A DNA stretch of 64,000 nt. It comes from Candidatus Pacearchaeota archaeon. GTDB taxonomy: Archaea > Nanobdellota > Nanobdellia > Pacearchaeales > GW2011-AR1. Made by a program: the position numbers and the translations under genes. Positions 1-64,000 of the stretch are shown here, piece after piece; the stretch's first letter is position 1, and the number at the start of each line of letters is the position of its first letter. The stretch is taken from the NCBI GenBank assembly GCA_016188825.1, contig JACPHA010000011.1:7427-71426 (forward strand). Reading direction: 5' to 3'. The notes under the pieces are model-generated. The model was not told where the DNA came from, did not search any database, and was given only the letters and a program-made list of their open reading frames with translations.

Positions 1-1
1 T

Positions 2-223
2 TTTTATCCCAATAAATATGTTGTTGTTGTTTATAAGAAAGGAAACGTTGCTAATATTTCTATGAGGGGGAAAAATGTTAGAGAAATTTTGGATAAAGTC
101 TTGAAAGAAGTTGAGGGAAGCGGCGGGGGACATGAGAATGCTGTTGGAGCGAGAATAAGCACGCAGTATTTAGAAAAGTTTAAGGAGTTGTTGGAGAGGG
201 AAATTAAAGATGAAAAAAATTAG
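2..223 (+). CDS. DHH/DHHA1-family phosphoesterase (RecJ/GAN-like), C-terminal fragment; 5' end lies outside the window
   Basis: Frame open from the window edge to TAG 221-223. The translation ...EGSGGGHENAVGARIS... contains the DHHA1 GGGH motif. Confidence 0.5.
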   Translation, partial: FYPNKYVVVVYKKGNVANISMRGKNVREILDKVLKEVEGSGGGHENAVGARISTQYLEKFKELLEREIKDEKN

Positions 224-545
224 GGGAGTTAAACTTCATGTTTATGGAAGAGTTCAGGGAGTTAATTTTAGGAACAATGTTAAGAGATTTTGCGATGACG
301 GGAACATTAAGGGAAGAGTAATGAACAAGGAAGATGGTAGCGTTTTGATAATTGCACAGGCCAATCGGGAAAAATTGGAGGAATTAGAAAAATGGATTAA
401 AAGCAGTCCAGGATTTTCAAGAATTGATGAAGTAAGGATAGAGGAAAAGGGAATAAATAAGTATTGTGATTTTAGAATTGTGAGAGAGGAGCTCTATTGG
501 AAGGATAAGGAAAAGGCTTTTATTAATTTAATTCGGAAGCTTTAA
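210..545 (+). CDS. acyP: acylphosphatase
   Basis: 111 aa. N-terminal VYGRVQGVNFRN matches the acylphosphatase V-x-G-x-VQGV-x-FR signature, and the size is typical. Confidence 0.85.
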   Translation: MKKIRGVKLHVYGRVQGVNFRNNVKRFCDDGNIKGRVMNKEDGSVLIIAQANREKLEELEKWIKSSPGFSRIDEVRIEEKGINKYCDFRIVREELYWKDKEKAFINLIRKL

Positions 546-569
546 AAAACCTTTTTTTTTAGTTTTCTT

Positions 570-1262
570 ATGGATAGGAAAATACCGATACACGTTGCTA
601 TAATTCCTGACGGAAACAGAAGATGGGCGAAGGAAAAGGGATTTGAAGGAACTAAGGGGCACGAGGTATCGACAGGAAAAGACAGAACCATTGCTTTGTT
701 TGAAGAAGCAAGAAAATTAGGAGTGAAATACGTGTCAATTTGGGGCTTTTCGACTGAGAATTGGAATAGGTCAGATATGGAGAAGAGATTTCTTTTTAAG
801 CTTATTAAAGATTGGATGGAAGGCTTGAGAGATTATGCTCATGATAGTAAAATTCGGTTTAGACATTTGGGAAGAAAAGACAGGCTACCTAAACCGTTGG
901 TCGATGCAATTGTTAAATTTGAGAGAGAAACTGAAAAATACAGCGATTTTAATTTTCAATTGTGTTTGGATTACGGTGGGAGGGACGAAATCGTCAGAGC
1001 TATGCAGAAGATTATTAGAGAGGGGGGAAAAGAACCGGGCGAGGAGGAGTTTTTTAAATATTTAGATACAAAGGAAATTCCAGATCCTGATATGGTTATA
1101 AGAACAGGAGGAGAAAAAAGGCTTTCTGGATTTATGTCATTTCAATCTGCTTACGCAGAGCTTTATTTTACGGAGGTTTATTTTCCTGATTTTGGGCCTG
1201 CAGAATTAAGAAAAGCAGTTGAGGAATTTTCCAGAAGGGCTAGAAGATTTGGGGGAGATTGA
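570..1262 (+). CDS. uppS: cis-prenyltransferase (undecaprenyl diphosphate synthase family)
   Basis: 230 aa. Contains HVAIIPDGNRRWA and the C-terminal RTGGEKRLSGF / ELYF motifs typical of UPP synthases. Confidence 0.9.
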   Translation: MDRKIPIHVAIIPDGNRRWAKEKGFEGTKGHEVSTGKDRTIALFEEARKLGVKYVSIWGFSTENWNRSDMEKRFLFKLIKDWMEGLRDYAHDSKIRFRHLGRKDRLPKPLVDAIVKFERETEKYSDFNFQLCLDYGGRDEIVRAMQKIIREGGKEPGEEEFFKYLDTKEIPDPDMVIRTGGEKRLSGFMSFQSAYAELYFTEVYFPDFGPAELRKAVEEFSRRARRFGGD

Positions 1263-1456
1263 TTGGAGATGTCAAGATTTGCTTAATCTACAAATTTTTA
1301 TTGTTCGAATGAGAAAAAACATAATAAACCGAATTTCCCGTAACAAAATAATCATCGATAGTACTTGTGATGACGACTAATACTAATCAATTGAAACATT
1401 AATGCGGATTTCTGCTAATCACCAACATTTATATATTATCCAAAAGAAATTTTTGT

Positions 1457-2446
1457 ATGGAAAAGGAAAAAATAGCAAGGGAGAATTTATTGAGGAGAAG
1501 CGAAGAAATTGATGGAATTGCAATAAAAGGATACGATTTTGATAACGGTATTGATTATAAAAAAATTTTGCAGAGTTTTTCCAGCACCGGTTTTCAGGCA
1601 TCGCATTTCGGCAGGGCAATTGATATTGTAAACAGGATGATAAATGAAAAGGCATTTATATTTTTGGGATATACTTCTAACATGGTTTCTTCTGGATTGA
1701 GAGATATTTTTAGGTGGCTTGTAAAGCATAAGAAGGTTGATGTGGTTGTCACGACTGCAGGAGGTATTGAAGAGGACATAATAAAATGCTTGGGAGACTT
1801 TTATTTGGGAGATTTTAGAGCAGACGGAAAAGAATTGAGGAAAAAAGGAATAAACAGAATCGGAAATATTTATGCGCCCAACAACAGGTATGTTGAGTTT
1901 GAGAAATTTGTTCAGCCGATTTTGGAAGAGATTTGGAAAGAGCAGAAGAAAACTGGAAAAATATTTAGCGCGGGGGATTTGATATGGAAATTAGGGGAAA
2001 AGATAAATAATGAAAAAAGTATTTGTTATTGGGCTTGGAAAAATAAAATAAGGATTCATTGTCCAGCGATCACCGACGGGGCTTTGGGAGACAATATTTA
2101 TTTTGCGCAGTCTAAGCATGAAGATTTCGTTTTGGATATAGTCAAGGATAGTGTTGAATTTAACAATACGACAATTGGATTAAAAAAATCTGGAGTTATT
2201 ATACTTGGCGCGGGGATTGTGAAGCACACGGTTTTAAATGCAAACATGCTGAGAAATGGTGCAGATTATGCGGTTTATATAAACAATTCGGAAGAATTTG
2301 ACGGTAGCGACGCCGGAGCGCTACCGGAAGAGGCAGTTTCTTGGGGAAAGATATTAGGCAGTGCAGAGACTGTAAAGGTTTTTGGGGACGCGACAATTAT
2401 TTTTCCTTTGTTGGTAGCAGAGAGTTTTTCGTCGATAAAAAAATAG
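1457..2446 (+). CDS. dys: deoxyhypusine synthase
   Basis: 329 aa. Contains VVVTTAGGIEEDIIK and the SDAGALPEEAVSWGK region characteristic of DHS. Confidence 0.9.
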   Translation: MEKEKIARENLLRRSEEIDGIAIKGYDFDNGIDYKKILQSFSSTGFQASHFGRAIDIVNRMINEKAFIFLGYTSNMVSSGLRDIFRWLVKHKKVDVVVTTAGGIEEDIIKCLGDFYLGDFRADGKELRKKGINRIGNIYAPNNRYVEFEKFVQPILEEIWKEQKKTGKIFSAGDLIWKLGEKINNEKSICYWAWKNKIRIHCPAITDGALGDNIYFAQSKHEDFVLDIVKDSVEFNNTTIGLKKSGVIILGAGIVKHTVLNANMLRNGADYAVYINNSEEFDGSDAGALPEEAVSWGKILGSAETVKVFGDATIIFPLLVAESFSSIKK

Positions 2447-2504
2447 CAGGGAAAAAGCTTAAAAAGTAAAATAAATATTATTTATTAAGTCTTAGTTATA
2501 GGAA

Positions 2505-2873
2505 ATGAAAAAAGAAGAACCCGAACCCTGGGGGCAGTTAACTGCTATTGATCTGCATCATTGTGATAAAGAATTATTGCTTAATGAGAATAAGCTCTCA
2601 AAGTTTTCTCTGGCACTTTGCAAAAAAATTGGTATGAAGCCGCATGGCAAGCCGATAGTAGACAGATTTGGGAAGGATAATTTATATGGATATTCCATGA
2701 TGCAATTTATTGAGACTTCGACGATAACTGTTCATTTAGATGACAATGGAAACAGAGCATTTATTGATGTGTTCAGCTGCAAGAAATTCGACGAGAAAAT
2801 AGCTATTGATTTCGCAAAGGAATTTTTCAAGGCAAATAAGGCAAAGCATCAGACGCTGTATAGAGGGTGTTGA
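2505..2873 (+). CDS. speH: S-adenosylmethionine decarboxylase proenzyme-like (SpeH/class 1 pyruvoyl enzyme)
   Basis: 122 aa and colinear with SpeH. CDKELL and FIETSTITVH align with ESH-x-TIHT; FIDVFSC aligns with IDLFTCG. The cleavage site reads E-T-S instead of E-S. Confidence 0.55.
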   Translation: MKKEEPEPWGQLTAIDLHHCDKELLLNENKLSKFSLALCKKIGMKPHGKPIVDRFGKDNLYGYSMMQFIETSTITVHLDDNGNRAFIDVFSCKKFDEKIAIDFAKEFFKANKAKHQTLYRGC

Positions 2874-2936
2874 GTTGACAATTTTGAGGAAGAGGTTTAG
2901 AGGAGTTTTTTTGCCGTTTTTGAGAATATCATTTAT

Positions 2937-2957
2937 ATTCGCCCCCGACAACAATCG
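2937..2957 (+). repeat. ATTCG-poly(C) motif, copy R1
   Basis: ATTCGCCCCCGACAACAATCG, 64 nt downstream of the speH stop. Member of the 7-copy same-strand family. Confidence 0.7.
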
Positions 2958-3121
2958 TGAGGAGAGAAAAGAATAAGAATTTAACTCGGTTTGCGTTGAA
3001 AACGTTTGGGATTGACAAATTTTGAAAACAGTATAATTTAAATATTTGATAAATTTTAGACTGTCTGAAAAAGAATATTGGGTTTCCTAGGGAGAAAATA
3101 GTTAGAATGTTGAAGGAGTAA

Positions 3122-3352
3122 AAAATAAAAAAAGCGGGAATTTTTGGTAGCTATGCTCGTGGAGAACAAAAGAAAGATAGTGATATTGACATACTTATAG
3201 AAGTTCCAAAAAAATTTAGTTTACTTGATTTAATTGCTCTTGAAAGGCAACTGAAAATAGTTTTGAGAAGAAAGGTGGATTTATTAACTTATAGAGACAT
3301 TAGTCCGCTTCTAAAAAAGATTATTTTAGATGAAGAGGTTCGAATAATATGA
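3122..3352 (+). pseudogene. minimal nucleotidyltransferase (MNT-type antitoxin), decayed
   Basis: Translation is KKAGIFGSYARGEQKKDSDIDILIEV... (GS-x9-DxD NTase motif). It is preceded in frame by TAA (3119-3121). The upstream ...REKIVRMLKE looks like its N-terminus. No usable start codon. Confidence 0.55.
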
Positions 3353-3441
3353 TTCAAGAATCTTTAATATTCTTAAAACACGTTTTAGAAGCGATAGAAA
3401 CCGCGGCAAAACGAAACATTTATAAATCTGTGTTACATTAA
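3349..3441 (+). pseudogene. HEPN (DUF86-type) toxin remnant, 30 codons only
   Basis: ATGA overlap with the NTase stop, the typical MNT/DUF86 arrangement. MIQESLIFLKHVLEAIETAAK resembles a DUF86 N-terminus, but the frame stops after 30 aa. Confidence 0.4.
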
Positions 3442-3495
3442 TATAACATATAATTAAATGTATGTTATTTATAGATGACATAAATATGGTATAAA

Positions 3496-4746
3496 ATGAA
3501 TAGAGAGATAGTTCAGAATTATATTAGAAAAGCGAATCCTTGGTGGCATGAGGGGAAAGAGTTTGAAATGGGTGTAAAGTACAAAGAAAGGGAGACATAT
3601 AACGAAATTATGAAGTTTTTTTCAGCAAGGCAAGTAATCGCTCTGACTGGTTTAAGAAGGGTTGGAAAAACCACTATTATGGTTAAAATTATAAAACAAG
3701 CTCTGGAAAAAAAAACAAAAAAGGAAAATATTTTTTATTTTTCTTTCGATGAGTTTTCTGAAATCAGGATAATGGATTTGGCAGAGATATATGAGAATAT
3801 TTTCGGAAAAATACGAAAATCAGATAAGTATTTTATGTTCTTCGATGAAATTCAGAAAGTAAAAAACTGGAGTGAACAACTGAAGGTTGTTTATGACTTG
3901 TATCCAAATATAAAATTTGTAATCTCCGGCTCGGAATCTTTGTTCATTAGAAAAAAATCAAGAGAGAGTTTAGCCGGAAGAATTTATGAGTTCAAAATAA
4001 GTCCGCTTAGTTTTGCAGAATTTTTGGAATTTAAGGACGTGAAAGTCAGGAACATTTTCTTGCAGAAGGAAGAAATAATGAGCGGCTTTAAACAATTTTT
4101 AATGATTAACGGCTTTCCTGAGATAGTCAATTCCAATGCTGAGGAAGCAAAAAGGTATATAAAAGAGGGAATCATAGAAAAAATCCTTTACAGAGACTTG
4201 GTTGAGGTTTTTGATGTTAAAAATCCAGCCCTAATAAAATCAATTTTTAATGTAATATACAACGAACCAGGGCAAATAATAGAAATTCAAGAATTGTCAA
4301 AGGAACTTGGAGTTTCTAGACAAACTTTATCCATATATTTAGAATATTTAGAGGAATCTTTTTTAATAAAAAAACTTTATAATTTTTCGAAAAATGCAAG
4401 AAAAACAGAGAGAAGATTGAAAAGATATTATTCTAGTTTAATTAATCCCTTATTGATAGAGTCCAATTTTTCTAAAGTATTTGAGCAATTTTTAGTGATA
4501 CAATTAGACGCAGAGTTTTTTTGGAGAGATGTATTCAAAAACGAGGTTGATATTGTTAAAACAGATATTTTGACTGCAATTGAAGTTAAATCTGGGGAAA
4601 TAAAAATGAGAGATTTAGAATCTTTAAAAAGATTTATAGAAAAGTTTAAGCCAAAAAAAGCCTGCGTTTTGTCATATGATATTGAGAAGGAAATAGAGAA
4701 AATCAAGATAATTCCTTTTTATAAGTATCTTTTAGGCAAACATTAA
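3496..4746 (+). CDS. COG1373-type AAA+ ATPase (AAA_14 + DUF4143 architecture), paralog 1
   Basis: 416 aa. N-terminal NPWW, Walker A GLRRVGKTT, Walker B FFDEIQ. Paralogous to 12182-13447. Confidence 0.8.
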   Translation: MNREIVQNYIRKANPWWHEGKEFEMGVKYKERETYNEIMKFFSARQVIALTGLRRVGKTTIMVKIIKQALEKKTKKENIFYFSFDEFSEIRIMDLAEIYENIFGKIRKSDKYFMFFDEIQKVKNWSEQLKVVYDLYPNIKFVISGSESLFIRKKSRESLAGRIYEFKISPLSFAEFLEFKDVKVRNIFLQKEEIMSGFKQFLMINGFPEIVNSNAEEAKRYIKEGIIEKILYRDLVEVFDVKNPALIKSIFNVIYNEPGQIIEIQELSKELGVSRQTLSIYLEYLEESFLIKKLYNFSKNARKTERRLKRYYSSLINPLLIESNFSKVFEQFLVIQLDAEFFWRDVFKNEVDIVKTDILTAIEVKSGEIKMRDLESLKRFIEKFKPKKACVLSYDIEKEIEKIKIIPFYKYLLGKH

Positions 4747-4783
4747 GTTCGTTCAGTTATGGAAATGGTTGTTGTGATTGCTA

Positions 4784-4812
4784 ATTTCGCCCCCCTCCCC
4801 GAAATAACAAGA
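4784..4812 (+). repeat. ATTCG-poly(C) motif, copy R2
   Basis: ATTTCGCCCCCCTCCCCGAAATAACAAGA. Flanks are also shared: the upstream side with R5, the downstream side with R4 and R6. Confidence 0.75.
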
Positions 4813-4853
4813 ATAACAGGAAGAAATAAAAAGCAAGAAAACGATAGTAAGGA

Positions 4854-5018
4854 ATGAAAAAAGAGGTTAATTATTTTTTTGTAGTTGTTCTGACAGCGTT
4901 GGTTGTTTTGGTTTTAGTTGGGAGTTATGGTTACTTTATAACTAATTCTAAAGATGAGAGTTTTTTTCTTTCGCCTGTTTTGAAGAGGTTTGTCAGGGGC
5001 GATTTTTTGATGGTTTAG
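4854..5018 (+). CDS. small membrane protein, truncated paralog of 14383-14730
   Basis: 54 aa, MKKEVNYFFVVVLTALVVLVLVGSY... Roughly 90% nt identity by eye over the first ~75 nt to the start of 14383-14730. Confidence 0.4.
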   Translation: MKKEVNYFFVVVLTALVVLVLVGSYGYFITNSKDESFFLSPVLKRFVRGDFLMV

Positions 5019-5052
5019 GAATGTTTTTATAGGATTTTTGTTTTTAGTTAGC

Positions 5053-6408
5053 ATGAATGAAATTCAAGGCATGATTGGTTTGGAGATACATGTTTATTTA
5101 ATTACGAGAGAAAAATTGTTTTGCAGATGCAAGGCAGTGAGGGAAAAGGGTTTGAGGGCAAACAGTTATATCTGCCCGATATGCACAGGAATGCCTGGAG
5201 CAAAACCGATGCTGCCGAATAAGACAGCAGTTGAAAAGGCAGTTCAAGTTGGATTGATGTTAAACTGCAGGATAAATAAGAAATTGGTTTGGCAGAGGAA
5301 ACATTATGACTGGCCTGATTTGCCAAAGGGTTTTCAAAGCACATTGTCTGGAGCAAGGGCATTTCCCGTAGGACTGAATGGAGAATTTTTTGGAATCATA
5401 GTGAGAAGCGTACATTTAGAGGAAGATCCTGCTGCATGGGATCCTGAAACAGGAAGGGTTGATTATAATAGGTCCGGATTTCCTCTAATTGAAATTATTA
5501 CAGAGCCTGATTTTTCAACTTCAGAAGAAGTTATTGATTGGCTGAAGAAGTTATTTCACAATTTAGATTATTTAAGAGCGGTTGCCTCTGATGCTGGCTT
5601 GAAAGCAGATGTTAATGTCAACTTGCCTAAAAAGACAGAGAGAGTCGAGGTTAAGAATGTTAATTCTATTGAAAATATCGGGAAAGCTATTGATTATGAA
5701 TTGGAGAGGCAGTTTAAAGAGGGAAGTGAGAGAGAGACTAGGAGATTTGACGAGGCTAAGGAAAAGACATTTAAGATGAGAGAGAAGGAAGAGGAGCAAG
5801 ATTATAGGTTTATCTCTGATCCTGATTTGCAGCCGATAATTCTTGATGATAACTTTATTTCTGAAATGAAGAAATTAATTCCAGAGTCTCCAGAGAAGAA
5901 GCTTGAGAAGCTGATTAGAAAATATAAAATAGGAAAGGCAGATGCAGAAGTGCTTGCTAAGAATTTGGATATTGTTGAATTTTTTGAAAAGGTTGCTGAA
6001 AAAGTAGAGCCGAAATTTGCTTTGTATTGGGTAACTGTTGAGCTGTTGAGGCATTTGAATTATAATAAGAAAAAATTATCAGGGCTTGACATAAAAGTTG
6101 AGCATTTTGTTGAGCTTTTGAATTTTGTCAAGAGTGGAAAAATCACAGAGCTACAAGGAAAAGAAATTTTGAATAAGTTTTATCCTAAGAGTTTTTCACC
6201 AAGGGGAATTGAAGGAAAGATAAGCAGTTCAAGCGAGCTGGAAAAAGTCTGCAGAGAAATTATGAAAAAGAACAAGGAAGCAGTTGAGAAATATAAGGAA
6301 GGCGATATTAAGGTATTAAACTTTTTGATTGGAGAGGTTATGAAGAAAACGCAGAAGAGGGCTGATTTTAGGGTTGTTAAGGAGATACTTGAGAGATTGA
6401 TGAAGTAA
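5053..6408 (+). CDS. gatB: aspartyl/glutamyl-tRNA amidotransferase subunit B
   Basis: Motifs GLEIHV, RKHYDWPDLPKGFQ, HLEEDPA, VDYNRSGFPLIEIITEPD, DYRF-x-SDPDL and a YqeY-like tail (LIGEVMKKT). ATG 5053 preferred over TTG 5038. Confidence 0.85.
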   Translation: MNEIQGMIGLEIHVYLITREKLFCRCKAVREKGLRANSYICPICTGMPGAKPMLPNKTAVEKAVQVGLMLNCRINKKLVWQRKHYDWPDLPKGFQSTLSGARAFPVGLNGEFFGIIVRSVHLEEDPAAWDPETGRVDYNRSGFPLIEIITEPDFSTSEEVIDWLKKLFHNLDYLRAVASDAGLKADVNVNLPKKTERVEVKNVNSIENIGKAIDYELERQFKEGSERETRRFDEAKEKTFKMREKEEEQDYRFISDPDLQPIILDDNFISEMKKLIPESPEKKLEKLIRKYKIGKADAEVLAKNLDIVEFFEKVAEKVEPKFALYWVTVELLRHLNYNKKKLSGLDIKVEHFVELLNFVKSGKITELQGKEILNKFYPKSFSPRGIEGKISSSSELEKVCREIMKKNKEAVEKYKEGDIKVLNFLIGEVMKKTQKRADFRVVKEILERLMK

Positions 6409-6462
6409 ACATATGTTTTTTGGAGTAACAATGTTTATAAGATACTAAATTTGCTAAATTTT

Positions 6463-7185
6463 ATGGGAAGAAATTTATTGTTGATAAGCAATTCCACTCT
6501 TCATGGCAGCGGTTATTTAGATCATTGTGAATCTGAGATAAAAAGTTTTCTTAATGACAAAGATGTTGAAAGTGTTCTTTTCATTCCTTATGCTAGACCT
6601 AGTGGAAAAACTTATGATGAATATACAGGAATTGCTAAGGAAAGGTTTCAAAGAATGGGTTTTGATTTAGTCGGGATTCAAGAACGCGTTGATTCAGATG
6701 ATGCTGTTAGAAATGCAGAAGCAATATTTATCGGCGGAGGTAATACTTTTGTTCTTCTTGATTCATTATATGGAGTAGATATTATACCTATAATTAAAGC
6801 AAGAGTTAGAAATGGAATGCCATATATTGGAACAAGTGCTGGAGCAAATGTTGCTGGAAGAACGATAATGACTACAAACGATATGCCCATTATTTATCCT
6901 CCTTGTTTTGACGCAATGGGTTTGATTCCATTTAATATAAATCCTCATTATATAGATTCTGATCCTAATTCTAAACATATGGGAGAAACGAGAGAAACGA
7001 GAATAAGAGAGTATCATGTTTTCAATGATAACACTGTTGTTGGATTGAGAGAGGGAGCAATGTTGCATGTTAAAAATAATGAAGCAACTCTTAAGGGTAG
7101 TACTGGCGCAAGAATATTCAGAAAAGGAAAAGAACCAACAGAATACCGGCCAGGAGAATCTTTGGATTTCTTGTTGACAAACTGA
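6463..7185 (+). CDS. pepE: dipeptidase E (peptidase S51)
   Basis: Contains LLLISNS, FIGGGNTFVLL and GTSAGANV (Ser nucleophile context). ATG 6463 lies downstream of TTG 6451. Confidence 0.8.
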   Translation: MGRNLLLISNSTLHGSGYLDHCESEIKSFLNDKDVESVLFIPYARPSGKTYDEYTGIAKERFQRMGFDLVGIQERVDSDDAVRNAEAIFIGGGNTFVLLDSLYGVDIIPIIKARVRNGMPYIGTSAGANVAGRTIMTTNDMPIIYPPCFDAMGLIPFNINPHYIDSDPNSKHMGETRETRIREYHVFNDNTVVGLREGAMLHVKNNEATLKGSTGARIFRKGKEPTEYRPGESLDFLLTN

Positions 7186-7227
7186 CTTGAGCAAAAAATT
7201 ATTAAATATATACTTTTTAGAAGTTTT

Positions 7228-7932
7228 ATGAGAGAATTTAGAAACAAAGCAGATGCGAGAGAAGGCAGGGAACCAGATGCGGATTTTGAGTTGTTTTACA
7301 AACTGTCAAGTTTGTATAATGCAATGACTTTTTCAGTGGTTGCACCCGTTGTTGTTGAATCCGGATTGGCTATTAAAAAAAAGGTTTCAAGAAATTCTTC
7401 TTTTGGTTATATTTTTTATGATTGCTTAGATGACGAAGAGAGAGGTTTGGAGATAGTAAGAGGAAGAAAAATTGCCGAAAGAGATGTTCAAGAACATTTC
7501 ATATTATGTGAAAAAATTAATGGGGTTTTTTATGAGATTAAGGACAGGGCTAACGAAAATAATAGAGAGGAAGTTACGGATTTAAGTAGAAAATTAGGAG
7601 AGGAGGTTATGAAATATGCTAAATTAGTTTTAAATCATGGAGAAACACTCGGAGACGAAAAAGCATTTTTGTTATATCCTGTTTGTGTCGTAGGACATTA
7701 TTTTTTTGTGAAGGGTTATAATGTCAAGCGAGAGAAAAAATTTAACGAGGAAGGAAGTTTTCAAGGCTTACAAGAAGAAGTTAGAGATATTTTCTCTGTT
7801 TTAGACAGTTTTGTTTCAGGCAAAGGTGAAGTAGCGAGAGTTGAGATAAATGATTCTGATTTGGAAGACAGAAATTCTTCTCTTGAACAATTATTAGATA
7901 TAAACAGAGGACTATGGGAAAGAATTAAATGA
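7228..7932 (+). CDS. hypothetical protein
   Basis: 234-aa ORF with no competing ORF on either strand. No motif recognised. Confidence 0.5.
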   Translation: MREFRNKADAREGREPDADFELFYKLSSLYNAMTFSVVAPVVVESGLAIKKKVSRNSSFGYIFYDCLDDEERGLEIVRGRKIAERDVQEHFILCEKINGVFYEIKDRANENNREEVTDLSRKLGEEVMKYAKLVLNHGETLGDEKAFLLYPVCVVGHYFFVKGYNVKREKKFNEEGSFQGLQEEVRDIFSVLDSFVSGKGEVARVEINDSDLEDRNSSLEQLLDINRGLWERIK

Positions 7933-7989
7933 TTTTACTTGAGTTGTTGAATTAGCAAAGTTTATAATTTTGTTTTTTGATATAGACTA

Positions 7990-8835
7990 ATGGTAACTCT
8001 TCCCGTTATTGGCTCTTTTTTAGAAGCTGCCGGAATGATTATTGAGAAAAAAATTTTGGGAAAGAGGAATATTAATTTTAAAAATTATACGGTTTATGAA
8101 TTTTTGGCAATCTTGGTTGTGATGCTCCCCATTATTTATTTTTTTTGGAGGATTGATAAGGAGGCTTTTATTTTTGGAAAACTTGCAGTTTTTATTTTGG
8201 TTGTTATTTTTTCTGTAATGGCAAATTTATTGATTTTTTATTCTTTGAAGAGAGAACATATCACAGAATTTGAGCCTGTTTGGTTGATGCAGCCATTTTT
8301 TACAATAATTCTTGCATTTATTTTTTATGAGAGCGAGAGAAATTTTTTTGGATTAGGACTTGCTTTGACGGCGAGCATTACGCTTGTTGCGAGCCATGTG
8401 AAGAAGCATCATTTTACTTTTGATAGATATATTCTCGCAGCTTTTTTAGGAAGTTTTTGTTTTTCTGTCGAGCTTGTCCTTTCGAGACTAATTCTTGATT
8501 ATTATTCTCCGTTCAGCTTGTATTTTTTACGGAGTTCATTTATTTTTTTAATAACATTTATAATTTTCAGACCGAGCTTTAAGCCTGTAATCAGAGAAAA
8601 GAAAATTGGTGCGATGATTTTATTTGTCGGTTTGATTTGGGTTTTTTACAGAGTAATTATTTATTATGGTTATCTTGCTTTTGGGATTATTTTTACAACA
8701 ACCATTTTTATACTTTCACCGGTTTTTATTTTTTTATTTGCAACTTTTTACCTGAAAGAGAAACCAACTTTAAGGTACATAATTTCAACTTTGATAATGG
8801 TAATCTGCGTTGTTCTGGCTATTTTGCTTAGATGA
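7990..8835 (+). CDS. EamA/DMT-superfamily membrane transporter
   Basis: 281 aa with about 10 hydrophobic segments in two similar halves, typical of EamA-domain permeases. Confidence 0.6.
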   Translation: MVTLPVIGSFLEAAGMIIEKKILGKRNINFKNYTVYEFLAILVVMLPIIYFFWRIDKEAFIFGKLAVFILVVIFSVMANLLIFYSLKREHITEFEPVWLMQPFFTIILAFIFYESERNFFGLGLALTASITLVASHVKKHHFTFDRYILAAFLGSFCFSVELVLSRLILDYYSPFSLYFLRSSFIFLITFIIFRPSFKPVIREKKIGAMILFVGLIWVFYRVIIYYGYLAFGIIFTTTIFILSPVFIFLFATFYLKEKPTLRYIISTLIMVICVVLAILLR

Positions 8836-8879
8836 CGTGGGAAAAGATTTATTAGCTTATTTTAGTCATTTCTTTTGTC

Positions 8880-8950
8880 AGGCTCGTAAGTTAATGGATA
8901 GACTTCCCGGCTTCGGACCGGGCAATGGGGGTTCGATTCCCCCCGAGCCT
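8880..8950 (+). tRNA. tRNA-Arg (anticodon TCG)
   Basis: Acceptor AGGCTCG/CGAGCCT, anticodon stem CCCGG/CCGGG with loop CTTCGGA, T-arm GGGGG-TTCGATT-CCCCC. No encoded CCA. Confidence 0.85.
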
Positions 8951-8996
8951 ATTTTTTAAGAGATAGATTTAATAAAGTTATTTATTTTATAGAGAA

Positions 8997-10457
8997 ATGA
9001 AAAATAAGGAAAATAAGGGCAGAGATGGGAAGGGAATAACTGCTGAAAAAGACGATTTTTCAAAATGGTTTGCCGAATTAATAATAAAAGCAGAGCTTGC
9101 GGATTATACTGCTGTTTCCGGAACGATTGTTTTTAGGCCAGCCTCTTATGCAATATGGGAGAAAATTAAGGAAGAGATTGACAAGAGATTTAAAAAATTA
9201 GGAATAAAGAATTGTTATTTTCCTTTACTGATTCCTGAAAAGAGTTTTATGAGAGAACAGGAGCATGTTAAGGGATTTAAGCCAGAGGTTGCGTGGGTTA
9301 CGTACGCAGGAGATTCAAAATTAAGCGAGAGGTTTGCCGTGAGGCCTACCTCAGAGGCAATAATGTATGAGTCTTATGCAAAATGGATAAGAAGCTGGAG
9401 GGATTTGCCTTTGAAATTGAATCAGTGGAATAATGTTTTAAGGTGGGAGTTTAAACATCCCGTGCCTTTTTTGAGAACGCGAGAATTTTTATGGAACGAA
9501 GGGCATACTGTTTATGCAACTAAAGAGGATGCGGAAAAGGAAGGGGGGGAGATAATTGGAGTTTATAGTGAAATTTGCAGAGATTATCTTGCTTTGCCCT
9601 CTTTGATTGGGAAAAAATCAGACAAGGAAAAATTCGCAGGAGCAGAGCATACGATATCAATGGAATTTTATATGCCAAATGGGAAATGTGTTCAGGGACC
9701 AGATTTTCATCATGACGGGCAGAATTTTGCTAAGGCGTATGGGATAAAATTTTTGGATAGAGATGGAAAAGAAAAATTTGCCTATCAGAATACTTTTGCG
9801 ATTTCTACAAGAATGCTTGGAGTTATGTTTGCAATTCATTCGGATTCTAGAGGTTTGATTTTGCCACCGCGAGCTGCTCCAAATAAGATTGTGATTGTGC
9901 CTATTTTATTTGATGATTCAAAGGAAAAAGTAGCGGGAAAAGCAAGGGAGATTGAAAAAACATTGAAAGAATTTAGTCCTATTTTAGATATGAGGGAAGA
10001 ATACAAGCCGGGGTTTAAGTTTAATGAGTGGGAAATGAAGGGAATTCCGTTGAGAATTGAAATTGGACCAAAGGAGCTGGATAAGGAGAGTGTTGTGATT
10101 GTTAGAAGGGATAATGGAAAAAAGGAGAATGTAAAGATAAGAAAATTAAAAGAAGAGGTTGATAGAGTTTTGGAAGAGATACAGAAGAATTTATTTGCAA
10201 GAGCTGAAAAATTGCTTAAAGATAATATTGTTAAAGTCAGAAATGTTAATGAATTGAAAAAAGCGGTTGAAAATAAGAAAATTGCTTTTGTGCCTTTGTG
10301 CGATAAAAGAGGCTGTGAAGATAATTTGAAGTTTGAGACAATTGGAGCAAAGGTTCTGAATATTCCTGATGAACAGCCTTGGGGGACTGGGAAAAACAGC
10401 TGTGTGATATGTGGGGAAGAAGCAGAGTATTTTGCGTATGTTGGGAAAAGCTACTAA
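8997..10457 (+). CDS. proS: prolyl-tRNA synthetase, archaeal/eukaryotic type
   Basis: 486 aa with class II motifs (FRPTSE-like AVRPTSE, RTREFLWNEGH). The Cys-containing C-terminal domain ends in Tyr, as in archaeal-type ProRS. Confidence 0.9.
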   Translation: MKNKENKGRDGKGITAEKDDFSKWFAELIIKAELADYTAVSGTIVFRPASYAIWEKIKEEIDKRFKKLGIKNCYFPLLIPEKSFMREQEHVKGFKPEVAWVTYAGDSKLSERFAVRPTSEAIMYESYAKWIRSWRDLPLKLNQWNNVLRWEFKHPVPFLRTREFLWNEGHTVYATKEDAEKEGGEIIGVYSEICRDYLALPSLIGKKSDKEKFAGAEHTISMEFYMPNGKCVQGPDFHHDGQNFAKAYGIKFLDRDGKEKFAYQNTFAISTRMLGVMFAIHSDSRGLILPPRAAPNKIVIVPILFDDSKEKVAGKAREIEKTLKEFSPILDMREEYKPGFKFNEWEMKGIPLRIEIGPKELDKESVVIVRRDNGKKENVKIRKLKEEVDRVLEEIQKNLFARAEKLLKDNIVKVRNVNELKKAVENKKIAFVPLCDKRGCEDNLKFETIGAKVLNIPDEQPWGTGKNSCVICGEEAEYFAYVGKSY

Positions 10458-10610
10458 CTTTTTCAGAGTCCTCGAAAATAAAATTTCTTCGAATATTTGG
10501 GAGAGTTATTAGTGAAGACGTCGAATGACCTATATTTTTTAAGAAATTTAATTACCTATAACAAGACGCCATTTTATTATATTACATATTTTTGATGAAT
10601 TATCAACGAT

Positions 10611-10712
10611 ATTATTAATTATAGTCTAGGACATTAATAATTTTCTGTTTTGTCATAGACTATCAAGGGAAAGTCATAAAATTTTGTTCAATTATTTATG
10701 ACTTTCACTATA
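10611..10712 (-). repeat. palindromic MITE-like repeat, family B copy B4 (inverted relative to the others)
   Basis: ATAGTCTAGGACA-18 nt-GTCATAGACTAT hairpin plus flank. The reverse complement aligns with 39621-39720. Confidence 0.7.
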
Positions 10713-10892
10713 CCTAATTTTATTATTATCGCGCCCTTTTTATTAATAAAAAAGAAAGGCATATTTTTAGGGTTTTTCAAAACTCTCTAGAATTTAAAAT
10801 TTTAAATTCTTAGATTATAATATTCCTTATCATTGCCTATAAATATAGAACACAATAGTAAGATTTTTAAATAGGTGAAAAATCCTTTTCAG

Positions 10893-11282
10893 ATGAGAAA
10901 ATTATTTAGTAGGGGTTTGAGAAAGGGTATTTTGACATTAGGAGTGGTTGCTTCTTCTATAGGTTATGGTTGCTGGAGAAATAATGATGGTAGGGAAGAT
11001 GTTGATAATGGAATTGAGATAGATAATCGTGAGGATTGCGAATCTGCGAATGGAGTTTGGAAAAGATGGGGGTTACTGCCTGTTGAAAGTTGCAATATAA
11101 GGGCAAATGATTTTGGAGAAAGATGTTATAACTCTTCAGAATGCGAGGGTTTGTGTTTGCTTGAGAGATGTCTTGATGATGAGTGCAGAGAAAGTATTGG
11201 AGCATGCTCAGAATTTAGAAGAGTTTATGGGTGTTTTGCAACAAGAGAAGAAGATGGGATTTATCATGTTTGTGTTGATTGA
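10893..11282 (+). CDS. Cys-rich secreted or membrane-anchored small protein
   Basis: N-terminal hydrophobic segment (GILTLGVVASSIGYGC) followed by 10 Cys in ~90 aa. ATG 10893 lies downstream of GTG 10875. Confidence 0.5.
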   Translation: MRKLFSRGLRKGILTLGVVASSIGYGCWRNNDGREDVDNGIEIDNREDCESANGVWKRWGLLPVESCNIRANDFGERCYNSSECEGLCLLERCLDDECRESIGACSEFRRVYGCFATREEDGIYHVCVD

Positions 11283-11292
11283 TTTTTTCTAA

Positions 11293-11313
11293 ATTCGTCC
11301 CCTAGATAACAAC
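11293..11313 (+). repeat. ATTCG-poly(C) motif, copy R3 (one C to T change)
   Basis: ATTCGTCCCCTAGATAACAAC, 11 nt after the stop of 10893-11282. A vestigial ATGAAAAAGATGG start follows at 11358. Confidence 0.6.
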
Positions 11314-11462
11314 TGGATGCATAGAAATTTATAAAAATCAAGAAATCCATGTTAAAAAATGAAAAAGATGGTTTCTAAGGTTAGAATTATTTACGGAAAT
11401 GTTTTGATTGTCTTAATGTTTGTTTTTCTTGGAGTGATTTTTGAGTTTGCGTTTGAGTGAAC

Positions 11463-11756
11463 TTATTTTAATTTCTGCCTTAAATTATGAAGTCTCTTTA
11501 AATATTCTTTGTAGGCTTTGTCGTGCGGACCAATTGTGAGAAGCCAAATTGTATTGCTTTCAACATAGTAGACCAGTCTTATACTTCTAGTTATTTCTTC
11601 TCTATAACAATTTTCTCCTCCGCTTAGATGTTTTAATCTCAAAGGATTTTGTTTTATCTTTTCTTTTTTCTTATAGAATATTTCGATATGCTTTTTGTCT
11701 AGTTTATCTAAATCTCGCAAGAAGTCAGGATGAAGTTTTATTATCCATTCTATCAA
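11463..11756 (-). CDS. RelE/ParE-family toxin
   Basis: 97 aa. The DFLRDLDKLDKK...IKQNP...RLVYYVESNTIWLLTIGPHDKAY pattern is typical of RelE/ParE. It overlaps the upstream antitoxin gene. Confidence 0.75.
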   Translation of the reverse strand: MIEWIIKLHPDFLRDLDKLDKKHIEIFYKKKEKIKQNPLRLKHLSGGENCYREEITRSIRLVYYVESNTIWLLTIGPHDKAYKEYLKRLHNLRQKLK

Positions 11757-11952
11757 TTTTTATACCTCTTATTCTAAGATAATTATCAAGCTCTTCTTCC
11801 GACGTACTAATTGAAGGATTTGTTTTAATATCGACTAGTCTTTTTTTAGCAATCTCATCTTGGTTTAAAAGTGAGGCCACGTCTTCTATAAGTACTTCTA
11901 CATCAAACAATACTTTGTTCAATTTATCTGCCGGGATTGTTATCAATGCCAT
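11725..11952 (-). CDS. antitoxin partner of the RelE/ParE toxin
   Basis: 75-aa ORF immediately upstream of the toxin and overlapping it. Confidence 0.55.
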   Translation of the reverse strand: MALITIPADKLNKVLFDVEVLIEDVASLLNQDEIAKKRLVDIKTNPSISTSEEELDNYLRIRGIKIDRMDNKTSS

Positions 11953-12010
11953 AATTTTTTAGAACAAAACAAGTTTAAATAGTTAATGTTTACTGATTTT
12001 ATTTTTCTGA

Positions 12011-12035
12011 ATTCGCCCCCCCGGTAACATCAAGA
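12011..12035 (+). repeat. ATTCG-poly(C) motif, copy R4
   Basis: ATTCGCCCCCCCGGTAACATCAAGA. The downstream ~55 nt is shared with R2 and R6 and ends in ATGAAAAAGAGGG. Confidence 0.75.
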
Positions 12036-12181
12036 AAACAGAAGAAACAAAAAGCGAGAAAACGATGTTATGGAATGAAAAAGAGGGTTTTGGAAACGGA
12101 TAAAATTCGTTCTGGGTCCTATAAAAACTTGACCTCTATAATAACCAAAAAGTTTAAAAACTTGACCTTTCTAGTCATCAA

Positions 12182-13447
12182 ATGGAAATAGAAGATTTTA
12201 ATCCATGGTGGAAAATAGGAACAATAAGCGAGGAATACAAGAAGCTTAAAAAAAGAAAACTTTTTTATGAAGTAAAAAAATATGTTAAAGACAAACAAAT
12301 AATTGTCGTTACGGGATTAAGAAGAACAGGAAAAACAGTATTGCTTTATCATTTAATAGAGGATTTAATTGAAAAAGAAGTTAAACCTCAAAACGTTACT
12401 TATTTTAATTTTGATCTTTCGATAAAGACTCTTGAAGAAATCTTCGAGAATTACAAAAAAATTAACGATATTGATTACAAAAAAGAAAAGATTTACGTTT
12501 TCTTTGATGAAATACAAAAATTAGATGACTGGCAGAATAAAATAAAGATTTTTTATGACAATTATCAAAATATTAAATTCTTTGTTTCGGGCTCTAGCGG
12601 CCTTTTCATAGAGAAAAAAACAAAAGAAAGTCTTGCAGGAAGAAGTTTTAGTTTCAGGCTTTTTCCATTAAAATTTTTAGAATATTTGGAGTTGAGGGGA
12701 AAGGAGGATATTTCTTATAAACCTCTTTTATTCAAAGAAGAAATAAAAAAAGAAATTGAGCATTATATCAAAAGCGGCGGATTTCCGGAGCTTATTGCAG
12801 AAAAAGACGATGTAAAGATAAAGAGATATGTTAAAGAATTAATAATAGACAAAATTGTTTATATAGATATCCCCAAAGTTTTTGAAATAGATGAGCCGGA
12901 GCTTTTGCAAAGACTTATTTCAATTATATCCTCTTCGCCAGGTTTAACTATCGACTATGATGGCCTTGCTAGTGACTTGGGCAGAAATAGAAAAACAATT
13001 TCTAATTATTTATCTTATCTTGAAAACTCTTTTATTATAAAGAAACTATATAACTTTAGTAAAAATTTACTAACAAGCGAGAAAAAGAAAAAAAGATTTT
13101 ATCCTTCAACAACCGCTCTTTCTTTTTTATTTAATGCAGAAAGAGGCAGGATAATTGAGAACGTTATTTTGCAAAATTCTGAAATTGATTATTTTTATAG
13201 GAAAGGAGATAAAGAAATAGATTTCATTTATAATAAAGACAAGAAAACTTTTTTATTAGAGTCAAAATTCAGAAAGGAATTCAACAAAGAAATAAAACAA
13301 AGCATGCTCTATTTTATGAAAAAATTCAAGACAGATAGTGGTATTATAATAACAGAAGATTATGAGGCAGAAGAAAAAGCAGAATGGTTTGGAAAAAAGG
13401 CAAAAATTAAGTTTGTTCCGTTATGGAAATGGCTGTTGCAATTTTAA
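12182..13447 (+). CDS. COG1373-type AAA+ ATPase (AAA_14 + DUF4143 architecture), paralog 2
   Basis: 421 aa. NPWW, Walker A GLRRTGKTV, Walker B FFDEIQ, C-terminal KFVPLWKWLLQF. Confidence 0.8.
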   Translation: MEIEDFNPWWKIGTISEEYKKLKKRKLFYEVKKYVKDKQIIVVTGLRRTGKTVLLYHLIEDLIEKEVKPQNVTYFNFDLSIKTLEEIFENYKKINDIDYKKEKIYVFFDEIQKLDDWQNKIKIFYDNYQNIKFFVSGSSGLFIEKKTKESLAGRSFSFRLFPLKFLEYLELRGKEDISYKPLLFKEEIKKEIEHYIKSGGFPELIAEKDDVKIKRYVKELIIDKIVYIDIPKVFEIDEPELLQRLISIISSSPGLTIDYDGLASDLGRNRKTISNYLSYLENSFIIKKLYNFSKNLLTSEKKKKRFYPSTTALSFLFNAERGRIIENVILQNSEIDYFYRKGDKEIDFIYNKDKKTFLLESKFRKEFNKEIKQSMLYFMKKFKTDSGIIITEDYEAEEKAEWFGKKAKIKFVPLWKWLLQF

Positions 13448-13475
13448 ATTCGCCCCCACCCTCGAAATAACAAGG
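13448..13475 (+). repeat. ATTCG-poly(C) motif, copy R5
   Basis: ATTCGCCCCCACCCTCGAAATAACAAGG, starting directly after the ATPase stop codon. Confidence 0.75.
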
Positions 13476-13618
13476 CACATAAAAGAATATAAAAACCTCT
13501 GAGAACTTAAATTGTCAAGAGCGACGTAAAGTTAAAGTTGTGTGAACCATATGCAGACTTAGTTACTAAGAGTGAAAGGATAAGAAAGTTTTTTATATAT
13601 TAATTTGTTTATGCAGTT

Positions 13619-13993
13619 ATGAAAGATGAAGCAGGCAAATGGCTAAAACAGGCAAAAGCAGACTTAAGGACAGCCAGAAATAGTCTTAAAAGCAAAGACT
13701 TTTATGCCTCTGTTTTCTGGTCTCAGCAGGCTGTTGAAAAAAGTTTGAAGGCAGTAATTATAGAAAAAATCGGAGAACTTATTAAAATTCATGATTTAGT
13801 CATTTTAGGAAGGAAATCTGCTATTCCTGATAAGCTCTCAATTGATTGCGAGAGACTTTCCAAAATTTATATAGACTCGCGATATGGGGTTATAGACAAT
13901 GAAATTCCTGCTGAGAAATTTGGCAAAAAAGAAGCAGATGAATTTTTGAAAATAGCAAGGAGTATTTTAAAATGGTGCGAAAAAGAGATTTAG
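13619..13993 (+). CDS. HEPN-domain protein
   Basis: 124 aa. WLKQAKADLRTARNSL...FWSQQAVEKSLKA...IHDL... matches the classical HEPN fold pattern. Overlaps the following NTase gene. Confidence 0.75.
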   Translation: MKDEAGKWLKQAKADLRTARNSLKSKDFYASVFWSQQAVEKSLKAVIIEKIGELIKIHDLVILGRKSAIPDKLSIDCERLSKIYIDSRYGVIDNEIPAEKFGKKEADEFLKIARSILKWCEKEI

Positions 13994-14289
13994 AAATTGT
14001 AAGAGAGTTCAAGGAAAAGTTATCAAGAAAAATACCTGTAAAAAAAGTTATTTTATTTGGCAGCCGTGTCAAAGGAGAGATTCATAAATGGAGCGATTTT
14101 GATATTGTCGTTGTCAGCGATAAATTCAGGGGAGAGAAATCCTATCAAAGAGGAATTGGGTTTTACAGCTATTGGAAAGAAGATTATCCTGTTGATTTCT
14201 TATGCTACACGCCGGAAGAGTTTGAGAGATTAAGGAAAAAGATAACCATAGTTAGAGAAGCGGTTAAAGAGGGAATTGTTATTGAATAA
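13972..14289 (+). CDS. nucleotidyltransferase (MNT-type) partner of the HEPN protein
   Basis: 105 aa. LFGSRVKGEIHKWSDFDIVVV carries the GS-x9-11-DxD pol-beta NTase motif. Confidence 0.8.
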   Translation: MVRKRDLEIVREFKEKLSRKIPVKKVILFGSRVKGEIHKWSDFDIVVVSDKFRGEKSYQRGIGFYSYWKEDYPVDFLCYTPEEFERLRKKITIVREAVKEGIVIE

Positions 14290-14312
14290 TAAAGCAGGCG
14301 GTTTTTTCCTAC

Positions 14313-14340
14313 ATTCGCCCCCCCCCCCGATAATGACAAG
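14313..14340 (+). repeat. ATTCG-poly(C) motif, copy R6 (C11 tract)
   Basis: ATTCG + 11 C (14318-14328) + GATAATGACAAG. Confidence 0.75.
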
Positions 14341-14382
14341 AAGAAGAGAAAGAGATATAAAGCTTTTTGACGGTTTAATGGA

Positions 14383-14730
14383 ATGAAAGAAGAGGTTAAT
14401 TATTTTTTTGTGGTTGTTCTGATAGCTTTAGTTGTTTTGGTTTTGCTAGGGAGTTATTTGACAGGGCAGGGGATTTTTGATTTTTTAAGAGAAGGAAGAC
14501 TTTCACCGTTAAGAACAGAATTAGCTTCTCAAGAATTGGATGAAATAAAACAAGCTAAAGAAAAAATAGCAGAAAGTAGTGAACACGATTTCTCTACAAT
14601 GTACAATCTTCTTGGAAAAAATAAGAATAAAAAAGATAAAATATTAAAAATATGCGGCGAGTTTGATCCTATTTATTGCTTAAAAAAGGCTTCACAGCAA
14701 AATCCTGATTTAAGAGGCGAAATTTGTTAA
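14383..14730 (+). CDS. membrane-anchored hypothetical protein (full-length version of 4854-5018)
   Basis: 115 aa. N-terminal TM segment MKEEVNYFFVVVLIALVVLVLLGSY followed by a charged soluble part. Confidence 0.55.
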   Translation: MKEEVNYFFVVVLIALVVLVLLGSYLTGQGIFDFLREGRLSPLRTELASQELDEIKQAKEKIAESSEHDFSTMYNLLGKNKNKKDKILKICGEFDPIYCLKKASQQNPDLRGEIC

Positions 14731-14881
14731 TTATGGGTTAGCTAAAAAAGTAGTTAATGGCGGGTTATAATTAATTAGCATCTATAGACGATAAAATAAC
14801 TGGATTTGTAATTCCATCACCCGCAGGCTTAACAGAACCTTATTCAACAATCTTTTTATATTAGGTTTTTCTTGAGTGTAA

Positions 14882-16213
14882 ATGGCAAACTTGAAATTTG
14901 GACCAGGGGATTATGTAAAGTTAAGACTTGCGCTTGAGGAAATAGAGGGAAGGGTTTTGGAAAGCCCAGATAACGGCGTGATTTTATTAAAATTGAATTC
15001 AGGATATAATATTGGGATTTCTAAGGATAATATTCTCGGGGCGAGAGTTATAAGAAAGTTCAAAGAGGAAAAGGAAAAATTTGAATTACCGCTTACAAAA
15101 AGTTTGCCGAGTCCAAAGAATATGAAATTCTCCGGCCTTGAAAGTTCGACGAAAAGAAAAGACGAACTTCCAAGCATTGGAATGGTTGTGACAGGAGGCA
15201 CAATTGCGAGCAAGGTTGATGCGAAAACCGGGGGCGTAAAACCAGTGGTTGATATTGGTGAATTTGCGAAGTTTTACCCTGAGATGTTTAAGATTGTGAA
15301 TGTGAAAAAAATAGACGAGCCCTTTATGTTGGATTCTTCTCAGATGAACTATGAGCATTGGTTTAAGATTGCAGAGAGTGTTAAGAAAATGCTGGATGAT
15401 AATGAAATTAGTGGTGTTATTGTGACGCATGGAACTGATACTTTGCACTATACTGCAGCGGCTTTGTCGTTTTTCTTAAGGAATTTGAACAAACCTGTTG
15501 TTCTGACATTTAGCCAGAGGAGTGGTGATAGGGCAAGCAGTGATGCGAATTTAAATTTGCATTGCGCTGCACGAGTCGCTATTTCTGATTTAGCAGAGGT
15601 TGTTTTAGTGGGGCACGGAAGCACAAATGATGATTTTTGCTATGCGATGAGAGGAACTAAAGTCAGGAAAATGCATAGCTCGAGAAGAGATGCTTTTAAA
15701 CCTATTAACATAAATCTCATTGCAAAAGTCTGGCCGGATAGAGTAGAATTTATTTCTCAGCATAGAGCAAGAAATAAAGAAAAAGTAGAGTTGGATTTAA
15801 ACTATACAGACAAAGTTGCTTTAGTTAAGTTTTATCCAGGACAGGACCCGTCAATTCTTGATTTCTATGCTTTAAAATATAAAGGGATTGTTATTGAAGG
15901 AGTTGGATTGGGGCATGTTGGAACGAGTGGTGTGCATCATAACTGGATTCCGAAATTAAAAAAGCACGTCAGAAATGGTTTTGTTGTTTGCATGATATCT
16001 CAAACAATTTTTGGCAAGGTAGATGAGTATGTTTATCATGTTGGCAGGGAGTTAAGAGATGCAGGAGTTATATTCTTGGATGACATGCTTTCTGAAACAG
16101 CATGGATAAAGTTAGGATGGGTTCTTGGGCATTATGGCTGGAAGAAAAATATAAAGGAAAAAATGCTTGAAAATTTTGCGGGAGAGATAAATGGGAGACT
16201 TGGGATTGAATAA
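14882..16213 (+). CDS. gatD: Glu-tRNA(Gln) amidotransferase subunit D
   Basis: 443 aa. GatD-specific N-terminal domain (GDYVKL...LKLNSGYNIGI) plus an asparaginase core (VVTGGTIAS, VTHGTDTL). Confidence 0.9.
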   Translation: MANLKFGPGDYVKLRLALEEIEGRVLESPDNGVILLKLNSGYNIGISKDNILGARVIRKFKEEKEKFELPLTKSLPSPKNMKFSGLESSTKRKDELPSIGMVVTGGTIASKVDAKTGGVKPVVDIGEFAKFYPEMFKIVNVKKIDEPFMLDSSQMNYEHWFKIAESVKKMLDDNEISGVIVTHGTDTLHYTAAALSFFLRNLNKPVVLTFSQRSGDRASSDANLNLHCAARVAISDLAEVVLVGHGSTNDDFCYAMRGTKVRKMHSSRRDAFKPININLIAKVWPDRVEFISQHRARNKEKVELDLNYTDKVALVKFYPGQDPSILDFYALKYKGIVIEGVGLGHVGTSGVHHNWIPKLKKHVRNGFVVCMISQTIFGKVDEYVYHVGRELRDAGVIFLDDMLSETAWIKLGWVLGHYGWKKNIKEKMLENFAGEINGRLGIE

Positions 16214-16291
16214 GGAAAGGGAGAAAGGATGTAGTAACTTCATGATGGTCACAATAGAAAGTTTTAAATATGGATATTTATTTAAAAAAGG

Positions 16292-17080
16292 ATGGTAGTT
16301 TCACAAGAATTAGCGGATGAGATAGAAGCCAAAAGGTACAAAATAACTGGGAATCCTGATTATTTTTTAAAGAGATCTAGGATGCTTGAGAGACATCTTA
16401 GGAGAATTTGTGATATATACTCTTTTTGGATTGAGCATCCGGATCTTAGAGGCGAACTTTTGAGGCAACACCATTTGTATGAAGGAGAGCAGTTAAAAGA
16501 AGCAGTTGTTTATGGATTAAATGGTATAAGAAACGCATGGAAATATTTGAGTCAAGCAACTTCCGGACAAAATTTTATCTCTGTTATTGATTCAGATTTG
16601 ATAATTGAAACTGGCAGAAAAGTTTGTCCTTTAGAAAATGAGAAAGGTTTTAGAGAGGACAAAAAAACTTTGAATTTTCCAGATTATACTCCTCCCAATC
16701 CTGCAAAAGTACAAGAATTAGTGGCTAAATTTTGTGATGATTTAAAAAGAAGCGATTTATGGCCCGTTGAAACAGCGGTTCTTACTCATTTGACAATTGC
16801 CGGAATTCAACCATTCAGAGAAGGAAATAAGAGAACCGCGCGCTTATTGCAAGACAGAATCCTTAATGATTATGGACTTCCTCCCGCAGTAATCCCTGCA
16901 GGTGAAAGAAGGGTTTACTTTGCTTTATTAGACAAGGGTTTAGTTGGATTAAAAAATAATGATCTTAGCGCACAGAGACCATTCTTTGATTATATTGCAG
17001 GAAAAGTTAATAGTGCTTTAGATGAAATTCTTGACGATTTGAATCCTTATAAGAATGGTAAGAAAAACAGGAAACACTAA
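16292..17080 (+). CDS. Fic/DOC-family protein with a degenerate active-site motif
   Basis: 262 aa. QPFREGNKRTAR (16808-16843) aligns with the Fic motif HPFx[DE]GNGRxxR. Confidence 0.7.
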   Translation: MVVSQELADEIEAKRYKITGNPDYFLKRSRMLERHLRRICDIYSFWIEHPDLRGELLRQHHLYEGEQLKEAVVYGLNGIRNAWKYLSQATSGQNFISVIDSDLIIETGRKVCPLENEKGFREDKKTLNFPDYTPPNPAKVQELVAKFCDDLKRSDLWPVETAVLTHLTIAGIQPFREGNKRTARLLQDRILNDYGLPPAVIPAGERRVYFALLDKGLVGLKNNDLSAQRPFFDYIAGKVNSALDEILDDLNPYKNGKKNRKH

Positions 17081-17442
17081 AATTCCTCTTCCAAATCTTT
17101 AGTAAGGCCGAGTTTTTTTATCTGATTGATTTCTCCGCCACGGTATTGGTAAACAATGTCTGCTTTGTCGTCGTTGTCTGGCCATGGTTCAATCATGACA
17201 AAGTCTTTTGGGCGGAGCCAGAATTTTCTGCTGAACCTTCCCGGAACACGGCAATTACGAATTTTTTTGTCTGTTGCCTTTACTGACATTCTGCTGCCGC
17301 CGAGCCTTTGCAGAACAACACCTATTAATTGCCCACGACGAGGCATTCTTGCTCTTGTGACCACTTCTTCTACATGGGTTTCTTTAGTTTCATTAACTTT
17401 ATTTTCTTCTTTTATTTCTTTGAAATCTCCGAAGTCTTCCAT
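17077..17442 (-). CDS. eif1a: translation initiation factor aIF-1A
   Basis: 121 aa with an S1-like OB core: GQLIGVVLQRLGGSRMSVKATDKKIRNCRVPGRF...WLRPKDFVMIEPW. Confidence 0.9.
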   Translation of the reverse strand: MEDFGDFKEIKEENKVNETKETHVEEVVTRARMPRRGQLIGVVLQRLGGSRMSVKATDKKIRNCRVPGRFSRKFWLRPKDFVMIEPWPDNDDKADIVYQYRGGEINQIKKLGLTKDLEEEF

Positions 17443-17511
17443 TTTAATTAATTATCAGATAATAAAAAAGGGATTTAAAAATGTTTATGATGTTTTGTTT
17501 AATAATTATAA

Positions 17512-17720
17512 TGAAAGACAAAAGTCTTTTCCTAATACGTCAACGACAATATAAGAATTAAAAAATTCTCAATCCTTCGCTCTTTACAGAGCTGCAGGAA
17601 ACGGAGAAATATAGCAGAAGACAAAATATATTGAGCGGCTTTTTGTTCTTCCGCTAATAATCTAAGACAAATTCTGCTAAATTATCAATGTCTTAGATTA
17701 TATTAATGTTGTTGACTATA
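17512..17720 (+). repeat. palindromic MITE-like repeat, family B copy B1 (longest, composite)
   Basis: The left arm is shared with 31986-32085 and the core with 50051-50148. Outer inverted repeat GTCAACGACAAT / AATGTTGTTGAC. Confidence 0.7.
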
Positions 17721-17849
17721 ATACGAAGGATATTGATAAAATAGTCTATTAACAAAACTTTACAAGATTATACTGCAATATTTTTTACTATTAATTTATC
17801 TTGATTAGAAAAACTCAAGACTTAAATATATTGTTTTATTTTTAATAGA

Positions 17850-18362
17850 ATGATAAAGGCAAGGCTTTTTGGAGATAAAATTTCTTCGAATTCAGAGGAA
17901 GCGTTTACAATGTACGAGAAAACACGATGGGGAGAGAAGAAGGAAGGAATCATAGAATATACTGGAGTCGAGGCTCTTTTTTTAGTTTCAGAGAAAAAGA
18001 TGGAAATCTTTTTAGGAAAGAAGGAAATTAATTACGAGGGTTTGATGAAAAAATTGAAGAAGAATGATAAAAAAATTGAGACGAAGTTTATAGTTTTTTC
18101 TGACTTGAGAAGAAAGGGATACATAGTAAAAACTGCTTTGAAGTTTGGCGCAGAGTTTAGGATTTATGAGAAGGGAGTCAAGCCAGGAGAGGATCATGCA
18201 AAATGGATTTTGTATTGTGTCAAAGAGTCAGAGCATTTAAACTGGCATGATTTTGTTGCGAAAAACAGGGTTGCGCATTCGACGAAAAAGAATTTATTGC
18301 TGGGGATCGTTGATGAAGAGGGGGATGTTACTTATTATGAAGTTGGATGGGCGAGGCCTTGA
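17850..18362 (+). CDS. endA: tRNA-splicing endonuclease
   Basis: 170 aa. C-terminal catalytic domain RRKGYIVKTALKFGAEFRIYEKG...HAKWIL...VAHSTKKNLLLGIVD. Confidence 0.85.
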   Translation: MIKARLFGDKISSNSEEAFTMYEKTRWGEKKEGIIEYTGVEALFLVSEKKMEIFLGKKEINYEGLMKKLKKNDKKIETKFIVFSDLRRKGYIVKTALKFGAEFRIYEKGVKPGEDHAKWILYCVKESEHLNWHDFVAKNRVAHSTKKNLLLGIVDEEGDVTYYEVGWARP

Positions 18363-18814
18363 AACATAAAAAAGAATTTTTAAAGGCATATTCCTTTTGT
18401 TTAGTGATGAAAGAGGTGTACTGGGTTGGGGAGGCATGGATTAGTTATAATGGTAAAGAAAGAGAGATTGGAAGGCTTGAGATGCTTTATGAGATTGAAA
18501 GAGGTACAATTATAATTTTGCCTTTTTATAGATATAAAAAAGAGGTTTTTGAGAAAAATCATCCTTTAAGAGTTTGGGTAATGAAAGATGTTTTAGAGGC
18601 AATAAGAGAAGCTCCAACGATAGAAGTAAAAGAGAAAGATTTTAGAGATAGACCTTACAATGAGCTTAATAAATGGAAAGGGGGGATAAAGCGTTGTGTT
18701 TTAGCAGTTAAGTTGGACATGGCACAGGAAGAATTTGAGAGGTATTTGAATAGTGAAGATGATTTTGAGGAATTTGAAAGAAAACATCTTAGAGTTTACA
18801 GGGAAGCATCATAA
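18347..18814 (+). CDS. hypothetical protein (start uncertain; ATG 18407 is an alternative)
   Basis: 155-aa ORF overlapping the end of endA. No motif recognised. Confidence 0.4.
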   Translation: MGEALKHKKEFLKAYSFCLVMKEVYWVGEAWISYNGKEREIGRLEMLYEIERGTIIILPFYRYKKEVFEKNHPLRVWVMKDVLEAIREAPTIEVKEKDFRDRPYNELNKWKGGIKRCVLAVKLDMAQEEFERYLNSEDDFEEFERKHLRVYREAS

Positions 18815-18845
18815 TGTTTATAACATTACTTTGTTTTTATGAATC

Positions 18846-19775
18846 ATGGTTGATTTAAACAAGGCAAATTATACAAAAGAGAGAATTTTGTCGATAATGA
18901 AATATCGTGGGCCTGTTTTACCGGTTCAGGTTTCTAAGGAGATAAGCATGCAACCTTTGTTTGCTTCTGCTTTTTTATCAGAACTTGTGGCAGAAGGGCA
19001 AGTGAAAATAAGCAATATGAGAGTCGGGGGATCGCCGCTGTATTATTTGCCAGGACAAGAATCAATGTTAGAGAATTTTATTGAGTATTTGAATCAGAGA
19101 GAGAAAGAGGCTTTTTTGCTGTTGAAGAATTCAAAATTTTTAGAGGATGAGGCGCAGACGCCAGTGATAAGGGTGGCATTGAGGGCGATAAAGGATTTTG
19201 CTTTTCCTGTCAGGGCAAGAGTGAATGGTGATACTAAACTGTTCTGGAAGTTTTTTGCTTTTTCTGATGAAGAAATTGTTAAGATGATTGATGACAGTCT
19301 GGCTAAGAAGAAAGAGCCGGAATTAAAAGAAGAGATTAAAAAGGGCAAAAAGAAACATGAAATTCAGAAGAGATTAAGAAAAGATGAGAATGGAGTTGAG
19401 GAAAGAATTGAAGGTGTTGAGATTGCCGAGCTAAAAAAAGAAAAGAAATCGAAATTATTGGAGAGCAAGTTTACAAAAGACATTAAGGATTATTTGATTG
19501 CGAGGGATATTGAGATTCTTGAGATTTTATCAGAGAGCAAGAAGGCGATTGAGGCAAGAGTTAGGGTTGATAGTTTATTTGGAAAGCAGGAATATTATTT
19601 AATCGCTAAGGACAAGAAGAGCATTACAGACGAGGAATTGTTTATTGCTTTGCAGAAGGCACATGCGAAAAAAATGCCCTCTTTGGTAATGGCTCCCGGA
19701 GAACTTAACAAGAAGGCGAAGGAGGAAATTAAAGAGTGGAATAATCTTGTTAAGTTTGAGAAATTGAAGCTTTAG
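18846..19775 (+). CDS. winged-helix-like protein with a Lys/Glu-rich linker
   Basis: 309 aa. The N-terminal ~70 aa look like a wHTH (ILSIMKYRGPVLPVQVSKEISMQP...LVAEGQVKI). The linker is charged. Confidence 0.45.
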   Translation: MVDLNKANYTKERILSIMKYRGPVLPVQVSKEISMQPLFASAFLSELVAEGQVKISNMRVGGSPLYYLPGQESMLENFIEYLNQREKEAFLLLKNSKFLEDEAQTPVIRVALRAIKDFAFPVRARVNGDTKLFWKFFAFSDEEIVKMIDDSLAKKKEPELKEEIKKGKKKHEIQKRLRKDENGVEERIEGVEIAELKKEKKSKLLESKFTKDIKDYLIARDIEILEILSESKKAIEARVRVDSLFGKQEYYLIAKDKKSITDEELFIALQKAHAKKMPSLVMAPGELNKKAKEEIKEWNNLVKFEKLKL

Positions 19776-19840
19776 GTAAGAAGGATATAAGCTACGAATA
19801 TATAGTATGGGATGAACGAATTAGCCGCTTAATAATTTAT

Positions 19841-19964
19841 TCAAGGAACTTGACAGAAGTTCCTTGAACATGTCAAGAATTTCCAATTCTTGAGCACACC
19901 CAAGAATTTAATTGTCGGAATTCTTGGTGTCCAAAAGTCCAAACACACACAAGGACTTTTTGAT
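19841..19964 (+). repeat. multi-hairpin intergenic repeat, family A copy A1
   Basis: Four hairpins: CAAGGAACTT/AAGTTCCTTG, CAAGAATT/AATTCTTG, CCAAGAATT/GAATTCTTGG, AAAAGTCC/GGACTTTT. Ends in TTTTTGAT. Confidence 0.8.
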
Positions 19965-20055
19965 TGTTAATATTTTGTGGAGTTGCTATAAATTCCTATG
20001 GACTAATTTTTCTAATTGCAGAAAACTTTAAATAAGTAAGTTTTGATTGATAAAA

Positions 20056-20268
20056 ATGGGGAGAGTAAAATCATTGATGATAAAGCGAGTTGCCAATGAG
20101 CTGATGGACGAGACGGTAGAATTTAGTGATAGCTTTGAAACTAACAAAAAGCTTTTAAAGAATGCTTTTCAATATAAATCAACTAGGAACAAGATTGCGG
20201 GCTACATGGCGCGACTTGTCAAAAAGCAAAAACTCAAGCAAGATACACCAAGAACCATGACTGAATAA
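20056..20268 (+). CDS. rps17e: 30S ribosomal protein S17e
   Basis: MGRVKSLMIKRVANELM...FSDSFETNKK matches the eS17 N-terminus. The ATG at 20056 lies inside the longer tracked ORF. Confidence 0.85.
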   Translation: MGRVKSLMIKRVANELMDETVEFSDSFETNKKLLKNAFQYKSTRNKIAGYMARLVKKQKLKQDTPRTMTE

Positions 20269-20269
20269 T

Positions 20270-20590
20270 ATGGAACAAAAAGCAAACGAAAATTTACAAA
20301 AAGAGAACAGGAGCGGGAATGACAATATTGTTTTCATTGGAAACAAGCCGTTGGTTAATTATATAAGAGGGGTTATCATGCAGTTCTTGAAGAAAGAGGC
20401 TTCCGAAGTTGTTATAAGGTCAAGGGGAAAATTTATTTCGAAGGCAGTTGATGTTGCAGAGGTTTCTAGAAGGTCTTTAGACGACAAGAAACCAGTGAAG
20501 ATAAAGGCAATAAACATCGGCAGCGAAAGTTTTGAGGCAGAAGGAAAGAGGACAAATATTTCAACAATGGACATTGTTTTGGGGAGTTGA
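20270..20590 (+). CDS. albA: DNA/RNA-binding protein Alba
   Basis: 106 aa. NIVFIGNKP...YIRGVIMQF...VVIRSRGKFISKAVDVAEV...INIGSE pattern. Confidence 0.85.
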   Translation: MEQKANENLQKENRSGNDNIVFIGNKPLVNYIRGVIMQFLKKEASEVVIRSRGKFISKAVDVAEVSRRSLDDKKPVKIKAINIGSESFEAEGKRTNISTMDIVLGS

Positions 20591-20716
20591 ATCATAACCC
20601 CTAGCTTATCCGAGACAATTGCTCAATTCTTTTTTTCATAATAGGGTTTTGAGAGATGATAACTTTATAGCATATGGAGGCGTAAGATTTATGAGTTTGC
20701 TTTGTATTCTGGAATT

Positions 20717-21010
20717 ATGAAGCAGATTATTTATTATCTTATCGCCGGAACAAAAGGAGGCGAAACAAGAGCGAAAGTTATTGATGCAATAAAGAAAAAA
20801 CCGCAAAATGCTTATCGGCTGGCTAAAAAATTAAAGTATGATTACAAGACAGTGCAGCATCATCTTGATATTTTAATTGACAATGGCATATTGGAAAAAA
20901 AGGGAGCTTACGGGGGAGTCTATTTTATTTCTCATTTAATGGAAGAGAATATGGCTATTTTCAATGAAATTTGGAAGAAACTTGGGAAGAATTCTGGAAA
21001 ATCTATTTAA
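20717..21010 (+). CDS. ArsR-like winged-helix transcriptional regulator
   Basis: RAKVIDAIKKKPQNAYRLAKKLKYDYKTVQHHLDILIDNGILEKK is a typical ArsR/wHTH recognition region. Confidence 0.7.
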   Translation: MKQIIYYLIAGTKGGETRAKVIDAIKKKPQNAYRLAKKLKYDYKTVQHHLDILIDNGILEKKGAYGGVYFISHLMEENMAIFNEIWKKLGKNSGKSI

Positions 21011-21060
21011 TATGATTTTTATTTTTAATAGCATCAAACTGAAAGGAGGTAAAAATAAAT

Positions 21061-21357
21061 ATGAGGTCTTCAATCATCGGTTTTTTTGTGATTGCCTTGA
21101 CTGTCTTTAGCATGCTGATTGTTAGTGCAGACCCAGTAGAAAAAACAGAAGGATTTGTATGCCCTGTTTTTAATTCCAATTCTGCTGTTGGTGAGCACAA
21201 TCCAAATGCTGTTCAGATTGGGCAAGGAGATTATAGTGTTATCGGCCCCGATGTCAGTGTTCCAGTTCATGCAACCAATGGAGACGGAGCAGGAACGCCA
21301 GGAGGCGAGCATTCTTCTCCTGGAGACAGCGACTATAGTGCGGCCTGGAGCGGCTAA
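21061..21357 (+). CDS. small secreted protein
   Basis: 98 aa with a signal-peptide-like N-terminus (IIGFFVIALTVFSMLIVSADP). Strong GGAGGT Shine-Dalgarno 8 nt upstream. Higher GC than the surroundings. Confidence 0.55.
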   Translation: MRSSIIGFFVIALTVFSMLIVSADPVEKTEGFVCPVFNSNSAVGEHNPNAVQIGQGDYSVIGPDVSVPVHATNGDGAGTPGGEHSSPGDSDYSAAWSG

Positions 21358-21368
21358 TAAGAAAAAAA

Positions 21369-21396
21369 TTTTTTTTATTTTTCTTTTTCGTTTTTT
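21369..21396 (+). terminator. oligo-T tract, putative archaeal intrinsic terminator
   Basis: TTTTTTTTATTTTTCTTTTTCGTTTTTT lies directly after the stop of 21061-21357. Confidence 0.4.
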
Positions 21397-21436
21397 CAAA
21401 AAATATAAATAGGCAGACAAATGCTTAGAATAGAAA

Positions 21437-21721
21437 ATGGCAGTAATGATGACGATATCGATAATAATCTCGTTGATTAACATAATCTTGATTCTATTGC
21501 TCCTTTATGTTTATGGAAAAAATTTTGTGAGAATGAGGTCAGGATTTACAGCAGGGCTTTTTATTTTTGGACTCTTGTTTTTGATTCATAATATTTTGTA
21601 TTTGTATTTTATTATTTCAATGATGTCATATTATTCCGAAAATGCCCAGATTTTTGGGTTTGTTTTTAATTTATTGCAGGCTTTCGCGTTTTTTGTTTTG
21701 AATATAATTACTTGGAAGTAA
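21437..21721 (+). CDS. small integral membrane protein (3 TM segments)
   Basis: 94 aa, almost entirely hydrophobic segments. Confidence 0.5.
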   Translation: MAVMMTISIIISLINIILILLLLYVYGKNFVRMRSGFTAGLFIFGLLFLIHNILYLYFIISMMSYYSENAQIFGFVFNLLQAFAFFVLNIITWK

Positions 21722-21737
21722 ACTCTGATTTATTCTA

Positions 21738-21986
21738 TTAATTTTTCTTTTTTTCAACTGTTTTTAAAATTCTGTCAATTTTTTCTTCTATTCTGACAAC
21801 GTCGTTTTTGAGGGTATAGACCATTTTTAGCCTTTTGTGGTTTATTATCCAATTTATTATATGCAGAATAAGCCAGATTATTATTATGATTCCTATTGCC
21901 TGTAGCCAGAGGCCTATTTTTCCAACTAAGGCTAAGAGATCTGTGCCGGCAACAAAAGGCCCTGGGACAACTTCTTCGATAGCCAT
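21738..21986 (-). CDS. small membrane protein
   Basis: 82 aa with one or two TM segments (LWLQAIGIIIIIWLILHIINWII) and a charged C-terminus. Confidence 0.45.
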   Translation of the reverse strand: MAIEEVVPGPFVAGTDLLALVGKIGLWLQAIGIIIIIWLILHIINWIINHKRLKMVYTLKNDVVRIEEKIDRILKTVEKKKN

Positions 21987-22053
21987 TTTCTCTTTGTTTG
22001 TAATAAACAGAATAACAGCATACTTAAAAACCCTTTTAATTTTTCTTCTTTGA

Positions 22054-22127
22054 GGCTCTGTAGCTCAGATGGTTAGAGCGCCGCTCTCATGAGGCGGAGG
22101 TCGGGAGTTCAATTCTCCCCGGAGCCA
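22054..22127 (+). tRNA. tRNA-Met (anticodon CAT; could instead be the CAT-type tRNA-Ile2)
   Basis: Acceptor GGCTCTG/CGGAGCC, D-arm GCTCAGATGGTTAGAGC, anticodon loop CTCATGA, T-arm GGGAG-TTCAATT-CTCCC. Confidence 0.85.
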
Positions 22128-22365
22128 TTTTTATTCTATGCATAAAATGGCATCAATTATTTTAAATTTGATATTACCTCTTAATTCGTGAGTATTTGCC
22201 CATCTTGCATAAGCATACCAACCCTGATAACGGCCTCCCGGCTTTCTTTATGTCTTAAACTAATGAATAACGCCTCTTTGCTTTGGCAAAGGGATGAATT
22301 GCACAATGAATTAATTTCAAATATAGAAATGATACCTTTTTAAAGCGAATATTTTTTGTTTTTTC

Positions 22366-23577
22366 ATGCAAGAAAGAATAGAAGAGAAATCCTTTCCAAA
22401 TAATTTAGAAGATAGATTGGCAATTATAGCGAACGCCCTAAACACAGAGTTTAAGTCAGCTATTTTATTGCATTTGGATGATACTCCAAGAGAAGCTCCT
22501 GAAATCAGAGTAAAAGTCAGAGAAACTATTGGAAGAGGATATTTGCCATCCAAATCAACCTTCGGAACTTACGGAGATACTTTGCATGAAATTGCTTTAG
22601 TTGCAAAGAAAACAATAACAAGAGACACTGGAGAAGTAGAGTATATCGGCTACAGTTTAACAGAGGCAGGAAAAACATATGGCCTGCCGTGCGCTGTTTT
22701 AAGTCTAAGATATGCTGTTGATAATAATATTAGCATGTTTCAAATTTTAGGTTCTACCGCATCTCCAGGAGAGAGCAGAGCCCCCTATAATAGAATCAGA
22801 ATTTTGAGAGAGTTAAGAAATTCTGAAGAATTAAGAGAAATAGATTTAAAAGAAGCTTTAGATTTATACGGATACACGGTAAGAAATCATTTAGATGGTT
22901 TAGTAAAAATTGGATTTGTTGAATTTGATTCAGTCGGAGCAAAAACAAAAGGAAAATATAAATTTCAATGGATAAAAAGTAAACCTCTTGATAAAGTAGA
23001 AGCTGTTAGACATCATACTACTTTAACAAGAAGAGTTGCAGAGTGTTTAGCTAATAATGATAAGGCTTTTGATTATAATGAATTAAGCAAGGTTTTGAGA
23101 TGTGGCAATGTGCAAAATATTTCTACTGTTCTTTGTGGTTTGGAAAGACAAGGTCGCGTGATAAGAATTTTTCCATGGAAAGCAGGAGAGTTAATGTCAA
23201 AAGTAAGAATTTTGGACAATGGAAGAAAATTTCATGATGAATTGTATTTGCCCTTAACAGGGCTTTTATCTGATAGTTCATTAGAAGTTTCTAGACAGGA
23301 GCAAGAAACTTTTAGAGAATCTCAAGAGTATGCAAATTATATCAGAAGAGGAATTGAATTATACAGAAGAGTTTCTCCCAACATCAATAAAAAATCTCCT
23401 GAAGAAAGAATAGAAGAAATTAAGGCTTTGTTAAGAAATAAACCTGGAATGACATCAAGAAAAATTGCTGATATTTTAGGAATTTCCTGGATGAGGATTA
23501 CTAAATATCTTAGTCAATTAAGCAAAGAAATAAGAATAGAAGAAGAAGGTAATGAAGTTAGATATTTTTCAGGGTGA
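22366..23577 (+). CDS. hypothetical protein with several winged-helix-like repeats
   Basis: 403 aa with at least three wHTH-like stretches, for example PGMTSRKIADILGISWMRITKYLSQL and YNELSKVLRCGNVQNISTVLCGLERQGRV. Confidence 0.45.
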   Translation: MQERIEEKSFPNNLEDRLAIIANALNTEFKSAILLHLDDTPREAPEIRVKVRETIGRGYLPSKSTFGTYGDTLHEIALVAKKTITRDTGEVEYIGYSLTEAGKTYGLPCAVLSLRYAVDNNISMFQILGSTASPGESRAPYNRIRILRELRNSEELREIDLKEALDLYGYTVRNHLDGLVKIGFVEFDSVGAKTKGKYKFQWIKSKPLDKVEAVRHHTTLTRRVAECLANNDKAFDYNELSKVLRCGNVQNISTVLCGLERQGRVIRIFPWKAGELMSKVRILDNGRKFHDELYLPLTGLLSDSSLEVSRQEQETFRESQEYANYIRRGIELYRRVSPNINKKSPEERIEEIKALLRNKPGMTSRKIADILGISWMRITKYLSQLSKEIRIEEEGNEVRYFSG

Positions 23578-23594
23578 GCTGTTAGGATTTTGTA

Positions 23595-23948
23595 TCATTC
23601 AATTACTTTAATGCCATCGCCTTCTTTTCTTGGAACTATGTGCAGATGGGCATGCTTTACAACCTGCCCTGCGGGCTCAAGGTTATTCATTAAAATGTTA
23701 AAGCCGTCGCCGAATTTTTTTTCCAGCAAGAAAGAGGAAACTTCCTTTGTGAACTGTAAAAGTTCTTCTCCAAGCTTGTTTGGCAAATCCAATAAAGTGA
23801 CAAAATGTTTTTTTGGAATGATTAATGTATGCCCTTGGGTTTTTGGATGCGCATCATAGACTGCAAAAAAGTTATTTGATTCTTTTATTCTTTCTGTGCT
23901 TATTTCTCCCCTGGATATTTTGCAGAATATGCAATCTTGTTTTTGCAT
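23595..23948 (-). CDS. HIT-family (histidine triad) nucleotide hydrolase/transferase
   Basis: 117 aa. CIFCKI N-terminus and HAHLHIVPR histidine triad. Confidence 0.9.
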   Translation of the reverse strand: MQKQDCIFCKISRGEISTERIKESNNFFAVYDAHPKTQGHTLIIPKKHFVTLLDLPNKLGEELLQFTKEVSSFLLEKKFGDGFNILMNNLEPAGQVVKHAHLHIVPRKEGDGIKVIE

Positions 23949-24086
23949 TTTTTTATGAAGAACGGGGGATATTTAAAGGTTTTTTAGTGAATGGCTTTGT
24001 TAAATAAGCAGTTTTTATAAAAAAGTTATTTTAGTTAATTATTTAAGAATACAAATTTTATTTTCTATGATGAAAAAATTAGATTT

Positions 24087-24251
24087 ATGGGAAATGTAGC
24101 GTATATTCTATGGATTTTATATAATGGAATTGATGAAGGATTTAAAGACATTGGAATTGTGCAAATAGTCTCGCTTATTGGATTGTTAATCTTGTTAGCT
24201 TTAAACATATTCCTTCTTTGTAATTCTGTTAAAAAAGTAAAAAGGAATTAG
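24087..24251 (+). CDS. possible small membrane protein
   Basis: 54-aa ORF (MGNVAYILWILYNG...LIGLLILLALNIFLL), below the ORF-track cutoff. Family A copy A2 starts 34 nt after its stop. Confidence 0.25.
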   Translation: MGNVAYILWILYNGIDEGFKDIGIVQIVSLIGLLILLALNIFLLCNSVKKVKRN

Positions 24252-24284
24252 GACTTATTTAATAAAGCCTTAGTGAATTTTTGT

Positions 24285-24347
24285 TATGTCAAGAATTTCC
24301 AATTCTTGAGCGTGCAAAAGTCCAAATACACACAAGGACTTTTTGAT
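24285..24347 (+). repeat. multi-hairpin intergenic repeat, family A copy A2 (short form)
   Basis: TATGTCAAGAATTTCCAATTCTTGAGC...AAAAGTCCAAATACACACAAGGACTTTTTGAT. Lacks the middle hairpin. Confidence 0.8.
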
Positions 24348-24378
24348 TAATAGTCTTTAGAAAAAAATTAGAAAAAAA

Positions 24379-25200
24379 TCAGTTGACATGAAGTTCCTTG
24401 AAAATTCCGGTGTAGAAACTTTCTCTTAGAATATCGCGGTTAACTTCTTCTTTTCTGAAGCTGAGAGAAAAGAATTTTCTCCAGAAAGAACTTTGCTCTT
24501 TGCTTAATGTTAGTGCTGCTCCGAGCCTGTTGATTTCTTTTGCGAAAGAAGAGTTGTTTTTGTAAATTGAAATTGGGATGCGTGTGAATACGGATTTCGT
24601 TGCATACTTGTCATCTGGAATCATGGCCATAACAGGGATGTTTAGAGATTCTTCCATTTCATCTAGAGTTAATTCGTATTTTGGATCTCTGATTTTGTTT
24701 ATTATGATTCCTGCAATCGGCCTGCCTCTTTGTTTTGCCAATTTTGCTGCTTTTAGTGTGCAACTTAATGTGGGATAATCAGGAGTTGAAACGACAAATA
24801 AGGCATCAGACGCGAGCATTGTTGAAAGCATTTCTTCGTTTAGGCTTGGCGAGGAATCAAGAATGATGAAATCATAGTTATTTTTTATTTTTCCAATTGC
24901 TTCTTTTAGTTTTCCATAGTTTAATTTTTTATTATATACGTAATCTCCGGGAATTACGTCAACACTAAATTTTTTATGTATCGCGTTTTGAATTTTTATT
25001 TTGTTATCTAGAACATGATGGATAGTTTTATCTGGGCTTATTATGTCCATGTGCAATCCAAGGTTCGGAGCGGAGTAATTTGTGTCAACTAGGAGAACTT
25101 TTTTGCTGTAGTTGTTTGCCAAATCAGAGGCAAGCGAAGCAGAAATTGTAGTTTTGCCCACACCCCCCTTTATGGCAACAATGCCGATTGTTTTAGCCAT
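24379..25200 (-). CDS. MinD/ParA/Mrp-family P-loop ATPase
   Basis: MAKTIGIVAIKGGVGKTTI deviant Walker A and DSSPS Walker B region. The ATG at 25200 is preferred over the longer tracked ORF. Confidence 0.8.
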   Translation of the reverse strand: MAKTIGIVAIKGGVGKTTISASLASDLANNYSKKVLLVDTNYSAPNLGLHMDIISPDKTIHHVLDNKIKIQNAIHKKFSVDVIPGDYVYNKKLNYGKLKEAIGKIKNNYDFIILDSSPSLNEEMLSTMLASDALFVVSTPDYPTLSCTLKAAKLAKQRGRPIAGIIINKIRDPKYELTLDEMEESLNIPVMAMIPDDKYATKSVFTRIPISIYKNNSSFAKEINRLGAALTLSKEQSSFWRKFFSLSFRKEEVNRDILRESFYTGIFKELHVN

Positions 25201-25392
25201 CTCAATTATAGAAAACTGGTATTTAAAAGACTTTCGAAATTTGATTTTGAAAATCAAGTATTAGTATTTGCAATAAAATAGTGTTTTTATTAATTTTTAT
25301 CTTGCTAAATTAATTGTTAACGATAAATTAAATATTTATTAAGGCTAATTAGGTTAATAATGTGATGAAAAATAGACAAAACACCAATTACT

Positions 25393-26019
25393 TCATAATT
25401 TTCCTTCTGCAACAATTAAAGCATGAAATTCATTGAATAATTTGTAATTTAGAGGAAGATTGATATGAAAGAAATTCTGCCATGAATCATAATCTGGAAA
25501 ATTAATTTTTAGAAGAGAAGAAAAAAGGCGTTTTGTGTATGTATCAACGATAAAAATTGGTTTTTTGCAGGCATAAAGCAGGATTGAGTCTGCTGTTTCT
25601 TTTCCAATTCCCCAGACACTTAATAGTTTTTCTCTTAATTTATTATAGTCTTTTTCTTTTTGTAAATAATTTTTGTTTTGCAAATAGAAATTTGAAAATT
25701 CTTTTAGCTTTCTTGCTTTTTGGTTATGATAACCTGAGCTTATAATTAATTTAGATAATTTATGATGGGAGATATCTAATAGAGATTTTGGAGTGACGAG
25801 ATTTTTTTTGGACAATAGATAAATGGCTTTTTCGGCATTTTTCCAAGAAGTGTTTTGCGTTAGAATCGCCCCGATCATGATTTCAAAAGACTGCTTTTCA
25901 TTTTTTGGAAAATCATAATTTTTAGGATGATATTTGCCTTTAATCGGCCACCATCCTTGATAAGAATATTTTTTTAATAATTCGTCGTAAATTTTAATTA
26001 GAGATTTTTGTTTTTGCAT
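25393..26019 (-). CDS. HhH-GPD superfamily DNA glycosylase (endonuclease III-related)
   Basis: 208 aa. GAILTQNTSWKNAEKA and WGIGKETADSILLYA (HhH-GPD). No C-terminal Fe-S Cys cluster. Confidence 0.75.
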   Translation of the reverse strand: MQKQKSLIKIYDELLKKYSYQGWWPIKGKYHPKNYDFPKNEKQSFEIMIGAILTQNTSWKNAEKAIYLLSKKNLVTPKSLLDISHHKLSKLIISSGYHNQKARKLKEFSNFYLQNKNYLQKEKDYNKLREKLLSVWGIGKETADSILLYACKKPIFIVDTYTKRLFSSLLKINFPDYDSWQNFFHINLPLNYKLFNEFHALIVAEGKL

Positions 26020-26031
26020 TGTTGGTTATTT

Positions 26032-26442
26032 TTAGTGAAACTTTTTTCTAAAAGCAATATATACTCTTCCTTTTTTATATCCTAAATTCTTAAATAATCC
26101 AACCTGATTTTTGTTATCATATAGATCAATTGTTTTTAGTTTCTTACTTTTAACAAAATTCTCAAATTCTTTTACGAGAGAACGACCTATACCCCTACTT
26201 CTAAATTTATTTTTTACTGCAATTCCTAATAAATCAGCCCATTTTTCTTTGACATTATAAGTACCAAAACAAACACCGATAATTTTTTTATTTTCTTCTG
26301 CTACTAATAAAATCCCTTTTTTGATAATTCTTTTATAATATTGTAATGAAAACGTTTCTTTTGTTGTGTCTATTTCTTCAAAAGAATCAACGAATTTCTT
26401 AATTTGAAGAACTTCTGATTTTTTAGCCAAGCGTATTGTCAT
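26032..26442 (-). CDS. GNAT-family N-acetyltransferase
   Basis: 136 aa. The acetyl-CoA motif A region is VKNKFRSRGIGRSLV. Confidence 0.8.
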   Translation of the reverse strand: MTIRLAKKSEVLQIKKFVDSFEEIDTTKETFSLQYYKRIIKKGILLVAEENKKIIGVCFGTYNVKEKWADLLGIAVKNKFRSRGIGRSLVKEFENFVKSKKLKTIDLYDNKNQVGLFKNLGYKKGRVYIAFRKKFH

Positions 26443-26532
26443 AATTTAAATTAATGATTTAATCTTATAAATTTTTGTAATCTTAAGATTAATCACAATA
26501 AAGCTTATAACTTAAACATTAAGGATATTTTT

Positions 26533-26808
26533 ATGTTGGTAAAGATACTTGGGGGAATTGATTTTGCAGCAGCAATTGCTTTCTTAATGCTGATTTTCGG
26601 GTTGGAGGTTTTTACTCCGTTTCTTTTATTTTGTGCAGGATTATTATTATTGAAAGGAATGTTTATTTTTACCGGAGATGTTTTGAGTTTTGTTGACGTT
26701 TTTTCAAGTTCAATGCTTTTTCTGTCCTTGCTTTTTAGCCTTCCTGTAATTTTGCTTTGGATTCCTGCATTTTTTCTTTTATCGAAAGGAATTGTGAGTT
26801 TTATTTGA
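26533..26808 (+). CDS. small integral membrane protein
   Basis: 91 aa with 3 TM-like segments. Preferred over the overlapping 121-aa minus-strand ORF, which is Lys/Asn-rich with no motif. Confidence 0.45.
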   Translation: MLVKILGGIDFAAAIAFLMLIFGLEVFTPFLLFCAGLLLLKGMFIFTGDVLSFVDVFSSSMLFLSLLFSLPVILLWIPAFFLLSKGIVSFI

Positions 26809-26835
26809 TTGTTTTTCATTGCACTCAACAGCAAA

Positions 26836-26906
26836 TGGACCTGCCGAGAATTGAACTCGGATCTCGACAATGCGAATGTCGCATTCTACCGTTATACTAC
26901 AGGCCC
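26836..26906 (-). tRNA. tRNA-Ala (anticodon CGC)
   Basis: The reverse complement gives GGGCCTG...CAGGTCC-A with a G3:U70 pair, anticodon stem CGACA/TGTCG with loop TTCGCAT, and T-arm CCGAG-TTCAATT-CTCGG. Confidence 0.8.
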
Positions 26907-26921
26907 CCGCATTTTTGACAA

Positions 26922-26993
26922 TGGACCTGTCGGGAATTGAACCCGAATCACACGAATGCCATTCGTGCATAATAACCATTATACTACAGGCCC
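26922..26993 (-). tRNA. tRNA-Ala (anticodon GGC)
   Basis: Same acceptor with G3:U70, anticodon stem CACGA/TCGTG with loop ATGGCAT, T-arm TCGGG-TTCAATT-CCCGA. Tandem with the previous tRNA. Confidence 0.8.
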
Positions 26994-27052
26994 CTTTAAT
27001 TAGGGGATAAATTGGTTATAAAAACTTTCTTAGGAGAAAAAACCAGGGAGAT

Positions 27053-27799
27053 TTATTCAAGAAACAACAAGGCAAACATTATTAAAATTCCTGCGAGGAA
27101 GCAGAGAAGCTGGATAAATGATTTTTTTAAGTTTGTTTCTTTATGCAGTTCTGGAATTAAATCAGAGCCAGCTATATAGATGAAACCGCCGGCGGCAATC
27201 GGGAGGAGAATTAATTGCAGGTTTTCTATTGTGCCATTGAGCCATAACGCGATTAATGTGCCGAGAACGGCAGAGAGGGCTGTTATGAAATTTAATGTAA
27301 GAGCTTTTGATTTTGTGAAACCTGCGTGAAGCAAGACACCGAAATCTCCGATTTCTTGCGGGATTTCGTGCAAGACTACAGCAAGAGCTGTGGCAAGACC
27401 GACAGGGATGCTGGCAATATAGCTTGCTGCTATGATTAAGCCATCAATGAAATTATGCAGAGCATCGCCGAAGAGGTTTGTGTAGGCAAATGAATGAATG
27501 TGGTCTTTTGTTATGGGCATATGACAGTGCTGCCAGTGAATAATTTTTTCAAGGACAAAGAAAATTACTATGCCCGATAACAAAAGGATTGAAGAATTTG
27601 TTGAAAACGAATTTTCTGAAAGTTCGGGAAGTAGATGAATGAAAACATCGCCGAACAAAGCGCCTGCTGAAAAACTGATTAAATAAATTAGAATTTTTTT
27701 CAATTTTGCTGCTTTTATTGAAATGGTAAAAATTCCAGCGAGGGAAATCAGGCTAACTAGGAGAACACTAAGCAAAGAATATAATAAAATGTGAGCCAT
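27053..27799 (-). CDS. zupT: ZIP-family divalent metal (zinc) transporter
   Basis: 248 aa, multi-TM. HNFIDGL and HEIPQEIGDFGVL signature helices. Confidence 0.85.
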   Translation of the reverse strand: MAHILLYSLLSVLLVSLISLAGIFTISIKAAKLKKILIYLISFSAGALFGDVFIHLLPELSENSFSTNSSILLLSGIVIFFVLEKIIHWQHCHMPITKDHIHSFAYTNLFGDALHNFIDGLIIAASYIASIPVGLATALAVVLHEIPQEIGDFGVLLHAGFTKSKALTLNFITALSAVLGTLIALWLNGTIENLQLILLPIAAGGFIYIAGSDLIPELHKETNLKKSFIQLLCFLAGILIMFALLFLE

Positions 27800-27834
27800 T
27801 CGTCGTTTAGGAAAAAATGGTATTTAAAGTTAAT

Positions 27835-28098
27835 TTAATGTCTTTTTCTGCTTTTGTTAAGCCCATGGGGGTTGTAGAGTTTTACAGCTATGAAGTAGAC
27901 TAATGCACCAAGGATGCTTAATAAAACAATTACTAAAATCCATACTATTTTTTCGGTGTCGTCGCGGAAATCACGCTGGGCGCAGTCGACTATCATCCAA
28001 ATCCAGAATGCAAAAAGGGCGATTACCGCCATGAAAACTGCTGTTATGAAGATTGCCATGAACGGGAAGAATATAATAGATTCTAATCCTGCTGCCAT
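27835..28098 (-). CDS. PLDc_N-domain small membrane protein
   Basis: 87 aa. The pattern WMIVDCAQRDF...KIVWILVIVLLSILGALVYF is typical of the PLD-nuclease N-terminal domain family. Confidence 0.65.
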   Translation of the reverse strand: MAAGLESIIFFPFMAIFITAVFMAVIALFAFWIWMIVDCAQRDFRDDTEKIVWILVIVLLSILGALVYFIAVKLYNPHGLNKSRKRH

Positions 28099-28172
28099 TT
28101 TTTTAGGAAGAGAAAGGATTATTTAAAGCTGGCGTTTGCATATAAATATAAAAATGCTAGAAAGTAAATATA

Positions 28173-28478
28173 ATGATGGTTGTCAAAATAGATTATGTCA
28201 AGAATTTCCAATTCTTGAGCACACCCAAGAATTTAATTGTCAGAATTCTTGGTGTCCAAAAGTCCAAACACACACAAGGACTTTTTGATGATATTTGCAT
28301 ATGGGGTAAGGGAAAAAGAGAGAGCAGTTACGCTTGTCGAGAAGAAGAGGGTTGTGTTGGCGTCTGCCTGACTAAGGCCCCGTACAGAAATGATAAAATC
28401 GAGATTGTAGAAGAGCTTTGCACTGACTGCAGAGCATGCGTTGACAGATGCGATCTTGGGGCATTGATAATAAAATAA
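28173..28478 (+). CDS. Cys-rich ferredoxin-like small protein; N-terminal third is encoded by repeat copy A3
   Basis: The C-terminal CTDCRACVDRC is a CxxCxxCxxxC 4Fe-4S motif. The only in-frame start codons lie upstream of the repeat. Confidence 0.35.
   Translation: MMVVKIDYVKNFQFLSTPKNLIVRILGVQKSKHTQGLFDDICIWGKGKRESSYACREEEGCVGVCLTKAPYRNDKIEIVEELCTDCRACVDRCDLGALIIK
28194..28289 (+). repeat. multi-hairpin intergenic repeat, family A copy A3
   Basis: Near-identical to 19871-19964 (three hairpins). Confidence 0.8.
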
Positions 28479-28501
28479 GAAAAAAATTCAATTTTAGAAC
28501 G

Positions 28502-29968
28502 TTATTTCACTCTTGTCTTGACGAGCTTTCCGAGTGAAAGAAGGCTTTCGCCTTTTATGACTTGATTTATTATATTTTTTATTTGTGAAATTTGAACTCT
28601 GACTTGCTCGGTTGTATCGCGGTCGCGAATTGTTATTGTTTTGTCTTTTACTGTCTGCTCGTCAATTGTTATGCACATTGGTGTCCCTATTTCGTCGTTT
28701 CGAGAATACCTGCGGCCGATGCTTCCTGAATCATCGTGGATGACATTAAAATCTTCTTTTAGTTCTTTCACAAGTTTTTCTGCAATCTCTATCATTTTTT
28801 CATTTTTTACTATTGGAAAAACTGCCGCCTTTATCGGCGCGAGGAAAGCAGGCAGCTTTAAAACAACATTTTCTCTTTTTTTGTCATAGTTATATGATTC
28901 GCATAGAAGAGCGAGGAAAATTCTTTCTATTCCAAAAGTAGGTTCAATGACCCTTGGAACTATTCTTTTTTTTGTTTTTTCGTCAAAAATAGAGAGATTT
29001 TCTCCTGATTCTTTCATATGCTGTGTTAAATCAAACTGGCCACGATTTGCGTTACCTGCTATTTCTTTGCTGCCGAATGGATATTCGTAGTCAAGGTCAA
29101 ATGTTGCGGATGAGTAATGACTTAGCTCTGATTTTGTATGCTCGCGGATTTTTATTTTGTTTGAAATTCCTAGGCTGGAAAACCAGAGTAATTGTTCAGA
29201 GAGCCAGTAGGCATGCCACTCATCAAGCTTTTTTTCATTTGCCATTTCACCGATTGTGGTTTCTCTTATTGTTTCTTTCTTTTTTTGTGGGGTTTTAGCG
29301 TCGAGAAGACGGACTTTTATTTTTTTATGCTTTTCATCTAGCAATGGACAGTTTTTTTCTTCTGGGCGTATGAAGAATTCGAATTCTGCTATTGTGAATT
29401 CTCTGCTTCTGAATAAAAAATCACGAGGAGCTATTTCGTTTCTGAAGCATTTCCCTATTTGCGCTATGCCGAATGGAAGTCCCATGCGCGAGGTTTCCTG
29501 CACAAGGCGGAAATCTGTAAACATGCCTTGTGCGTTTTCTCCGCGCAGATAAGATTCTGTCGGGCTTAAAGCTCCCACTTGCGTTTTGAACATTAAGCTG
29601 AATTCTCCAAGGCTTTGATATTCACCGCCGCACCCGCATTTTACTTTTCCGAAGTCTGATTTGTCTATTTTTGTTGCTTTTTTGCACCTTTTGCATATTA
29701 CTGCGAGGTCATTGAAACTTGCCAAATGCCCTGATGCTTTCCATATTCTTGGATGAGATATGATTGAGTTTTCAATGCCGACAATATTATCTTTCTGCTG
29801 AACAAAGAATTTCCAGAAGCTGTTTTTTATATTATTATATAGTTCTACTCCTAATGGACCGAAGTCCCAGAAGCCGGAAAAGCCACCATAGATTTCGCTC
29901 GACCTGAATACAAAGCCCTTGCGCTTGCAGAAAGTGGCAAGCTCGTCAATTGTTAATTTTTCAGCCAT
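28502..29968 (-). CDS. glyS: glycyl-tRNA synthetase (archaeal/eukaryotic alpha2 type)
   Basis: 488 aa. GKCFRNEIAPR (motif 2 region), EPTFGIERI, and a C-terminal anticodon-binding domain. Confidence 0.9.
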   Translation of the reverse strand: MAEKLTIDELATFCKRKGFVFRSSEIYGGFSGFWDFGPLGVELYNNIKNSFWKFFVQQKDNIVGIENSIISHPRIWKASGHLASFNDLAVICKRCKKATKIDKSDFGKVKCGCGGEYQSLGEFSLMFKTQVGALSPTESYLRGENAQGMFTDFRLVQETSRMGLPFGIAQIGKCFRNEIAPRDFLFRSREFTIAEFEFFIRPEEKNCPLLDEKHKKIKVRLLDAKTPQKKKETIRETTIGEMANEKKLDEWHAYWLSEQLLWFSSLGISNKIKIREHTKSELSHYSSATFDLDYEYPFGSKEIAGNANRGQFDLTQHMKESGENLSIFDEKTKKRIVPRVIEPTFGIERIFLALLCESYNYDKKRENVVLKLPAFLAPIKAAVFPIVKNEKMIEIAEKLVKELKEDFNVIHDDSGSIGRRYSRNDEIGTPMCITIDEQTVKDKTITIRDRDTTEQVRVQISQIKNIINQVIKGESLLSLGKLVKTRVK

Positions 29969-30063
29969 TGTAAAAAATAGGAAAAAGGATATTTAAATTG
30001 TTTCGTGATGTTAATTCGAGTTGTAAGCCTTACAACAAGGGGTTTTTTCGTAGTGATGTAAAA

Positions 30064-30279
30064 ATGTTAAGATTTAAGGTTTGTTTTTATTTTTCTCTTT
30101 ATCATCTTCGTCGCTATCTGGGTGGAATTATTTTTATTTGTATTGGTATATTGGTTTGGAAGAAAGTTGCACCAATGAAAAGAGAATCAAAATTAGAATC
30201 TTTGCCTATGGTGGAAAAGAGCCGGTCAGATTTTTATGACAGAGTAATTGATCATCACTCAAAATTAAATCATCGATAG
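30064..30279 (+). CDS. possible small membrane protein
   Basis: 71 aa from ATG 30064 with one TM-like segment. Repeat A4 starts 2 nt after its stop. Confidence 0.25.
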   Translation: MLRFKVCFYFSLYHLRRYLGGIIFICIGILVWKKVAPMKRESKLESLPMVEKSRSDFYDRVIDHHSKLNHR

Positions 30280-30280
30280 T

Positions 30281-30396
30281 TATGCCAAGAATTTTTAATT
30301 CTTGAGCATCCAAACATAAAGCAACCTTCGGTTCTTTGTGCTTCAAAGTTCAAAGAACTTTGAAGAGTCCCAAACAACACACAAGGACTTTTTGAT
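30281..30396 (+). repeat. multi-hairpin intergenic repeat, family A copy A4 (variant middle hairpins)
   Basis: TATGCCAAGAATTTTTAATTCTTGAGC ... CTTCAAAGTTC-AAA-GAACTTTGAAG ... AGTCC-CAAACAACACACAA-GGACTTTTTGAT. Confidence 0.75.
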
Positions 30397-30505
30397 TTGT
30401 CGACAGTTGCAGGCAATCAAGTGCATTTTTTCGTTTAATTATTAAAAAATTATTAATGTTTAAATATGAAAATCAAATTTTGTTTGGCTGGAAATAAAAA
30501 AGAAA

Positions 30506-30646
30506 TTAGCCGCCCATTCTGCAGATAGTTGTACCGCAATGAGGGCATTTGCCCTTTGCGATTTTCGTTCCCCTTTTTGTCGTCGATATTTTAGGGTTTT
30601 GCATTTCTCTCATTGTTTTGCATTTCACACAATATCCCTGCGTCAT
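30506..30646 (-). CDS. small zinc-ribbon protein (DUF5679-like)
   Basis: 46 aa, MTQGYCVKCKTMREMQNPKISTTKRGTKIAKGKCPHCGTTICRMGG, with two CxxC pairs. GGAGG lies 7 nt upstream. Below the ORF-track cutoff. Confidence 0.6.
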   Translation of the reverse strand: MTQGYCVKCKTMREMQNPKISTTKRGTKIAKGKCPHCGTTICRMGG

Positions 30647-30721
30647 ATTTCCTCCTTTGCTTTTAGATTTTAAACTAAGAAAATATAGGCTTATAAATGT
30701 TTGTTTGATGTTAAGTCCTGT

Positions 30722-31582
30722 TTATAACTTAACATAAAGATTACTTGGATAATCTTTAATTCCCCTATGAAATCTTTTATCATTAAACCAAACCCTCCAT
30801 TCTTCTAATTTTCCGTCAATCCAATGTTTGAACTTACTTAACAAATTGACAAATTCTTCCACTAAATTTCTAATCGTCCTCTCAACTTTACCCTTATCTT
30901 GAGGATAATATGGGCGGGCAAATAGTGGATTAATTTTGTTTTCTATGCACCATTCTTTCCACTTTTCTCTGAGTTGTCCGCCATTATCAGCTAAAATATT
31001 TTCTGGCTTTATATTTAACTTCTGTAAAACAGAAGTTAATTCATCGGTTGTTGGACAATGATCAAATAGATTTAAACCTATAATAAATCTAGAATAATCA
31101 TCAATACAAACAAAAATATAATATTTCTTTCCTTCAAATTTAAATTCTTTCAAGTCAACTTGCCATAATTCATTTGCATATTTTGCTCGAAAAAACTTCC
31201 ACGTTTTTATCTTATTTTGATAACCACTAATTTTGTGTTTCTTTAGAATATTATTTATTGATGTTCTCGATAAATAAAAGTTTTGAACATAAACTTCCAT
31301 CTCCTTTAGCATAAAATCTGGAAGATTCATTAATCCCTGTTGAATTCTTGCTGTTCCCCATTTAAATGTTAATCTCATAAACAGAATCGCTATTTCAATT
31401 TCAACAGTTATTTTACTTTGTTTATTTCTAGGTAAATCTTCGAAATTTGAGTTTAGAGTTTCTGAACTCCAATACCATGTTGTTGTTCTGCTCACCCCAA
31501 ATACTTTGGCAACAACATTTATAGAGTTGCCATTCTTTATTGATTTGGTCATGAGCTTTCGTTCTTCTGGACTTAGTCTCAT
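30722..31582 (-). CDS. DDE transposase, integrase-core (rve) type, IS481-like
   Basis: N-terminal HTH (NVVAKVFGVSRTTTWYW). The catalytic region is WQVDLKEF...CIDDYSRF...ADNGGQL...YYPQDKGKVER. Confidence 0.8.
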   Translation of the reverse strand: MRLSPEERKLMTKSIKNGNSINVVAKVFGVSRTTTWYWSSETLNSNFEDLPRNKQSKITVEIEIAILFMRLTFKWGTARIQQGLMNLPDFMLKEMEVYVQNFYLSRTSINNILKKHKISGYQNKIKTWKFFRAKYANELWQVDLKEFKFEGKKYYIFVCIDDYSRFIIGLNLFDHCPTTDELTSVLQKLNIKPENILADNGGQLREKWKEWCIENKINPLFARPYYPQDKGKVERTIRNLVEEFVNLLSKFKHWIDGKLEEWRVWFNDKRFHRGIKDYPSNLYVKL

Positions 31583-31611
31583 GTACTTGGGCGGACAACC
31601 GCCCACCTCTT

Positions 31612-31770
31612 TTATTTGTTTAATATCACCAAGTAAACATCTCTTCCGAGGTATTCTTTAGGACAATTTACTTTTGCACTATTTCCAACAGGAACTACCT
31701 TTCTCTTTACAAAGCCTTCTATTTCTGTCAGTATTAGCTTAGTTTTCTTCTCTATTTTTACCTTACTCAT
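31612..31770 (-). CDS. DUF2080-like transposon-encoded small protein (AbrB/SpoVT-like)
   Basis: 52 aa, MSKVKIEKKTKLILTEIEGFVKRKVVPVGNSAKVNCPKEYLGRDVYLVILNK, directly upstream of the transposase. Confidence 0.55.
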   Translation of the reverse strand: MSKVKIEKKTKLILTEIEGFVKRKVVPVGNSAKVNCPKEYLGRDVYLVILNK

Positions 31771-31985
31771 GGAGTCGAGGAAAATTCAGTGCATCACTCG
31801 GCTTTATTCAAGTTGAAGTTGCAAACAACTATATAAGAAATCAGGACAGACATCACGGAACTGTTTGGATAATAGAATAGACGTCGGAAGCCGCACTCCG
31901 CCGAAGGCGGAAGGACAAACCTTTAGGGTGCGGAGGACATCACCTAATTTTTTGGGCTTGTTTGAGAGCTTTGAAAAACTTATAG

Positions 31986-32104
31986 TGAAAGACAAAGGTC
32001 TTTCCCTAACACATCAATGACAATATAAGAATTAAAAAATCCTTAATCCTTCGCTCTTTGCAGAGCTGCAGGAAACTGGGAAAAATTAATGTCATTGATT
32101 ATAG
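31986..32104 (+). repeat. palindromic MITE-like repeat, family B copy B2 (internally deleted form)
   Basis: About 90 nt aligns with 17512-17605. Inverted termini ATCAATGACAAT / TAATGTCATTGAT. Ends 8 nt from tRNA-Cys. Confidence 0.7.
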
Positions 32105-32111
32105 AGGAAAA

Positions 32112-32184
32112 AGCGCGGACCAGGAATCGAACCTGGGAGAAGTCGGGCTGCAGCCGACCGCAGTAACCACTGTGCCATCCGCGC
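32112..32184 (-). tRNA. tRNA-Cys (anticodon GCA)
   Basis: The reverse complement gives GCGCGGA...TCCGCGC-T (U73 discriminator), anticodon stem GTCGG/CCGAC with loop CTGCAGC, and T-arm CCAGG-TTCGATT-CCTGG. Confidence 0.85.
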
Positions 32185-32245
32185 TTACTTTTTATAAAAA
32201 CAGAAGATGCGCACATTTTTTAAACCTATTTGTATTTTATTAATC

Positions 32246-32647
32246 ATGGTCGTAGAGAGCAAGTTTATAATTCTGCCATTAACCGGAGCGATAATAGGAT
32301 ATGTTACTAATTGGGTTGCTATAAAGATGCTCTTTTGGCCGCGAAAAAAAATTTTTGGAATACAAGGTTTAGTTCCGAAGAGAAAAGAAGAAATTGCTGC
32401 GAGAATCGGAAAATCTTCCTTGTATTTTTTGCCGGAAGGAGTTGATAGGTTGACAAAATTGCCTTTTATCGGAAAAAGAGTTTCTTCTTATATCGAGTCA
32501 GGAGTGCATAAAAAGGCAAGGAGCCTTAACGACAAGAGGCTGCAGAAAATAATTGAAGAGACCGCGAGAAGAGAATTTTGGTTTATAGAAGTTTCCGGAG
32601 GTGTTTTGGGTTTTATAATTGGTTTGGTTCAGGCTCTGGCTGTTTAG
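32246..32647 (+). CDS. DUF445-family membrane protein
   Basis: LPLTGAIIGYVTNWVAIKMLFWPRKK...GLVPKRKEEIA matches the DUF445 N-terminal signature. ATG 32246 preferred. Confidence 0.6.
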   Translation: MVVESKFIILPLTGAIIGYVTNWVAIKMLFWPRKKIFGIQGLVPKRKEEIAARIGKSSLYFLPEGVDRLTKLPFIGKRVSSYIESGVHKKARSLNDKRLQKIIEETARREFWFIEVSGGVLGFIIGLVQALAV

Positions 32648-32649
32648 GA

Positions 32650-32665
32650 AACGCCCCCGATAGTG
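32650..32665 (+). repeat. degenerate ATTCG-poly(C)-like motif, copy R7
   Basis: AACGCCCCCGATAGTG starts 3 nt after the DUF445 stop and lies next to tRNA-Arg(TCT). Weakest member of the family. Confidence 0.35.
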
Positions 32666-32721
32666 CTAAAAATTCTTGCGAATTCTGGTTCTAGGAGTCC
32701 AGGGTTCAGCGTCGGAGCTAA

Positions 32722-32796
32722 CGCTCCCGATAGGATTTGAACCTATGACCCTCTGCTTAGAAGGCAGATGCTCTATCCGGGCTGAGCTACGGGAGC
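32722..32796 (-). tRNA. tRNA-Arg (anticodon TCT)
   Basis: The reverse complement gives GCTCCCG...CGGGAGC-G, D-arm GCTCAGCCCGGATAGAGC, anticodon stem TCTGC/GCAGA with loop CTTCTAA, and T-arm ATAGG-TTCAAAT-CCTAT. Confidence 0.85.
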
Positions 32797-32876
32797 TTAG
32801 ATAAAAAATCAGAAATCAGTTTATAAAACTAACGACTTAGAGAAAGTTTTATAAATCATCTTTTTGAGGATTAGGT

Positions 32877-33131
32877 ATGAATATTGAAATTGTCAAGCAG
32901 GACAAGAATGAAGTTGAAGTCAAACTTGACAGCATCACAGTTGCTGAGATTTTAAGGGTTTATTTGAACGAGCATGGCGTTGATTTTGCTGCATGGAGGA
33001 GAGAGCATCCGGACAAACCGATAATTATGAGAATTCAGAGTGATAAGTCAGTTAAGAAGGAAGTCAGCGAGGCTGTTTCTGCTATAAAAAAGGATTTGGA
33101 CAAAGTAAGCGGACTAGCAAGAAATAGATAG
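32877..33131 (+). CDS. rpoL: DNA-directed RNA polymerase subunit L (Rpo11)
   Basis: 84 aa. NEVEVKLDSITVAEILRVYL...VDFAAWRREHPDKPIIMRIQ matches the RpoL/Rpb11 fold pattern. Confidence 0.8.
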   Translation: MNIEIVKQDKNEVEVKLDSITVAEILRVYLNEHGVDFAAWRREHPDKPIIMRIQSDKSVKKEVSEAVSAIKKDLDKVSGLARNR

Positions 33132-33180
33132 ATTTAAGAAAGATAAATACTAAGAATATAAATAAAAAGGAGGTTGAAAT

Positions 33181-33369
33181 ATGATGTGTAAAAGCTGGTG
33201 CGAACTAGTCATCGCTATTGTGATTTTGATATTCGCATTGTTTTTGTGGACTTGGGCCTACACGCAGTGGGTAATTGTTATAGCAGCAATTGTATTGGCA
33301 ATTCATTCGTTTACTTGCAAGAAGTGCTTTGTAGGCATGCACCACACAATGCCTGGAAGGAAAAGGTAA
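33181..33369 (+). CDS. small membrane protein
   Basis: 62 aa with two TM segments. AGGAGGT Shine-Dalgarno 7 nt upstream. Confidence 0.5.
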   Translation: MMCKSWCELVIAIVILIFALFLWTWAYTQWVIVIAAIVLAIHSFTCKKCFVGMHHTMPGRKR

Positions 33370-33482
33370 ATAATAATTTTTATTTTTTATAGTTTTTATA
33401 ATTTCGTTGGTAGAGTTATGTAAAGAAGAAGAGATCTGAGGAAAAGCCATATTCTTAAATAATATGATTTTTTAGGTTTAAT

Positions 33483-34178
33483 ATGGTTAAAATATCTGCG
33501 GGGAGTTATGATTTGAACAAATGGCTTTTCGGAGGTTATGAGAGTGATGTTGTGAGTGTGATTTATGGCGGTTCTGGAACAGGAAAGACAAATTTTTGTT
33601 TGTTGGTTGCGGTTTCTTTAGCTAAAAAGGATAAGAAGGTCATTTTTATTGATAGCGAGGGCGGTTTTAGTGTCGAGAGAGTTAAACAGATGGTTTTGGG
33701 CAAAACCGCGGATTACGAAAATGTTTTGAAGAATATTTTTCTTTTAAAGCCAACAAACTTTAACGAGCAGAAAAAAGTTTTTGACAAGCTGTTAAGCTAT
33801 TTGAAAGATGAAGTTGACTTGGTTGTTGTTGATGGCATGACTGCTTTGTACAGAATTGATTTTGCAATTGCGCGCGAGAAGGGAAATGGAGAGATGCAGA
33901 AGATAAATTCAGAGCTGGCGAGGCAGATAAAAACTCTGGCGGAGACTGCGCGGAAAAGAGAGATTCCGATTATTTTGACTAATCAGGTTTATAGGTGGGA
34001 GGACAGCGATAAAATGGTCGGAGGAGATATTTTGAAATATTGGGCTAAGTGCTGGATTGAGCTTGTGAACGAGAATGGCAAGAGAACAGCGCATTTGAGG
34101 AAGCACAGGAGTCTGCCGGAGAAGAGCTTGAATTTTCAGATAACAAACGAGGGAATTAGGAAGAGGGGGTGGATTTGA
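33483..34178 (+). CDS. radB: DNA repair and recombination protein RadB
   Basis: 231 aa. GGYESDVVSVIYGGSGTGKTNFCL Walker A and VVVDGMTALYR Walker B. Size fits RadB rather than RadA. Confidence 0.8.
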   Translation: MVKISAGSYDLNKWLFGGYESDVVSVIYGGSGTGKTNFCLLVAVSLAKKDKKVIFIDSEGGFSVERVKQMVLGKTADYENVLKNIFLLKPTNFNEQKKVFDKLLSYLKDEVDLVVVDGMTALYRIDFAIAREKGNGEMQKINSELARQIKTLAETARKREIPIILTNQVYRWEDSDKMVGGDILKYWAKCWIELVNENGKRTAHLRKHRSLPEKSLNFQITNEGIRKRGWI

Positions 34179-34524
34179 AAGGTTTTAGCCTATTTATTTT
34201 ATTTCCTCTCATAATTACCAAAGTGCCTTCTCCAGTATCTTCTATGACATATTCTCCTTGCTTTATTTTTTCAAAAATTTCTTTACTCATTCTAATTTTA
34301 TAATTTTGACTATCATATTGGGCGCCAATTTTAGAATTATTATAATTACCGGTTTCGAGTATTACTTTAGTGTCAGTTATTACATACGTATCAGATAAAT
34401 TGTCTGGGACTTCTCCCAATTTACATTCTATTGCCGAATCTGGTTTTTTTTTTTTTTTTTCGAAATCAGTATTACTTATTAGGACAGATAATGTTTCTGT
34501 TGAAGGAATTCTGTAGGCAATCAT
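34156..34524 (-). CDS. hypothetical protein containing an A17 coding homopolymer
   Basis: 122-aa ORF that overlaps radB convergently by 23 nt. It contains FEKKKKKPD, encoded by the T17 run at 34444-34460 (plus strand). Confidence 0.4.
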   Translation of the reverse strand: MIAYRIPSTETLSVLISNTDFEKKKKKPDSAIECKLGEVPDNLSDTYVITDTKVILETGNYNNSKIGAQYDSQNYKIRMSKEIFEKIKQGEYVIEDTGEGTLVIMRGNKINRLKPFKSTPSS

Positions 34525-34596
34525 ATTTTGATGTTATTGAAATAGTTTAAAAAGATTATTAAGGTTCACTATATTATTATTGGTGAGTGAGAGAAT

Positions 34597-34854
34597 ATGA
34601 AAATAGAAAAGAAAACTTGGCCTGAGCAATTTGATGCAATTTCCAGAGGTGAAAAAAGATTTGATGTGCGTCTTGCCGATTTTGATTGTGAAGTCGGAGA
34701 TACATTGGTGCTTTGGGAATGGAATCCTCAAACAAAAAGATATACTAGCAGAGCAGTTGAGAAAAAAATAAAGTATGTATTAAAAACAAGAGAAGCAAAG
34801 TTTTGGAAAGAGGAAGATGTTCAAAAGCATGGATTTCAGATAATTGGATTTTAA
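34597..34854 (+). CDS. ASCH/PUA-like DUF3850-family protein
   Basis: 85 aa. WPEQFDAISRGEKRFDVRLADFDCEVGDTLVLWEW matches the DUF3850 pattern. Confidence 0.6.
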   Translation: MKIEKKTWPEQFDAISRGEKRFDVRLADFDCEVGDTLVLWEWNPQTKRYTSRAVEKKIKYVLKTREAKFWKEEDVQKHGFQIIGF

Positions 34855-34888
34855 AAACAATTAAATATCTTTGTTTCTTTTTGCAGAA

Positions 34889-36643
34889 ATGAGAGAGATG
34901 TTTTATTCGGAGTTTGTGGAAGTTTATGAGAAATTATATGGAACTAGCAAGCGATTGGAGAAAGAGGCAATTTTGGCAGAGTTTTTGAATAAGCTGGAGA
35001 AGAAAGGAGATAGTGAGTGGATTTATTTGTTGAGGGGAAAGGTTTTTCCCGATTATGATGAGAGAGAGTTTGGAATTTCAGGACAGCTTGTGATAAAGAC
35101 GATTGCTTCTGCTTTTGGAATTAAGGAAGAACAAATTTTGAGTATGTATCGGGAGATTGGAGACTTGGGAGAGATTGCTGAAGAATTTTCCGGAAAGAAA
35201 AGGCAGGCGAAATTGTTTGGGGGAAGGCTAACTGTCAGCAAAGTTTTTGGGAATTTGAGAAAGATTGTTGATATTGAGGGCAAGGGAGCAGTTGGAAAAA
35301 AAGTTGAATTGATAGCGGAATTGCTTGGAATTGCAGAAAGCGGAGAAGCAAAGTATATAGTCAGAACGTTATTGAGTGATTTGAGAGTTGGTGTTGCTGA
35401 TGGCATTTTGAGAGATGCCCTTGCTTCTGCATTTTTTGAAGATAGAGTAGAGGTTAAGGAGTTAATTGGTAGGGCATATGATATTTGCAATGATTTTGCA
35501 GAGGTTTTTGAGGCTGCGAAAAAGGGCAGGAAGGAATTGGAAAAAATTGAAATTGTTCCAGGAAAACCCATGAACGTTATGCTTGCTGTTAAGGTTGATG
35601 ACATTGGAGAGGCTTTTGAAGCGTGCGGAAAGCCGGCAGCGATTGAGCACAAGTATGATGGATTCAGGGTTATGATAAGCAAGAAAAAAGAGGAGATAAA
35701 ATTGTTTACTAGAAGATTAGAAAATGTTACAAAACAGTTTCCTGATGTTGTCGAGGCCGTGAAAAAAAATGTTAAGGGAGAAAGTTTTATTTTGGATTCT
35801 GAAGTGGTTGGTTTTAATCCAGGGACAAAGAAATATCTGCCATTTGAGGCGATAAGTCAGAGAATAAAGAGAAAATATGATATTGACAAGCTGAAAAAGG
35901 AATTGCCAGTTGAAGTGAATGTTTTTGATGTTATTTATTATAATGGAAAAAATTTGATGAGTTCACCTTTTAGAGAAAGAAGAAAAATTCTTGAAAGAAT
36001 TGTTAAAAATGCAGAGCTGAAAATCAGAAGCGCAAGGCAGATAATTACAGATAGCGAGGATAAGGCAATGGAGTTTTACCAAGAGGCTTTGAAAATCGGG
36101 GAGGAAGGGATAATGGTGAAGAATTTAGATGCACCGTATCAGCAAGGAAGAAGAGTTGGGTTTATGGTTAAGCTAAAACCAGTTGCTAACGATTTTGATT
36201 TGGTAATTGTCGGAGCGGAATATGGCTCTGGAAAAAGAGCGGGATGGCTGACGAGTTATATTGTGGCATGCAGAGACAACGACAAACTTTTGGAAATAGG
36301 GAAAGTGTCCTCGGGGTTGAAGGAGAAAAGTCCAGCAGACAGGAAATCCGCTGGCCCTGAAATTCCACATAAAATTTCAGGCAAGGAAGGCACGAGTTAT
36401 GACGAGATGACAAAATTACTAAAAATACTAATTAAAGAAGAGGAGGGGAAAATCGTGAAAGTAAAACCAGAGATAGTTGTTTCCGTGACATATCAGAACA
36501 TACAGAAAAGTCCAAGCTATAGTTCAGGATATGCATTGAGATTTCCGAGGATTACAAGATACAGGCCTGATAGAAGCGTAAAAGATATTGCGTCATTGAG
36601 CGAGATTGAAAGGGAAGTAGGAAAAAGGGGGAGGAAGAGGTAG
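34889..36643 (+). CDS. lig: ATP-dependent DNA ligase
   Basis: AIEHKYDGFRV contains the KxDG adenylation motif, and EGIMVKNL and KLKP are also present. Start at ATG 34889 or 34898. Confidence 0.9.
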   Translation: MREMFYSEFVEVYEKLYGTSKRLEKEAILAEFLNKLEKKGDSEWIYLLRGKVFPDYDEREFGISGQLVIKTIASAFGIKEEQILSMYREIGDLGEIAEEFSGKKRQAKLFGGRLTVSKVFGNLRKIVDIEGKGAVGKKVELIAELLGIAESGEAKYIVRTLLSDLRVGVADGILRDALASAFFEDRVEVKELIGRAYDICNDFAEVFEAAKKGRKELEKIEIVPGKPMNVMLAVKVDDIGEAFEACGKPAAIEHKYDGFRVMISKKKEEIKLFTRRLENVTKQFPDVVEAVKKNVKGESFILDSEVVGFNPGTKKYLPFEAISQRIKRKYDIDKLKKELPVEVNVFDVIYYNGKNLMSSPFRERRKILERIVKNAELKIRSARQIITDSEDKAMEFYQEALKIGEEGIMVKNLDAPYQQGRRVGFMVKLKPVANDFDLVIVGAEYGSGKRAGWLTSYIVACRDNDKLLEIGKVSSGLKEKSPADRKSAGPEIPHKISGKEGTSYDEMTKLLKILIKEEEGKIVKVKPEIVVSVTYQNIQKSPSYSSGYALRFPRITRYRPDRSVKDIASLSEIEREVGKRGRKR

Positions 36644-36960
36644 AAATTTTAGAAATCTAAAGCTGACGTGAAAATAAGAAAGTTGTCAAAACCCGCACAA
36701 CTTTTAACAAATTATTAATACAGAGAATTGCCTAGGATATGTCTCATGTTTTTTGCAATTCTCTGTCTGTACGATTGCAAATAAATGTCATATAAGCTAT
36801 GCAATTGTCCATAACTGACCTTATAAATATAATAAATTTGGTTTTTAGGAATTAATGTCCGATAATTACACGAAATCTAAACTTATTTTTTAAGACACAT
36901 TAATGCATTACTATTTTAATAGTTCTGATTGATGCCGAAATGCCTCAGTCGCCAATTAGA

Positions 36961-37542
36961 TTATATATCATCAGCAATTTCAATGTCTTTGCCGACGAGG
37001 TCTTCTTCAGATTTGGCAGTTTTGAATTTTGATTTTTCCAATTGCTCCTGTTTTTCATTTTCTTTTGCTTTTTCTATCATTTCTTTTACTGACTGGCCGA
37101 AATCTTTTTGGTCTTTTCTTAAGTTAATTCCAAGGGCTTGCTGGACTTTGTTGAGCAAGATAAAATCAGGAGAAGGCAGGACACCAAATTCTAGCATTTG
37201 GAGCGAGCTTTCAGGCTCATTTATCATTTTAGCAAATTGCTTTCTTGTTAAGCCGCGGTTGCGCCTTGCAAATTTTATCTGCCAGTTAAAGTTATCAACA
37301 AGTTCAGAGACAACCTGTTTTTCTTTCCAGCCAGCGGGTTTTCTTAAATATTGGAGAGGTTTTATTTTTTCTTCTTGTTTTTGAGTTTTTGAAGGGGAAT
37401 ACACTTTTTCTAATTTTTTTTGAAATTCTTCGTGAGTTTGTCTTCTAAGAATTGGCAGGCCCTCACTTCTTGCATAGGATTCTGAAACCCTTACTATTTT
37501 TCCGTGTGATATCGCTTCTACGATGTTTTCTACAGCATCCAT
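36961..37542 (-). CDS. XRE/Cro-type HTH protein, MBF1-like
   Basis: 193 aa. ARRNRGLTRKQFAKMINEPESSLQMLEFG is an MBF1-type HTH. The usual N-terminal zinc ribbon is absent. Confidence 0.5.
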   Translation of the reverse strand: MDAVENIVEAISHGKIVRVSESYARSEGLPILRRQTHEEFQKKLEKVYSPSKTQKQEEKIKPLQYLRKPAGWKEKQVVSELVDNFNWQIKFARRNRGLTRKQFAKMINEPESSLQMLEFGVLPSPDFILLNKVQQALGINLRKDQKDFGQSVKEMIEKAKENEKQEQLEKSKFKTAKSEEDLVGKDIEIADDI

Positions 37543-37601
37543 GGAAAATCATTTATTTAGGGATTTATATTTTTTGTGGGGGTGGGAAATATGCTTTTTG
37601 C

Positions 37602-37922
37602 TCAAGAGATTTTTTGCAATCCCAATTCTTTTTTAATTTTTAGAAGGTATTTTTCTAGATCATTATAATCTCTTTTCCTATCAAGTAAACAAACTAAAAC
37701 AATATTTGGTTCTAAGATAACATAAATTAATCTGGTCTCTTTTTGCTGAATGGAAAATCTTATTCTGAATACTTTAGAGTATTGCTTTGAATGTATTCTT
37801 TTATACCTATAAGGATTTTCTTTAATTAACCTTATTTTGTCATATATAACTCGTTTTGATTTTTCATCTAGTTGAGAAATCTGTTCTTGAAAAAATTTCA
37901 ATGCTTTTATGTCATAATTCAT
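37602..37922 (-). CDS. RelE/ParE-family toxin
   Basis: 106 aa. ...IKENPYRYKRI...KVFRIRF...TRLIYVILEPNIVLVCLLDRKRDY. ATGA overlap with the upstream antitoxin gene. Confidence 0.7.
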   Translation of the reverse strand: MNYDIKALKFFQEQISQLDEKSKRVIYDKIRLIKENPYRYKRIHSKQYSKVFRIRFSIQQKETRLIYVILEPNIVLVCLLDRKRDYNDLEKYLLKIKKELGLQKIS

Positions 37923-38176
37923 CCTAGCAATGTTTTGTTAATCTCGTCTTCTAAAATAATAGCTTTTTTCTTGATGGACAATTCTATCAATGAGTCTATA
38001 AGCTCAATTTCTTTTTCTGTGAAACTTTCATCAAACTCATTATTTTCAAATACTTTTTCTCTTAAACTTTCAGCAGCCAATTCTTGAACATTTCTGTAAC
38101 CGTAATTCCTTGCATAATCTTCAACAGCTTTCAGTAAATTCTTCGGCAACTTCAAGTTTATTTGCTCTGTTTCCAT
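37919..38176 (-). CDS. ribbon-helix-helix antitoxin
   Basis: 85 aa. INLKLPKNLLKAVEDYARNYGYRNVQELAAESLREKV is an RHH (CopG-like) N-terminus. Confidence 0.65.
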   Translation of the reverse strand: METEQINLKLPKNLLKAVEDYARNYGYRNVQELAAESLREKVFENNEFDESFTEKEIELIDSLIELSIKKKAIILEDEINKTLLG

Positions 38177-38257
38177 GATATCTATAGGTATCTTTAGATA
38201 TTTAAACTTTTCTTTTGCTTTGAATAGATTTTTAAAAACAGATTTGATAATAATTAA

Positions 38258-38479
38258 ATGAAATTAATTTCTGTTGTAATGCCTGCTTTAAATGAGGAAG
38301 AGGGCATCGTCGAAACAATCAAATCAATACCAAAGGAAAAACTAATGAAAGCAGGTTATAAGGTTGAAACTTTGGTTGTGGATGGTGGGAGTAAAGATAA
38401 AACAAGAGAATTGGCCGGAAGTGTGGGAGCAAGAGTAATTAATTCAGAAAGAGGTTATGGTAGACAATATAAAAAATGA
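38258..38479 (+). pseudogene. family-2 glycosyltransferase, N-terminal 73-codon fragment
   Basis: ISVVMPALNEEEGI...LVVDGGSKDKTRELA is a GT2 (DPM1-like) N-terminus. It ends prematurely at TGA 38477-38479. Confidence 0.6.
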
Positions 38480-38742
38480 TTTCAAGTTGTAAGGCATTAC
38501 GGAGTTTATTCAAAGAAGAAATATGTGAAGAAGAAAATTCAGAAAGACAGACAGGAAATTATACAAAATTATTCTGGCATTAAATGCCCAAATTGCGGAG
38601 AAAGAGCAAGTATAGTTTTCATTTGGAAACCTAATGAGGGAGACAAACCTCCTCCTGAGAAGATATTTGGGAGCAAAATAAGTGACTGGGTTAGTTAGAA
38701 CTCTGCCCGAAGGGCATTATCTTAACAGAGTAAACTATTTTT

Positions 38743-39414
38743 TCAGCTTCCATTTTTTAATATGTCTTCGATTTCACCGCGAGAGAGGAATTTTTCATAA
38801 GTTTTATTTTCGCTTACTAGAAATGGGACGGATTTTATTTGATATTGTTTTCTTAATTTAGTTATGGCTTGGCTTTCTGCATTTATATCAAAAGAGAATA
38901 TTTTTACATTTTCTGGATTTCTGTTATAAACTGTGTCAAGTGCATAGCCTTGTAACGCGCTTAGTTTTTTATCACCAAGCAAATCATCCTTTTTATTTGT
39001 GTAGAAGAAAAGGATTATTTTCCAATCTTCATAACCACATTCTTCTCTTATTTTTTTTATAATTTCTATTACTTTGAATTGCATTTCATTATAAAGTTTT
39101 TTTTGTTCGGTAATTCTTGGATCGTCTTTTCCTAATCTTGTTTCTAGTTTTGCTAGAACATTACCAACTTCAACTTTTTCTTTCCAGACTTCGTCCCAAG
39201 TCAGATTGCAATAGTCTGTGCTTTCATTGAGACTTTTGGTTTTTGCTTGAAAAAGATCGAAGAAGGCAGAGACTTGCTTTTGCGAGCTTTCAACTATTTC
39301 TAGGCGTGTGTAAGCAAGATATTTTCCAATAGAAAACCCTAGAAGAAAAACTGCTGTAGTTAGCACTATTGCAGTTATAAATATCGGCGCATTTATTTTT
39401 CTTTTTAGTTTCAT
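38743..39414 (-). CDS. membrane-anchored hypothetical protein (possibly thioredoxin-fold)
   Basis: 223 aa with an N-terminal TM segment (APIFITAIVLTTAVFLLGFSIG). No catalytic motif recognised. Confidence 0.45.
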   Translation of the reverse strand: MKLKRKINAPIFITAIVLTTAVFLLGFSIGKYLAYTRLEIVESSQKQVSAFFDLFQAKTKSLNESTDYCNLTWDEVWKEKVEVGNVLAKLETRLGKDDPRITEQKKLYNEMQFKVIEIIKKIREECGYEDWKIILFFYTNKKDDLLGDKKLSALQGYALDTVYNRNPENVKIFSFDINAESQAITKLRKQYQIKSVPFLVSENKTYEKFLSRGEIEDILKNGS

Positions 39415-39620
39415 GTTTTCTGTTTTTATTAAAATTAGATAATATTAGTGATATTTAAATAGATTATCGTGAATTCTGGTAATTTGGATAAATTTTTGTC
39501 CAGAATTCCCGTGAGGGATAATTCTCCAAAAACTACCCAAATCAAAATAATTATCCATAGTTATGTTGAAAGATTATGATAAATATTTGGGATTAATTTA
39601 TTGATTGCTGATAAATTAAC

Positions 39621-39720
39621 GATTATAGTGAAAAACATAAATAATTGAACGAAACAGTATGTTTTTCCCTTGATAGTCTGTGACAAATTTGTTCAATTAT
39701 TAAAGTCCCAGATTATATTA
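39621..39720 (+). repeat. palindromic MITE-like repeat, family B copy B5
   Basis: Aligns with 50051-50148 and with the reverse complement of 10611-10712. Core GATAGTCTGTGACA-loop-GTCCCAGATTATA. Confidence 0.7.
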
Positions 39721-39749
39721 ATTTTTTCATTGAAATTTTCTAGCAGGGA

Positions 39750-40967
39750 TTACCATTTTGGTTTTTTTCCGGTGAGGAAATAGGCAAAAGTTAAAACATA
39801 AGTAAATGCGAGAATCCAGAGATAGATTGTTATAGTAAGGAAATAGTCTTTCAATGTTATTTTTTCTTTAAATTCCGACTTTGTTATGAATAAGATTATT
39901 GTGCCGATGAATACTGCTATGAACATTAGAATTATTCTTAATTCTGTGCTGGCGATGAAAAGTCTTTCTAAATCTGGAGAAAAAGAAGGAATCCAGCCGG
40001 CGAGAAGCCAGGTTATTCTGTTATATACCCAAGATGAAAGCATGTAAATTCCTAGTAAGAAGGCTATTGAAACAATAAAAATACTCACAAGGCCAAATGG
40101 GAGAATGAAAATTCCTAAATCACCATAAAGAGAATTGAAAAATAATTTCCTGTATTTTTTGTAATTATAAAACGTTCCATAAGCCCAGCGCCTCCTTTGT
40201 CTGATTAGTGAATGTAGATTGTCTGGAACAACTGTTAGTGCATAGGAGTGTGCTTCATAGCCCATATTATAGTGGTTACTTTGGATTCTTAGACCCATTT
40301 CGAAATCTTCAGTTAAATTATTTTTTTCAAAGTAGCCATGTTTGTCAAAGAATTTTTTTCTATATATGGTGAACGCAGGGGCTACAGGGAGGGAGCTTAA
40401 TTTGCTTGTAATCATACGATAAAAGCCTGCGAGAGTGTATTCGACATACTGCATTCTTTCAATTAATTTTTTATTATTAAGAGGTTTTAGTCTTGATGTA
40501 ACGGCCATTGTTGCAGAATCTGAAAACAAGGAAACAGATTTTTCAAGCAAGTCCTGTTTAATTAGCGTATCTGAATCCAAAACTACTAAAAAAGGAGTTT
40601 TTACTTTTTTTATTCCGAAGTTTACTGCCTCTGCTTTGCCGCCATTTGTTTTGTTAAACACTTGGACTCTGGAATATTTTTTTTCTAGCGATTTAGCTAC
40701 TTTAAGAGTATTGTCTGTCGAGCCATCATTGACAACTATTATATTAATTTTTTCTTTATCGTATTTTGCATTTTTTATTGAGCGAATTGTTTTTTCCAAG
40801 ACATTTGCGCAGTTATATGCAGGAATAACAAATGTTATTTTATGATAAGCTAATTTTATGTTTGTAGGAAGAGATCTTTGTTTTATGTAAAAAATTAAAA
40901 AGAAGAAAGCTATAGCAAACTCAATGAAGAATATTGTGTAGATTATTGACAAGGTTATATCAGCCAT
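39750..40967 (-). CDS. processive family-2 glycosyltransferase (membrane-embedded, chitin/cellulose/PNAG-synthase-like)
   Basis: VIPAYNCANVLEKTI, VVNDGSTDNT, VVLDSDT and QRRRWAYG (the Q-x-x-RW motif), with TM helices at both ends. ATG 40967 preferred. Confidence 0.8.
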   Translation of the reverse strand: MADITLSIIYTIFFIEFAIAFFFLIFYIKQRSLPTNIKLAYHKITFVIPAYNCANVLEKTIRSIKNAKYDKEKINIIVVNDGSTDNTLKVAKSLEKKYSRVQVFNKTNGGKAEAVNFGIKKVKTPFLVVLDSDTLIKQDLLEKSVSLFSDSATMAVTSRLKPLNNKKLIERMQYVEYTLAGFYRMITSKLSSLPVAPAFTIYRKKFFDKHGYFEKNNLTEDFEMGLRIQSNHYNMGYEAHSYALTVVPDNLHSLIRQRRRWAYGTFYNYKKYRKLFFNSLYGDLGIFILPFGLVSIFIVSIAFLLGIYMLSSWVYNRITWLLAGWIPSFSPDLERLFIASTELRIILMFIAVFIGTIILFITKSEFKEKITLKDYFLTITIYLWILAFTYVLTFAYFLTGKKPKW

Positions 40968-41511
40968 TTTGTTTTTCCTGTTGATTCTGTTCTTGCAATT
41001 TTTCTCCTTGTGCAAGATGGAAATATTCATAGAAGCTTTCAGACAGCGAGAGGATTGCTGTATGCCCGGCCTTTTTTTTATTTAGCAAGCCAATCTCAAC
41101 AAATTTTTTTATGTGGTCATATGCTTTGTTGCCGCGAATTTTTACTACAACAGATTGTTTCATTGGTTGTTTATAGGCTATCATCGCAAGTGTCTCCTGC
41201 TCTGCTTTGCTGAATTCTGAAGAGCCGGTTGCAAGCCGGTTTACTATCCAGGTGTAATTTTCGGAAACATCCATTTTCCACATGTTGTCTTTTTGCGTTA
41301 TTATTATTCCTGAATCTTTGTATTTATCCTGTAAGTCAAATAGGATTTTTTTCAATAAAATCGGGTTTACATCTGTAAGGGAAATTAATTCTTGAAGAGA
41401 CATGAAGCGGCCGGCTATGAACAGGACAGCTTCGACTTTTTTCGTGTTTTCTGCCTCTATTTCTGTGTCGAGCTCTTGAATGCTTTTTTCGCTTATATTT
41501 TTCATTGACAT
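40960..41511 (-). CDS. scpB: segregation and condensation protein B
   Basis: 183 aa. VEAVLFIAGRFMSLQELI and a second wHTH with ...AGHTAILSLSESFYEYFHL, typical of ScpB. Confidence 0.7.
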   Translation of the reverse strand: MSMKNISEKSIQELDTEIEAENTKKVEAVLFIAGRFMSLQELISLTDVNPILLKKILFDLQDKYKDSGIIITQKDNMWKMDVSENYTWIVNRLATGSSEFSKAEQETLAMIAYKQPMKQSVVVKIRGNKAYDHIKKFVEIGLLNKKKAGHTAILSLSESFYEYFHLAQGEKLQEQNQQEKQNG

Positions 41512-41624
41512 TTTTCTTTTTTAATTAATTACAGTTAAAGAATAGGAGTTTTAAATATTATTGCAGAGAGCCGAATGCTTTGCCGAAGAAAGATTTATAT
41601 ACTATAGCTATATATATTATTGTT

Positions 41625-41849
41625 ATGGAAACAACAATACAAGTTAGTAGAGAACTTTTAGAAGCCCTGAAAAAAAGAAAATTGGTGGAGAAGGAGAGTT
41701 ACGAGAGAGTTATTTGGGATTTAGTTGAGGATACAATGGAATTATCAGAAGAAACGAAAAAAGAGATTACCGAAGCGCGCGCAGAGATCAAATCAGGAAA
41801 GGTTCATCGCTGGGTAGACATAAAAAAGGAGTTGAAATTGGATGTATGA
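41625..41849 (+). CDS. antitoxin partner of the RelE/ParE toxin
   Basis: METTIQVSRELLEALKKRK... Overlaps the toxin start by 8 nt. Confidence 0.55.
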   Translation: METTIQVSRELLEALKKRKLVEKESYERVIWDLVEDTMELSEETKKEITEARAEIKSGKVHRWVDIKKELKLDV

Positions 41850-42099
41850 AATTATTTTTACAGATAAGGCAAAAAGGCAATTTCTTAAATTAGAAAAAAA
41901 GTACCAAGAAAGAATAGGAGCAGTTTTGGAAAGAATTAAAATAAGGCCAGAACATTTTGTCGAAAAAATTGTAGGAGATCTCGGATATAAATTAAGAGTA
42001 GGAGATTACAGGCTAATTTTAGATATTGATAAAAATAAGCTTTTAATTTTGATTCTTAAAGTCGGACACAGAAAAAATATATACAAAAACCAAATTTAA
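41842..42099 (+). CDS. RelE/ParE-family toxin
   Basis: 85 aa. YEIIFTDKAKRQFLKLEKKYQERI...LRVGDYRLILDIDKNKLLILILKVGHRKNIY. Confidence 0.8.
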   Translation: MYEIIFTDKAKRQFLKLEKKYQERIGAVLERIKIRPEHFVEKIVGDLGYKLRVGDYRLILDIDKNKLLILILKVGHRKNIYKNQI

Positions 42100-42116
42100 T
42101 ATTTATTTTTTAGAAA

Positions 42117-42707
42117 TCATTCCAGCAAAACAATCAGAAGGCCCTCGATGACTGCCGCGATGAGCAAAAGAGGAATTATGAGCATGAGAAAGGCATTCAT
42201 CGAATTGTAAAATCTTTTTTTGAATTCTTGTGTTTTGTTTGGGTTTTTTGAGAAAATGTAGAAGCCGAGTTTCATGCCGAGGCCGAATGAAATGAAAATT
42301 GCGGGGAGCTCAAAAATTCCGTGAGGAAGGAGTCGCCACCATGATGTAAAGCCCGCTATTTCGTATGTTTTATTGAGGACAAAACCGATGACAACACCGT
42401 TTGCTAATGCTGTTGCAATTGGAAAAATTCCGAGAAAAATGCCGAGCAGGACAGAAAACAAAGCACTTTGCAAGTTATTTTGCAGTATAAAGAAAATCAT
42501 TTCAATCGCGTTTAAATCTTTTGTTTGCGAAATCAATTCTCTGATGTATTTTTCTATCTGCAGGGCAAATTGGTCGCTGAAAATAAAACCAATCATTGCG
42601 CTGAAAATGAAAATGAAAATTGAGAAATAAATTAAATTGGAGCAGGATTTTATGTAGGAAACTGCTTCTTTGAACTGATGTTTTGCGTTTAAATGGTTTT
42701 TTTTCAT
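42117..42707 (-). CDS. SpoIIM-family (DUF95) membrane protein
   Basis: 196 aa. NNLQSALFSVLLGIFLGIFPIATALANGVVIGF and HGIFELPAIFIS patterns. Confidence 0.65.
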   Translation of the reverse strand: MKKNHLNAKHQFKEAVSYIKSCSNLIYFSIFIFIFSAMIGFIFSDQFALQIEKYIRELISQTKDLNAIEMIFFILQNNLQSALFSVLLGIFLGIFPIATALANGVVIGFVLNKTYEIAGFTSWWRLLPHGIFELPAIFISFGLGMKLGFYIFSKNPNKTQEFKKRFYNSMNAFLMLIIPLLLIAAVIEGLLIVLLE

Positions 42708-42844
42708 TTTTGGATTTTATTGAGTAAATTGAACGTTATTAGTATTAAAATAGTTTGATTGATATTGATGGCATCTTAGAAGATGATTTAATAGGCTTTT
42801 CATATTATTTTTAGACAAATATACTTTTTAACTCTATCTGAAAA

Positions 42845-43549
42845 TTACCTGAAAAATTTTTGAAGACGCGCTACTTTTTTTCTGTATTTTATTTTTAGAT
42901 AAAGTCCATAAAGGAAACCGACGAGGAAACCGCCGAAATGTGCGACATTGCCAATTGGCCAGTTAAATACTATGCTTAAAATCCACATTGTTATCATGAC
43001 TAAAGGAACCATTATGTACGCTGGAAGAGAAAAGAAAGGCAGAAACAAAATCATGAATTTGATTTTTGGCAAGAGAGTAACGTAGAGACCAGCTATTGCA
43101 AAAATTGCTCCAGAGGCGCCGACCATGAATACGTCAGGGGCGCCGAAGATTCTGGAGCCGAGTTCAGAAGAGCCGAAATAGTATGAGAGCAGAACTGAAA
43201 TAAGGCCAGCGAATAAACCAGCAGAAAGATAAAACCAGACAAACCTTTTTCTGCCAATTATTTTTTCACACAAACCGCCGAGAGAAAAGAGAACAAACAT
43301 ATTTATTAATAAGTGGGCGGGACTGCCATGGGCGAACATATGGGACAGAATCGTCCAGAGGTATTTGCCTTGCATTATGTTTTCGGGTTTTAGTGCGAGA
43401 TAATTGATATAATCTTCTGAAATGCGAATCAAGATAAATGTGAAAAGGGAAAATACGACACTAAGAATTATCAGCCAAGTTACGACGGAAAACTTTGCAA
43501 TTCTTTCTGATAGAGCCGGCTTGCGCCTTGAGTAGTTATGACTATTCAT
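42845..43549 (-). CDS. rhomboid-family intramembrane serine protease
   Basis: HMFAHGSPAHLLINMF, GASGAIFA (catalytic Ser) and the AHFGGFLVG (His) motifs. Confidence 0.9.
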   Translation of the reverse strand: MNSHNYSRRKPALSERIAKFSVVTWLIILSVVFSLFTFILIRISEDYINYLALKPENIMQGKYLWTILSHMFAHGSPAHLLINMFVLFSLGGLCEKIIGRKRFVWFYLSAGLFAGLISVLLSYYFGSSELGSRIFGAPDVFMVGASGAIFAIAGLYVTLLPKIKFMILFLPFFSLPAYIMVPLVMITMWILSIVFNWPIGNVAHFGGFLVGFLYGLYLKIKYRKKVARLQKFFR

Positions 43550-44331
43550 TTCTTTTTACGCCTCTTTTTTCTTTTTCTGAAGAATTTTTTTGCAAATTTG
43601 GAAAATCTTTTTTTAACTTTAATTTTTTTTCTTGCCTTAGTTATTTTTTTAGAATGTTTTGGTTTATTTTTTATTTTTTTATTTAATTTTACTTTTTCCC
43701 TTTTCCTCTGCCTTTTTCTTTTTTTTCTTTCAAGTTCTTTCTGTCTTTGTTCTTCTTTAATTCTTTTTTCTTTGGCTTTCAGCTCTTTTGATTCAATCAT
43801 TTTGATTTCTGCGCCAATCAAAGACAAAATATTTTCAAGTTTGCTGATTTCTGATTTTATCTTTTCTATTGTTTCTGTATTATCTTTTATCTCAAGAGTT
43901 TCGCCGCATTCAGGGCAAGTATAATTATGAAGCAGAGCATCTTCCTCGTTAAATTCGGAATCGCAATTTTTACAATAGTAGAAGCGCGTTCTCTGCCAGT
44001 CGTTTATCTGATTCTGGTGTTTTTCAATTTCTTTTTTTATTTTTCCTTCATATTTTTGAAGACTTTTTTTTATGTTCAGCGTCCAGAAGTACGTATACCA
44101 GCCACCTTTTTTCTTATCTTTTTTTCTGACAAAACCCACAACTCCTTCTTCTCCTAACTTGTATAAGATATTTCTGGTTTGGTTTATTGTCAAGCCCAGT
44201 TTTTTTGCTATGAGAAATTCATTGACATTATTTTTTTTGTAAAGCAAGTCAACTAATTTTTCCGAAACCTGTCCGGAAAGCTCTATTATTATTTTCTTTA
44301 GAAGTTTTTGGAGGTTGATTTCGGCTTTCAT
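43546..44331 (-). CDS. tfe: transcription factor E (TFE/TFIIE-alpha homolog) with a long basic C-terminal tail
   Basis: N-terminal wHTH (FLIAKKLGLTINQTRNILYKL), zinc ribbon CKNC...CPEC, then about 85 aa of K/R-rich sequence. Confidence 0.8.
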   Translation of the reverse strand: MKAEINLQKLLKKIIIELSGQVSEKLVDLLYKKNNVNEFLIAKKLGLTINQTRNILYKLGEEGVVGFVRKKDKKKGGWYTYFWTLNIKKSLQKYEGKIKKEIEKHQNQINDWQRTRFYYCKNCDSEFNEEDALLHNYTCPECGETLEIKDNTETIEKIKSEISKLENILSLIGAEIKMIESKELKAKEKRIKEEQRQKELERKKRKRQRKREKVKLNKKIKNKPKHSKKITKARKKIKVKKRFSKFAKKFFRKRKKRRKKK

Positions 44332-44474
44332 TGATATCTTTAAAAAACCCGCATTAAAAATCTTTCTGTTTTTTTTGCTATGTTTTTGTTAATAGTATTT
44401 TATCGTCGTCACGATTTTGTATTAATTTTATAGTTAATATAAATATATAAAAGGAGAGTTAGAAATTTAGATAT

Positions 44475-45035
44475 ATGTTCTTTGGAAAAAAAAGAGATGA
44501 GAAGGGTCTTCCTGATTTGCCGATGCCGAAAACTCCTTTTGATAGGGATTTGAGCATGCAGAGAGAAGAAGTTAATTCTCTGCCTTCATTTCCTGATTCG
44601 CCGTCTCATAACAGGTTTTCGGAAGCAGCCATAAAAGATGCGGTGAATGCGGAAGAAGAGGTAGAAGATTCAGAGAATTGGAAGCAGGGAGCGGACGATA
44701 TGGAAAAGAAAGGAAAATTGGTAGAGGTTGATGACGCTGATGAGCGTGATTTGACAGAAACCATGGAAGAACCAAGGAGAGTGCCCAGCAGATATTCAAG
44801 GGGGACCGTTGGCGGAGAAGCAGATGTTTTTGTTAGAATTGATAAATTTCATTCTGCAAGAAGAGCTTTGCATGAGGTCAGGAGCAAATTGAGAGAGATT
44901 GACGAAACTATCAAGAGAATTAGGGATATTAGGATTAGAGAAGAACAGGAGCTTGCGGGATGGGAGAAAGATTTGGGCAATGTTAAGGCACGGATGAGGG
45001 ATGTTACAGAAAATATTTTTGAAAAAATAGCGTGA
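44475..45035 (+). CDS. hypothetical protein (acidic N-terminus, coiled-coil C-terminus)
   Basis: 186-aa ORF. No motif recognised. Confidence 0.45.
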   Translation: MFFGKKRDEKGLPDLPMPKTPFDRDLSMQREEVNSLPSFPDSPSHNRFSEAAIKDAVNAEEEVEDSENWKQGADDMEKKGKLVEVDDADERDLTETMEEPRRVPSRYSRGTVGGEADVFVRIDKFHSARRALHEVRSKLREIDETIKRIRDIRIREEQELAGWEKDLGNVKARMRDVTENIFEKIA

Positions 45036-45036
45036 A

Positions 45037-45393
45037 ATGACTTCAGAATATGTTAGAGTTTCTGCATCGGAAAAAGCTTTTGGGCATACCGGGCTTCTAA
45101 ACGGACAGCTTGAGCTGTTGGATATAATGAAGAAAGTCAGAAATTATCGGACAGTTAGGAATGAAGAGCTTATGCTTAAAATTGTTTTGAAGGCAAAGAT
45201 AGGAGAACTTCTCGAGGCTATTGAAAAACTTGAAAAAACACTTCCTGAGAGTTATTTTAAAGCTGAAGTGCCTAAGGCAAAAAAAGAGAGGATGAGCGCA
45301 GAGAATAGAAAGGAGCTTGAAGAACTTGGATTGCAAGGGGAAATAGACGAGATAAGGAGAAAGTTGGATAGATTGCAGAGTGGCAGATGGTAG
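45037..45393 (+). CDS. hypothetical coiled-coil protein
   Basis: 118-aa ORF starting 2 nt after the previous stop, so probably co-transcribed with it. Confidence 0.45.
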   Translation: MTSEYVRVSASEKAFGHTGLLNGQLELLDIMKKVRNYRTVRNEELMLKIVLKAKIGELLEAIEKLEKTLPESYFKAEVPKAKKERMSAENRKELEELGLQGEIDEIRRKLDRLQSGRW

Positions 45394-45538
45394 TTGTTTG
45401 CTTAATTTTTCTAAATTTGTTTTTATAGATAATTCGGATAATTGAATTATAAATTTGTTCCGAATTCTCTAATAGGACAATTCGCAGAAAAGTGATATAA
45501 TCAAACGAATTGTCCATAAAAATTATCTTTTGCGCCGT

Positions 45539-46213
45539 TTACTTGAAAATCTTTAATTTTAATAAACGAAACTTGACTCCTAAAAATATTAAGAGACTCA
45601 TATTTTTCATATTAGTTCCGGCAGTTTGCCAATCCTTAACAGACTCTGTTGGGTAGATAAGATTTAAAATGTTAAGAGCCAGATTATCTCTTATCATATA
45701 AAGAGTAAAAAGCTCTAGTGCTATTGCTAAAGTTGCCGTCAGCCAAGGAGGTAATTTACGGGCAAGAATAAATCCAAGGCCCATTGAAAACACATCAAAA
45801 ACTGAATTAATGATGCTGTCCCCATAATAATCAAGAGCAAAAGTAGCGGTTCTGTATCTGTTTATTATAAACGGAGAGTTTTCAAAAACTTCCCATGAAG
45901 TTTCTATCAAAAGAGCAAATAAAAATCTTGTTTTTACAGGCAAACGCTTGGCCACCGACCTTAATAAAAAATAATAAAACATGCCATGGATAATATGGGA
46001 AAAACTATACCAGTCAAACAAATGCTGCGAATTTCCAGGCCCATTTACATTATTATACCAAAACAGAACATAATTGCATTTGCATATGACAAGCCTTCCC
46101 ATTAAATACTCAATAAGTCCCATAGCTAGAATTATTAAAACTGCAACCAAAATTAAAACCCATAAATGGTTGTCGTAATATTTCTTTAAATTATCTACGC
46201 TCTTTTTTAGGTT
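45539..46213 (-). CDS. DUF2585/UPF0314-like membrane protein (start uncertain)
   Basis: The WYSFSHIIHGMFYYF pattern and several TM segments. The start was trimmed so the gene does not overlap alaS. Confidence 0.5.
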   Translation of the reverse strand, partial: NLKKSVDNLKKYYDNHLWVLILVAVLIILAMGLIEYLMGRLVICKCNYVLFWYNNVNGPGNSQHLFDWYSFSHIIHGMFYYFLLRSVAKRLPVKTRFLFALLIETSWEVFENSPFIINRYRTATFALDYYGDSIINSVFDVFSMGLGFILARKLPPWLTATLAIALELFTLYMIRDNLALNILNLIYPTESVKDWQTAGTNMKNMSLLIFLGVKFRLLKLKIFK

Positions 46214-46353
46214 CATGAGTAACACAATATTCATTGATTTATATATTTTTAATACCGGTGATTTGATACATGTATCCCCGAGGCGCATGTCTATGCGCAA
46301 CATAACCGAATATTCTGGGGAATCTTTATATATCATTTTAGTTTTGTTTATGA

Positions 46354-48501
46354 ATGAGAATAAAGACGAGAGAGGAGCTGGTAAAAGCATATATTGAATT
46401 TTTCAAGGAAAAGGGGCATAAGGAAGTTCCTTCAGCATCGCTGATTCCTGAAAATGACCCGACTGTTTTGTTCACAACTGCGGGGATGCAACCGCTTTCT
46501 CCTTATCTAATTGGGGAAAAACATCCGCTTGGTGAAAAACTGGTTAGTGTGCAGAAGTGCATCAGGACACAAGATATTGACGAGGTTGGAGACGAATTCC
46601 ATCATACTTTTTTTGAAATGCTTGGAAATTGGTCTTTTGGAGATTATTTTAAGAAGGAAGCCATTGAATATAGTTTTGAATTTTTGACTCGCGTCTTGAA
46701 AATTCCATTTGAGAAGATTGCAGTCAGTGTTTTTTCAGGAGACAAAGACTCCCAGCAAGATATTGATTCTGCTTTGATTTGGAAATCTCTTGGAATTTCT
46801 GAAAAGAGAATTGCTTATTTGCCAAAGAAAAATAATTGGTGGGGGCCTGTTGGCAAGACAGGGGTGTGCGGGCCCGACACAGAAATGTTTTATTGGAGCG
46901 GAGAGGGGAAGGTGCCAGAGAAATTTGACCATGAAGACAAGAGATGGGTTGAAATTTGGAATGATGTTTTTATGCACTATAACAAAACTCAGATAAAACT
47001 AATCTTGGTAGATGCGATAAATTGTTTAATTGATAAGGAAAATGGACTTAATAGAGAATTAGCTGAAATTTTAAAAAATAAAAATAAAAAAATAATAGTT
47101 GTGACAAATGCCGACATTAAAGAGATAAAGTCAAAATTAAATGGTTATGATTTTGAAGTATTTAGTTTAATGAAAAATCCTGACAAATCTAACCCTGATT
47201 ATTTTAGAGAATTTTTGAAAAGATATAATTTAAAGAAAGAAGAGATTATTTATTTTGATCACAAAGAAGAAAATGTTAAATCTGCAAAGCAAGTTGGGAT
47301 AGTTTCTGAAATTTATAAGAACAATAAACAAATTAAAGATTTTATAGAAAAGAATTCATACAGATATGAAACATTGAAACAAAAAAACGTTGATACTGGA
47401 ATGGGTGTTGAGAGAACCATAGCAGTGCTAAATGGTTTCGGTGATAATTACTTGACAACAATATTTGAGCCGATAATCAGAGAGTTAACAATAATTTCCG
47501 GGAAGAGATATGAGGCAGAGAATAAAAAAGCGATGAGAATAATTGCAGACCATTTGCGGGCGGCCACGTTTATTCTTGGAGATGAGAGAGGAGTGAAACC
47601 GAGCAATGTTGAGCAAGGATATGTTTTGAGAAGGCTGGTAAGAAGAGCAATAAGATATGCTAGAATTTTGGGCATAAAAGAAAAATTCACAAAAAATGTT
47701 GCAGAGGTTGTGATTTTGTTATATGATGATTATCCTGAATTGAAAAAAAACAAGGAGTTTATTTTGAGCGAGTTGGGAAGAGAAGAAGGAAGGTTTATGA
47801 TGACAATTGTCAAAGGATTGAAAAAATTTGAAGAGATAATTGGAAATTCACATAAGATAATTTCAGGAAAGGACGCGTTTTTGCTTTTTCAGAGCTATGG
47901 GTTTCCGATTGAGATGACAGTTGAGCTGGCTCGAGAGAAAAAATTTGAGGTTGATGTTGTTAGTTACGACGAGGAATACAAGAAACATCAGGAGCTGAGC
48001 AGAACATTGTCTGCCGGAGTTTTTAAATCAGGGTTGGCCGATGATTCTGAAAAAACAACAAGATTGCATACAGTGACACATCTGCTAAATGAGGCTTTAA
48101 AAGTTGTTCTCAATGATAGAAATATAAAGCAGAGGGGCTCGAACATAACGCCGGAAAGATTGAGGTTTGATTTTAATTTTAATAGGAAATTGACAAAAGA
48201 GGAGCTGGAAGAAATTGAGAAGCTTGTGAATAAAAAAATAAAAGAAGGGCTGAACGTTGTTAGAAAGGAAATGCCTTTGAAAGAAGCTATTAAATTTGGC
48301 GCGCAATCAGAGTTTGGCGCAAAATATCCTGATGTTGTTTCTGTTTATATTATAAAAGATTCCAAAGATCATAGAGGATGGTTCAGTTGTGAGATTTGTA
48401 CTGGACCGCATGTTAAAAATACAAATGAAATAGGAAATTTTAGAATAATCAAAGAAGAAAGCGTTGCTGCGGGAATAAGGAGGATAAAGGCGGTGGTTTA
48501 A
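46354..48501 (+). CDS. alaS: alanyl-tRNA synthetase with an inserted HAD-like domain and no C-Ala domain
   Basis: FTTAGMQP, HHTFFEMLGNWSFGDYFK, WNDVFMHYN ... VDTGMGVER, editing-domain HTVTHLL and CTGPHV. 715 aa. Confidence 0.9.
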   Translation: MRIKTREELVKAYIEFFKEKGHKEVPSASLIPENDPTVLFTTAGMQPLSPYLIGEKHPLGEKLVSVQKCIRTQDIDEVGDEFHHTFFEMLGNWSFGDYFKKEAIEYSFEFLTRVLKIPFEKIAVSVFSGDKDSQQDIDSALIWKSLGISEKRIAYLPKKNNWWGPVGKTGVCGPDTEMFYWSGEGKVPEKFDHEDKRWVEIWNDVFMHYNKTQIKLILVDAINCLIDKENGLNRELAEILKNKNKKIIVVTNADIKEIKSKLNGYDFEVFSLMKNPDKSNPDYFREFLKRYNLKKEEIIYFDHKEENVKSAKQVGIVSEIYKNNKQIKDFIEKNSYRYETLKQKNVDTGMGVERTIAVLNGFGDNYLTTIFEPIIRELTIISGKRYEAENKKAMRIIADHLRAATFILGDERGVKPSNVEQGYVLRRLVRRAIRYARILGIKEKFTKNVAEVVILLYDDYPELKKNKEFILSELGREEGRFMMTIVKGLKKFEEIIGNSHKIISGKDAFLLFQSYGFPIEMTVELAREKKFEVDVVSYDEEYKKHQELSRTLSAGVFKSGLADDSEKTTRLHTVTHLLNEALKVVLNDRNIKQRGSNITPERLRFDFNFNRKLTKEELEEIEKLVNKKIKEGLNVVRKEMPLKEAIKFGAQSEFGAKYPDVVSVYIIKDSKDHRGWFSCEICTGPHVKNTNEIGNFRIIKEESVAAGIRRIKAVV

Positions 48502-48553
48502 TAAGGAAAGATTAATGTTGATGGCTATAGCTTATAACTTCTGGAGAATTCAA

Positions 48554-48898
48554 TTATTCCAAACCCAAGCTAATTTTCATTGCCAAATCAACCTTTTCCA
48601 TGATCTCGATGCCCAAAGAAGAAATCTTTTTTCTTATCCTTAATTTATCAATTGTTTTTATTTGATTTAACAAAATAGTAGAATTTCTATCCAAATTTGA
48701 ATCTGTCTTAAATAAAAAAACATTCGTTGGATATTCTTTTTTATAAAATTTAGATGTTATTGGGGCGACAATTGTCGTTGGAGAATACTTATTATAAATA
48801 TTATTCTGTACAACTAGTGCAGGTCTAATTCCCCCTTGTTCGCTATCTTTAACTGGCTCAAAATCGACAAGAACAATATCTCCTCTTTTAATCTCCAT
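48554..48898 (-). CDS. MazF/PemK-family toxin
   Basis: IKRGDIVLVDFEPVKDSEQGGIRPALVVQNN...TIVAPITS. ATG 48898 overlaps the antitoxin end by 11 nt. Confidence 0.85.
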   Translation of the reverse strand: MEIKRGDIVLVDFEPVKDSEQGGIRPALVVQNNIYNKYSPTTIVAPITSKFYKKEYPTNVFLFKTDSNLDRNSTILLNQIKTIDKLRIRKKISSLGIEIMEKVDLAMKISLGLE

Positions 48899-49091
48899 CT
48901 TTCCATTCCCAGTCAAAATCTTCGTCAATAGCTTGAAACTCCTTTGTTATCTTTAAACTTTCTTCTGCTGTCTCTTTAGCCCCTTCTATCATTAAATCAA
49001 TATGTCTTCTTTTTTGCTCTTCAACCTGCTTCATAATTTTTACAATAATATCTTCATAAGTTTCTTTGCTAGTTTCTTTCATTCTATCCAA
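48888..49091 (-). CDS. antitoxin partner of MazF (N-terminus possibly longer)
   Basis: 67-aa ORF with a TTG start. The upstream in-frame codons read TIYIQLNKNVKKSL (an RHH-like strand) but have no canonical start. Confidence 0.5.
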   Translation of the reverse strand: MDRMKETSKETYEDIIVKIMKQVEEQKRRHIDLMIEGAKETAEESLKITKEFQAIDEDFDWEWKDGD

Positions 49092-49137
49092 GGATTTTTT
49101 TACATTTTTATTAAGCTGAATGTAAATTGTTGGATGA

Positions 49138-49530
49138 CTAAGAATTCAACCTCACAACACCATTTTCTTTTTTTATTAAGTTTGTTCCTTTAATAATGTC
49201 GCCGGTGATGTTTTGGACAGGATAGGCTGCCGCGTACTCATTGTTTAAAGTACGGATGTAAATTAAATTTTGGGTTATGTTGACTTCGTATTGCATGCCG
49301 GAAATTCTTTCAGGCACAAAAAACTGGCGTTGATAGCCATCGGTTGCTTTTGATGCAAGATCGATTTCGTTTTTTATATCATTTGCTGTTTTTTGAAATG
49401 CGTAATTTCTTTTCTGGATTGTTTTATCTGCAATGTCCTGCTGGAAGACAAAAAGAATGGTTAAGAAAAAAAACAAAACGCCGCCGATTAAAATCATGAA
49501 CTCAATTGCTGATTGGGATTTTTTTTTCAT
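49138..49530 (-). CDS. type IV pilin-like protein (class III signal peptide)
   Basis: MKKKSQSAIEFMILIGGVLFFFL: a basic stretch, then the QSAIEF processing-site pattern, then a hydrophobic helix. Confidence 0.7.
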   Translation of the reverse strand: MKKKSQSAIEFMILIGGVLFFFLTILFVFQQDIADKTIQKRNYAFQKTANDIKNEIDLASKATDGYQRQFFVPERISGMQYEVNITQNLIYIRTLNNEYAAAYPVQNITGDIIKGTNLIKKENGVVRLNS

Positions 49531-49535
49531 GTTGA

Positions 49536-49958
49536 TTAAACCAGTGTTAATTCTACGCGTTCAGGATTAGATTTTATTTCAAGCTTTATTTTTTTTACTC
49601 CGGGAGTTGGAGTAATCGTGCCTTGAATCGGAACATTGCTAGAATAAGCAATTACAGATGTTCCAGAACTTGTTGAGACGTTAAATATTATGTCTTTGTT
49701 TTGTATCGTGACTGCTTGAACTCCTTCAGGAAGATAAGCAGAGATTGTTGTCCTTGAGGGTTCTCCAGAATAGTAGATTCTTTCTGCAGAAGAAGTTATT
49801 TTTTTTGCAAATTGCTCGAGCTGGGAGAATTTTATTGAATCTTTTATTTCTGCTGAATAAAATAGTGCAATGCCTAAAATAGACAGAGCTACAAAAGTTA
49901 CGAAAGAAATTACGATCAAGTATTCTACACTGATTTGACCTCTTTTTTTATCAAGCAT
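49536..49958 (-). CDS. type IV pilin-like protein (class III signal peptide)
   Basis: MLDKKRGQISVEYLIVISFVTFVAL is a class III signal peptide pattern. Confidence 0.7.
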   Translation of the reverse strand: MLDKKRGQISVEYLIVISFVTFVALSILGIALFYSAEIKDSIKFSQLEQFAKKITSSAERIYYSGEPSRTTISAYLPEGVQAVTIQNKDIIFNVSTSSGTSVIAYSSNVPIQGTITPTPGVKKIKLEIKSNPERVELTLV

Positions 49959-50050
49959 TTTGACTATTTTTTAGGATTAATATTAGGAAATTTATAAGAT
50001 ATATAAATATTGACAAAAGGAGAGCTAATTCTATTATCTATTTTATTATC

Positions 50051-50148
50051 GAATTATAGCAGATGACAAAATATTTTGAGCAGTTTTTTGTTCATCCGAT
50101 TGATAGTCAAGACATAAATTGCTCAATTAATAATGTCATTGACTATAG
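50051..50148 (+). repeat. palindromic MITE-like repeat, family B copy B3
   Basis: GAATTATAGCAGATGACAAAATATTTTGAGCAG...GATAGTCAAGACA-19 nt-TGTCATTGACTATAG. Aligns with 17604-17700. Confidence 0.7.
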
Positions 50149-50340
50149 TAATAATTATTATAGATTTTATTAATAATCAAATATTTTTATTTTTCCATTA
50201 TTAAATTTTTAGATGCAGAGAATTCTTTCAGAATTTCTGTCTAGTCAATTCTTAAAATACTGCCTCTAAAAAAAGAATTGCCCACAGTTAAGATTTTAAA
50301 GGGAAATTGATTTATAAAGACAGGAATATAATTCAGTAAG

Positions 50341-50910
50341 ATGGATGATTTTAATAATGTAAATAGGATAAGAAATAGGGTGAAAGTTTTGTGGGGATTT
50401 TTGTTTTTTATTTTAGCTCTGTCTATTTTACATTCTGCTTGGCACATATATTATTTTGATGCCTCTGTTTCTGATATTTTTGGAAAGGGAATTTCCGGAC
50501 TTTTGATTGGGAAAGCAGATGTTGGAGAGGAAATTAAAAATTTTGTATATGGAGAATCAGTGTCGAAAATTTTTGTTTTGGCGGAATGGATTTTGATATT
50601 TTTAGCGATTTTGTTATTGTATATAGAGAGGAAAATGGGCCACAAGAAGGAGCTTTTTGTTATAGGAAATGATTTAAGGAACAACATAAGGAGATCTGGG
50701 ACTGCGACTGATTTAGATGTTTTGTATGATTTGCTTAAAGAAAGAAAACGCTTGAGCATTTCTGCGATTGCCAGAGCGTTTAATGTCAGTAGAGATTTGG
50801 TTATGGAATGGGGAAAGATATTTCAATCTAAGGAGATTGCAGAGATAGAATATCCGTTGTTTGGACAGCCAGAAATTGTTTTTAATGAAAAAGATTATAA
50901 AAAGAAATAA
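50341..50910 (+). CDS. membrane protein with a C-terminal wHTH-like domain
   Basis: 189 aa with two TM segments, then LDVLYDLLKERKRLSISAIARAFNVSRDLVMEW. Confidence 0.5.
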   Translation: MDDFNNVNRIRNRVKVLWGFLFFILALSILHSAWHIYYFDASVSDIFGKGISGLLIGKADVGEEIKNFVYGESVSKIFVLAEWILIFLAILLLYIERKMGHKKELFVIGNDLRNNIRRSGTATDLDVLYDLLKERKRLSISAIARAFNVSRDLVMEWGKIFQSKEIAEIEYPLFGQPEIVFNEKDYKKK

Positions 50911-50923
50911 AAGTAAATAGAAC

Positions 50924-52963
50924 ATGAAAAAAAGAGGTAAAGCAGAGCATAAAGAAGAGAAAAAAGCAAAACCCGAAAAAAGAATCGAAGACAGAAAGTT
51001 AAGAGCGGAAACAAAGAAAATTTTGCAGAAATTAACTTTTGATTTTGGAAAAGCCGATAAGGAATTTTTTCAAGATAAAACTACTGTGAAAGAGGAAGAA
51101 GAAAAAACACCGACGCCGGAATTAAAAAATGAGACAGAGAGCAAGGCTGAAGAAGGCATGCAGGAACAAGCGGCGCAGATTGAGCCAAAGGATCTCGAAA
51201 GAAAACAAATAAATGAGGGTTATTCAAAGTTCCCGATTAAAAAAGAAGAACCAGAGTTAATTAATAGGATTGTTGGAAAAACTGAAGGGGAAAAAGCTGA
51301 AAAATTTGAAGAATTAGAAGAAGGAGAAAAGGGAGAAGGAATTTTTGAGGAGGAAGGTGAAGAGGATAATTTTGAAACTGAGAGAGCTGAAATAGAGAGG
51401 AAACTTGAGGCAGTTAAGAAAGGAGAAAAAGAGACTAAAGTTATAGAGCTGAGACATCCTGCCTACAAAGGAAAGGCCAAGGTTCTGGAGGTTTATGAAA
51501 TTGACGTTGATGGAGCGAAAGTAAAGGTTGAGATAACAAAAGACCAGATGGGCACCAATTATAATCTGCATATACCAAGAGTAAGCCCCGCCACGGCGGC
51601 GCTGCTCGAAGAAATTAGGAATGAGCTCATAAGTGCGACGACGATAAGCATGAAAGAGCTTGTTGATCCGGATTCTTTTTCTTTTTTGAAGAAGAGGTTT
51701 ATTGAAGATGCGAGAAAAGTTTTGAAAGAGAAGCTTCCTAATTTAGAGAGAGTCCCTGAAAATTTTCTTGTTGGAATCTTAATACAGGAAATGCTTGGCT
51801 TGGGAAAAATAGAATTTTTGATAGAGGACCCGAATCTTGAAGAGATTGTAATTCCGTCGGCGAAAGAATACATAAGAGTTTACAGCAAAAAATATGGCTG
51901 GCTTTTAACAAATGTAAAAGTGGAAAGGGAGGAGGAGATAGTTAATTATTCTAATATAATAGCGAGGAGAGTTGGGAGGCAGATAACTGTTTTGAATCCT
52001 TTGCTTGATGCGCATTTGGTTACAGGAGACAGGATTAACGCAGTTTTGTATCCGATAGATACCAAAGGAAACACGATAACAGTCAGAAAATTTGCGAGAG
52101 ATCCCTTTACGATAATTGATTTTATTAATAACAATACTTGCAACCCGGAAATTTCTGCGCTGCTTTGGCTTGCGATAGAGTTTGAGATGAATATACTGAT
52201 TTCCGGCGGAACAGGTTCTGGAAAAACTTCTTTTTTAAATGCGTGCCTTCCGTTTATACCGCCGAACCACAGAATTATCAGTATTGAAGATACGAGGGAG
52301 CTTGTGCTGCCTGAATTTTTGTACTGGACTCCTCTTGTAACAAGAACTGCAAACCCTGAAGGAAAGGGAGAAGTCAGCATGCTTGATTTGCTTATTAATT
52401 CATTAAGAATGAGGCCTGATAGAATTGTCCTCGGGGAAATGAGAAGGCAACAGGAAGCAATGGTTTTGTTTGAGGCAATGCATACAGGACATTCTGTTTA
52501 TGCCACTGTGCACGCAGATACCGCTGCTGAAACTATTTCAAGACTTGTTAATCCTCCACTGAATGTTCCTCCGAATTTATTGAGGGCGGTTAATTTGAAT
52601 GTTGTTATGTTCAGAGACAGGAGGAGGGGCATAAGGAGAGTATTACAGATTGCAGAGCTAGAGGCATCAAAGGGAGGAGCGCAGGCAAATATTTTATATA
52701 GGTGGAGTCCAGAGTTGGATAAGATAATCAAGCACAGCGAGAGCTTCAGATTTTTTGAAGATGTTAGCAGGCACACGGGAATGTCACAGGCAGAGATTAA
52801 AAAGGACATAGAAGAAAAAATAAAAATTTTGTCCTGGCTTGTTGCTCACAGTGTCAGAGACATGGAATCGTTCGGCAATGTGATGAATTTGTATTATAAG
52901 AATAAAGAATTTCTTTTGCGCGCAATAAATAGAGGAAACAAGAGCGCAATTCTTGGGAAATAA
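50924..52963 (+). CDS. type II/IV secretion-family ATPase (FlaI/PilB/TadA-like) with an N-terminal Glu/Lys-rich extension of about 200 aa
   Basis: Walker A ISGGTGSGKTSFLN, IISIEDTREL, RMRPDRIVLGEMR, TGHSVYATVHA. Confidence 0.9.
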   Translation: MKKRGKAEHKEEKKAKPEKRIEDRKLRAETKKILQKLTFDFGKADKEFFQDKTTVKEEEEKTPTPELKNETESKAEEGMQEQAAQIEPKDLERKQINEGYSKFPIKKEEPELINRIVGKTEGEKAEKFEELEEGEKGEGIFEEEGEEDNFETERAEIERKLEAVKKGEKETKVIELRHPAYKGKAKVLEVYEIDVDGAKVKVEITKDQMGTNYNLHIPRVSPATAALLEEIRNELISATTISMKELVDPDSFSFLKKRFIEDARKVLKEKLPNLERVPENFLVGILIQEMLGLGKIEFLIEDPNLEEIVIPSAKEYIRVYSKKYGWLLTNVKVEREEEIVNYSNIIARRVGRQITVLNPLLDAHLVTGDRINAVLYPIDTKGNTITVRKFARDPFTIIDFINNNTCNPEISALLWLAIEFEMNILISGGTGSGKTSFLNACLPFIPPNHRIISIEDTRELVLPEFLYWTPLVTRTANPEGKGEVSMLDLLINSLRMRPDRIVLGEMRRQQEAMVLFEAMHTGHSVYATVHADTAAETISRLVNPPLNVPPNLLRAVNLNVVMFRDRRRGIRRVLQIAELEASKGGAQANILYRWSPELDKIIKHSESFRFFEDVSRHTGMSQAEIKKDIEEKIKILSWLVAHSVRDMESFGNVMNLYYKNKEFLLRAINRGNKSAILGK

Positions 52964-52964
52964 A

Positions 52965-53846
52965 ATGGAGTTCAAGATACCTTTTACAATATCTTCACTT
53001 GACAGGCTGAAAAAAAGAGCGCAGTATTTTAAGAAATACATAAGATACAGAAAAGATTCACGGCTTCAGAAGTATCTGGAGAATTGTGATGTTACCATAA
53101 CAAGAGAAGAATATCTTTCGATATGCCTAAAGGGTTTTTTTATTTCTCTTTTGGTTTTGTTTCTGTTGTCTTCGACAATTCTTGTTCTATTGAGCATTAG
53201 CAAAGCCATTTTGTTTTCTTCAGGCTTGTCAGTTGTTTTTTCGTCTTTTATTTTATTCACCCGAATAATTTATCCTAAAATTTTCAGCGCGAGAAAAGAG
53301 AGAGAAATAGAGAGAAATTTAATTTCTGCTTTGCAGGATATTCTTGTTCAGCTAAATTCCGGAGTGCCTTTGTTCAGCATAATGGTAAATATTTCTTCTT
53401 CTGATTACGGCGCTTTGAGCAAGGAATTTAAGAAAGTTGTTAAGAAGATTAATGCGGGACTGCCTCAGATTGATGTTCTCGAAGAAATAGGAGAGAAAAA
53501 TCCGTCTATTTACTTTAGAAGAACGCTTTGGCAAATAAGCAATGGATTGAGAGCGGGAAGCGACATTTCTATTATTATAAGAGAGAACATAAAGACATTA
53601 AATGAAGAGCAGCTGATTCAATTGCAGAATTACGGAAATAAATTAAATCCATTAGTAATGTTTTACATGCTCATATCGATTATAATCCCTGCGCTTTCGA
53701 TAACTTTTTTGACTGTTGTTTCTTCTCTTGTTAATCTAAACAGTTTTCTTACAACTTTGATGTTCATAGCTTTGTTTGTTTTTGTTATTTTAATTCAGAT
53801 TATGTTTTTAGGAATAATTAAATCGGCAAGGCCTAATTTGTTGTAA
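52965..53846 (+). CDS. pilus/archaellum platform protein, single T2SSF domain (TadB/TadC/FlaJ-like), first of two
   Basis: 293 aa. ALQDILVQLNSGVPLFSIMVNIS...EFKKVVKKINAGLPQIDVLEEIG flanked by TM helices. Confidence 0.75.
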   Translation: MEFKIPFTISSLDRLKKRAQYFKKYIRYRKDSRLQKYLENCDVTITREEYLSICLKGFFISLLVLFLLSSTILVLLSISKAILFSSGLSVVFSSFILFTRIIYPKIFSARKEREIERNLISALQDILVQLNSGVPLFSIMVNISSSDYGALSKEFKKVVKKINAGLPQIDVLEEIGEKNPSIYFRRTLWQISNGLRAGSDISIIIRENIKTLNEEQLIQLQNYGNKLNPLVMFYMLISIIIPALSITFLTVVSSLVNLNSFLTTLMFIALFVFVILIQIMFLGIIKSARPNLL

Positions 53847-53847
53847 A

Positions 53848-54801
53848 ATGAAAAAAGAAATAATAAAAAAGAGCGAAACAAAAACTCTGCAGAAAAAGAA
53901 AACTAAGGAAAAAGGGTTTGGCAGGAGAAAAGAGTTTTTGATCGCAGTTATTGCAGGATTGTTAGTTTCAACGCTTTTTGCTATTTTCACCAAAAGCTTT
54001 TTGAAAACAGTGATTTCATTTTTTGCTTTTTTTGTTTTATTTGTTTTTTATTTTATTGTCAAAGCCAGATTGAAGAAAAATGCCGAGATTAGAAGGATGG
54101 AAGAGGTTTTTCCTGATCTTATTGAACTTATGGCTTCTAATCTTAGAGCGGGAATGACAACTGACAGGGCGCTATTGTTAAGCTCGAGGAAAGAATTTGC
54201 TCCCTTGGATAAGGAGATACTTCAGGTAGGGAAAGATATTGTAACGGGAAAGGAAATGACCCGCGCTTTAGAAGAAATGGCCATAAGAATTAATTCTGAA
54301 AAAATTAAGAAAACAGTTTTACTTATAAACTCCGGAATTAGGGCGGGCGGAAATTTATCTGTTTTGCTGGAAGAGACCGCTATCAATATGAGGGAGAAGG
54401 AATTTGTTGAAAAAAGGGCGGCATCAAATGTTTTAATGTATGTCATTTTTATTTTCTTTGCGGTTTCAGTTGGGGCGCCAATTTTGTTTGGGCTTTCTTC
54501 TGTGCTTGTGGAAATTCTTACAAATGTTCTTGCGAATGTTGAACTGCCGAGCGGGCAGGGAAATGTAAATGTGCCTTTCACGTTGACAAAGGTAGGCATT
54601 TCTGTTAACTTTATTGTTTATTTTTCAGCTCTTTTTATTATCATTACAGACGTTTTAGCTTCTTTGGTTTTGGGACTGGTGAGAAGCGGCAATGAAAAAG
54701 ACGGCCTGAAATACACTTTGATTTTGATTTTAATCAGCATTAGTGTTTTTTTCGCCACAAGAGGCATCCTTTTAAATTATTTCAGTGACTTTTTTCGATG
54801 A
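53848..54801 (+). CDS. pilus/archaellum platform protein, single T2SSF domain, second of two
   Basis: 317 aa. FPDLIELMASNLRAGMTTDRALLL...IVTGKEMTRALEEMA flanked by TM helices. Starts 2 nt after the previous stop. Confidence 0.75.
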   Translation: MKKEIIKKSETKTLQKKKTKEKGFGRRKEFLIAVIAGLLVSTLFAIFTKSFLKTVISFFAFFVLFVFYFIVKARLKKNAEIRRMEEVFPDLIELMASNLRAGMTTDRALLLSSRKEFAPLDKEILQVGKDIVTGKEMTRALEEMAIRINSEKIKKTVLLINSGIRAGGNLSVLLEETAINMREKEFVEKRAASNVLMYVIFIFFAVSVGAPILFGLSSVLVEILTNVLANVELPSGQGNVNVPFTLTKVGISVNFIVYFSALFIIITDVLASLVLGLVRSGNEKDGLKYTLILILISISVFFATRGILLNYFSDFFR

Positions 54802-54851
54802 GGATGGCAAAGAAAGCGCCCAGTTAAGTTTTTATATGCTTTTTGTTTTAT

Positions 54852-54984
54852 TATGTCAAGGAACTTGACAGGTTCCTTGAGCACGAGAGAATTGCTGGCA
54901 ATTACAATTCTCTGTGCAGAAAATTCCTGACGTGAAGGAATTTTCTTGCATCCAAAAGTCCCAAACACCCAAGGACTTTTTGAT
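54852..54984 (+). repeat. multi-hairpin intergenic repeat, family A copy A5 (four hairpins, variant middle)
   Basis: CAAGGAAC/GTTCCTTG, AGAGAATTG/CAATTCTCT, GAAAATTCC/GGAATTTTC, AAAAGTCC/GGACTTTT. Ends TTTTTGAT. Confidence 0.75.
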
Positions 54985-55006
54985 AATAATTGTTAAAGAG
55001 ATTATA

Positions 55007-55948
55007 ATGGCAAAGAAAATTAAAAAGAGCAAGAAAAAGAGAGTGAAGAAAACTATGCACAAGATAGTTCATTCTAAGCACAAAATCAAACACTCGATTA
55101 AACATAAAATCAAGCGCGCAGTTAAGCATCATAAAAAGATGCATAAGATGCATGTGAAAGATGCGAGACATAAAAAGCACGGAGGACACGGCAGACAAAG
55201 GCGTGCGGGACGCAGATTAATCAATTTGGTTCCGAGGAAGAAGAAAAAATTGATAAGAGTGCCTCTAGGAATACCTAATTTTGATAAATTAATTCAGGGA
55301 GGTTTTGAAAAAAACACCACTAACTTGCTTGTCGGAGGTTCTGGAAGCGGAAAGACAATTTTTGCAGCGCAGTTTTTAGTCAGTGGAATGAAGAAAGGAG
55401 AGAAATGTCTATATGTAACATTTGAAGAGAAGAAGGAGCAGTTTTATGAAAACATGAAAGAGTTTGGCTGGGATTTGGAAGAATATGAGAAAAAAGGTTT
55501 GTTTACTTTTTTGGAGTACACGCCGATACAGGTTAAGACAATGTTAGAGGAAGGCGGGGGCTCTATAGAAAGCATTATTTTAAAAAAGAAGATAGACAGG
55601 ATGGTTTTTGACAGCATAACTTCTTTTGCTTTGCTTTTTGAGGACGAACTGTCGAAGAGAGAAGCGGCTTTGGCTTTGTTTGGGTTGATTCGGGGATGGA
55701 ATTGCACCGCTTTGCTTACTCTGGAAGAAGAGCCATTGGCGCGCGATAAAGCTACTTCAAGCGCGCTGGAGTTTGAGTCTGATTCAATTATAATTTTATA
55801 TTTTGTTAGGCAAAGAGGAGAAAGAGAAAGATATGTAGAGGTTATGAAGATGAGAGGAACAAAACATTCGGAAAAGGTTTATGCTTTTGAAATCGGCAAG
55901 GGAGGAATTATTATAAAAAGACCTGTCTCTAAATTTATTCCAGGATGA
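55007..55948 (+). CDS. KaiC/RecA-superfamily single-domain ATPase (FlaH/ArlH-like) with a His/Lys-rich N-terminal region
   Basis: GIPNFDKLIQGGFEKNTTNLLVGGSGSGKTIFAAQF Walker A and MVFDSITS Walker B. The first ~70 aa are K/H-rich. ATG 55007 preferred. Confidence 0.75.
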   Translation: MAKKIKKSKKKRVKKTMHKIVHSKHKIKHSIKHKIKRAVKHHKKMHKMHVKDARHKKHGGHGRQRRAGRRLINLVPRKKKKLIRVPLGIPNFDKLIQGGFEKNTTNLLVGGSGSGKTIFAAQFLVSGMKKGEKCLYVTFEEKKEQFYENMKEFGWDLEEYEKKGLFTFLEYTPIQVKTMLEEGGGSIESIILKKKIDRMVFDSITSFALLFEDELSKREAALALFGLIRGWNCTALLTLEEEPLARDKATSSALEFESDSIIILYFVRQRGERERYVEVMKMRGTKHSEKVYAFEIGKGGIIIKRPVSKFIPG

Positions 55949-56041
55949 TTTTTTTAAGTTGAGAATTTATAAACTATGAATTATACTATTTTATGTATGA
56001 ATTATTCAAAGTTCTCTATAAACAAGAGGCAATTTAGAAAT

Positions 56042-56524
56042 ATGAAAAAGGCGCAGGCGTGGGGATTTGATTTGTTGATTGGCGGAACGATATTTTTAGG
56101 AGCAATAATCTTTTTTTATTTGTTTACTTATAATTATCCGTCAAGCGGAGAGGAAACTTTTGATATTTTGATTTACGAGGCAGGATTGGTGAGTGATAGT
56201 TTGTTGTCAGAAGGTTATCCAGTTGATTGGAATGAAACAAATGTTGTTAGAATTGGAATTTTAAGCCAGAATAAAATTGATAGTAATAAATTGGAAAAAT
56301 TTTATAATTTGACTAACACAAGTAGTGGATATGCAAAATCGAAAAGTGCTTTTAATGTGAGGAATGATTATTTTGTTAATTTATCAGAACCAACATCGGT
56401 TGGCGGAGTGCAAGTTACAGGAATAGGGAGGTTGAATGATGGGGCTGAAAACCTTATTAAGAGAGAAAGATTTACGATTTATAATAATAAACCTGTGACA
56501 ATGTATGTTTACATGTCGAAATAA
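56042..56524 (+). CDS. pilin-like protein (class III signal peptide-like N-terminus)
   Basis: MKKAQAWGFDLLIGGTIFLGAIIFFYLF. ATG 56042 lies within the longer tracked ORF. Confidence 0.55.
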   Translation: MKKAQAWGFDLLIGGTIFLGAIIFFYLFTYNYPSSGEETFDILIYEAGLVSDSLLSEGYPVDWNETNVVRIGILSQNKIDSNKLEKFYNLTNTSSGYAKSKSAFNVRNDYFVNLSEPTSVGGVQVTGIGRLNDGAENLIKRERFTIYNNKPVTMYVYMSK

Positions 56525-56590
56525 AATTGGCAAGAGTATGTAAATATCTAAAAATGGATAAAAAAGTCGAGGTTTTTACCAGAGGTAAAA

Positions 56591-59245
56591 ATGGATAAAA
56601 AAAGAGGGATTTTTTTCAGCGCAGATGCTTTGGTAGCGGTGATTATAATCATGTTTGTTATTTTTGTTGCTTATCCTATTTTTAAAACTGTAAAACCAGA
56701 AACAGAATTGCAGAATGATATTATTGTGAGTTTGTCTACTTTGAAGATAGGGGACATGTATGCGAGCAACAGTTATGTGCAGGCGCTTTTAGACAGCGGG
56801 ATAATTAAAGATACAAATAAACCCTTGCTTGAACAGATTGGGGAATTTTATGTTACTAATTTTTCTATGGCGCAGAAACTTGGAGAGGAATTTTTGAAAG
56901 ACTTGAATACCAAGAGGAACATAGGGATTTTTTACGGTGGTAGGTTAATAGCTTCTAAAAATTCTACTTCCTATGAAAATGCATCAAATGTTGAAGTAGC
57001 TAGACAATTAATAAGTGGAATCAGAGAAGGAAATAGCACAACAGGGTTTTCTGCGAGGGCTTTTCTTGCAAAAAGCTTGCAGAACAAATATTTTTATTTT
57101 GGAGGTTATGTTGGAGACGGGAACATAACTTTGAGAGCAGATTATAAAGGAAATATAACCGGAGCCGAGCTGGAGACAGCAATTAACGATAATTTTGATG
57201 TTTATGTTAATGGCAAATATGCCGGTTCTTTTTTGAAATCAGCAAATGAATTTACGCCGCAGAAATATTCTTTGCCTACTGGAAACTTTAGTTCTGGAGA
57301 GAATTATATTGATATTTTTGGAAATAATTTGTATATAGCTGGTGGATTTTTGAAGATAACTTATGCCAGCGATGCAGAGTTTGAGCAGGCAACAAGATAT
57401 TATTTTCCAGGTGTTGACGGAGTTGTCAATGTTTATGATGGCTTTTATCTGCCAAATATAAATACGATGAACATACTTTTGCATTTCAATGCAAGCCATC
57501 AGGTGTTTTTAACTATTGGAAATATAACAGTCTTTAATGAAACAGTTGCAGGAGAGGCAACAAGAACAGTTTCTGATGCAGAGCTTTCTTCGAAACTTGA
57601 CTATGGCTCAACAAGCGGGAAGAATGTTCCTGTCAGATTTGGAATAAGAGAGCTTGTGGAAACTTTGGGCGGAGGAAATGCAGATGTCATTTTGATTACT
57701 GATTATTCTGGAAGCATGAAGAAGGCGATAAATGATGACCTATCACAAGGGAATGCTAATTTTGATTGCGCAAATCTTGAAGCCAATCCGAATGCGCAAA
57801 AAGCAAGACTGGCAGAATGCCTGGATTTTCTTTTTGTTGATATAATTATGAATAACAACAATAACAGAATCTGGCCAGTTTACTTGCATTCAGATGCTGT
57901 TGGAGCTTATACGGGCAATGCTTCCGATCCTGTTGCTGTAAAAAACTATATAGATAACAATCCTCCTGGAAACCCCAAAGATAAAACTTGTTTGGCTTGT
58001 GTTTTGAACAAGGGTTATGATATTTTGAAAAGTAATACAAATTCAAGCCAACCAGCAAGAAAAAGATTCATAATTTTGATGACTGATGGAGTGCCAACGC
58101 ACTGCGCTTCCGGTTCTTGCGCAAGCAATTCTTCTGTTTATGGAACGAAATATTGTGACGGCTATTGTGATTTTCAGGGAGGGCAGCAAGAATCTTGTAT
58201 TACTCAGGGATGTGATGATGCTTTGTGCGACAATGCCGTGCAGAACACAATTTATTCCGCGAACAGAAGCACAATTGATTTAAACGCTGTTATTTACACG
58301 ATTGGCTTTGGGCTTGTTGGAACTAATTGCAACAAGGCAAATTCGACGCTTACCGACGTAGCAACGATTGGAAACGGAGAGTATTTTTACAGTTCAAACG
58401 TGAGCGAGCTGAAATTAATTTACGAAAACATTGCAAAAGAAATTTTAAGGGTTTCTTTCAGGGACCAGACGGCAAATCTGACAGGGGCGAATTTCTTTTC
58501 AAGGCTGTATGCGGATTCTTATATTGAATTTAATTACATAAAAGAACAGATTCCATTGGGAGTTATTTTGACTTTGGAGCAGAATTTTAATGATAGTTAT
58601 CATGGGAACTTTTCAATTCCTCCTAATTCCAGTCTGGTTGAGGCAAAGGCGGTTTCATATTCAGGATATAGATGGACAGATTATGCTTCCTTAAATGGAA
58701 TAAAGTTTTACAACTTGACAGAATATATAAAGAAATATTTGGAGTTAGGAGACCCTTTTGTTTTTACACTGCCAAAGAATTTGATTCAGAGTAATAATAC
58801 AGTTAGAATAACAACTGGAAGCTCGCCGGGAAACACAACTTTTGGTTCAGTGAGCAATAAAATTATTTATACCGTTGTCAAGAACACAACTTCTTTCGCG
58901 ACTGGAAATGAAAGCACTGGCGGAATTTTCGCTTTTGCGGAAGGCTGTGAATGGAATGTAACTTTTGAAGATGGGATAACTGACATAATTCCAATGCCTG
59001 CTTTTTATAGCAATGGAAATTCATGCACTTATGACGGGAGTGATTGCGACGCCGACGGAACTCCATGTGATATTAATGACGCTTTGCAAGTTGCTGCCAA
59101 TAATTTATTGAAAGTTCTTGATTTTGATTCTGATGGTAAGGTAGATGTGAAATTTTCTGAGCAGAATTTGCAAGTTGCTGGGGAGACGATAACAGGCATT
59201 CCATTTGCTTGGAGCACGGAGGTTCAAGTCATAGTATGGGATTAA
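56591..59245 (+). CDS. large pilin-like surface protein with a von Willebrand factor A domain
   Basis: 884 aa. N-terminus MDKKRGIFFSADALVAVIIIMFVIF, MIDAS DYSGS (57701-57715), ILMTDGVPT, a Cys-rich segment and many N-x-S/T sites. Confidence 0.7.
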   Translation: MDKKRGIFFSADALVAVIIIMFVIFVAYPIFKTVKPETELQNDIIVSLSTLKIGDMYASNSYVQALLDSGIIKDTNKPLLEQIGEFYVTNFSMAQKLGEEFLKDLNTKRNIGIFYGGRLIASKNSTSYENASNVEVARQLISGIREGNSTTGFSARAFLAKSLQNKYFYFGGYVGDGNITLRADYKGNITGAELETAINDNFDVYVNGKYAGSFLKSANEFTPQKYSLPTGNFSSGENYIDIFGNNLYIAGGFLKITYASDAEFEQATRYYFPGVDGVVNVYDGFYLPNINTMNILLHFNASHQVFLTIGNITVFNETVAGEATRTVSDAELSSKLDYGSTSGKNVPVRFGIRELVETLGGGNADVILITDYSGSMKKAINDDLSQGNANFDCANLEANPNAQKARLAECLDFLFVDIIMNNNNNRIWPVYLHSDAVGAYTGNASDPVAVKNYIDNNPPGNPKDKTCLACVLNKGYDILKSNTNSSQPARKRFIILMTDGVPTHCASGSCASNSSVYGTKYCDGYCDFQGGQQESCITQGCDDALCDNAVQNTIYSANRSTIDLNAVIYTIGFGLVGTNCNKANSTLTDVATIGNGEYFYSSNVSELKLIYENIAKEILRVSFRDQTANLTGANFFSRLYADSYIEFNYIKEQIPLGVILTLEQNFNDSYHGNFSIPPNSSLVEAKAVSYSGYRWTDYASLNGIKFYNLTEYIKKYLELGDPFVFTLPKNLIQSNNTVRITTGSSPGNTTFGSVSNKIIYTVVKNTTSFATGNESTGGIFAFAEGCEWNVTFEDGITDIIPMPAFYSNGNSCTYDGSDCDADGTPCDINDALQVAANNLLKVLDFDSDGKVDVKFSEQNLQVAGETITGIPFAWSTEVQVIVWD

Positions 59246-60195
59246 TAAATGCAGGCATTAAAATAAGAAACAAAAAAGGAATTTTTTTTACAATGATGGC
59301 AATCTTGATAATTTCTCTGTTTGTTTTGTCTTATACTTTTTACAATGAGATAAAAGAGGACAAATCAGTAAACAACAGAGTGAATACAATGAATAATTTT
59401 CTTTTTTCGGTTGAAAAGGACTTGGAGAGACAGATGTATATTTTTGGTTTTAGAACTATTTTTTTGATTGAGAAGAAAATTGTTGAGACAGGAACTTACA
59501 GGACAAATATAAATCAGACATTCCACGAGGCTTTTTTCAACGGGACCATTTATGGAGAGGCACAGGCATTATTGAATGACGCAAAGTTTTCACATTTTAA
59601 TAATACTATAAATAACAATGCTAAAAAAATAAATGTTGATATAATTTTTTCTGACCCCAAAGTTGAAGTCACGCAGGATGATCCCTGGCATATCAAGGTT
59701 ACATTGATTGCGGACCTGGAGATGAGTGATATTGGAGGTGTTGCTTTATGGAAAAAGACAGAGAAAATTTCAGGGAGAATATCTGTTGAAAATTTTGAAG
59801 ACCCAATTTATTATACAATTACGAGCGGCAGAGCGAGCAACAAAATTACAAGAACACCATATACAGATTTTAGTGTCATTGCTGATTTTTCCGAGCATGC
59901 AACCAACTCTTATTACAAAGCAGACAGTGATGCGCCGAGTTTTCTTGACAGGCTTGCGGGGAACATAACTATTGCGAATCCGCAGGGAATTGAATCAATT
60001 GTTAATTTACAGAAATTGTCGCAGCAGGGTGTTTCTGTGCAAGAAAAATCTACGATTGACCATATTTATTTTTCTTCTGATAATCCAAGTTTTGGTTGTG
60101 TTAATGGAATGCCGTCGTGGTTTAGGATTGACGACACACATGCTGATAAATATAACGTAACTGTTGGGGGTTGTTCTGGCGGATTGTTTGAATGA
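59236..60195 (+). CDS. pilin-like protein (class III signal peptide-like N-terminus)
   Basis: MGLINAGIKIRNKKGIFFTMMAILIISLFVL has the same KKGIFF pattern as 56591. Overlaps the previous stop by 10 nt. Confidence 0.55.
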   Translation: MGLINAGIKIRNKKGIFFTMMAILIISLFVLSYTFYNEIKEDKSVNNRVNTMNNFLFSVEKDLERQMYIFGFRTIFLIEKKIVETGTYRTNINQTFHEAFFNGTIYGEAQALLNDAKFSHFNNTINNNAKKINVDIIFSDPKVEVTQDDPWHIKVTLIADLEMSDIGGVALWKKTEKISGRISVENFEDPIYYTITSGRASNKITRTPYTDFSVIADFSEHATNSYYKADSDAPSFLDRLAGNITIANPQGIESIVNLQKLSQQGVSVQEKSTIDHIYFSSDNPSFGCVNGMPSWFRIDDTHADKYNVTVGGCSGGLFE

Positions 60196-60385
60196 TATAT
60201 AGAGAATTTTTTAAAATATAACTAAGGATAATAGGTTTTTCACTAACTTTGCATTTCCTCTATTGACAGTCAAAGCCAAAAGGTAAATTATTAATGTTTC
60301 TTACTATAAACATAATTAAATAAATATTTTCAATTATAGATATTAGAAAATTAAGAACAAATTAAATTGACGAAAAAAGGGAATA

Positions 60386-60393
60386 TTTATAAA
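60386..60393 (+). promoter_or_regulatory. candidate TATA box for the pilin gene
   Basis: TTTATAAA lies 60 nt upstream of ATG 60453. The predicted transcript would have a ~35-nt leader containing the Shine-Dalgarno sequence. Confidence 0.3.
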
Positions 60394-60440
60394 CTATATT
60401 ATTTTAATAAATATATTAAATTATTTTTGGAAAAAGAAAA

Positions 60441-60447
60441 AGGAGGT
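60441..60447 (+). promoter_or_regulatory. Shine-Dalgarno sequence of the pilin gene
   Basis: AGGAGGT lies 5 nt upstream of ATG 60453. The same GGAGGT element precedes 21061 and 33181. Confidence 0.6.
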
Positions 60448-60452
60448 AAAAA

Positions 60453-60938
60453 ATGCACAGGAAAGGTCAAGCAGCTATGGAGTTTTTGATGACTTACGGC
60501 TGGGCTATTTTAGCGGCGATAATTGCCATCGGAGTGCTTGCATATTTCGGGGTCTTCAATCCGAGCAGATTGGCAGGATCTGCGGGAGTCTTGAATGCAC
60601 CAATGAATGTTGATGAATTTAATATACTGGCTGATGATTCATCATGCTCTGGCGGTACGGATTGCATGAACCTTATTATTACACAAAATTCTGGACAAGC
60701 GCTTAATGTGACATCTACTAATATAACTTTAACAAGTGGCGGTTCTGGGAGTTGCTCTGATACGATTTTGTTGCCATCAGCGTGGTCATCTGGAAGTAAA
60801 CAGACTTTCCTCTTTGAATGCGGTAATTCTTTTGAAAATGGAGCTTCAATAGCGGGTAACATCGAAATAAAGTACACCGTAACAGGGAGCGATTTAGTAC
60901 AAACCTCAACCGGCAATATCAGAGGGGTTGCTCAATAA
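60453..60938 (+). CDS. type IV pilin (class III signal peptide), candidate major pilin
   Basis: MHRKGQAAMEFLMTYGWAILAAIIAIGVLAYF is a canonical archaeal prepilin N-terminus. Strong Shine-Dalgarno and a Ser/Thr/Gly-rich body. Confidence 0.8.
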   Translation: MHRKGQAAMEFLMTYGWAILAAIIAIGVLAYFGVFNPSRLAGSAGVLNAPMNVDEFNILADDSSCSGGTDCMNLIITQNSGQALNVTSTNITLTSGGSGSCSDTILLPSAWSSGSKQTFLFECGNSFENGASIAGNIEIKYTVTGSDLVQTSTGNIRGVAQ

Positions 60939-60981
60939 ATTTATTTTTTATTTTTGTTTTCTAGGGAAAGAAATTTAAGAA

Positions 60982-61245
60982 TTAAATTTCCCAGTTAGTT
61001 TCTTGTTTTTTGTCTTTTAATTTTTCCAAAGCGAATGAAATATCTTCCTTTTTCAGAGTTTTCCTACCTCTTATTGTCATTTCATCTTTCAAGATTAACA
61101 TTAAGTTTTTTAGCTTTTCTTCCAAGTTTTTTTCTAAATAGACGAGAGCATTTGGATTTACTCTTTTAATTCCATTTTCTTTAAGCTTTTTTATTAAGTT
61201 TTTTCTTTTAATTAATGTATTTACTTTTTTATTACTTTTTTTCAT
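60982..61245 (-). CDS. histone-fold protein with a Lys-rich N-terminal tail
   Basis: 87 aa. GIKRVNPNALVYLEKNLEEKLKNLMLILKDEMTIRGRKTLKKEDISFAL aligns with HMf-type GAERVS...AGRKTIKAEDIELA. Confidence 0.65.
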   Translation of the reverse strand: MKKSNKKVNTLIKRKNLIKKLKENGIKRVNPNALVYLEKNLEEKLKNLMLILKDEMTIRGRKTLKKEDISFALEKLKDKKQETNWEI

Positions 61246-61251
61246 TTTTTG

Positions 61252-61788
61252 CTAATGTATTAATATATACAATTTTTGAAATTTTACTTTAAAATTCAAG
61301 AAAAACTGCTCGAAAATATAATCGTTTTCGATAGGAGAAACAAATATTTGGTTGGCAAGCCATTTCCCGCCCCTTTCTTTTACCATTCCAATCTCTTGAT
61401 TTTTTCCTCTTAATACATTTACGATTTTAACTTTATTTGATGGTTTCAGGGTTGTTAAATCGTACTTAAAAAGACATTTATTTTCAAATTTATAAGTTTC
61501 TGCAAAAGACATTTCTTTTTTTATACTATAACCTTCTCTAAACAGAGCATTAATGATAGAGGGAGGATTAACAAAAAAATCTTCAGGCGACAACAGACTT
61601 ACGTGGAATCCTTCAATGTTTTTAAATTTTTCAGGATTTTTTGTTATTATTGCTATGTCAATGTCTTTGTGAGTTGATTTGCCTTTTATCATAGATCCAA
61701 ATAGGATAATATCCAAAATATCTTTATCTTTCAAAATACCTTTTAGTTTACTTTTTATTTCTGATATAATTTTTAAGTTCATGGGCAT
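61252..61788 (-). CDS. nucleotidyltransferase-domain protein (partner of the upstream HEPN gene)
   Basis: 178 aa. ILFGSMIKGKSTHKDIDIAII carries the GS-x9-DxD NTase motif. Confidence 0.75.
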   Translation of the reverse strand: MPMNLKIISEIKSKLKGILKDKDILDIILFGSMIKGKSTHKDIDIAIITKNPEKFKNIEGFHVSLLSPEDFFVNPPSIINALFREGYSIKKEMSFAETYKFENKCLFKYDLTTLKPSNKVKIVNVLRGKNQEIGMVKERGGKWLANQIFVSPIENDYIFEQFFLNFKVKFQKLYILIH

Positions 61789-62080
61789 AACTTTTCAGTT
61801 TTTCTGCGTCCTCCTTTTTAAGACGCAGATTATAAGATTTTGTGTATAATTGGAAGAACCCAGATACTTTATTATAAATTTCAATAAAATATTTTTGTAA
61901 TAGAGAAAATCTTTCACTATGATTTTTCGGAATTATTTTTATTTCATTATAAATAAAATAATCGCATAATATTACAATTGCTTTAAAAAAGTCACTAACA
62001 GCAACATTAAATCTTTCTTTTTTTATATTTTCTTCTCCAGACAGTAAAAATTCTTCAGCATTTTTTAATAACTCTTCCAT
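61748..62080 (-). CDS. HEPN-domain protein
   Basis: 110 aa. AEEFLLSGEENIKKERFNVAVSDFFKAIVILCDY...PKNHSERFSLL is a HEPN-like pattern. Overlaps the NTase gene. Confidence 0.6.
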   Translation of the reverse strand: MEELLKNAEEFLLSGEENIKKERFNVAVSDFFKAIVILCDYFIYNEIKIIPKNHSERFSLLQKYFIEIYNKVSGFFQLYTKSYNLRLKKEDAEKLKSYAHELKNYIRNKK

Positions 62081-62193
62081 TAATTAATTATAGTATCTAT
62101 AACTTTTTAAATATTTTGGTTAATGCATTAATATTTGTAATATTCGCACAAAATAGAAAATTCAGAAAGAAATTTAAATAGATTTCTTTATAG

Positions 62194-62538
62194 ATGAAGA
62201 TGGAAGATGAGAAAATATCTTTAGAGGAATTTAAAAAACTGGATTTGAGAGTTGGGAGGATTTTAGATTTGAAAGAGCATCCGAATGCAGAAAAGCTTTA
62301 TGTTCTGAAAGTTGATTTTGGAAGTGAAGAAAGAACAATTGTTGCAGGTTTGAGGAAGTGTTATTCTATTTCGGAGCTGAAAGGAAAACAGGCAGTTTTT
62401 GTTTTTAATTTAGAGCCAGCAATGTTGAGGGGAATTAAAAGCGACGGGATGATTTTGGCTGCGAGCAATGAGAATAAGAGTGAGGTTGTTTTTATTGAGC
62501 CTGAAAAAGAAATTGGAGAGGGGAGCAAAATAAGTTAA
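62194..62538 (+). CDS. tRNA-binding domain protein (Trbp111/CsaA/EMAPII-like OB fold)
   Basis: 114 aa. FKKLDLRVGRILDLKEHPNAEKLYVLKVDFGSEERTIVAGL. Confidence 0.85.
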   Translation: MKMEDEKISLEEFKKLDLRVGRILDLKEHPNAEKLYVLKVDFGSEERTIVAGLRKCYSISELKGKQAVFVFNLEPAMLRGIKSDGMILAASNENKSEVVFIEPEKEIGEGSKIS

Positions 62539-62578
62539 GAAACACAAGATTTATATAGATATAGATATAACTATATAC

Positions 62579-62779
62579 ATGGAAACGACGATTGCTGTTA
62601 AATCAAGCACAGCCCAAGTGTTATTAAGGCTGAAAGAAAAATTGAGGGCTAAAAGTGTAGATGAAGCCATAGTGAAAATTTTACAAAAGACAGAAAAAAT
62701 TTCTCTATCAAGATTTGGTTCTAATCCTAAATTAAGGAGTTTTACAGAGAAAGAGAGGGCGAAATTTCATGAGTTATGA
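62579..62779 (+). CDS. VapB-type antitoxin
   Basis: 66-aa ORF overlapping the following PIN gene by 11 nt. Confidence 0.55.
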   Translation: METTIAVKSSTAQVLLRLKEKLRAKSVDEAIVKILQKTEKISLSRFGSNPKLRSFTEKERAKFHEL

Positions 62780-63149
62780 ATATGTTATAGATTCTTATGC
62801 ATGGGTTGAGTATTTTAGAGGAAGTGAAAAGGGTGCGAAAGCCAAGGAGTTTATAGAAAGTGGGAAGGCAGCAACTTCTTCTGTAACCATAGCAGAACTT
62901 TCGGAGAAATATGAAAGAGAAAGTAAAGAATTTGAGGAAGATTTTAATTTTATAATTTTACAGACAAAAATAGTTAACTTAGATATGGGACTAGCAAGAA
63001 AATCCGGAAAAATAAATTTTGAGAATAAGAAAATAATAAAAAATTGGGGCATGGCAGACTCTATAATTTTAGCTGCGGCAAATTTATTTGGGGCGAGAGT
63101 TGTAACAGGAGATGAACACTTTAGAAATCTTAATTCAATTATGATTTAG
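62769..63149 (+). CDS. vapC: PIN-domain toxin (VapC)
   Basis: 126 aa. YVIDSYAWVEYF (first acidic residue), SVTIAELS, MADSIILAAA, VVTGDEHF. Confidence 0.8.
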   Translation: MSYEYVIDSYAWVEYFRGSEKGAKAKEFIESGKAATSSVTIAELSEKYERESKEFEEDFNFIILQTKIVNLDMGLARKSGKINFENKKIIKNWGMADSIILAAANLFGARVVTGDEHFRNLNSIMI

Positions 63150-63356
63150 ACAACGAATAGAAAGAGTTATAACAGACCAATTTAATCTCTCGGCTCTTTA
63201 TTGATCCGCTAACTCCGAGAATCTCTGATTCTCGGGGCGCTCAAGAACCCGCAGTCCGTAAGGGTTCTTGACGTAGTCAACCAACAAAAACAACCGAAGA
63301 ATTTGGTTGGTTTACTATACAGAAATGTTTAAATAGTATAATTATATTGTTTATAC

Positions 63357-63581
63357 ATGATAGAAATTAAAACAAGATTGAGGAGATGGGGAAATTCATT
63401 CGGTGTGGTTTTGCCTATGAAAGCAATTGAAAACGAGAAAGTTAGCGAAGGAGAAGAAGTCGTAATACTCATGAAAAGGAAGAAAAATAATGTTTTAAGA
63501 GAAACATTTGGAACGCTTAGGTTTAGAAAGTCTACTGACCAAATGATGCGAGAGATAGACGAAGAAATTTATGATGACTAA
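63357..63581 (+). CDS. AbrB/SpoVT-type antitoxin
   Basis: 74 aa. TRLRRWGNSFGVVLPMKAIENEKVSEGEEVVI is a swapped-hairpin AbrB/MazE-like motif. Confidence 0.7.
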   Translation: MIEIKTRLRRWGNSFGVVLPMKAIENEKVSEGEEVVILMKRKKNNVLRETFGTLRFRKSTDQMMREIDEEIYDD

Positions 63582-63948
63582 AACGGACGAAGCTTATGTT
63601 TTTGATACATATGCCATTTTGGAAATAATTAAAGGAAGCAAGAATTATGAGCCATATCTTGATTGCAACATAATTATTAATGATTTTATTTTTGCTGAAC
63701 TTTGTTATAAGTTATTCAGAGAAAGCCCGGAGAAGGCAAATTATTATATTGGAAAATATAGTCTTTTTATTATTCACGCATCTCCACAAGTTATTAAAGA
63801 AGCAATGAATTTTAGGGCCAAGAATAAAAATAAGAATTATTCTATGACAGATTGTATTTCTTATTTAATGGCCAAGAGCGCAGGCATAAGATTTCTTACA
63901 GGAGACAGAGGATTTCAAAATTTGGAGGATGTAGAATTGGTTAGGTAA
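63571..63948 (+). CDS. vapC: PIN-domain toxin (VapC)
   Basis: 125 aa. YVFDTYAILEIIKG, FIFAELCY, MTDCISYLMA, FLTGDRGF. Overlaps the antitoxin by 11 nt. Confidence 0.75.
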   Translation: MMTKTDEAYVFDTYAILEIIKGSKNYEPYLDCNIIINDFIFAELCYKLFRESPEKANYYIGKYSLFIIHASPQVIKEAMNFRAKNKNKNYSMTDCISYLMAKSAGIRFLTGDRGFQNLEDVELVR

Positions 63949-64000
63949 ATATTAGGTTTAATATCTCCTTAATAAAAAATCAAAGAAACTGATTTTTTCA

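Follow-up and report, generated by a model that had tools for sequence, protein, structure and literature searches.

Two accessory islands upstream of gatE and gatD in a groundwater DPANN archaeon bear what look like old scars of recurrent insertion at a single site

In bacteria, decayed elements without an integrase are known to accumulate in tandem at a single att site, as in the ICESt1-type CIME islands (PMC5704250). Integron-type cassette arrays that lack an integrase (CALINs) were described for Nanoarchaeota and other archaea (PMC9668308). On Acinetobacter plasmids, modules are flanked by pdif sites of 28 bp in inverse orientation, XerC/D and then XerD/C, and each site has a 6-bp spacer and a pair of 11-bp arms that are partly palindromic (PMC6449649). 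Since DPANN genomes are tiny, every accessory insertion in them is conspicuous. To our knowledge, the routes by which toxin-antitoxin (TA) pairs, COG1373 ATPases and small defence genes travel between archaeal genomes are largely unknown.

In this study, we describe two small accessory islands, A and B, within a 64-kb stretch of DNA (the window) from a groundwater DPANN archaeon (Candidatus Pacearchaeota). One lies just upstream of gatE and the other just upstream of gatD, and their contents are toxin-antitoxin and ATPase modules parted by same-strand copies of an ATTCG-poly(C) motif (n=6, R1-R6; Table 1). Both islands have the appearance of old insertion scars, formed by repeated events at one site; they and the repeat are not an integron. 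Other runs of the same study, assembled independently in Logan, give an identical sequence across R1-R2 and R3-R6, and the arrangement of modules and repeats is real and not an assembly artefact. An earlier note on this DNA had proposed self-contained accessory modules bordered by motif copies, and their contents were confirmed except for one assignment. In the decayed MNT/DUF86 pair, the MNT gene carries an in-frame TAA at 3119-3121 and matches NTP_transf_2 (E=1.2e-16) once the stop is removed, whereas the supposed DUF86 remnant, the 30-aa ORF, has no Pfam match and is unconfirmed. The two COG1373-type ATPases are only 38% identical.

Table 1. Motif copies, modules and neighbouring small ORFs of the two islands, with the doubtful copy R7.
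Feature	Position	Strand	Description
R1	2937-2957	+	Core only (ATTCG-C5-GACAAC); 64 nt past AdoMetDC stop; left border of island A
Decayed TA pair	3077-3441	+	MNT/NTase pseudogene and 30-aa ORF (3349-3441)
ATPase 1	3496-4746	+	COG1373-type, AAA_14 and DUF4143; PADLOC PDC-S01
R2 unit	4734-4928	+	'Empty-site' paralog; core ATTTCG-C6TC4 (4784-4812), TATA about 4824
R2 left part	4734-4783	+	Out-of-frame ATPase2-like 3'-end remnant, encodes KFVQLWKWLL*
R2 right part		+	After promoter: first 75 nt of small ORF 4854-5018
small54	4854-5018	+	Truncated small115 paralog, first 25 codons homologous; directly upstream of gatE (5053-6408)
R3 unit	11284-11460	+	T-run, core ATTCGTCCCC (11293), promoter, 33-aa TM ORF (11359-11460); left border of island B, 2 nt past stop of 129-aa Cys-rich ORF
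ParE-family toxin	11463-11756	-	ParE_toxin E=2.3e-5; inverted relative to repeats
ParE 75-aa upstream partner	11725-11952	-	Small ORF, inverted relative to repeats
R4 unit	12002-12095	+	T-run, core ATTCG-C7 (12011), promoter, ~20 nt small-ORF-start remnant
ATPase 2	12182-13447	+	COG1373-type, AAA_14 and DUF4143; stop codon abuts R5
R5 unit	13398-13495	+	ATPase2 3' end, core ATTCG-C5AC3 (13448), ~46 nt through TATA box
HEPN	13619-13993	+	Paired with NTase; module between R5 and R6
Minimal nucleotidyltransferase	13972-14289	+	HEPN partner
R6 unit	14304-14457	+	T-run, core ATTCG-C11 (14313), TATA 14354, first 75 nt of small115
small115	14383-14730	+	Orphan 115-aa membrane protein, directly upstream of gatD (14882-16213)
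R7	32650-32665	+	Doubtful solitary core-like string CGCCCCCGATA, without ATT

All seven motif strings listed in the earlier note are present where it had placed them. The pattern TTCG[CT]CCCC starts at 2938, 4786, 11294, 12012, 13449 and 14314, always on the + strand, with 0 matches on the - strand of the window; a first-order Markov model gives an expectation of 0.05 matches on + and 0.29 on -. As had been claimed, the orientation is constant, also for the copies on either side of the inverted ParE pair. The extended pattern TTTTYCTNMATTCGYCCCCN{0,8}GRTAAY matches R3, R4 and R6 and gave 0 matches in 100 shuffles. R1-R6 are all intergenic (6/6), and within 64 kb no copy stands at a junction of core genes only, where a generic motif following ordinary core genes might have been expected. 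The C-run spans 4-11 nt (R3 has T followed by C4) and not 5-11 nt as reported before. The seventh string, R7, does occur on the + strand, but its membership in the family is doubtful, because only CGCCCCCGATA is common, the ATT is missing and the flanks are not significantly similar to those of any copy. A further string, ATTCGCCCC at 58484 on the - strand, was treated as a chance match because it lies inside an ORF of 884 aa and has a C-run of only four.

The motif is not an attachment site standing by itself: it forms the 5' edge of a longer repeat of ~55-195 nt, in which ATTCG-C(n) is preceded by a T-run and followed by GATAACAAG, a BRE/TATA promoter and the ATG of a small membrane ORF. The core is common to all six copies, and R1, whose flanks have no significant similarity to any other copy, shares neither arm. 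The left arm is common to R2 and R5 only (p<0.002), and extends over about 55-60 nt (80%) instead of the ~35 nt first claimed. The right arm is common to R2, R3, R4 and R6 (p<0.004) and marginal in R5 (p=0.02). Sharing of a downstream arm of ~55-80 nt by R2, R4 and R6 was borne out, but R3 has it as well (71% to R2), and R2 and R6 share as much as 139 nt (79%), reaching 75 nt into the small ORF. On the left the homology has a constant limit, the T-run/ATTCG, whereas its reach to the right varies (46, 85, >100 and 139 nt).

The backbone DHS-GatE...ProRS-GatD-eIF1A-EndA is kept in relatives, which have none of these modules. The ProRS-GatD gap measures 4425 bp here versus 583, 855, 1323 and 2475 bp in four relatives, and the GC content is 28-29% in the modules versus 37-38% in core genes. 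That the modules, which hold TA genes or candidate defence genes, are insertions relative to this conserved backbone is supported. The relatives also lack the motif; the nearest is only 72% identical in GatD, with intergenic DNA that is not comparable, and none closer was found among the genomes searched. An 'empty site' is provided solely by the internal paralog R2, in which the ATPase 3' end, the core, the promoter and the 5' end of the small ORF are contiguous. At the gatD locus, the R2-like left part ends at R5 and the right part begins at R6, the HEPN/NTase pair lies between them, and ~55 nt (core to TATA) are present in both. From this layout, R5 may be read as the attL-like and R6 as the attR-like copy of a split site. 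A common core, element-specific arms, split geometry relative to R2 and direct repeats flanking the elements were all found, as in CIMEs. With the ICESt1-type islands (PMC5704250), the locus shares direct co-oriented att-like repeats, integrase-less decayed modules and nested left- and right-arm homology. However, the modules are far smaller here (0.7-1.8 kb), the host is an archaeon, the target is a promoter region and not a tRNA or a gene's 3' end, there is no integrase in the window, and the system is known from the integrated arrangement alone.

It is tempting to speculate that small modules were serially inserted in a Campbell-type manner into the repeat unit, duplicating it each time, an explanation we favor tentatively and hold to be a little short of an even chance. 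The islands upstream of gatE and gatD would have been built by successive insertion of 0.7-1.8-kb modules, as small circular DNAs were integrated at one site by a single crossover. Each insertion would duplicate the unit, and therefore every module would be bracketed by direct same-strand copies. Modules of the cis-mobilisable type, having no integrase, would in this way have accumulated in tandem, and the enzyme would have acted in trans or been lost. We infer circular intermediates, a crossover in the core and, as the enzyme, a site-specific recombinase and not homologous recombination. The borders, the inserted modules and the split site agree with the earlier proposal of repeated site-specific insertion at one site. 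The constant orientation and a core kept intact in copies with diverged flanks also speak for serial insertion. Several observations count against serial insertion. The copies are diverged (65-84% identity), so no recent event is visible. In assemblies from five runs of the same study, no alternative junctions were found at the module borders, but only the integrated arrangement. The spacing between ATTCG and GATAAC varies from 5 to 11 nt and is therefore a poor fit to a rigid recombinase core with two half-sites. The junction at 4733, where ATPase 1 runs into the final 45 nt of an ATPase2-like gene at the codons for the conserved C-terminal PxWKWLL, shows turnover or replacement of modules away from the motif. 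Further points against serial insertion, detailed below, are that the window has no tyrosine or serine recombinase, that the core has neither dyad symmetry nor a hairpin, that the motif is in no other genome, metagenome or virus searched, that ATPase 2 orthologs elsewhere move without it, and that the conserved blocks would equally suit a promoter. The copies are old and probably inactive as recombination sites.

Alternatively, the core might be an operator or activator site 62-69 nt before the ATG/TSS, and promoter copies might have spread by segmental duplication, the core having no role in recombination. We consider this possible though on balance rather unlikely; it is a serious rival because an archaeal promoter and the beginning of a small ORF are part of the unit. 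Leaderless genes predominate in this genome, and most genes of the window have their TATA at -27/-29; R2 and R6 have TATA at -29/-27, and the distance from core to ATG is 62-69 nt in R2, R3, R4 and R6. The units combine a genome-typical TATA/BRE position with a conserved element at a near-constant upstream distance and are predicted to have promoter activity. In the alignment of R2, R3, R4 and R6, the blocks conserved in full comprise the core and the regions around TATA and ATG, as in a working promoter with an upstream element. A TATA-like box is kept ~37-40 nt past the core in R5 and R1, and R4 lies midway between the divergent antitoxin and ATPase2 promoters. The core is intact although the flanks have diverged to 54-68%, which implies selection. 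Copies that retain both TATA and ATG are probably still promoters of leaderless transcripts. Reuse of promoters before unrelated genes is documented, and such putative mobile promoters resemble the copies in that near-identical promoter segments precede unrelated genes in one genome (PMC3575422); here, however, the copies also bracket inserted modules, and one pair flanks an insertion. A cis-regulatory role leaves this bracketing of each module and the geometry of R5/R6 versus R2 unexplained. Moreover, a separate TATA box lies closer to the ATG, at -25 to -29, in each of HEPN, ATPase 1 and ATPase 2, the last of which has a conserved promoter/operator of its own (12118-12181), and R1 would drive just a pseudogene. 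The core is absent from a third NTase/HEPN pair in the window (61252-62080) and from all other genes in the 64 kb, and a variable poly-C of 5-11 nt is unusual within a binding site.

A neutral history would need no dedicated site at all. The unit could have been duplicated by unequal or homologous recombination among paralogous genes for the small ORF and the COG1373 ATPase, illegitimate or homeologous recombination could have shuffled the modules, and the core would simply be the best-preserved part of the repeat. The fusion at 4733 is a recombination between paralogs and not at the core, both islands are at positions that vary in all relatives, and the copies are old, all of which fits. However, we judge this history unlikely. 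R1 shares the core alone, and by chance a window should contain 0.05 copies of TTCGCCCCC. Save for R2/R5, the left limit of homology always falls at the core, whereas homologous recombination would give variable edges on both sides. In addition, a perfect 10-mer is kept in four copies, versus 20-45% divergence elsewhere.

The tandem small TA-rich modules, the repeated site between them and the lack of a nearby integrase recall CALINs, which are the commonest form of integron in archaea and frequently carry TA cassettes (PMC9668308). That the islands are such an array is nevertheless highly improbable. DNA folding of 121 nt around the six copies, on both strands, revealed no hairpin (z -1.09 to +1.20), RNAalifold found 0 conserved pairs, and there were no local inverted repeats or dyad symmetry at the copies. 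Pairs of R''/R' sites (RYYYAAC...GTTRRRY, 40-160 nt apart) numbered zero on either strand within 2700-15000, in line with the earlier view that this is not a canonical integron. Unlike CALIN cassettes, the modules have promoters of their own, one module is inverted while the sites are not, no site closes off the final module of either island, and the sites precede a promoter instead of following a promoterless ORF. Xer-dependent dif modules are likewise small, often TA-bearing and bounded by short sites, and are moved by a host enzyme in trans (PMC6449649); this candidate was rejected, as the copies have no dyad, variable spacing (5-11 nt between ATTCG and GATAAC) and one common orientation. 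As the earlier note had it, no tyrosine or serine recombinase, including the Phage_integrase type, was detected by Pfam in the large ORFs of the window, although a CALIN needs no integrase next to it. The sole transposase is that of an unrelated rve-type IS at 30722-31606.

Between the islands there is a same-strand tRNA-Arg(TCG) gene (8880-8951), with a 3' end that reads GATTCCCCCCGAGCC. Its ATTC-C6-GA resembles ATTCG-C(n)-GA, so the copies might be tRNA 3'-end fragments left by integrative elements that target this gene. This has very little to commend it: the similarity covers only ~13 nt with one mismatch, the repeat is not the 3' part of the tRNA, and there is no likeness to a T-arm or acceptor upstream of the cores. 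R1 and R2 lie upstream of the tRNA, syntenic core genes (ProRS) part it from island B, and Rfam (E<=1) detected no partial tRNA at any copy.

Potentially, ATTCG-C(n) might also be a hairpin-less, promoter-linked capture site for cassettes, at which a trans-acting enzyme inserts and excises defence/TA modules and so provides each with a leaderless promoter; we regard this as quite improbable. Candidates for the enzyme are an Xer-like recombinase of the host and the COG1373 ATPase itself. By eye, the alignment shows a C-terminal D...E-x-K pattern in this ATPase, and the pattern could be a nuclease motif of the PD-(D/E)xK type.

No match to the extended pattern came from GTDB genomes or JGI metagenomes, and with looser patterns these two collections and IMG/VR yielded chance matches only. 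In other Nanoarchaeota, ATPase 2 has orthologs (62-65%) that move with neither the motif nor flanking repeats. Judged from these searches, the motif appears to be private to the lineage. Because it is in no other genome, metagenome or viral contig searched, no recombination platform is evidenced beyond one lineage, and with a single lineage and old events the wider significance is limited at present. If the copies are only a reused promoter, the islands represent a neat but ordinary promoter duplication in a small defence island. If cassettes are captured at the motif, it would be a functional analogue of an integron with a different site and enzymology. If the copies are true att-type junctions, integrase-less mini-modules would accrete at a promoter-bearing archaeal site by a non-integron route, and ATTCG-C(n)-GATAAC would be a concrete sequence for matching with candidate enzymes.

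The earlier note had listed seven ATTCG-poly(C) strings (R1 to R7), and all of them were found in place. The core, TTCG[CT]CCCC, was counted six times on the + strand of the window against an analytic expectation of 0.05, and is absent from the - strand (0.29 expected). All six core copies (R1-R6) are intergenic, and an extended pattern of 27-31 nt matched R3, R4 and R6 but had no match in 100 shuffles. Membership of the seventh string, R7, is doubtful, since it shares only CGCCCCCGATA and its flanks show no similarity. A ATTCGCCCC string on the - strand sits within a long ORF. The window has a GC content of 34%, with C accounting for only 13% of the + strand, and therefore the C-runs stand out. 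Logan contigs that were assembled independently, from further runs of the same study, agree fully across R1-R2 and R3-R6; thus, the arrangement of repeats and modules did not arise as an assembly artefact.

The motif forms the 5' edge of a longer unit. TTTTYCTNM directly precedes ATTCG in R3, R4 and R6, and about 85 nt downstream, ending with ATGAAAAAGAGGTT, are common to R2, R3, R4 and R6. The similarity of R2 and R6 extends 75 nt into paralogous small membrane ORFs ahead of gatE and gatD, the latter of which (small115) is an orphan. In most genes of the window a TATA-like box lies 27-29 nt ahead of the ATG, which implies that transcription in this Pacearchaeota genome would be predominantly leaderless. 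The unit follows this genome-typical pattern (TATA at -29 for R2 and -27 for R6, core-to-ATG distance of 62-69 nt), and its shared leader is a predicted promoter plus the start codons of the small ORF. In R5 the core is retained together with some 46 nt as far as a TATA box, at marginal similarity (p=0.02), and in R1 the core only. R2 and R5 alone have a left arm in common, about 55 nt long (p<0.002); left-arm homology among R3/R4/R2/R5, hinted at by MAFFT, was not significant (p=0.13-0.85).

Archaeal CALINs, with attC sites that form hairpins, occur in Nanoarchaeota (PMC9668308), whereas the repeat copies described here do not fold (z-scores of -1.09 to +1.20, both strands). RNAalifold found no pairs, the inverted-repeat scan was negative and a regex search returned no R''/R' pairs, in agreement with the earlier note, which had missed such a pair too and according to which a recombination platform, if there is one, would not be a canonical integron. 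An integron or CALIN is thus very improbable. The same holds for att fragments derived from a tRNA, as the resemblance to tRNA-Arg(TCG) spans only 13 nt. Dif-like sites (as defined in PMC6449649) are excluded, because the repeat has no dyad, variable spacing and uniform orientation. A generic 3'-end or terminator motif, the alternative named in the earlier note, was rejected since no + strand gene ends upstream of R4, and R2 and R5 lack a T-run. Rfam searches (gathering threshold; also E<=1) detected tRNAs only.

Positions of the repeat copies, modules and further features (window coordinates unless a contig is named)
Feature	Position	Strand	Remark
Motif copies R1-R6	2937, 4784, 11293, 12011, 13448, 14313	+
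R7	32650
ATTCGCCCC	58484	-
MNT pseudogene + 30-aa ORF			module content
ATPase 1 (AAA_14+DUF4143)	3496-4746		module content; PADLOC PDC-S01
ATPase 2 (AAA_14+DUF4143)	12182-13447		module content; PADLOC PDC-S01
ParE toxin + small upstream partner			module content
HEPN/NTase pair			module content
ATPase-end-to-small-ORF segment	4734-4928
Small ORF ahead of gatE	4854-5018
small115, ahead of gatD	14383-14730
GatD	14882-16213		443 aa
ATPase 2 upstream tandem repeat	12118-12181
Same repeat in orthologs	L096:7940-8000; L098:7940-8000; L101:7940-8000
Third NTase/HEPN pair	61252-62080	-
AT-rich non-coding stretch	10458-10892		hairpins e.g. 10621-10663, 10666-10709
rve-type DDE transposase	30722-31606	-
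tRNA-Cys	32111-32185	-
Truncated DUF445 ORF	32207-32647
tRNA-Arg(TCT)	32722-32796	-
Alanyl-tRNA synthetase	46354-48501
Direct repeat of L004	CAYIOA010000014.1: 1773-1902, 3665-3793
Repeat of L103	L103:43-172	-

The host is a DPANN archaeon, and deoxyhypusine synthase (DHS), GatD/GatE and the tRNA-splicing endonuclease are encoded in the window. Exact matches to its proteins are deposited at NCBI under a Candidatus Pacearchaeota MAG (locus tag HYV50_, 157-kb contig). Relatives with GatD identities of 63-72% keep the backbone order DHS-GatE...ProRS-GatD, followed by eIF1A and EndA in L004, the closest GTDB relative, where the contig continues past GatD. The modules are accessory: they and the motif are absent from all of these relatives examined. 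The gap between ProRS and GatD measures 4425 bp here versus 583, 855, 1323 and 2475 bp in relatives, and the two sites that hold the islands, ahead of gatE and of gatD, vary in every relative examined. Module GC content is 28-29%, compared to 37-38% in neighbouring core genes. Of the MNT/DUF86 remnant proposed in the earlier note, the MNT pseudogene was recovered, whereas the 30-aa ORF read as DUF86 has no Pfam match. The motif is absent from the flanks of a third NTase/HEPN pair and is thus not a general border of toxin-antitoxin modules in this genome. In L004, gatE lies between two direct-repeat copies of about 130 nt (99% identity over 82 nt), which occupy the variable positions where the window has its islands. 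The repeat holds short palindromes by eye, e.g. AACCGCACACTAAAGTGTGCGGT, and appears to be a MITE/REP-like element restricted to that genome. An AT-rich stretch of about 430 nt with several short hairpins, lacking in relatives, separates ProRS from a Cys-rich 129-aa ORF. The region 30722-32796, where the transposase, tRNA-Cys, the truncated DUF445 ORF, R7 and tRNA-Arg(TCT) follow each other, is probably another variable spot. In the alanyl-tRNA synthetase, two tRNA-synt_2c stretches are separated by a Pfam match to a HAD-type hydrolase (aa 235-315).

The extended pattern TTTTYCTNMATTCGYCCCCN{0,8}GRTAAY had no match in the GTDB species representatives (596 Gb) or in JGI metagenome contigs, and looser patterns (GTDB, JGI metagenomes, IMG/VR) returned only unrelated coding-region or high-GC matches. 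On L103, an unrelated 1-kb metagenome contig, GATTCGCCCCCAAG[GT]GATAATGACAAGCCCC occurs twice, 104 nt apart; this belongs to a different repeat family, and its fit to the search pattern is a chance match. Every arrangement retrieved by exact-protein look-ups (GatD, ATPase 2, AdoMetDC, ParE) was identical and came from one study, and the exact ProRS protein was not on record. No GatD above 72% identity was present among 5.8e9 protein clusters, so the lineage is isolated in public data. GatD lengths among the 119 closest relatives listed are 407-446 aa (mostly 416-430). Neither current activity nor a wider family of the repeat was evident in five runs and the GTDB, JGI and IMG/VR pattern searches; judging from these data, the repeat is confined to this lineage.

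ATPase 1 and ATPase 2 share only 38% identity. Right behind the stop codon of ATPase 1, we observed an out-of-frame second copy of ATPase 2-like C-terminal codons (KFVQLWKWLL*), the DNA of which is 80% identical to the true ATPase 2 end. Therefore, the ATPase 3' end, the core, the predicted promoter and the small-ORF 5' end form a single contiguous segment ahead of gatE. At the gatD locus the same segment is interrupted by the HEPN/NTase pair: its left part stops at R5, its right part starts at R6, and about 55 nt (T-run/core to TATA) are found on both sides. This is the geometry of a target-duplicating insertion. ATPase 2 orthologs (62-65% identity) sit in differing contexts in other Nanoarchaeota. 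Those on L096, L098 and L101, contigs of other archaeal genomes, keep the promoter/operator without motif or flanking repeats, and the motif as a 3' element of the COG1373 gene was rejected. Upstream, these orthologs and ATPase 2 have in common two tandem copies of ACTTGACCTTTNTAATAACC, which overlap the TATA box and probably represent an autoregulatory operator moving with the gene. Searching the PDB with ATPase 2 yielded nothing beyond compositional matches to designer PPR proteins.

It is conceivable, and our tentative preference, that small circles integrated serially by single crossover. Repeated integration would leave attL/attR-type junctions and lead to tandem accretion of integrase-less modules. 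Such junctions are suggested because one core is common to all copies, the left edge of homology is constant while the right arms vary in extent, and orientation is uniform, even around the inverted module. Putative in this scheme are the circular intermediate, the placing of the crossover at the core, and the involvement of a site-specific enzyme. However, no tyrosine or serine recombinase was found in the 64 kb, where the rve-type IS is the sole transposase, nor by NCBIfam among unannotated ORFs. The core has no dyad symmetry and five runs contained no alternative junctions. The insertion reading is further weakened because the ATTCG-to-GATAAC spacing varies (5-11 nt) and copies are only 54-79% identical over the unit. 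Also against it, sequence at the 4733 junction was replaced within a module, between the ends of paralogous ATPases and away from the core. Neutral duplication with recombination between paralogs is a quite unlikely explanation of the locus. A regulatory role as upstream promoter element is a serious rival, if on the unlikely side. The blocks conserved in the alignment of R2/R3/R4/R6 (core, TATA, ATG region) are those that a working promoter would keep, R4 lies halfway between divergent promoters and promoter reuse is on record (PMC3575422). It leaves the split-site geometry unexplained, however; most module genes possess their own, nearer TATA, and the third NTase/HEPN pair lacks the core.

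The architecture is real, non-random and unusual: two mini defence islands, with modules parted by a repeat that bears a predicted promoter and an invariant ATTCG-poly(C) edge. In the preferred reading, the repeats are old att-like scars left by serial insertion. In bacteria, tandem accretion is documented for decayed elements that lack an integrase (PMC5704250); these resemble the present case in their integrase-less modules, repeated insertion and decayed state. The locus would then be an instance of this known process, the accretion of integrase-less modules in tandem, alongside the serious regulatory rival.

Follow-up and report, generated by a model that had tools for sequence, protein, structure and literature searches.

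Directly behind the stop codon of an intact ATPase gene (paralog 1) in the window, by which we mean the whole stretch of 64,000 nucleotides analysed here, stands a short frame that reads like the end of a second ATPase gene, and the question is what this orphan tail is and how it came to lie there. The window is part of contig C19 of an archaeal MAG of 1.0 Mb, which the names of homologous proteins place in Pacearchaeota/DPANN. The first-pass annotation of this DNA had matched the peptide of the frame to the C-terminus of another ATPase of the window (paralog 2), and had proposed that an incoming ATPase module was joined to the last nucleotides of a resident one. The features of the locus are collected in Table 1.

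Table 1. Coordinates, in the window, of the two ATPase genes, the orphan tail and the features around them.
Feature	Position	Strand	Details
MNT-type nucleotidyltransferase pseudogene (antitoxin half of an MNT/HepT pair)	3053–3352	+	In-frame TAA at 3119–3121; part after the stop matches Pfam NTP_transf_2 (E 7e-16)
HepT/DUF86 toxin gene, 5′ stub, MIQESLIFLKHVLEAIETAAK...	3349–3410	+	About 21 native codons, then foreign sequence, with a stop at 3441
Native upstream region of the paralog 1 clade	3411–3495	+	TATA-like TTTATAAAT, then two GTTA..TAAC palindromes; alignable with the DNA 5′ of the P0002, P0003 and G018 homologues
ATPase paralog 1, PFYKYLL-GK[NH]* subtype	3496–4746	+	416 aa, intact; Pfam AAA_14 6e-36, DUF4143 8e-16
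Right joint, 12-nt microhomology GGCAAACATTAA	4735–4746	+	3′ ends of the P0002 and P0003 genes compared with paralog 2 at 13399–13411
Vestige of a PLWKWLL-type ATPase gene, (K)FVQLWKWLL + TGA	4747–4777	+	Unambiguously foreign part
ATTTCG-poly(C)-CGAAATAACAAGAA motif	4784–4813	+	Also directly 3′ of the intact tails of four other ATPases in the genome
TATA-like box (4823–4834) and small membrane-protein gene tm54 (4854–5018)	4823–5018	+	
ATPase paralog 2 (ORF 12182–13447) with motif	12182–13475	+	421 aa; reference tail 13398–13447; motif directly 3′, 13448–13475

Both paralogs carry an N-terminal AAA_14 P-loop domain and a C-terminal DUF4143 domain with scores above the gathering scores (AAA_14 4e-34 and DUF4143 3e-17 in paralog 2), which makes them members of COG1373; DUF4143 has been counted among the PD-(D/E)XK nucleases (PMC3424549). 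Each also matched the PADLOC PDC-S01 profile PDLC04787 over positions 4–408 of 412 (6.7e-65 for paralog 1 and 1.9e-66 for paralog 2). By this end-to-end match of the two intact paralogs, and by having toxin-antitoxin modules as neighbours (RelE/ParE and HEPN/NTase pairs), they resemble the PDC-S01 candidate single-gene anti-phage systems of PADLOC, from which they differ in being repeatedly paired with a small membrane-protein gene; in archaea, a defence role is that of a candidate only. The region is defence-island-like, and rapid gene exchange is expected there. The two paralogs are 38% identical across their full length, and the alignment pairs the end of paralog 1 (KIKIIPFYKYLL) with that of paralog 2 (KIKFVPLWKWLL). 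Paralog 1 thus has a complete C-terminus of its own, as the first-pass annotation had pointed out, and since this aligns with the very end of paralog 2, the orphan tail is a second copy of the same protein position.

Nucleotides 4745–4777 (AAG TTC GTT CAG TTA TGG AAA TGG TTG TTG TGA) translate into KFVQLWKWLL*, exactly as described in the first-pass annotation, in a frame that opens within the stop codon of paralog 1, the DNA immediately 3′ of that TAA being GTTCGTTCAGTTATGGAAATGGTTGTTGTGA; when 4735–4777 is read in the same frame, it gives (A-N-I-)KFVQLWKWLL*, with 4735–4746 shared with paralog 1. Paralog 2 ends with AAG TTT GTT CCG TTA TGG AAA TGG CTG TTG CAA TTT TAA (13409–13447). An ungapped nucleotide alignment of the two tails (4734–4774 and 13398–13438), the comparison that the first-pass annotation had called for, showed 37 of 41 identical positions and a local score of 33. 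As background, 2,130 other segments of 120 nt from these 64 kb gave a mean of 7.3 (sd 1.8) and a maximum of 14, and the maximum was again 14 in 2,000 shuffles, so that the tail stands about 14 sd over the background of its own surroundings. A likeness no better than expected for AT-rich DNA, which would have overturned the earlier reading, was ruled out by these two controls. At the peptide level, 12 of 14 positions of the vestige agree with paralog 2, the changes being Pro to Gln and Lys to Asn; the vestige fits the extreme C-terminus of the family, K-F-[IV]-P-L-W-K-W-L-L followed by 0–4 residues before the stop, with the invariant Pro of the family changed from CCG to CAG (Gln). Its sequence assigns it to the C-terminal end of COG1373 (AAA_14 + DUF4143) ATPases of the "PLWKWLL" subtype. 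Upstream, its frame has only six open codons preceded by TAG, and it lacks the ATG, GTG or TTG that an intact gene would have. The orphan tail is therefore a remnant and not a gene, and has no function of its own.

Over the ten codons from K to LL, the orphan tail is identical to paralog 2 in 27 of 30 nt, and to the own tail of paralog 1 in 16 of 30. It is thus far closer to paralog 2, which ruled out a slipped duplicate of the end of paralog 1. Identity to the other tails of the PLWKWLL subtype was 18–24/30, and the tails of this family are 21–27/30 identical among themselves, across genes and species; for this reason, the high identity to paralog 2 gives little information on age or donor, and paralog 2 need not be the donor of the tail, as far as these comparisons tell. 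That the arrangement is an artefact, with the assembly chimeric at a repeat or the likeness fortuitous, has practically negligible probability. A MAG of 20 contigs and 34% G+C with many short repeats would be prone to such errors, but, besides the score given above, three independent public single-run Logan assemblies, found by exact-protein look-ups, cross the joint, each 100% identical to the window there. As these come from different runs, they ruled out an assembly chimera; nor is the boundary between paralog 1 and the tail an exact repeat common to any other locus.

A six-frame scan of the genome for the tail peptide returned four intact ATPases and the one orphan, and nothing else. The four intact COG1373 genes (12182–13447, C14:4126−, C14:181− and C18:106090+) end in K(I/V)KF(I/V)PLWKWLL plus 1–2 residues, and their stop codons lie 0–3 nt from a TTCGCCCCC motif. 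This motif had been reported in the first-pass annotation (as ATTCG-poly(C)) behind both tails of the window, and was located there at 4786 (orphan) and 13449 (paralog 2). In sister species, the tail peptide forms the C-terminus of about 20 full-length ATPase genes, with the motif absent; in the genome under study, no tail was found in front of the motif copies that lie 3′ of non-ATPase modules. It follows that the tail is a component of the ATPase family and that the motif next to it is specific to the species. Accordingly, the origin of the tail from an ATPase, as first proposed, held, and the alternative that it is part of a longer non-coding repeat unrelated to these genes is contradicted by the sister-species ATPases that end in it without a motif.

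Motif copies on the same strand bracket one- or two-gene accessory modules (a RelE pair, HEPN/NTase pairs and ATPases) on C19, C14 and C18, with three ATPase modules in tandem on C14. Such rows of modules, together with five tyrosine recombinase genes in the genome (PF00589 matches), invite the reading that tail and motif form the site of a site-specific recombinase, either integron-like attC or an att overlapping ATPase 3′ ends, the second tail being a half-site displaced after insertion of a cassette. Integrons have been reported in archaea, including DPANN lineages (bioRxiv 10.1101/2022.02.06.479319 / PMC9668308). We nevertheless regard this reading as very improbable, because the joint lies about 40–50 nt upstream of the motif, in a different sequence, non-ATPase modules lack the tail before their motif, and the two tails are only 53% identical with no cargo between them. 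None of the five PF00589 genes adjoins the C19, C14 or C18 arrays; even the least distant one is separated from the C18 array by about 4.8 kb, which include ribosomal-protein and dehydrogenase genes. No conserved hairpin was predicted around the motif copies: a 4–6 bp ATTTCG/CGAAAT stem occurs in some of them, and single-strand folds of six copies share no structure. The motif was also found in none of 20 sister species with a looser pattern, and in the public collections of genomes and metagenomes that were covered, the exact pattern matched only in Burkholderia, in a Desulfobacteraceae MAG and in three JGI metagenome contigs, presumably by chance. A search for known RNA families in 1–17000 returned only a tRNA at 8880–8951.

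Downstream of the motif, the likeness between loci continues. The block at 4790–4928 is 79% identical to that at 14319–14457, which stands in front of gatD, and in general the blocks of motif, promoter and start of the membrane gene are 71–89% identical between loci, against about 30% in protein for the adjoining ATPases, so that these blocks are either younger than the genes or being homogenised. This would suit a tail that is the left edge of a duplicated or gene-converted stretch consisting of ATPase tail, motif, promoter and start of the small membrane gene, possibly copied from the paralog 2/tm115 region to downstream of paralog 1, in which case no such ATPase was ever here; removal of the HEPN/NTase insert between the motif copies at 13449 and 14314 recreates exactly the order tail, motif, membrane gene. 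We consider this improbable, because it leaves unexplained why a HepT gene is truncated at the opposite end of paralog 1, requires the copied tract to start by chance in a 12-nt microhomology (see below), and has against it the substitutions in the tail (Pro to Gln and an altered spacer), which suggest decay in place.

The exact position of the joint came from relatives of paralog 1. Its closest homologues, P0002 and P0003 (73 and 71% identical, respectively), are both 416 aa long and end in ...IPFYKYLLGKN, the last codons being GGCAAAAACTAA (G K N stop). The final codons of paralog 1, GGC AAA CAT TAA (G K H stop), are therefore native to its clade, and it was ruled out that they are remnant sequence read out of frame. 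A microhomology, GGCAAA(A/C)A(T/C)TAA, is common to this end and to the K-A-K-I-K codons of PLWKWLL-type genes (aaGGCAAAAATTAAg). Extended by one position, as GGCAAAAA(C/T)TAAG, it has 12 of 13 nt common to both parents, in different frames; thus, AGGCAAACATTAAG in paralog 1 matches AGGCAAAAATTAAG in paralog 2. In the frame of paralog 1, the corresponding stretch of paralog 2 would likewise be read as G K N stop, and the fusion is consequently seamless for the protein. Since GKH* is native, the right joint falls within the 12-nt microhomology: the crossover would lie somewhere in 4735–4746, and from 4747 onwards the sequence is clearly foreign. The two sequences are joined non-homologously, within the 3′ end of an ATPase gene. 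In the first-pass annotation, the joint had likewise been placed inside this 3′ end, but strictly behind the stop codon; the former stands, and the latter has to be corrected, the microhomology being at the last four codons of paralog 1. We infer that the right joint is the signature of microhomology-guided illegitimate recombination.

A second joint lies on the other side of paralog 1. The ~85 nt 5′ of the gene have conserved counterparts in front of three homologues in other genomes, and the likeness ends at about 3411–3414. The left joint, placed by this loss of similarity at about 3409–3414, is without recognisable microhomology. Having its own upstream region and a native C-terminus, 3411–4746 therefore makes up a complete unit of gene and upstream DNA that belongs to the paralog 1 clade, and this 1.34-kb unit sits between a 3′-truncated HepT gene and a 5′-truncated ATPase gene. 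A search for a direct repeat or target duplication at its two ends gave nothing significant (score 9, against a random mean of 7.7). Upstream of the joint, the HepT-like frame comprises 30 codons in all; its N-terminus fits the xLxFIEHILESIxAI pattern seen in the intact HepT proteins (111–125 aa) that this genome and its relatives encode, and a Pfam search of the stub, which is too short for it, gave no match. The stub and the stop codon of the MNT gene overlap in an ATGA, as is usual. The arrangement is thus that of an MNT/HepT pair, in which a nucleotidyltransferase gene overlaps the start of a HepT gene (of ~110–125 aa), with both genes broken.

The location of the homologues indicated that paralog 1 is not at its usual place. 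In the genomes that encode P0002 and P0003, the ATPase gene is flanked by a Yip1-family gene and EF-1beta, with genes for prepilin peptidase and HIT upstream; the corresponding peptidase–HIT...EF-1beta neighbourhood of the genome under study, on C14, holds two unrelated small genes and no ATPase. The order uppS-dhs-(speH)-gatB, within which paralog 1 is found, is syntenic across the genus, and the interval before gatB varies from 0 to 4.5 kb (49 nt is one low figure), being only 246 nt in the closest species. Its accessory genes differ by species (a PemK-like toxin, an AbiE-like pair and large secreted proteins, as judged by eye from translations), and none of the eight species examined had an ATPase there. 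Paralog 1 is therefore ectopic, in a hotspot. Horizontal transfer was not argued from identity levels, which are weak evidence here, since the genome that encodes P0002 is about as close as the genus representatives are (prepilin peptidase 61% versus 54–58%); synteny was used instead. The incoming module proposed in the first-pass annotation thus gained support of its own, from the clade-specific upstream region and from the Yip1-ATPase-EF1beta locus of the homologues. The native GKH* end, the left joint at ~3411 and the different locus of the homologues beside EF-1beta are new with respect to that annotation. Look-ups of exact copies of paralog 1, the AdoMetDC-like protein and GatB, aimed at strain variants, found only the same arrangement, and no genome with the arrangement before the event, that is, with an intact resident ATPase at the site, was found; for that reason, the parents were reconstructed from the paralogs and from the 71–73% homologues.

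Against this background, the orphan tail, 31–43 nt at the 3′ side of paralog 1, is the dead remnant of a second COG1373 ATPase, which was probably replaced by illegitimate recombination. An ATPase of the PLWKWLL subtype would once have been the direct 5′ neighbour of the poly-C motif, which is followed by the small membrane-protein gene before gatB, in an arrangement like that of the four intact paralogs elsewhere in the genome. The incoming unit would have consisted of paralog 1 and its promoter/operator region, and in a single microhomology-guided event this unit would have taken the place of everything from the 3′ part of HepT to the body of the resident ATPase. Its left end would have been joined to the first ~21 codons of the toxin gene, and its right end fused to the resident ATPase about 14 codons before the end of that gene, where the chance match of 12 nt between G-K-N-stop and K-A-K-I-K would have let paralog 1 keep its exact native C-terminus and stop codon. 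The remnant may persist because the event is recent, or because of its position beside the conserved block of motif and promoter. The analysis shows the remnant, the family it derives from, both joints and the microhomology; that there was one event is what we infer, and we prefer it because it explains both joints at once.

The same end-state could have been reached by erosion. Paralog 1 might already have been part of a tandem array (MNT-HepT, paralog 1, a PLWKWLL ATPase and the motif), in which two independent deletions, typical of streamlined genomes, trimmed the neighbours and left a 5′ stub of HepT and a 3′ stub of the ATPase, the right one using the 12-nt microhomology. Tandem ATPase modules do exist in the genome (the three in a row on C14), and deletional decay of these ATPases does occur in the genus: six in-frame stops interrupt a pseudogene at G018:C6, and orphan PLWKWLL tails of 24–51 codons were found in three sister species, adjoining a class-V aminotransferase gene in G018 and a GDP-mannose dehydratase gene in G009, and between a DUF234 gene and a subtilase gene in G004. 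In addition, the MNT partner is separately broken by its stop codon. Two deletions would, however, each have to end exactly at an edge of the conserved unit of paralog 1, and both intervening copies of the motif would also have to be lost; moreover, relatives have the homologues at another, conserved locus, so that either account requires an arrival of paralog 1 at the present site. We therefore regard erosion as a somewhat unlikely account. Replacement also fits better the comparison with the short, non-coding, slowly decaying stubs that deletion leaves beside functional neighbours in the reduced genomes of symbionts and DPANN/CPR: the stub described here shares these traits, but it is fused seamlessly to a member of the same family, and that neighbour has a foreign flank on its other side, which points to replacement rather than to loss alone.

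Homology-facilitated illegitimate recombination has been described for naturally transformable bacteria. Illegitimate or microhomology-guided replacement of this kind resembles the event proposed here in that a foreign unit is joined at a short chance match (12 nt in this case), with truncated residents at the borders and the incoming ORF intact. It differs in that the host here is an uncultivated DPANN archaeon without a known DNA-uptake pathway, in that neither flank of the insert shows a long stretch of homology as an anchor, and in that the event is deduced from one end-state. Integron cassette arrays with their attC sites, including those reported in archaea (10.1101/2022.02.06.479319 / PMC9668308), share with our locus the row of small accessory modules with a repeated same-strand element between them, but no integrase is adjacent here, no attC-like imperfect palindrome was recognised, and the joint is outside the repeat. 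Integrative elements that carry a replacement tail for the 3′ end of a gene (att sites in tRNA or protein genes) likewise create two tandem 3′ ends of which the downstream one is dead; there, near-identical attL and attR would flank integrase-bearing cargo, whereas the tails here are adjacent and of different subtypes (16/30 nt), and neither cargo nor an integrase separates them. On the evidence collected here, the locus does not look like a site-specific system.

The variable interval between dhs and gatB, the orphan tails of sister species and the remnant described here together indicate that these ATPases are fast-turnover genes and that the interval is an insertion hotspot. The block of tail, motif, promoter and membrane-gene start might also be a species-specific anchor for the exchange of defence-type modules, in a cassette system that is recombinase-independent or new; this is quite unlikely, and if it were true, the orphan tail would mark one exchange whose joint fell 40 nt away from the anchor. 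The junction is a clean but ordinary scar of gene turnover, and no new kind of element. On the replacement reading, a full gene with its own promoter would have displaced the greater part of both a toxin gene and a paralogous ATPase, and the remnant would give a base-pair view of the exchange of accessory, defence-type genes in an uncultivable ultra-small archaeon.

A block made up of the ATTTCG-poly(C) motif, a promoter and the start of a membrane-protein gene occurs twice in the window, at 4790-4928 and 14319-14457, preceding gatB and gatD, respectively, which code for two amidotransferase subunits. If the HEPN/NTase module lying between the motif copies at 13449 and 14314 were subtracted, the gatD locus would have the exact look of the gatB locus. 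A gene for a small single-pass membrane protein was repeatedly found 3' or 5' of COG1373 ATPase genes (Table), the N-termini of these proteins being MKKRGLS..., MKKEVNYFF... or MKRRVIVLI.... In the genome of the window (G000), the apparent repeating unit consists of motif, promoter, membrane-protein gene and ATPase gene, with the ATPase stop codon abutting the next motif. The ATPase and the small membrane-protein gene possibly constitute a two-gene module.

Orphan PLWKWLL tails, derived from the C-terminus of one COG1373 subtype, were detected three more times in sister species, where they span 24-51 codons and lie beside unrelated genes; an ATG is present in two of them. The orphan tail of G004 is flanked on one side by a DUF234 gene and on the other by a gene whose subtilase product has a hydrophobic N-terminal stretch, a setting that resembles the one in the window. 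One COG1373 ATPase gene of the closest sister species, G018, is a pseudogene interrupted by six in-frame stop codons (G018:C6:5571-6536).

In G000, G018 and G011, the deoxyhypusine synthase gene (dhs) is followed by a gene for a SpeH-like AdoMet decarboxylase, the slot of which is held in four sister species, between dhs and gatB, by an ORF of 162-175 aa. Judged by eye from the pattern MKIFVT.G.G.G.T.KSAFDAAL...NYN...LSSV, its product resembles pyruvoyl-type arginine decarboxylases, and this single slot may be occupied by alternative polyamine genes. The speH-gatB spacer of G018 is filled by a MITE-like repeat (GTCAAGAATTnnnAATTCTTGAGCnCACCCAAGAATT...; L060, G018:C38, about 2120-2360), of which several copies occur within the window. 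The 1-Mb genome G000 also contains five tyrosine-recombinase genes, two of them at contig ends.

Genes of the paralog 1 clade of ATPases are preceded by a conserved region of ~85 nt that includes TTTATAAAT and two GTTA(N6-8)TAAC palindromes, and that is kept across genomes despite a protein identity of only 56-73%. This region has the appearance of a promoter combined with an operator, through which the ATPase protein would perhaps autoregulate its own expression by means of its HTH.

Table. Location of the features described (L-numbers, stretches of relatives' DNA; C-numbers, contigs, of G000 where no other genome is named)
Feature	Window	G000	Relatives
162-175-aa ORF between dhs and gatB			L056 (G004); L057 (G012); L059 (G009); L061 (G001)
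MITE-like repeat	19868-19964; 24284-24358; 28193-28300; 30280-30307		
ATPase/membrane-protein gene neighbourhoods	12012-14730	C14:1-5500 (minus strand); C18:104800-109100	L021 (G011); L032 (G004)
Tyrosine-recombinase genes		C18:99584-100060; C13:461-937; C1:822-1301; C4:44055-44543; C19:130413-130871	
Paralog 1-clade upstream region	3414-3495		L105:5915-6000; L109:5398-5483; L014 upstream of 1495
Orphan PLWKWLL tails			L078 (G018:C4); L089 (G009:C8); L092 (G004:C4)

What the first reader, a model, noticed from the sequence alone, without database searches (positions are those of the whole stretch)
19841..54984. Family A: a modular multi-hairpin intergenic element, five copies, all in the same orientation
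Copies lie at 19841-19964, 24285-24347, 28194-28289, 30281-30396 and 54852-54984. Each starts with TATG(T/C)CAAG(A/G)AA and ends with CCAAAAGTCC-(A/C)AACA(C)n-AAGGACTTTTTGAT. The first hairpin (TCAAGAATT-n3-AATTCTTGA) and the last (AAAAGTCC-12 nt-GGACTTTT followed by T5) are conserved. The middle carries 0-2 hairpins whose sequence varies but whose stems stay perfect, for example CCAAGAATT/GAATTCTTGG, CTTCAAAGTTC/GAACTTTGAAG, AGAGAATTG/CAATTCTCT and GAAAATTCC/GGAATTTTC. In the three-hairpin form the four arms CAAGAATT / AATTCTTG / CAAGAATT / AATTCTTG could pair alternatively, like an attenuator. Four copies begin 2-65 nt after the stop of a + strand ORF (30279, 24251, 54801, 19775), and the terminal hairpin plus U-tract looks like an intrinsic terminator. 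Possibilities include a structured 3'-end or terminator module, a REP/BIME-like element, or a small RNA family. I do not recognise it as a described family. Lone hairpins of related style (GAATTC-containing stems) occur at 39461-39505, 45431-45466 and 45475-45515.
Basis: seen in the sequence. Interest (0 to 1): 0.62.

Follow-up and report, generated by a model that had tools for sequence, protein, structure and literature searches.

The report
Mobile modular hairpin repeats, DPANN archaea
The five look-alike multi-hairpin stretches are copies of a small, apparently undescribed "jumping" DNA repeat that is spread through the tiny genomes of Woese-/Pacearchaeota (DPANN archaea) and can even land in frame inside working genes; they are not a dedicated terminator or small-RNA gene.

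Summary
The window holds exactly five copies, all on the + strand, of an element bounded by ATG(T/C)CAAG… and …GGACTTTTTGAT. The same element, 58-200 nt long, occurs about 80 times in 72 loci from roughly 25 species-level MAGs of Woese-/Pace-/Nanoarchaeota.

It is a mosaic of hairpin modules: a 5' module A, optional modules B, C, D, E and F, and a 3' module T. The stems covary strongly and almost only through Watson-Crick pairs (P1: 539 WC, 6 G·U), which points to a DNA-level constraint.

It behaves as mobile DNA. A 75-nt copy sits in frame in one DUF2238 gene, while about 370 homologues lack it, including a 93%-identical one whose empty site was read at the nucleotide level. The window's own copy 3 is a 93-nt in-frame insert in a small ferredoxin-like gene. 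Other copies lie in LeuRS and in an MCM intein.

Copies follow a T(T/G)AT target, with at most 2-3 nt of duplication, no terminal inverted repeats and no linked gene. Orientation relative to neighbouring genes is random. No conserved promoter exists, and the "T5 tract" is base-paired.

The terminator and sRNA options are not. The mobilising enzyme is unknown.

The parts
19841..19964 (+). Copy 1 (124 nt): extra A-type hairpin 19841-19869, module A 19870-19895 (ATGTCAAGAATT-tcc-AATTCTTGAGC), module F 19896-19930 (ACACCCAAGAATT...GAATTCTTGGTGT), module T 19931-19964 (CCAAAAGTCC-loop-GGACTTTTTGAT)
   Evidence: 46.1 bits; z -6.2; 94/95 identical to copy 3; same A-A-F-T layout in L019
24285..24347 (+). 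Copy 2 (63 nt): minimal A+T form, 33 nt after the stop of a 54-aa membrane ORF (24088-24251), in a 430-nt gap between ParA-like and HIT genes that are 1 nt apart in relative L089
   Evidence: (50.7 bits)
28194..28289 (+). Copy 3 (96 nt; A+F+T): in-frame insertion (93 nt, 28197-28289, after ...GATTAT) in a small ferredoxin-like gene
   Evidence: Homologues P0259 and P0260 align to MVVKIDY before the copy and to C-x-W/L-G... after it, and lack the 31 residues
28173..28478 (+). Host ORF of copy 3: small CxxCxxCxxxC ferredoxin-like protein (about 69 aa without the insert)
   Evidence: (Fer4 20.2 bits, cutoff 21.1)
30281..30396 (+). Copy 4 (116 nt): module A, then two extra hairpins nested between CATCCAAAC and AGTCC of the T module; begins 2 nt after the stop of ORF 29998-30279
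   Evidence: 30.4 bits; z -6.5; the fold shows CCAAA...TTTTGAT enclosing three hairpins
54852..54984 (+). Copy 5 (133 nt): A (TCAAGGAAC stem) + B (AGAGAATTG...) + C (GAAAATTCC...) + T; lies between the T2SSF-like gene (stop 54801) and the KaiC-like ATPase gene
   Evidence: z -7.9; B and C conserved and covarying across 9 copies from other genomes
63212..63274 (.). Sister-family double hairpin (CCGAGAATC...GATTCTCGG + TCAAGAACCC...GGGTTCTTGA) that shares the TCAAGA/TCTTGA arm style but lacks the T module
   Evidence: weak hits on both strands; same type in L056, L072, L083, L084

Best explanation
The five copies belong to a lineage-wide family of non-autonomous, modular palindromic DNA repeats of Woese-/Pacearchaeota-type DPANN archaea.

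Shown:
- The unit is ATG(T/C)CAAG...GGACTTTTTGAT, 58-200 nt long.
- It is built from a 5' hairpin module A (a 9-bp stem, often with an inner hairpin), optional nested modules, and a sequence-constant 3' hairpin T.
- It gets inserted as a discrete unit directly after a T(T/G)AT site, with at most 2-3 nt of junction redundancy, no terminal inverted repeats and no gene of its own.
- It settles mostly just behind genes, in either orientation.
- It is occasionally tolerated in frame inside genes, including the window's own copy 3.

Inferred:
- The stems are kept by selection on a folded single DNA strand, because only master copies that still fold can be copied.
- The invariant T hairpin, with ATC...GAT clamping its foot, is the handle recognised by a trans-acting enzyme that cuts after (T/G)AT at both the target and the element's end. 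This would be an HUH/Y1-type single-strand transposase mechanism like IS200/IS605 or REP-RAYT.
- That mechanism would also explain the modest bias of the sense strand towards the G-rich (leading) strand and the 5/5 same orientation in this one-replichore window.

My odds are about 0.75-0.8 for 'selfish/mobile palindromic DNA repeat' and about 0.35 for the specific HUH-like single-strand mechanism. Any terminator or RNA-stabilising effect would be secondary.
For: Distribution: the exact 3' module was found in 72 archaeal loci from about 25 genomes, often several per genome. DNA depth over the copy-1/copy-3 type is about 10-15 times that of its flanks in four metagenomes.

Insertion events:
- L079 DUF2238 gene. 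The occupied site is CACTTCGAT[GTCAAAG...GGACTTTTTGAT]AATTTGG. The empty site in L086/L087 is CATTTTGAC|AATTTAG. The insert is exactly 75 nt and is absent from about 370 homologues.
- Window copy 3 is a 93-nt in-frame insert in a ferredoxin-like gene.
- LeuRS carries a unique insertion containing a copy. An MCM intein hosts an antisense copy. L056 is a further case, and in L046 the ORF's C-terminus runs into a copy.
- Syntenic gaps of 1 nt and 30 nt in relatives correspond to 430 nt and 403 nt in the window, holding copies 2 and 3.

Target: T at -2 in 89% of copies and T or G at -1 in 88%, while the right end is always TGAT.

Structure: 96.9% of cells are paired versus 83.7% in shuffles (0/500), and 15 pairs show double changes. 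Over 63 copies and 33 different arm sequences, P1 has 539 WC, 6 G·U and 2 A·C pairs. Modules B and C covary with no one-sided changes. T-stem covariants exist.

No promoter signal. Gene-relative orientation is random, with gene 3' ends favoured over 5' ends 35 to 15.

Strand bias: 44 of 62 copies (p=0.0013) and 19 of 26 genomes (p=0.03).

Near-identical copies at unrelated sites: copies 1 and 3 are 94/95 identical.
Against: No mobilising enzyme was found. No protein family recurs near copies (largest cluster 4 of 72 loci). The window's rve transposase has no homologue near other copies and shares no ends with the element. No A-gene-T autonomous form was seen.

No excision or absence variants were seen in four DNA runs of this population.

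The strand bias is modest, at 71%, and rests on a home-made correction for gene strand.

The 5' hairpin varies in sequence while the 3' one is constant. This differs from IS200/IS605, where both end hairpins are alike, and there is no room for a left guide between the cut site and hairpin A.

The T-loop is more alike within genomes (0.72 vs 0.59) while the P1 arms are not. A simple burst model does not explain this.

An RNA role cannot be excluded, because no transcript data exist.
Confidence: 0.75

Rival explanations
1. Cis-acting RNA element: the copies are transcribed as 3'-UTR modules that terminate transcription (T5 run) and/or protect mRNA 3' ends from exonucleases, as proposed for some bacterial REP and SPRITE elements. 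Proliferation would be secondary.
For: Copies lie next to gene 3' ends about 2.5 times more often than next to 5' ends (35 vs 15). In the window, four copies follow + strand ORFs within 2-65 nt. The T stem has A4 before it and T5 after it, so T runs exist on both strands. The folds are very stable.
Against: There is no sense/antisense preference relative to the adjacent gene (15 vs 20; 29 vs 26). Sense-oriented copies with the T5 run sit inside intact essential ORFs such as LeuRS and the window's ferredoxin-like gene. The T5 run is base-paired. G·U pairs are almost absent, which is unusual for selected RNA helices (my own knowledge). Archaeal termination needs oligo-T, not a hairpin (established knowledge). 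The bias towards gene 3' ends is also what purifying selection on insertions would produce.
Confidence: 0.12
2. Independent small-RNA gene family: each copy is its own gene, with a constant 5' hairpin, variable middle and constant 3' hairpin/terminator, acting in trans.
For: The boundaries are sharp (ATG...TTTTTGAT). Stem covariation is strong. The element is conserved across many species. Some copies have TATA-like AT-rich boxes upstream, by eye.
Against: There is no positionally conserved TATA/BRE from -40 to -3. Copies lie inside ORFs and in an intein. Module content and length vary from 58 to 200 nt. There is no Rfam match. Conservation continues into the flank (T at -2), as expected for an insertion target. 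No RNA runs were found.
Confidence: 0.05
3. Host-function DNA sites: the hairpins or palindromes are binding sites for a host protein (nucleoid organisation, gyrase/IHF-like binding as for BIMEs, or replication/segregation signals), and the host maintains them for that purpose.
For: The T module and the GAGCATCC linker are invariant across divergent species while the stems covary. The T-loop is genome-specific, as expected if it co-evolves with a host factor. Orientation correlates with replication-associated skew, as for polar chromosome motifs.
Against: Loop lengths between palindrome arms vary from 3 to more than 40 nt, so this is not a fixed duplex operator. Copy number and position differ between relatives. 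Insertion into coding sequence is hard to reconcile with a positional host function. No candidate protein is known.
Confidence: 0.08

Closest known systems
REP / BIME / REPIN elements of bacteria (mobilised by RAYT, a Y1 HUH transposase)
   Same: Short hairpin-forming repeats in many dispersed copies that assemble into mosaics of modules. They lie mostly behind genes and between convergent genes, have no gene of their own, and occasionally sit inside genes (PMC3733652). The stems are kept by complementary changes.
   Different: There is no GTAG or CGTC tag. Units have several hairpins and span 58-200 nt, with distinct 5' (A) and 3' (T) ends rather than one 20-40-bp palindrome or inverted doublets. 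The host is archaeal (DPANN). No RAYT was found or testable here.
Rickettsia palindromic elements (RPEs)
   Same: Palindromic repeats of about 100-150 nt that insert in frame into protein-coding genes of a reduced genome and are translated as extra peptide segments (PMC10969869). Here this holds for DUF2238, the ferredoxin-like gene, LeuRS, the L056 protein and an MCM intein.
   Different: There is no sequence relation and no CGTC end. Most copies here are intergenic. The architecture is modular. The hosts are in a different domain of life.
BOX elements (boxA-boxB(n)-boxC) and SPRITE of Streptococcus pneumoniae
   Same: A constant 5' module, a variable number of middle modules and a constant 3' module. 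The elements nest into one another. The 3' part looks like a terminator (PMC10969869).
   Different: The sequences and hosts are unrelated. The middle modules here are several different hairpin types nested in the GAGC^ATCC linker or inside the T stem, not repeats of one boxB.
IS200/IS605-derived non-autonomous elements (PATEs, e.g. in Haloquadratum) and their TnpA
   Same: Hairpins near both ends, no terminal inverted repeats and no real target duplication. Insertion occurs directly 3' of a short specific target (here T(T/G)AT). The element's own 3' end has the same cut-site sequence (TGAT), clamped by pairing with a trinucleotide 5' of the hairpin (ATC...GAT). There is a replication-strand orientation bias.
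   Different: The two end hairpins are unlike each other. The 5' hairpin starts immediately after the cut site, leaving no space for a left guide. No parent IS or TnpA was identified. The strand bias is only about 70%.

Membership tests
REP (GTAG/CGTC-tagged palindromic repeats) | Single 20-40-bp imperfect palindrome tagged at one end by GTAG or CGTC | tested here: not met
   The consensus ATGTCAAG...GAGCATCCAAAAGTCC...GGACTTTTTGAT has no GTAG or CGTC tag at either end, and units are multi-hairpin and 58-200 nt long. Definition from PMC3733652.
REP (GTAG/CGTC-tagged palindromic repeats) | Association with a RAYT (Y1 HUH) gene flanked by the repeats (REPtron) | tested here: inconclusive
   No recurrent protein family lies near copies in 72 loci.
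MITE | Terminal inverted repeats matching a parent IS | tested here: not met
   The 5' end ATGTCAAGATGCTTG and the reverse complement of the 3' end, ATCAAAAAGTCCTTG, share only 9 of 15 positions. The window's rve IS shares no ends with the element.
MITE | Target-site duplication of fixed length | tested here: inconclusive
   Two clean insertions show only a 2-3-nt junction ambiguity (AT/GAT). The left flank is mostly TTAT while the right end is always TGAT, so there is no 4-bp duplication.
Rickettsia palindromic elements | In-frame insertion into protein-coding genes with the ORF preserved | tested here: met
   DUF2238 (75 nt), the window's ferredoxin-like gene (93 nt), LeuRS, the L056 protein and an MCM intein.
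Rickettsia palindromic elements | Sequence membership in the RPE families of Rickettsia (CGTC-ended) | tested here: not met
   There is no CGTC end and the host lineage is archaeal. This is a functional analogue only.
IS200/IS605-type single-strand transposition (PATE-like) | Insertion 3' of a specific tetra/pentanucleotide, with no TIR and no TSD | tested here: met
   T(T/G)AT precedes 88-89% of copies, and the empty and occupied sites are consistent with this.
IS200/IS605-type single-strand transposition (PATE-like) | Orientation tied to the replication strand | tested here: inconclusive
   44 of 62 copies and 19 of 26 genomes have the sense strand on the G-rich strand after gene-strand correction (p=0.0013 and 0.03). 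Orientations are mixed within some contigs.
IS200/IS605-type single-strand transposition (PATE-like) | Cognate Y1 TnpA encoded by a full-length element with the same ends | not testable with these tools
None was seen in the 8-kb loci.
Intrinsic terminator / SPRITE-like terminator module | Hairpin followed by a free U tract, oriented with the upstream gene | tested here: not met
   The T5 run is paired with the A4 run. The counts are sense 15 versus antisense 20. Sense copies lie inside intact ORFs.
Archaeal small-RNA gene | Own promoter (BRE/TATA about 25 nt upstream of the 5' end) | tested here: not met
   Base composition is flat from -40 to -3 over 61 copies. No Rfam family matches.
Integron attC site | Single long imperfect hairpin with R''/R' (RYYYAAC/GTTRRRY) cores, in arrays after single cassettes | tested here: not met
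   No such core sites are present. The copies have several separate hairpins and are dispersed among housekeeping genes and tRNAs.

The most novel reading that the evidence does not exclude
The invariant T hairpin, with its ATC...GAT clamp and cut after (T/G)AT, is the substrate of a still-unrecognised single-strand DNA (HUH-like or other) enzyme conserved in Woese-/Pacearchaeota. This would make the family the first REP-RAYT-like or PATE-like hairpin-guided copy system described in DPANN archaea. Its modules would also insert into one another, at the GAGC^ATCC linker and inside the T stem. The genome-specific T-loop would be the specificity determinant that co-evolves with each genome's enzyme.
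Probability: 0.25. Interest if true: 0.72.

Novelty: new variant of a known kind. Interest (0 to 1): 0.5.

Why it matters
DPANN archaea have some of the smallest, most streamlined cellular genomes, and nothing has been published on repeat families in them; my two full-text searches found no description. A lineage-wide, modular, hairpin-built repeat matters for four reasons:

- It colonises intergenic spacers and even essential genes (LeuRS, an MCM intein, a ferredoxin-like gene). This shows that genome reduction has not purged selfish DNA there.
- It is a source of in-frame protein insertions.
- It breaks short-read assemblies at every copy, as seen in the Logan unitigs.
- It implies an unidentified DNA-processing enzyme.

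The element also gives gene callers false starts, because it begins with ATG and is open in two frames. In addition, it provides a ready marker for strain typing and binning of these organisms.

Tried and rejected
- Rfam, at gathering thresholds and with lax E-values: only tRNAs and noise.
- RNA evidence: no RNA runs for the window or for a KR11 groundwater copy.
- Population variants: four DNA runs carry the copies in place, with no excision joints.
- Viral contigs: two chance hits only.
- Linked enzyme: all-vs-all clustering of 722 neighbouring ORFs found no recurrent family. The window's rve/DDE transposase (30722-31606) is unrelated to the element.
- Autonomous A-gene-T form: none found in the loci.
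- Ideas considered and dropped on reading the sequences:
  - C/D-box sRNA: no C/D boxes. The TGATGA in copy 3's flank is coincidental.
  - H/ACA sRNA: no pseudouridylation pocket or ACA box.
  - K-turn in the TTGAC...AAAA internal loop: there is no GA on the opposite strand.
  - Hammerhead or other ribozymes: no catalytic cores.
  - Integron attC sites: no R'/R'' cores, and the copies are dispersed among housekeeping genes.
  - Peptide-coding mini-gene starting at the ATG: lengths are not in frame between copies, and Watson-Crick covariation dominates.
- The 12 bacterial hits of the pattern scan are ordinary perfect terminator hairpins, i.e. chance matches. One 'Sideroxydans' contig carries a true copy and is probably mis-binned.


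Full report
**1. Observation**

- The 3' motif AAAAGTCC-N12-GGACTTTTTGAT is expected 0.01 times by chance in the window.
- Repeat finding recovers the family. Copies 1 and 3 are 94/95 identical.
- A covariance model (R1) was built only from copies in other genomes. In the 64 kb it finds these five, all on the + strand, and then drops to noise.
- As single strands all five fold much better than dinucleotide shuffles (z -4.5 to -7.9).
- Rfam has no match.

**2. Distribution**

- Of 85 stretches, 72 are from MAGs labelled Woesearchaeota, Pacearchaeota or Nanoarchaeota, covering about 25 genomes with up to about 10 hits each.
- The 12 bacterial hits are plain perfect terminator hairpins. One 'Sideroxydans' contig carries a true copy.
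- The window's GlyRS is closest to Nanoarchaeota/Pacearchaeota proteins, so the window is from a DPANN archaeon of this group.
- In four groundwater metagenomes that hold the window, depth over the copy-1/copy-3 type is about 10-15 times that of the flanks, and unitigs break there.

**3. Anatomy**

Nearly every copy starts at ATG(T/C)C(A/G)A and ends at GGACTTTTTGAT. Lengths run from 58 to about 200 nt. The parts are:
- **Module A:** a 9-bp outer stem P1 (TCAAGnnnn/nnnnCTTGA). In many genomes it encloses the motif TTGAC..AAAA and an inner hairpin P2 (CCACnnnn/nnnnGTGG). The window's copies lack P2.
- **Linker:** an invariant GAGCATCC follows module A.
- **Module T:** ATC.AAAAGTCC-loop-GGACTTTT.GAT.
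- **Optional modules in the GAGC^ATCC linker:** B (ACAAGAGAATTGC...), C (CAGAAAATTCC...) and F (ACACCCAAGAATT...).
- **Optional modules inside the T stem, between CCAAA and AGTCC:** D and E. Copy 4 shows this arrangement.
- **Nested hairpin:** some T loops hold a nested GCGGACT/AGTCCGC hairpin.

The 'variable' middle hairpins of the window are thus conserved optional modules shared with other genomes.

**4. Covariation**

On 19 simple-form copies:
- 96.9% of cells pair, against 83.7% in shuffles (0/500).
- 15 of 27 pairs show double-sided changes.
- Slid controls give 23-45% pairing.

Over 63 copies:
- P1 has 33 different arm sequences, with 539 Watson-Crick, 6 G·U, 2 A·C and 14 other pairs.
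- P2 has 196 WC, 13 G·U and 5 A·C pairs.
- Modules B and C show 8 of 20 pairs with double changes and none with one-sided changes.
- T-stem covariants appear once the search is not tied to the exact motif: AGAAGTCT/AGACTTCT, AAAAACTCC/GGAGTTTTT and AAAAAACT/AGTTTTTT.

The structure is clearly selected. The near absence of wobble pairs fits a DNA hairpin, or propagation only from perfectly folding master copies, better than it fits a long-lived RNA helix. That last comparison rests on general knowledge of RNA families.

**5. Relation to genes**

- With crude gene calls, the upstream gene is co-oriented 29 times and opposed 26 times. The downstream gene is co-oriented 21 times and opposed 36 times.
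- With symmetric criteria and ORFs of at least 40 aa, within 60 nt of a copy: a sense ORF ends just upstream in 15 cases, an antisense ORF ends just downstream in 20, and gene starts abut in 9+6 cases (n=51).
- Copies therefore favour gene 3' ends, regardless of sense.
- Upstream positions -40 to -3 show only background composition, so there is no TATA/BRE.

These results argue against both a dedicated terminator for the upstream gene and a self-transcribed sRNA gene.

**6. Insertion events**

(a) **L079.** A DUF2238 membrane protein is 222 aa, while about 370 homologues are 196-200 aa. The extra 25 residues are the element.
- DNA of a relative 93% identical outside the insert gives the empty site AAGTCTCATTTTGAC|AATTTAG.
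- The occupied site is AAGTCTCACTTCGAT[GTCAAAG...GGACTTTTTGAT]AATTTGG.
- The insert is exactly 75 nt, with the register ambiguous within GAT.

(b) **Window copy 3.** ORF 28173-28478 reads MMVVKIDY-[31 residues of element]-DICIWGKG...CTDCRACVDRC.
- The only distant homologues (69 and 75 aa) align to both the N-terminal MVV.I/V.D/E.Y and the part after the copy, and they lack the 31 residues.
- The insert is 93 nt and follows ...GATTAT.

(c) **L015.** LeuRS has a unique insertion of about 60 aa in a variable loop. The first half of it is a sense-oriented copy.

(d) **L078.** An antisense copy is read through inside the intein of an MCM helicase.

(e) **L056 and L046.** L056 is a further read-through case, and in L046 the ORF's C-terminus runs into a copy.

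(f) **Synteny.** ParA-like and HIT genes are 1 nt apart in L089 but 430 nt apart in the window, where the gap holds a 54-aa ORF and copy 2. GlyRS and the PLDc_N gene are 30 nt apart in L090 but 403 nt apart in the window, where the gap holds the ferredoxin-like gene with copy 3. The model finds no copy at those sites in the relatives.

**7. Target and ends**

- Position -2 is T in 89% of copies. Position -1 is T in 67% and G in 21%.
- Positions +1 to +3 are T in about 52% of copies.
- Copies therefore read T(T/G)AT|GTC...TGAT|. The left flank is usually TTAT and the right end is always TGAT, so this is a target preference, not a 4-bp duplication. At most the AT is duplicated.
- The ends are not inverted repeats.
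- The element's own 3' end is itself a good target. This fits the head-to-tail junction ...CTTTTTGATGTCAAG... in L039.

**8. Orientation and replication**

- Orientations are mixed within contigs of other genomes: L026 is + + -, L064 is + + + -, L069 is - + -. The window's 5/5 is not a family rule.
- The window has positive GC skew throughout, even where genes are on the - strand.
- I separated the gene-strand component (b=0.134) from the remainder. On the remainder, 44 of 62 copies have their sense strand on the G-rich strand (p=0.0013).
- Per genome the figure is 19 of 26 (p=0.03), or 18 of 25 without the window (p=0.04).
- This is suggestive of a replication-strand bias, but it is not proof.

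**9. Two ends, two histories**

- T-loops are more alike within genomes than between them (0.72 vs 0.59, p=1e-5).
- P1 arm types such as TCGAAGTGT, TCAAAGTGC and TCAAGGAAC are shared across genomes and are no more alike within a genome (0.68 vs 0.65, not significant).
- I read the T module as the enzyme handle that co-evolves with, or is homogenised within, each genome. This is inference.

**10. Enzyme**

- None was found.
- No protein family recurs beside copies.
- The rve/DDE transposase 325 nt from copy 4 has no homologue near other copies and no shared ends.
- No autonomous form was seen.
- Viral contigs hold only chance hits.

**11. Comparison**

The family works like REP/BIME, RPE, BOX and IS200/IS605-derived PATE elements. 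The definitions come from PMC3733652 and PMC10969869. It fails the sequence-defined membership tests:
- It has no GTAG/CGTC tag.
- It has no terminal inverted repeats or fixed target duplication.
- It has no relation to the RPE families.

Two full-text searches found no description of such repeats in DPANN archaea. Earlier notes of this scan on sister windows reached similar readings. I used them only as leads. I tested one of them, the ferredoxin ORF, directly.

**12. Verdict**

This is a real, lineage-wide, apparently undescribed variant of the small palindromic mobile repeats. The mechanism, probably single-strand and hairpin-guided with insertion after T(T/G)AT, and the enzyme both remain open.

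Noticed in passing
window 30706-31945: An IS-like unit with an rve/DDE transposase (30722-31606, minus strand; rve 62 bits plus an HTH) lies next to a tRNA at 32112-32184. It is unrelated to the hairpin family: no shared ends, and no homologue near other copies.
   Followed up: partly
window 4734-4928, 13398-13495, 14311-14457: Three gene 3' ends share a repeated tail followed by a C-rich run (e.g. TAATTTCGCCCCCCTCCCCGAAATAACAAG) and an A/G-rich stretch (repeat families D1, D2, D7 and D12). This is a different repeat family of unknown meaning.
   Followed up: no
window 17501-17612 and 31975-32086: A 112-nt direct repeat at 88% identity. The second copy lies between the IS element and a tRNA gene.
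   Followed up: no
window 24088-24251: A 54-aa ORF encodes a plausible small membrane protein (MGNVAYILWILYNG...LLILLALNIFLL...). It fills part of the ParA-HIT gap that is absent in relative L089. Copy 2 starts 33 nt after its stop.
   Followed up: partly
L017 (CAYROQ010000019.1, binned as Sideroxydans): A bona fide element copy (ATGTCAAAGTG...GGACTTTTTGAT) sits at the start of a contig assigned to a bacterial MAG. This is probably a mis-binned or chimeric contig.
   Followed up: no
L078 60-3623: An MCM helicase gene with an intein (C...HN boundaries, LAGLIDADG-type part) in a Nanoarchaeota MAG. The intein itself hosts an antisense copy of the hairpin element, so one mobile element sits inside another.
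   Followed up: partly
GlyRS homologues: Nanoarchaeota/Pacearchaeota GlyRS proteins fall into two length classes, about 485-500 aa and about 553-577 aa. The cause of the roughly 70-aa difference was not examined.
   Followed up: no
L033, L052, L083 (MAG E14_metabat.bin.43): In three copies the T module is followed by the same extra sequence, TAGGGAAAGAC...TCTTTCACT. In that genome a further module travels with the element. L033 and L018 carry a T module without any A module.
   Followed up: no
L056, L072, L083, L084; window 63212-63274: A sister family is built from two A-type hairpins in inverted order around GAGCATGCTC (ATGTCAAGAACC...GGTTCTTGAGCATGCTCAAGAATTG...). It shares the TCAAGA/TCTTGA arms but has no T module.
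   Followed up: partly
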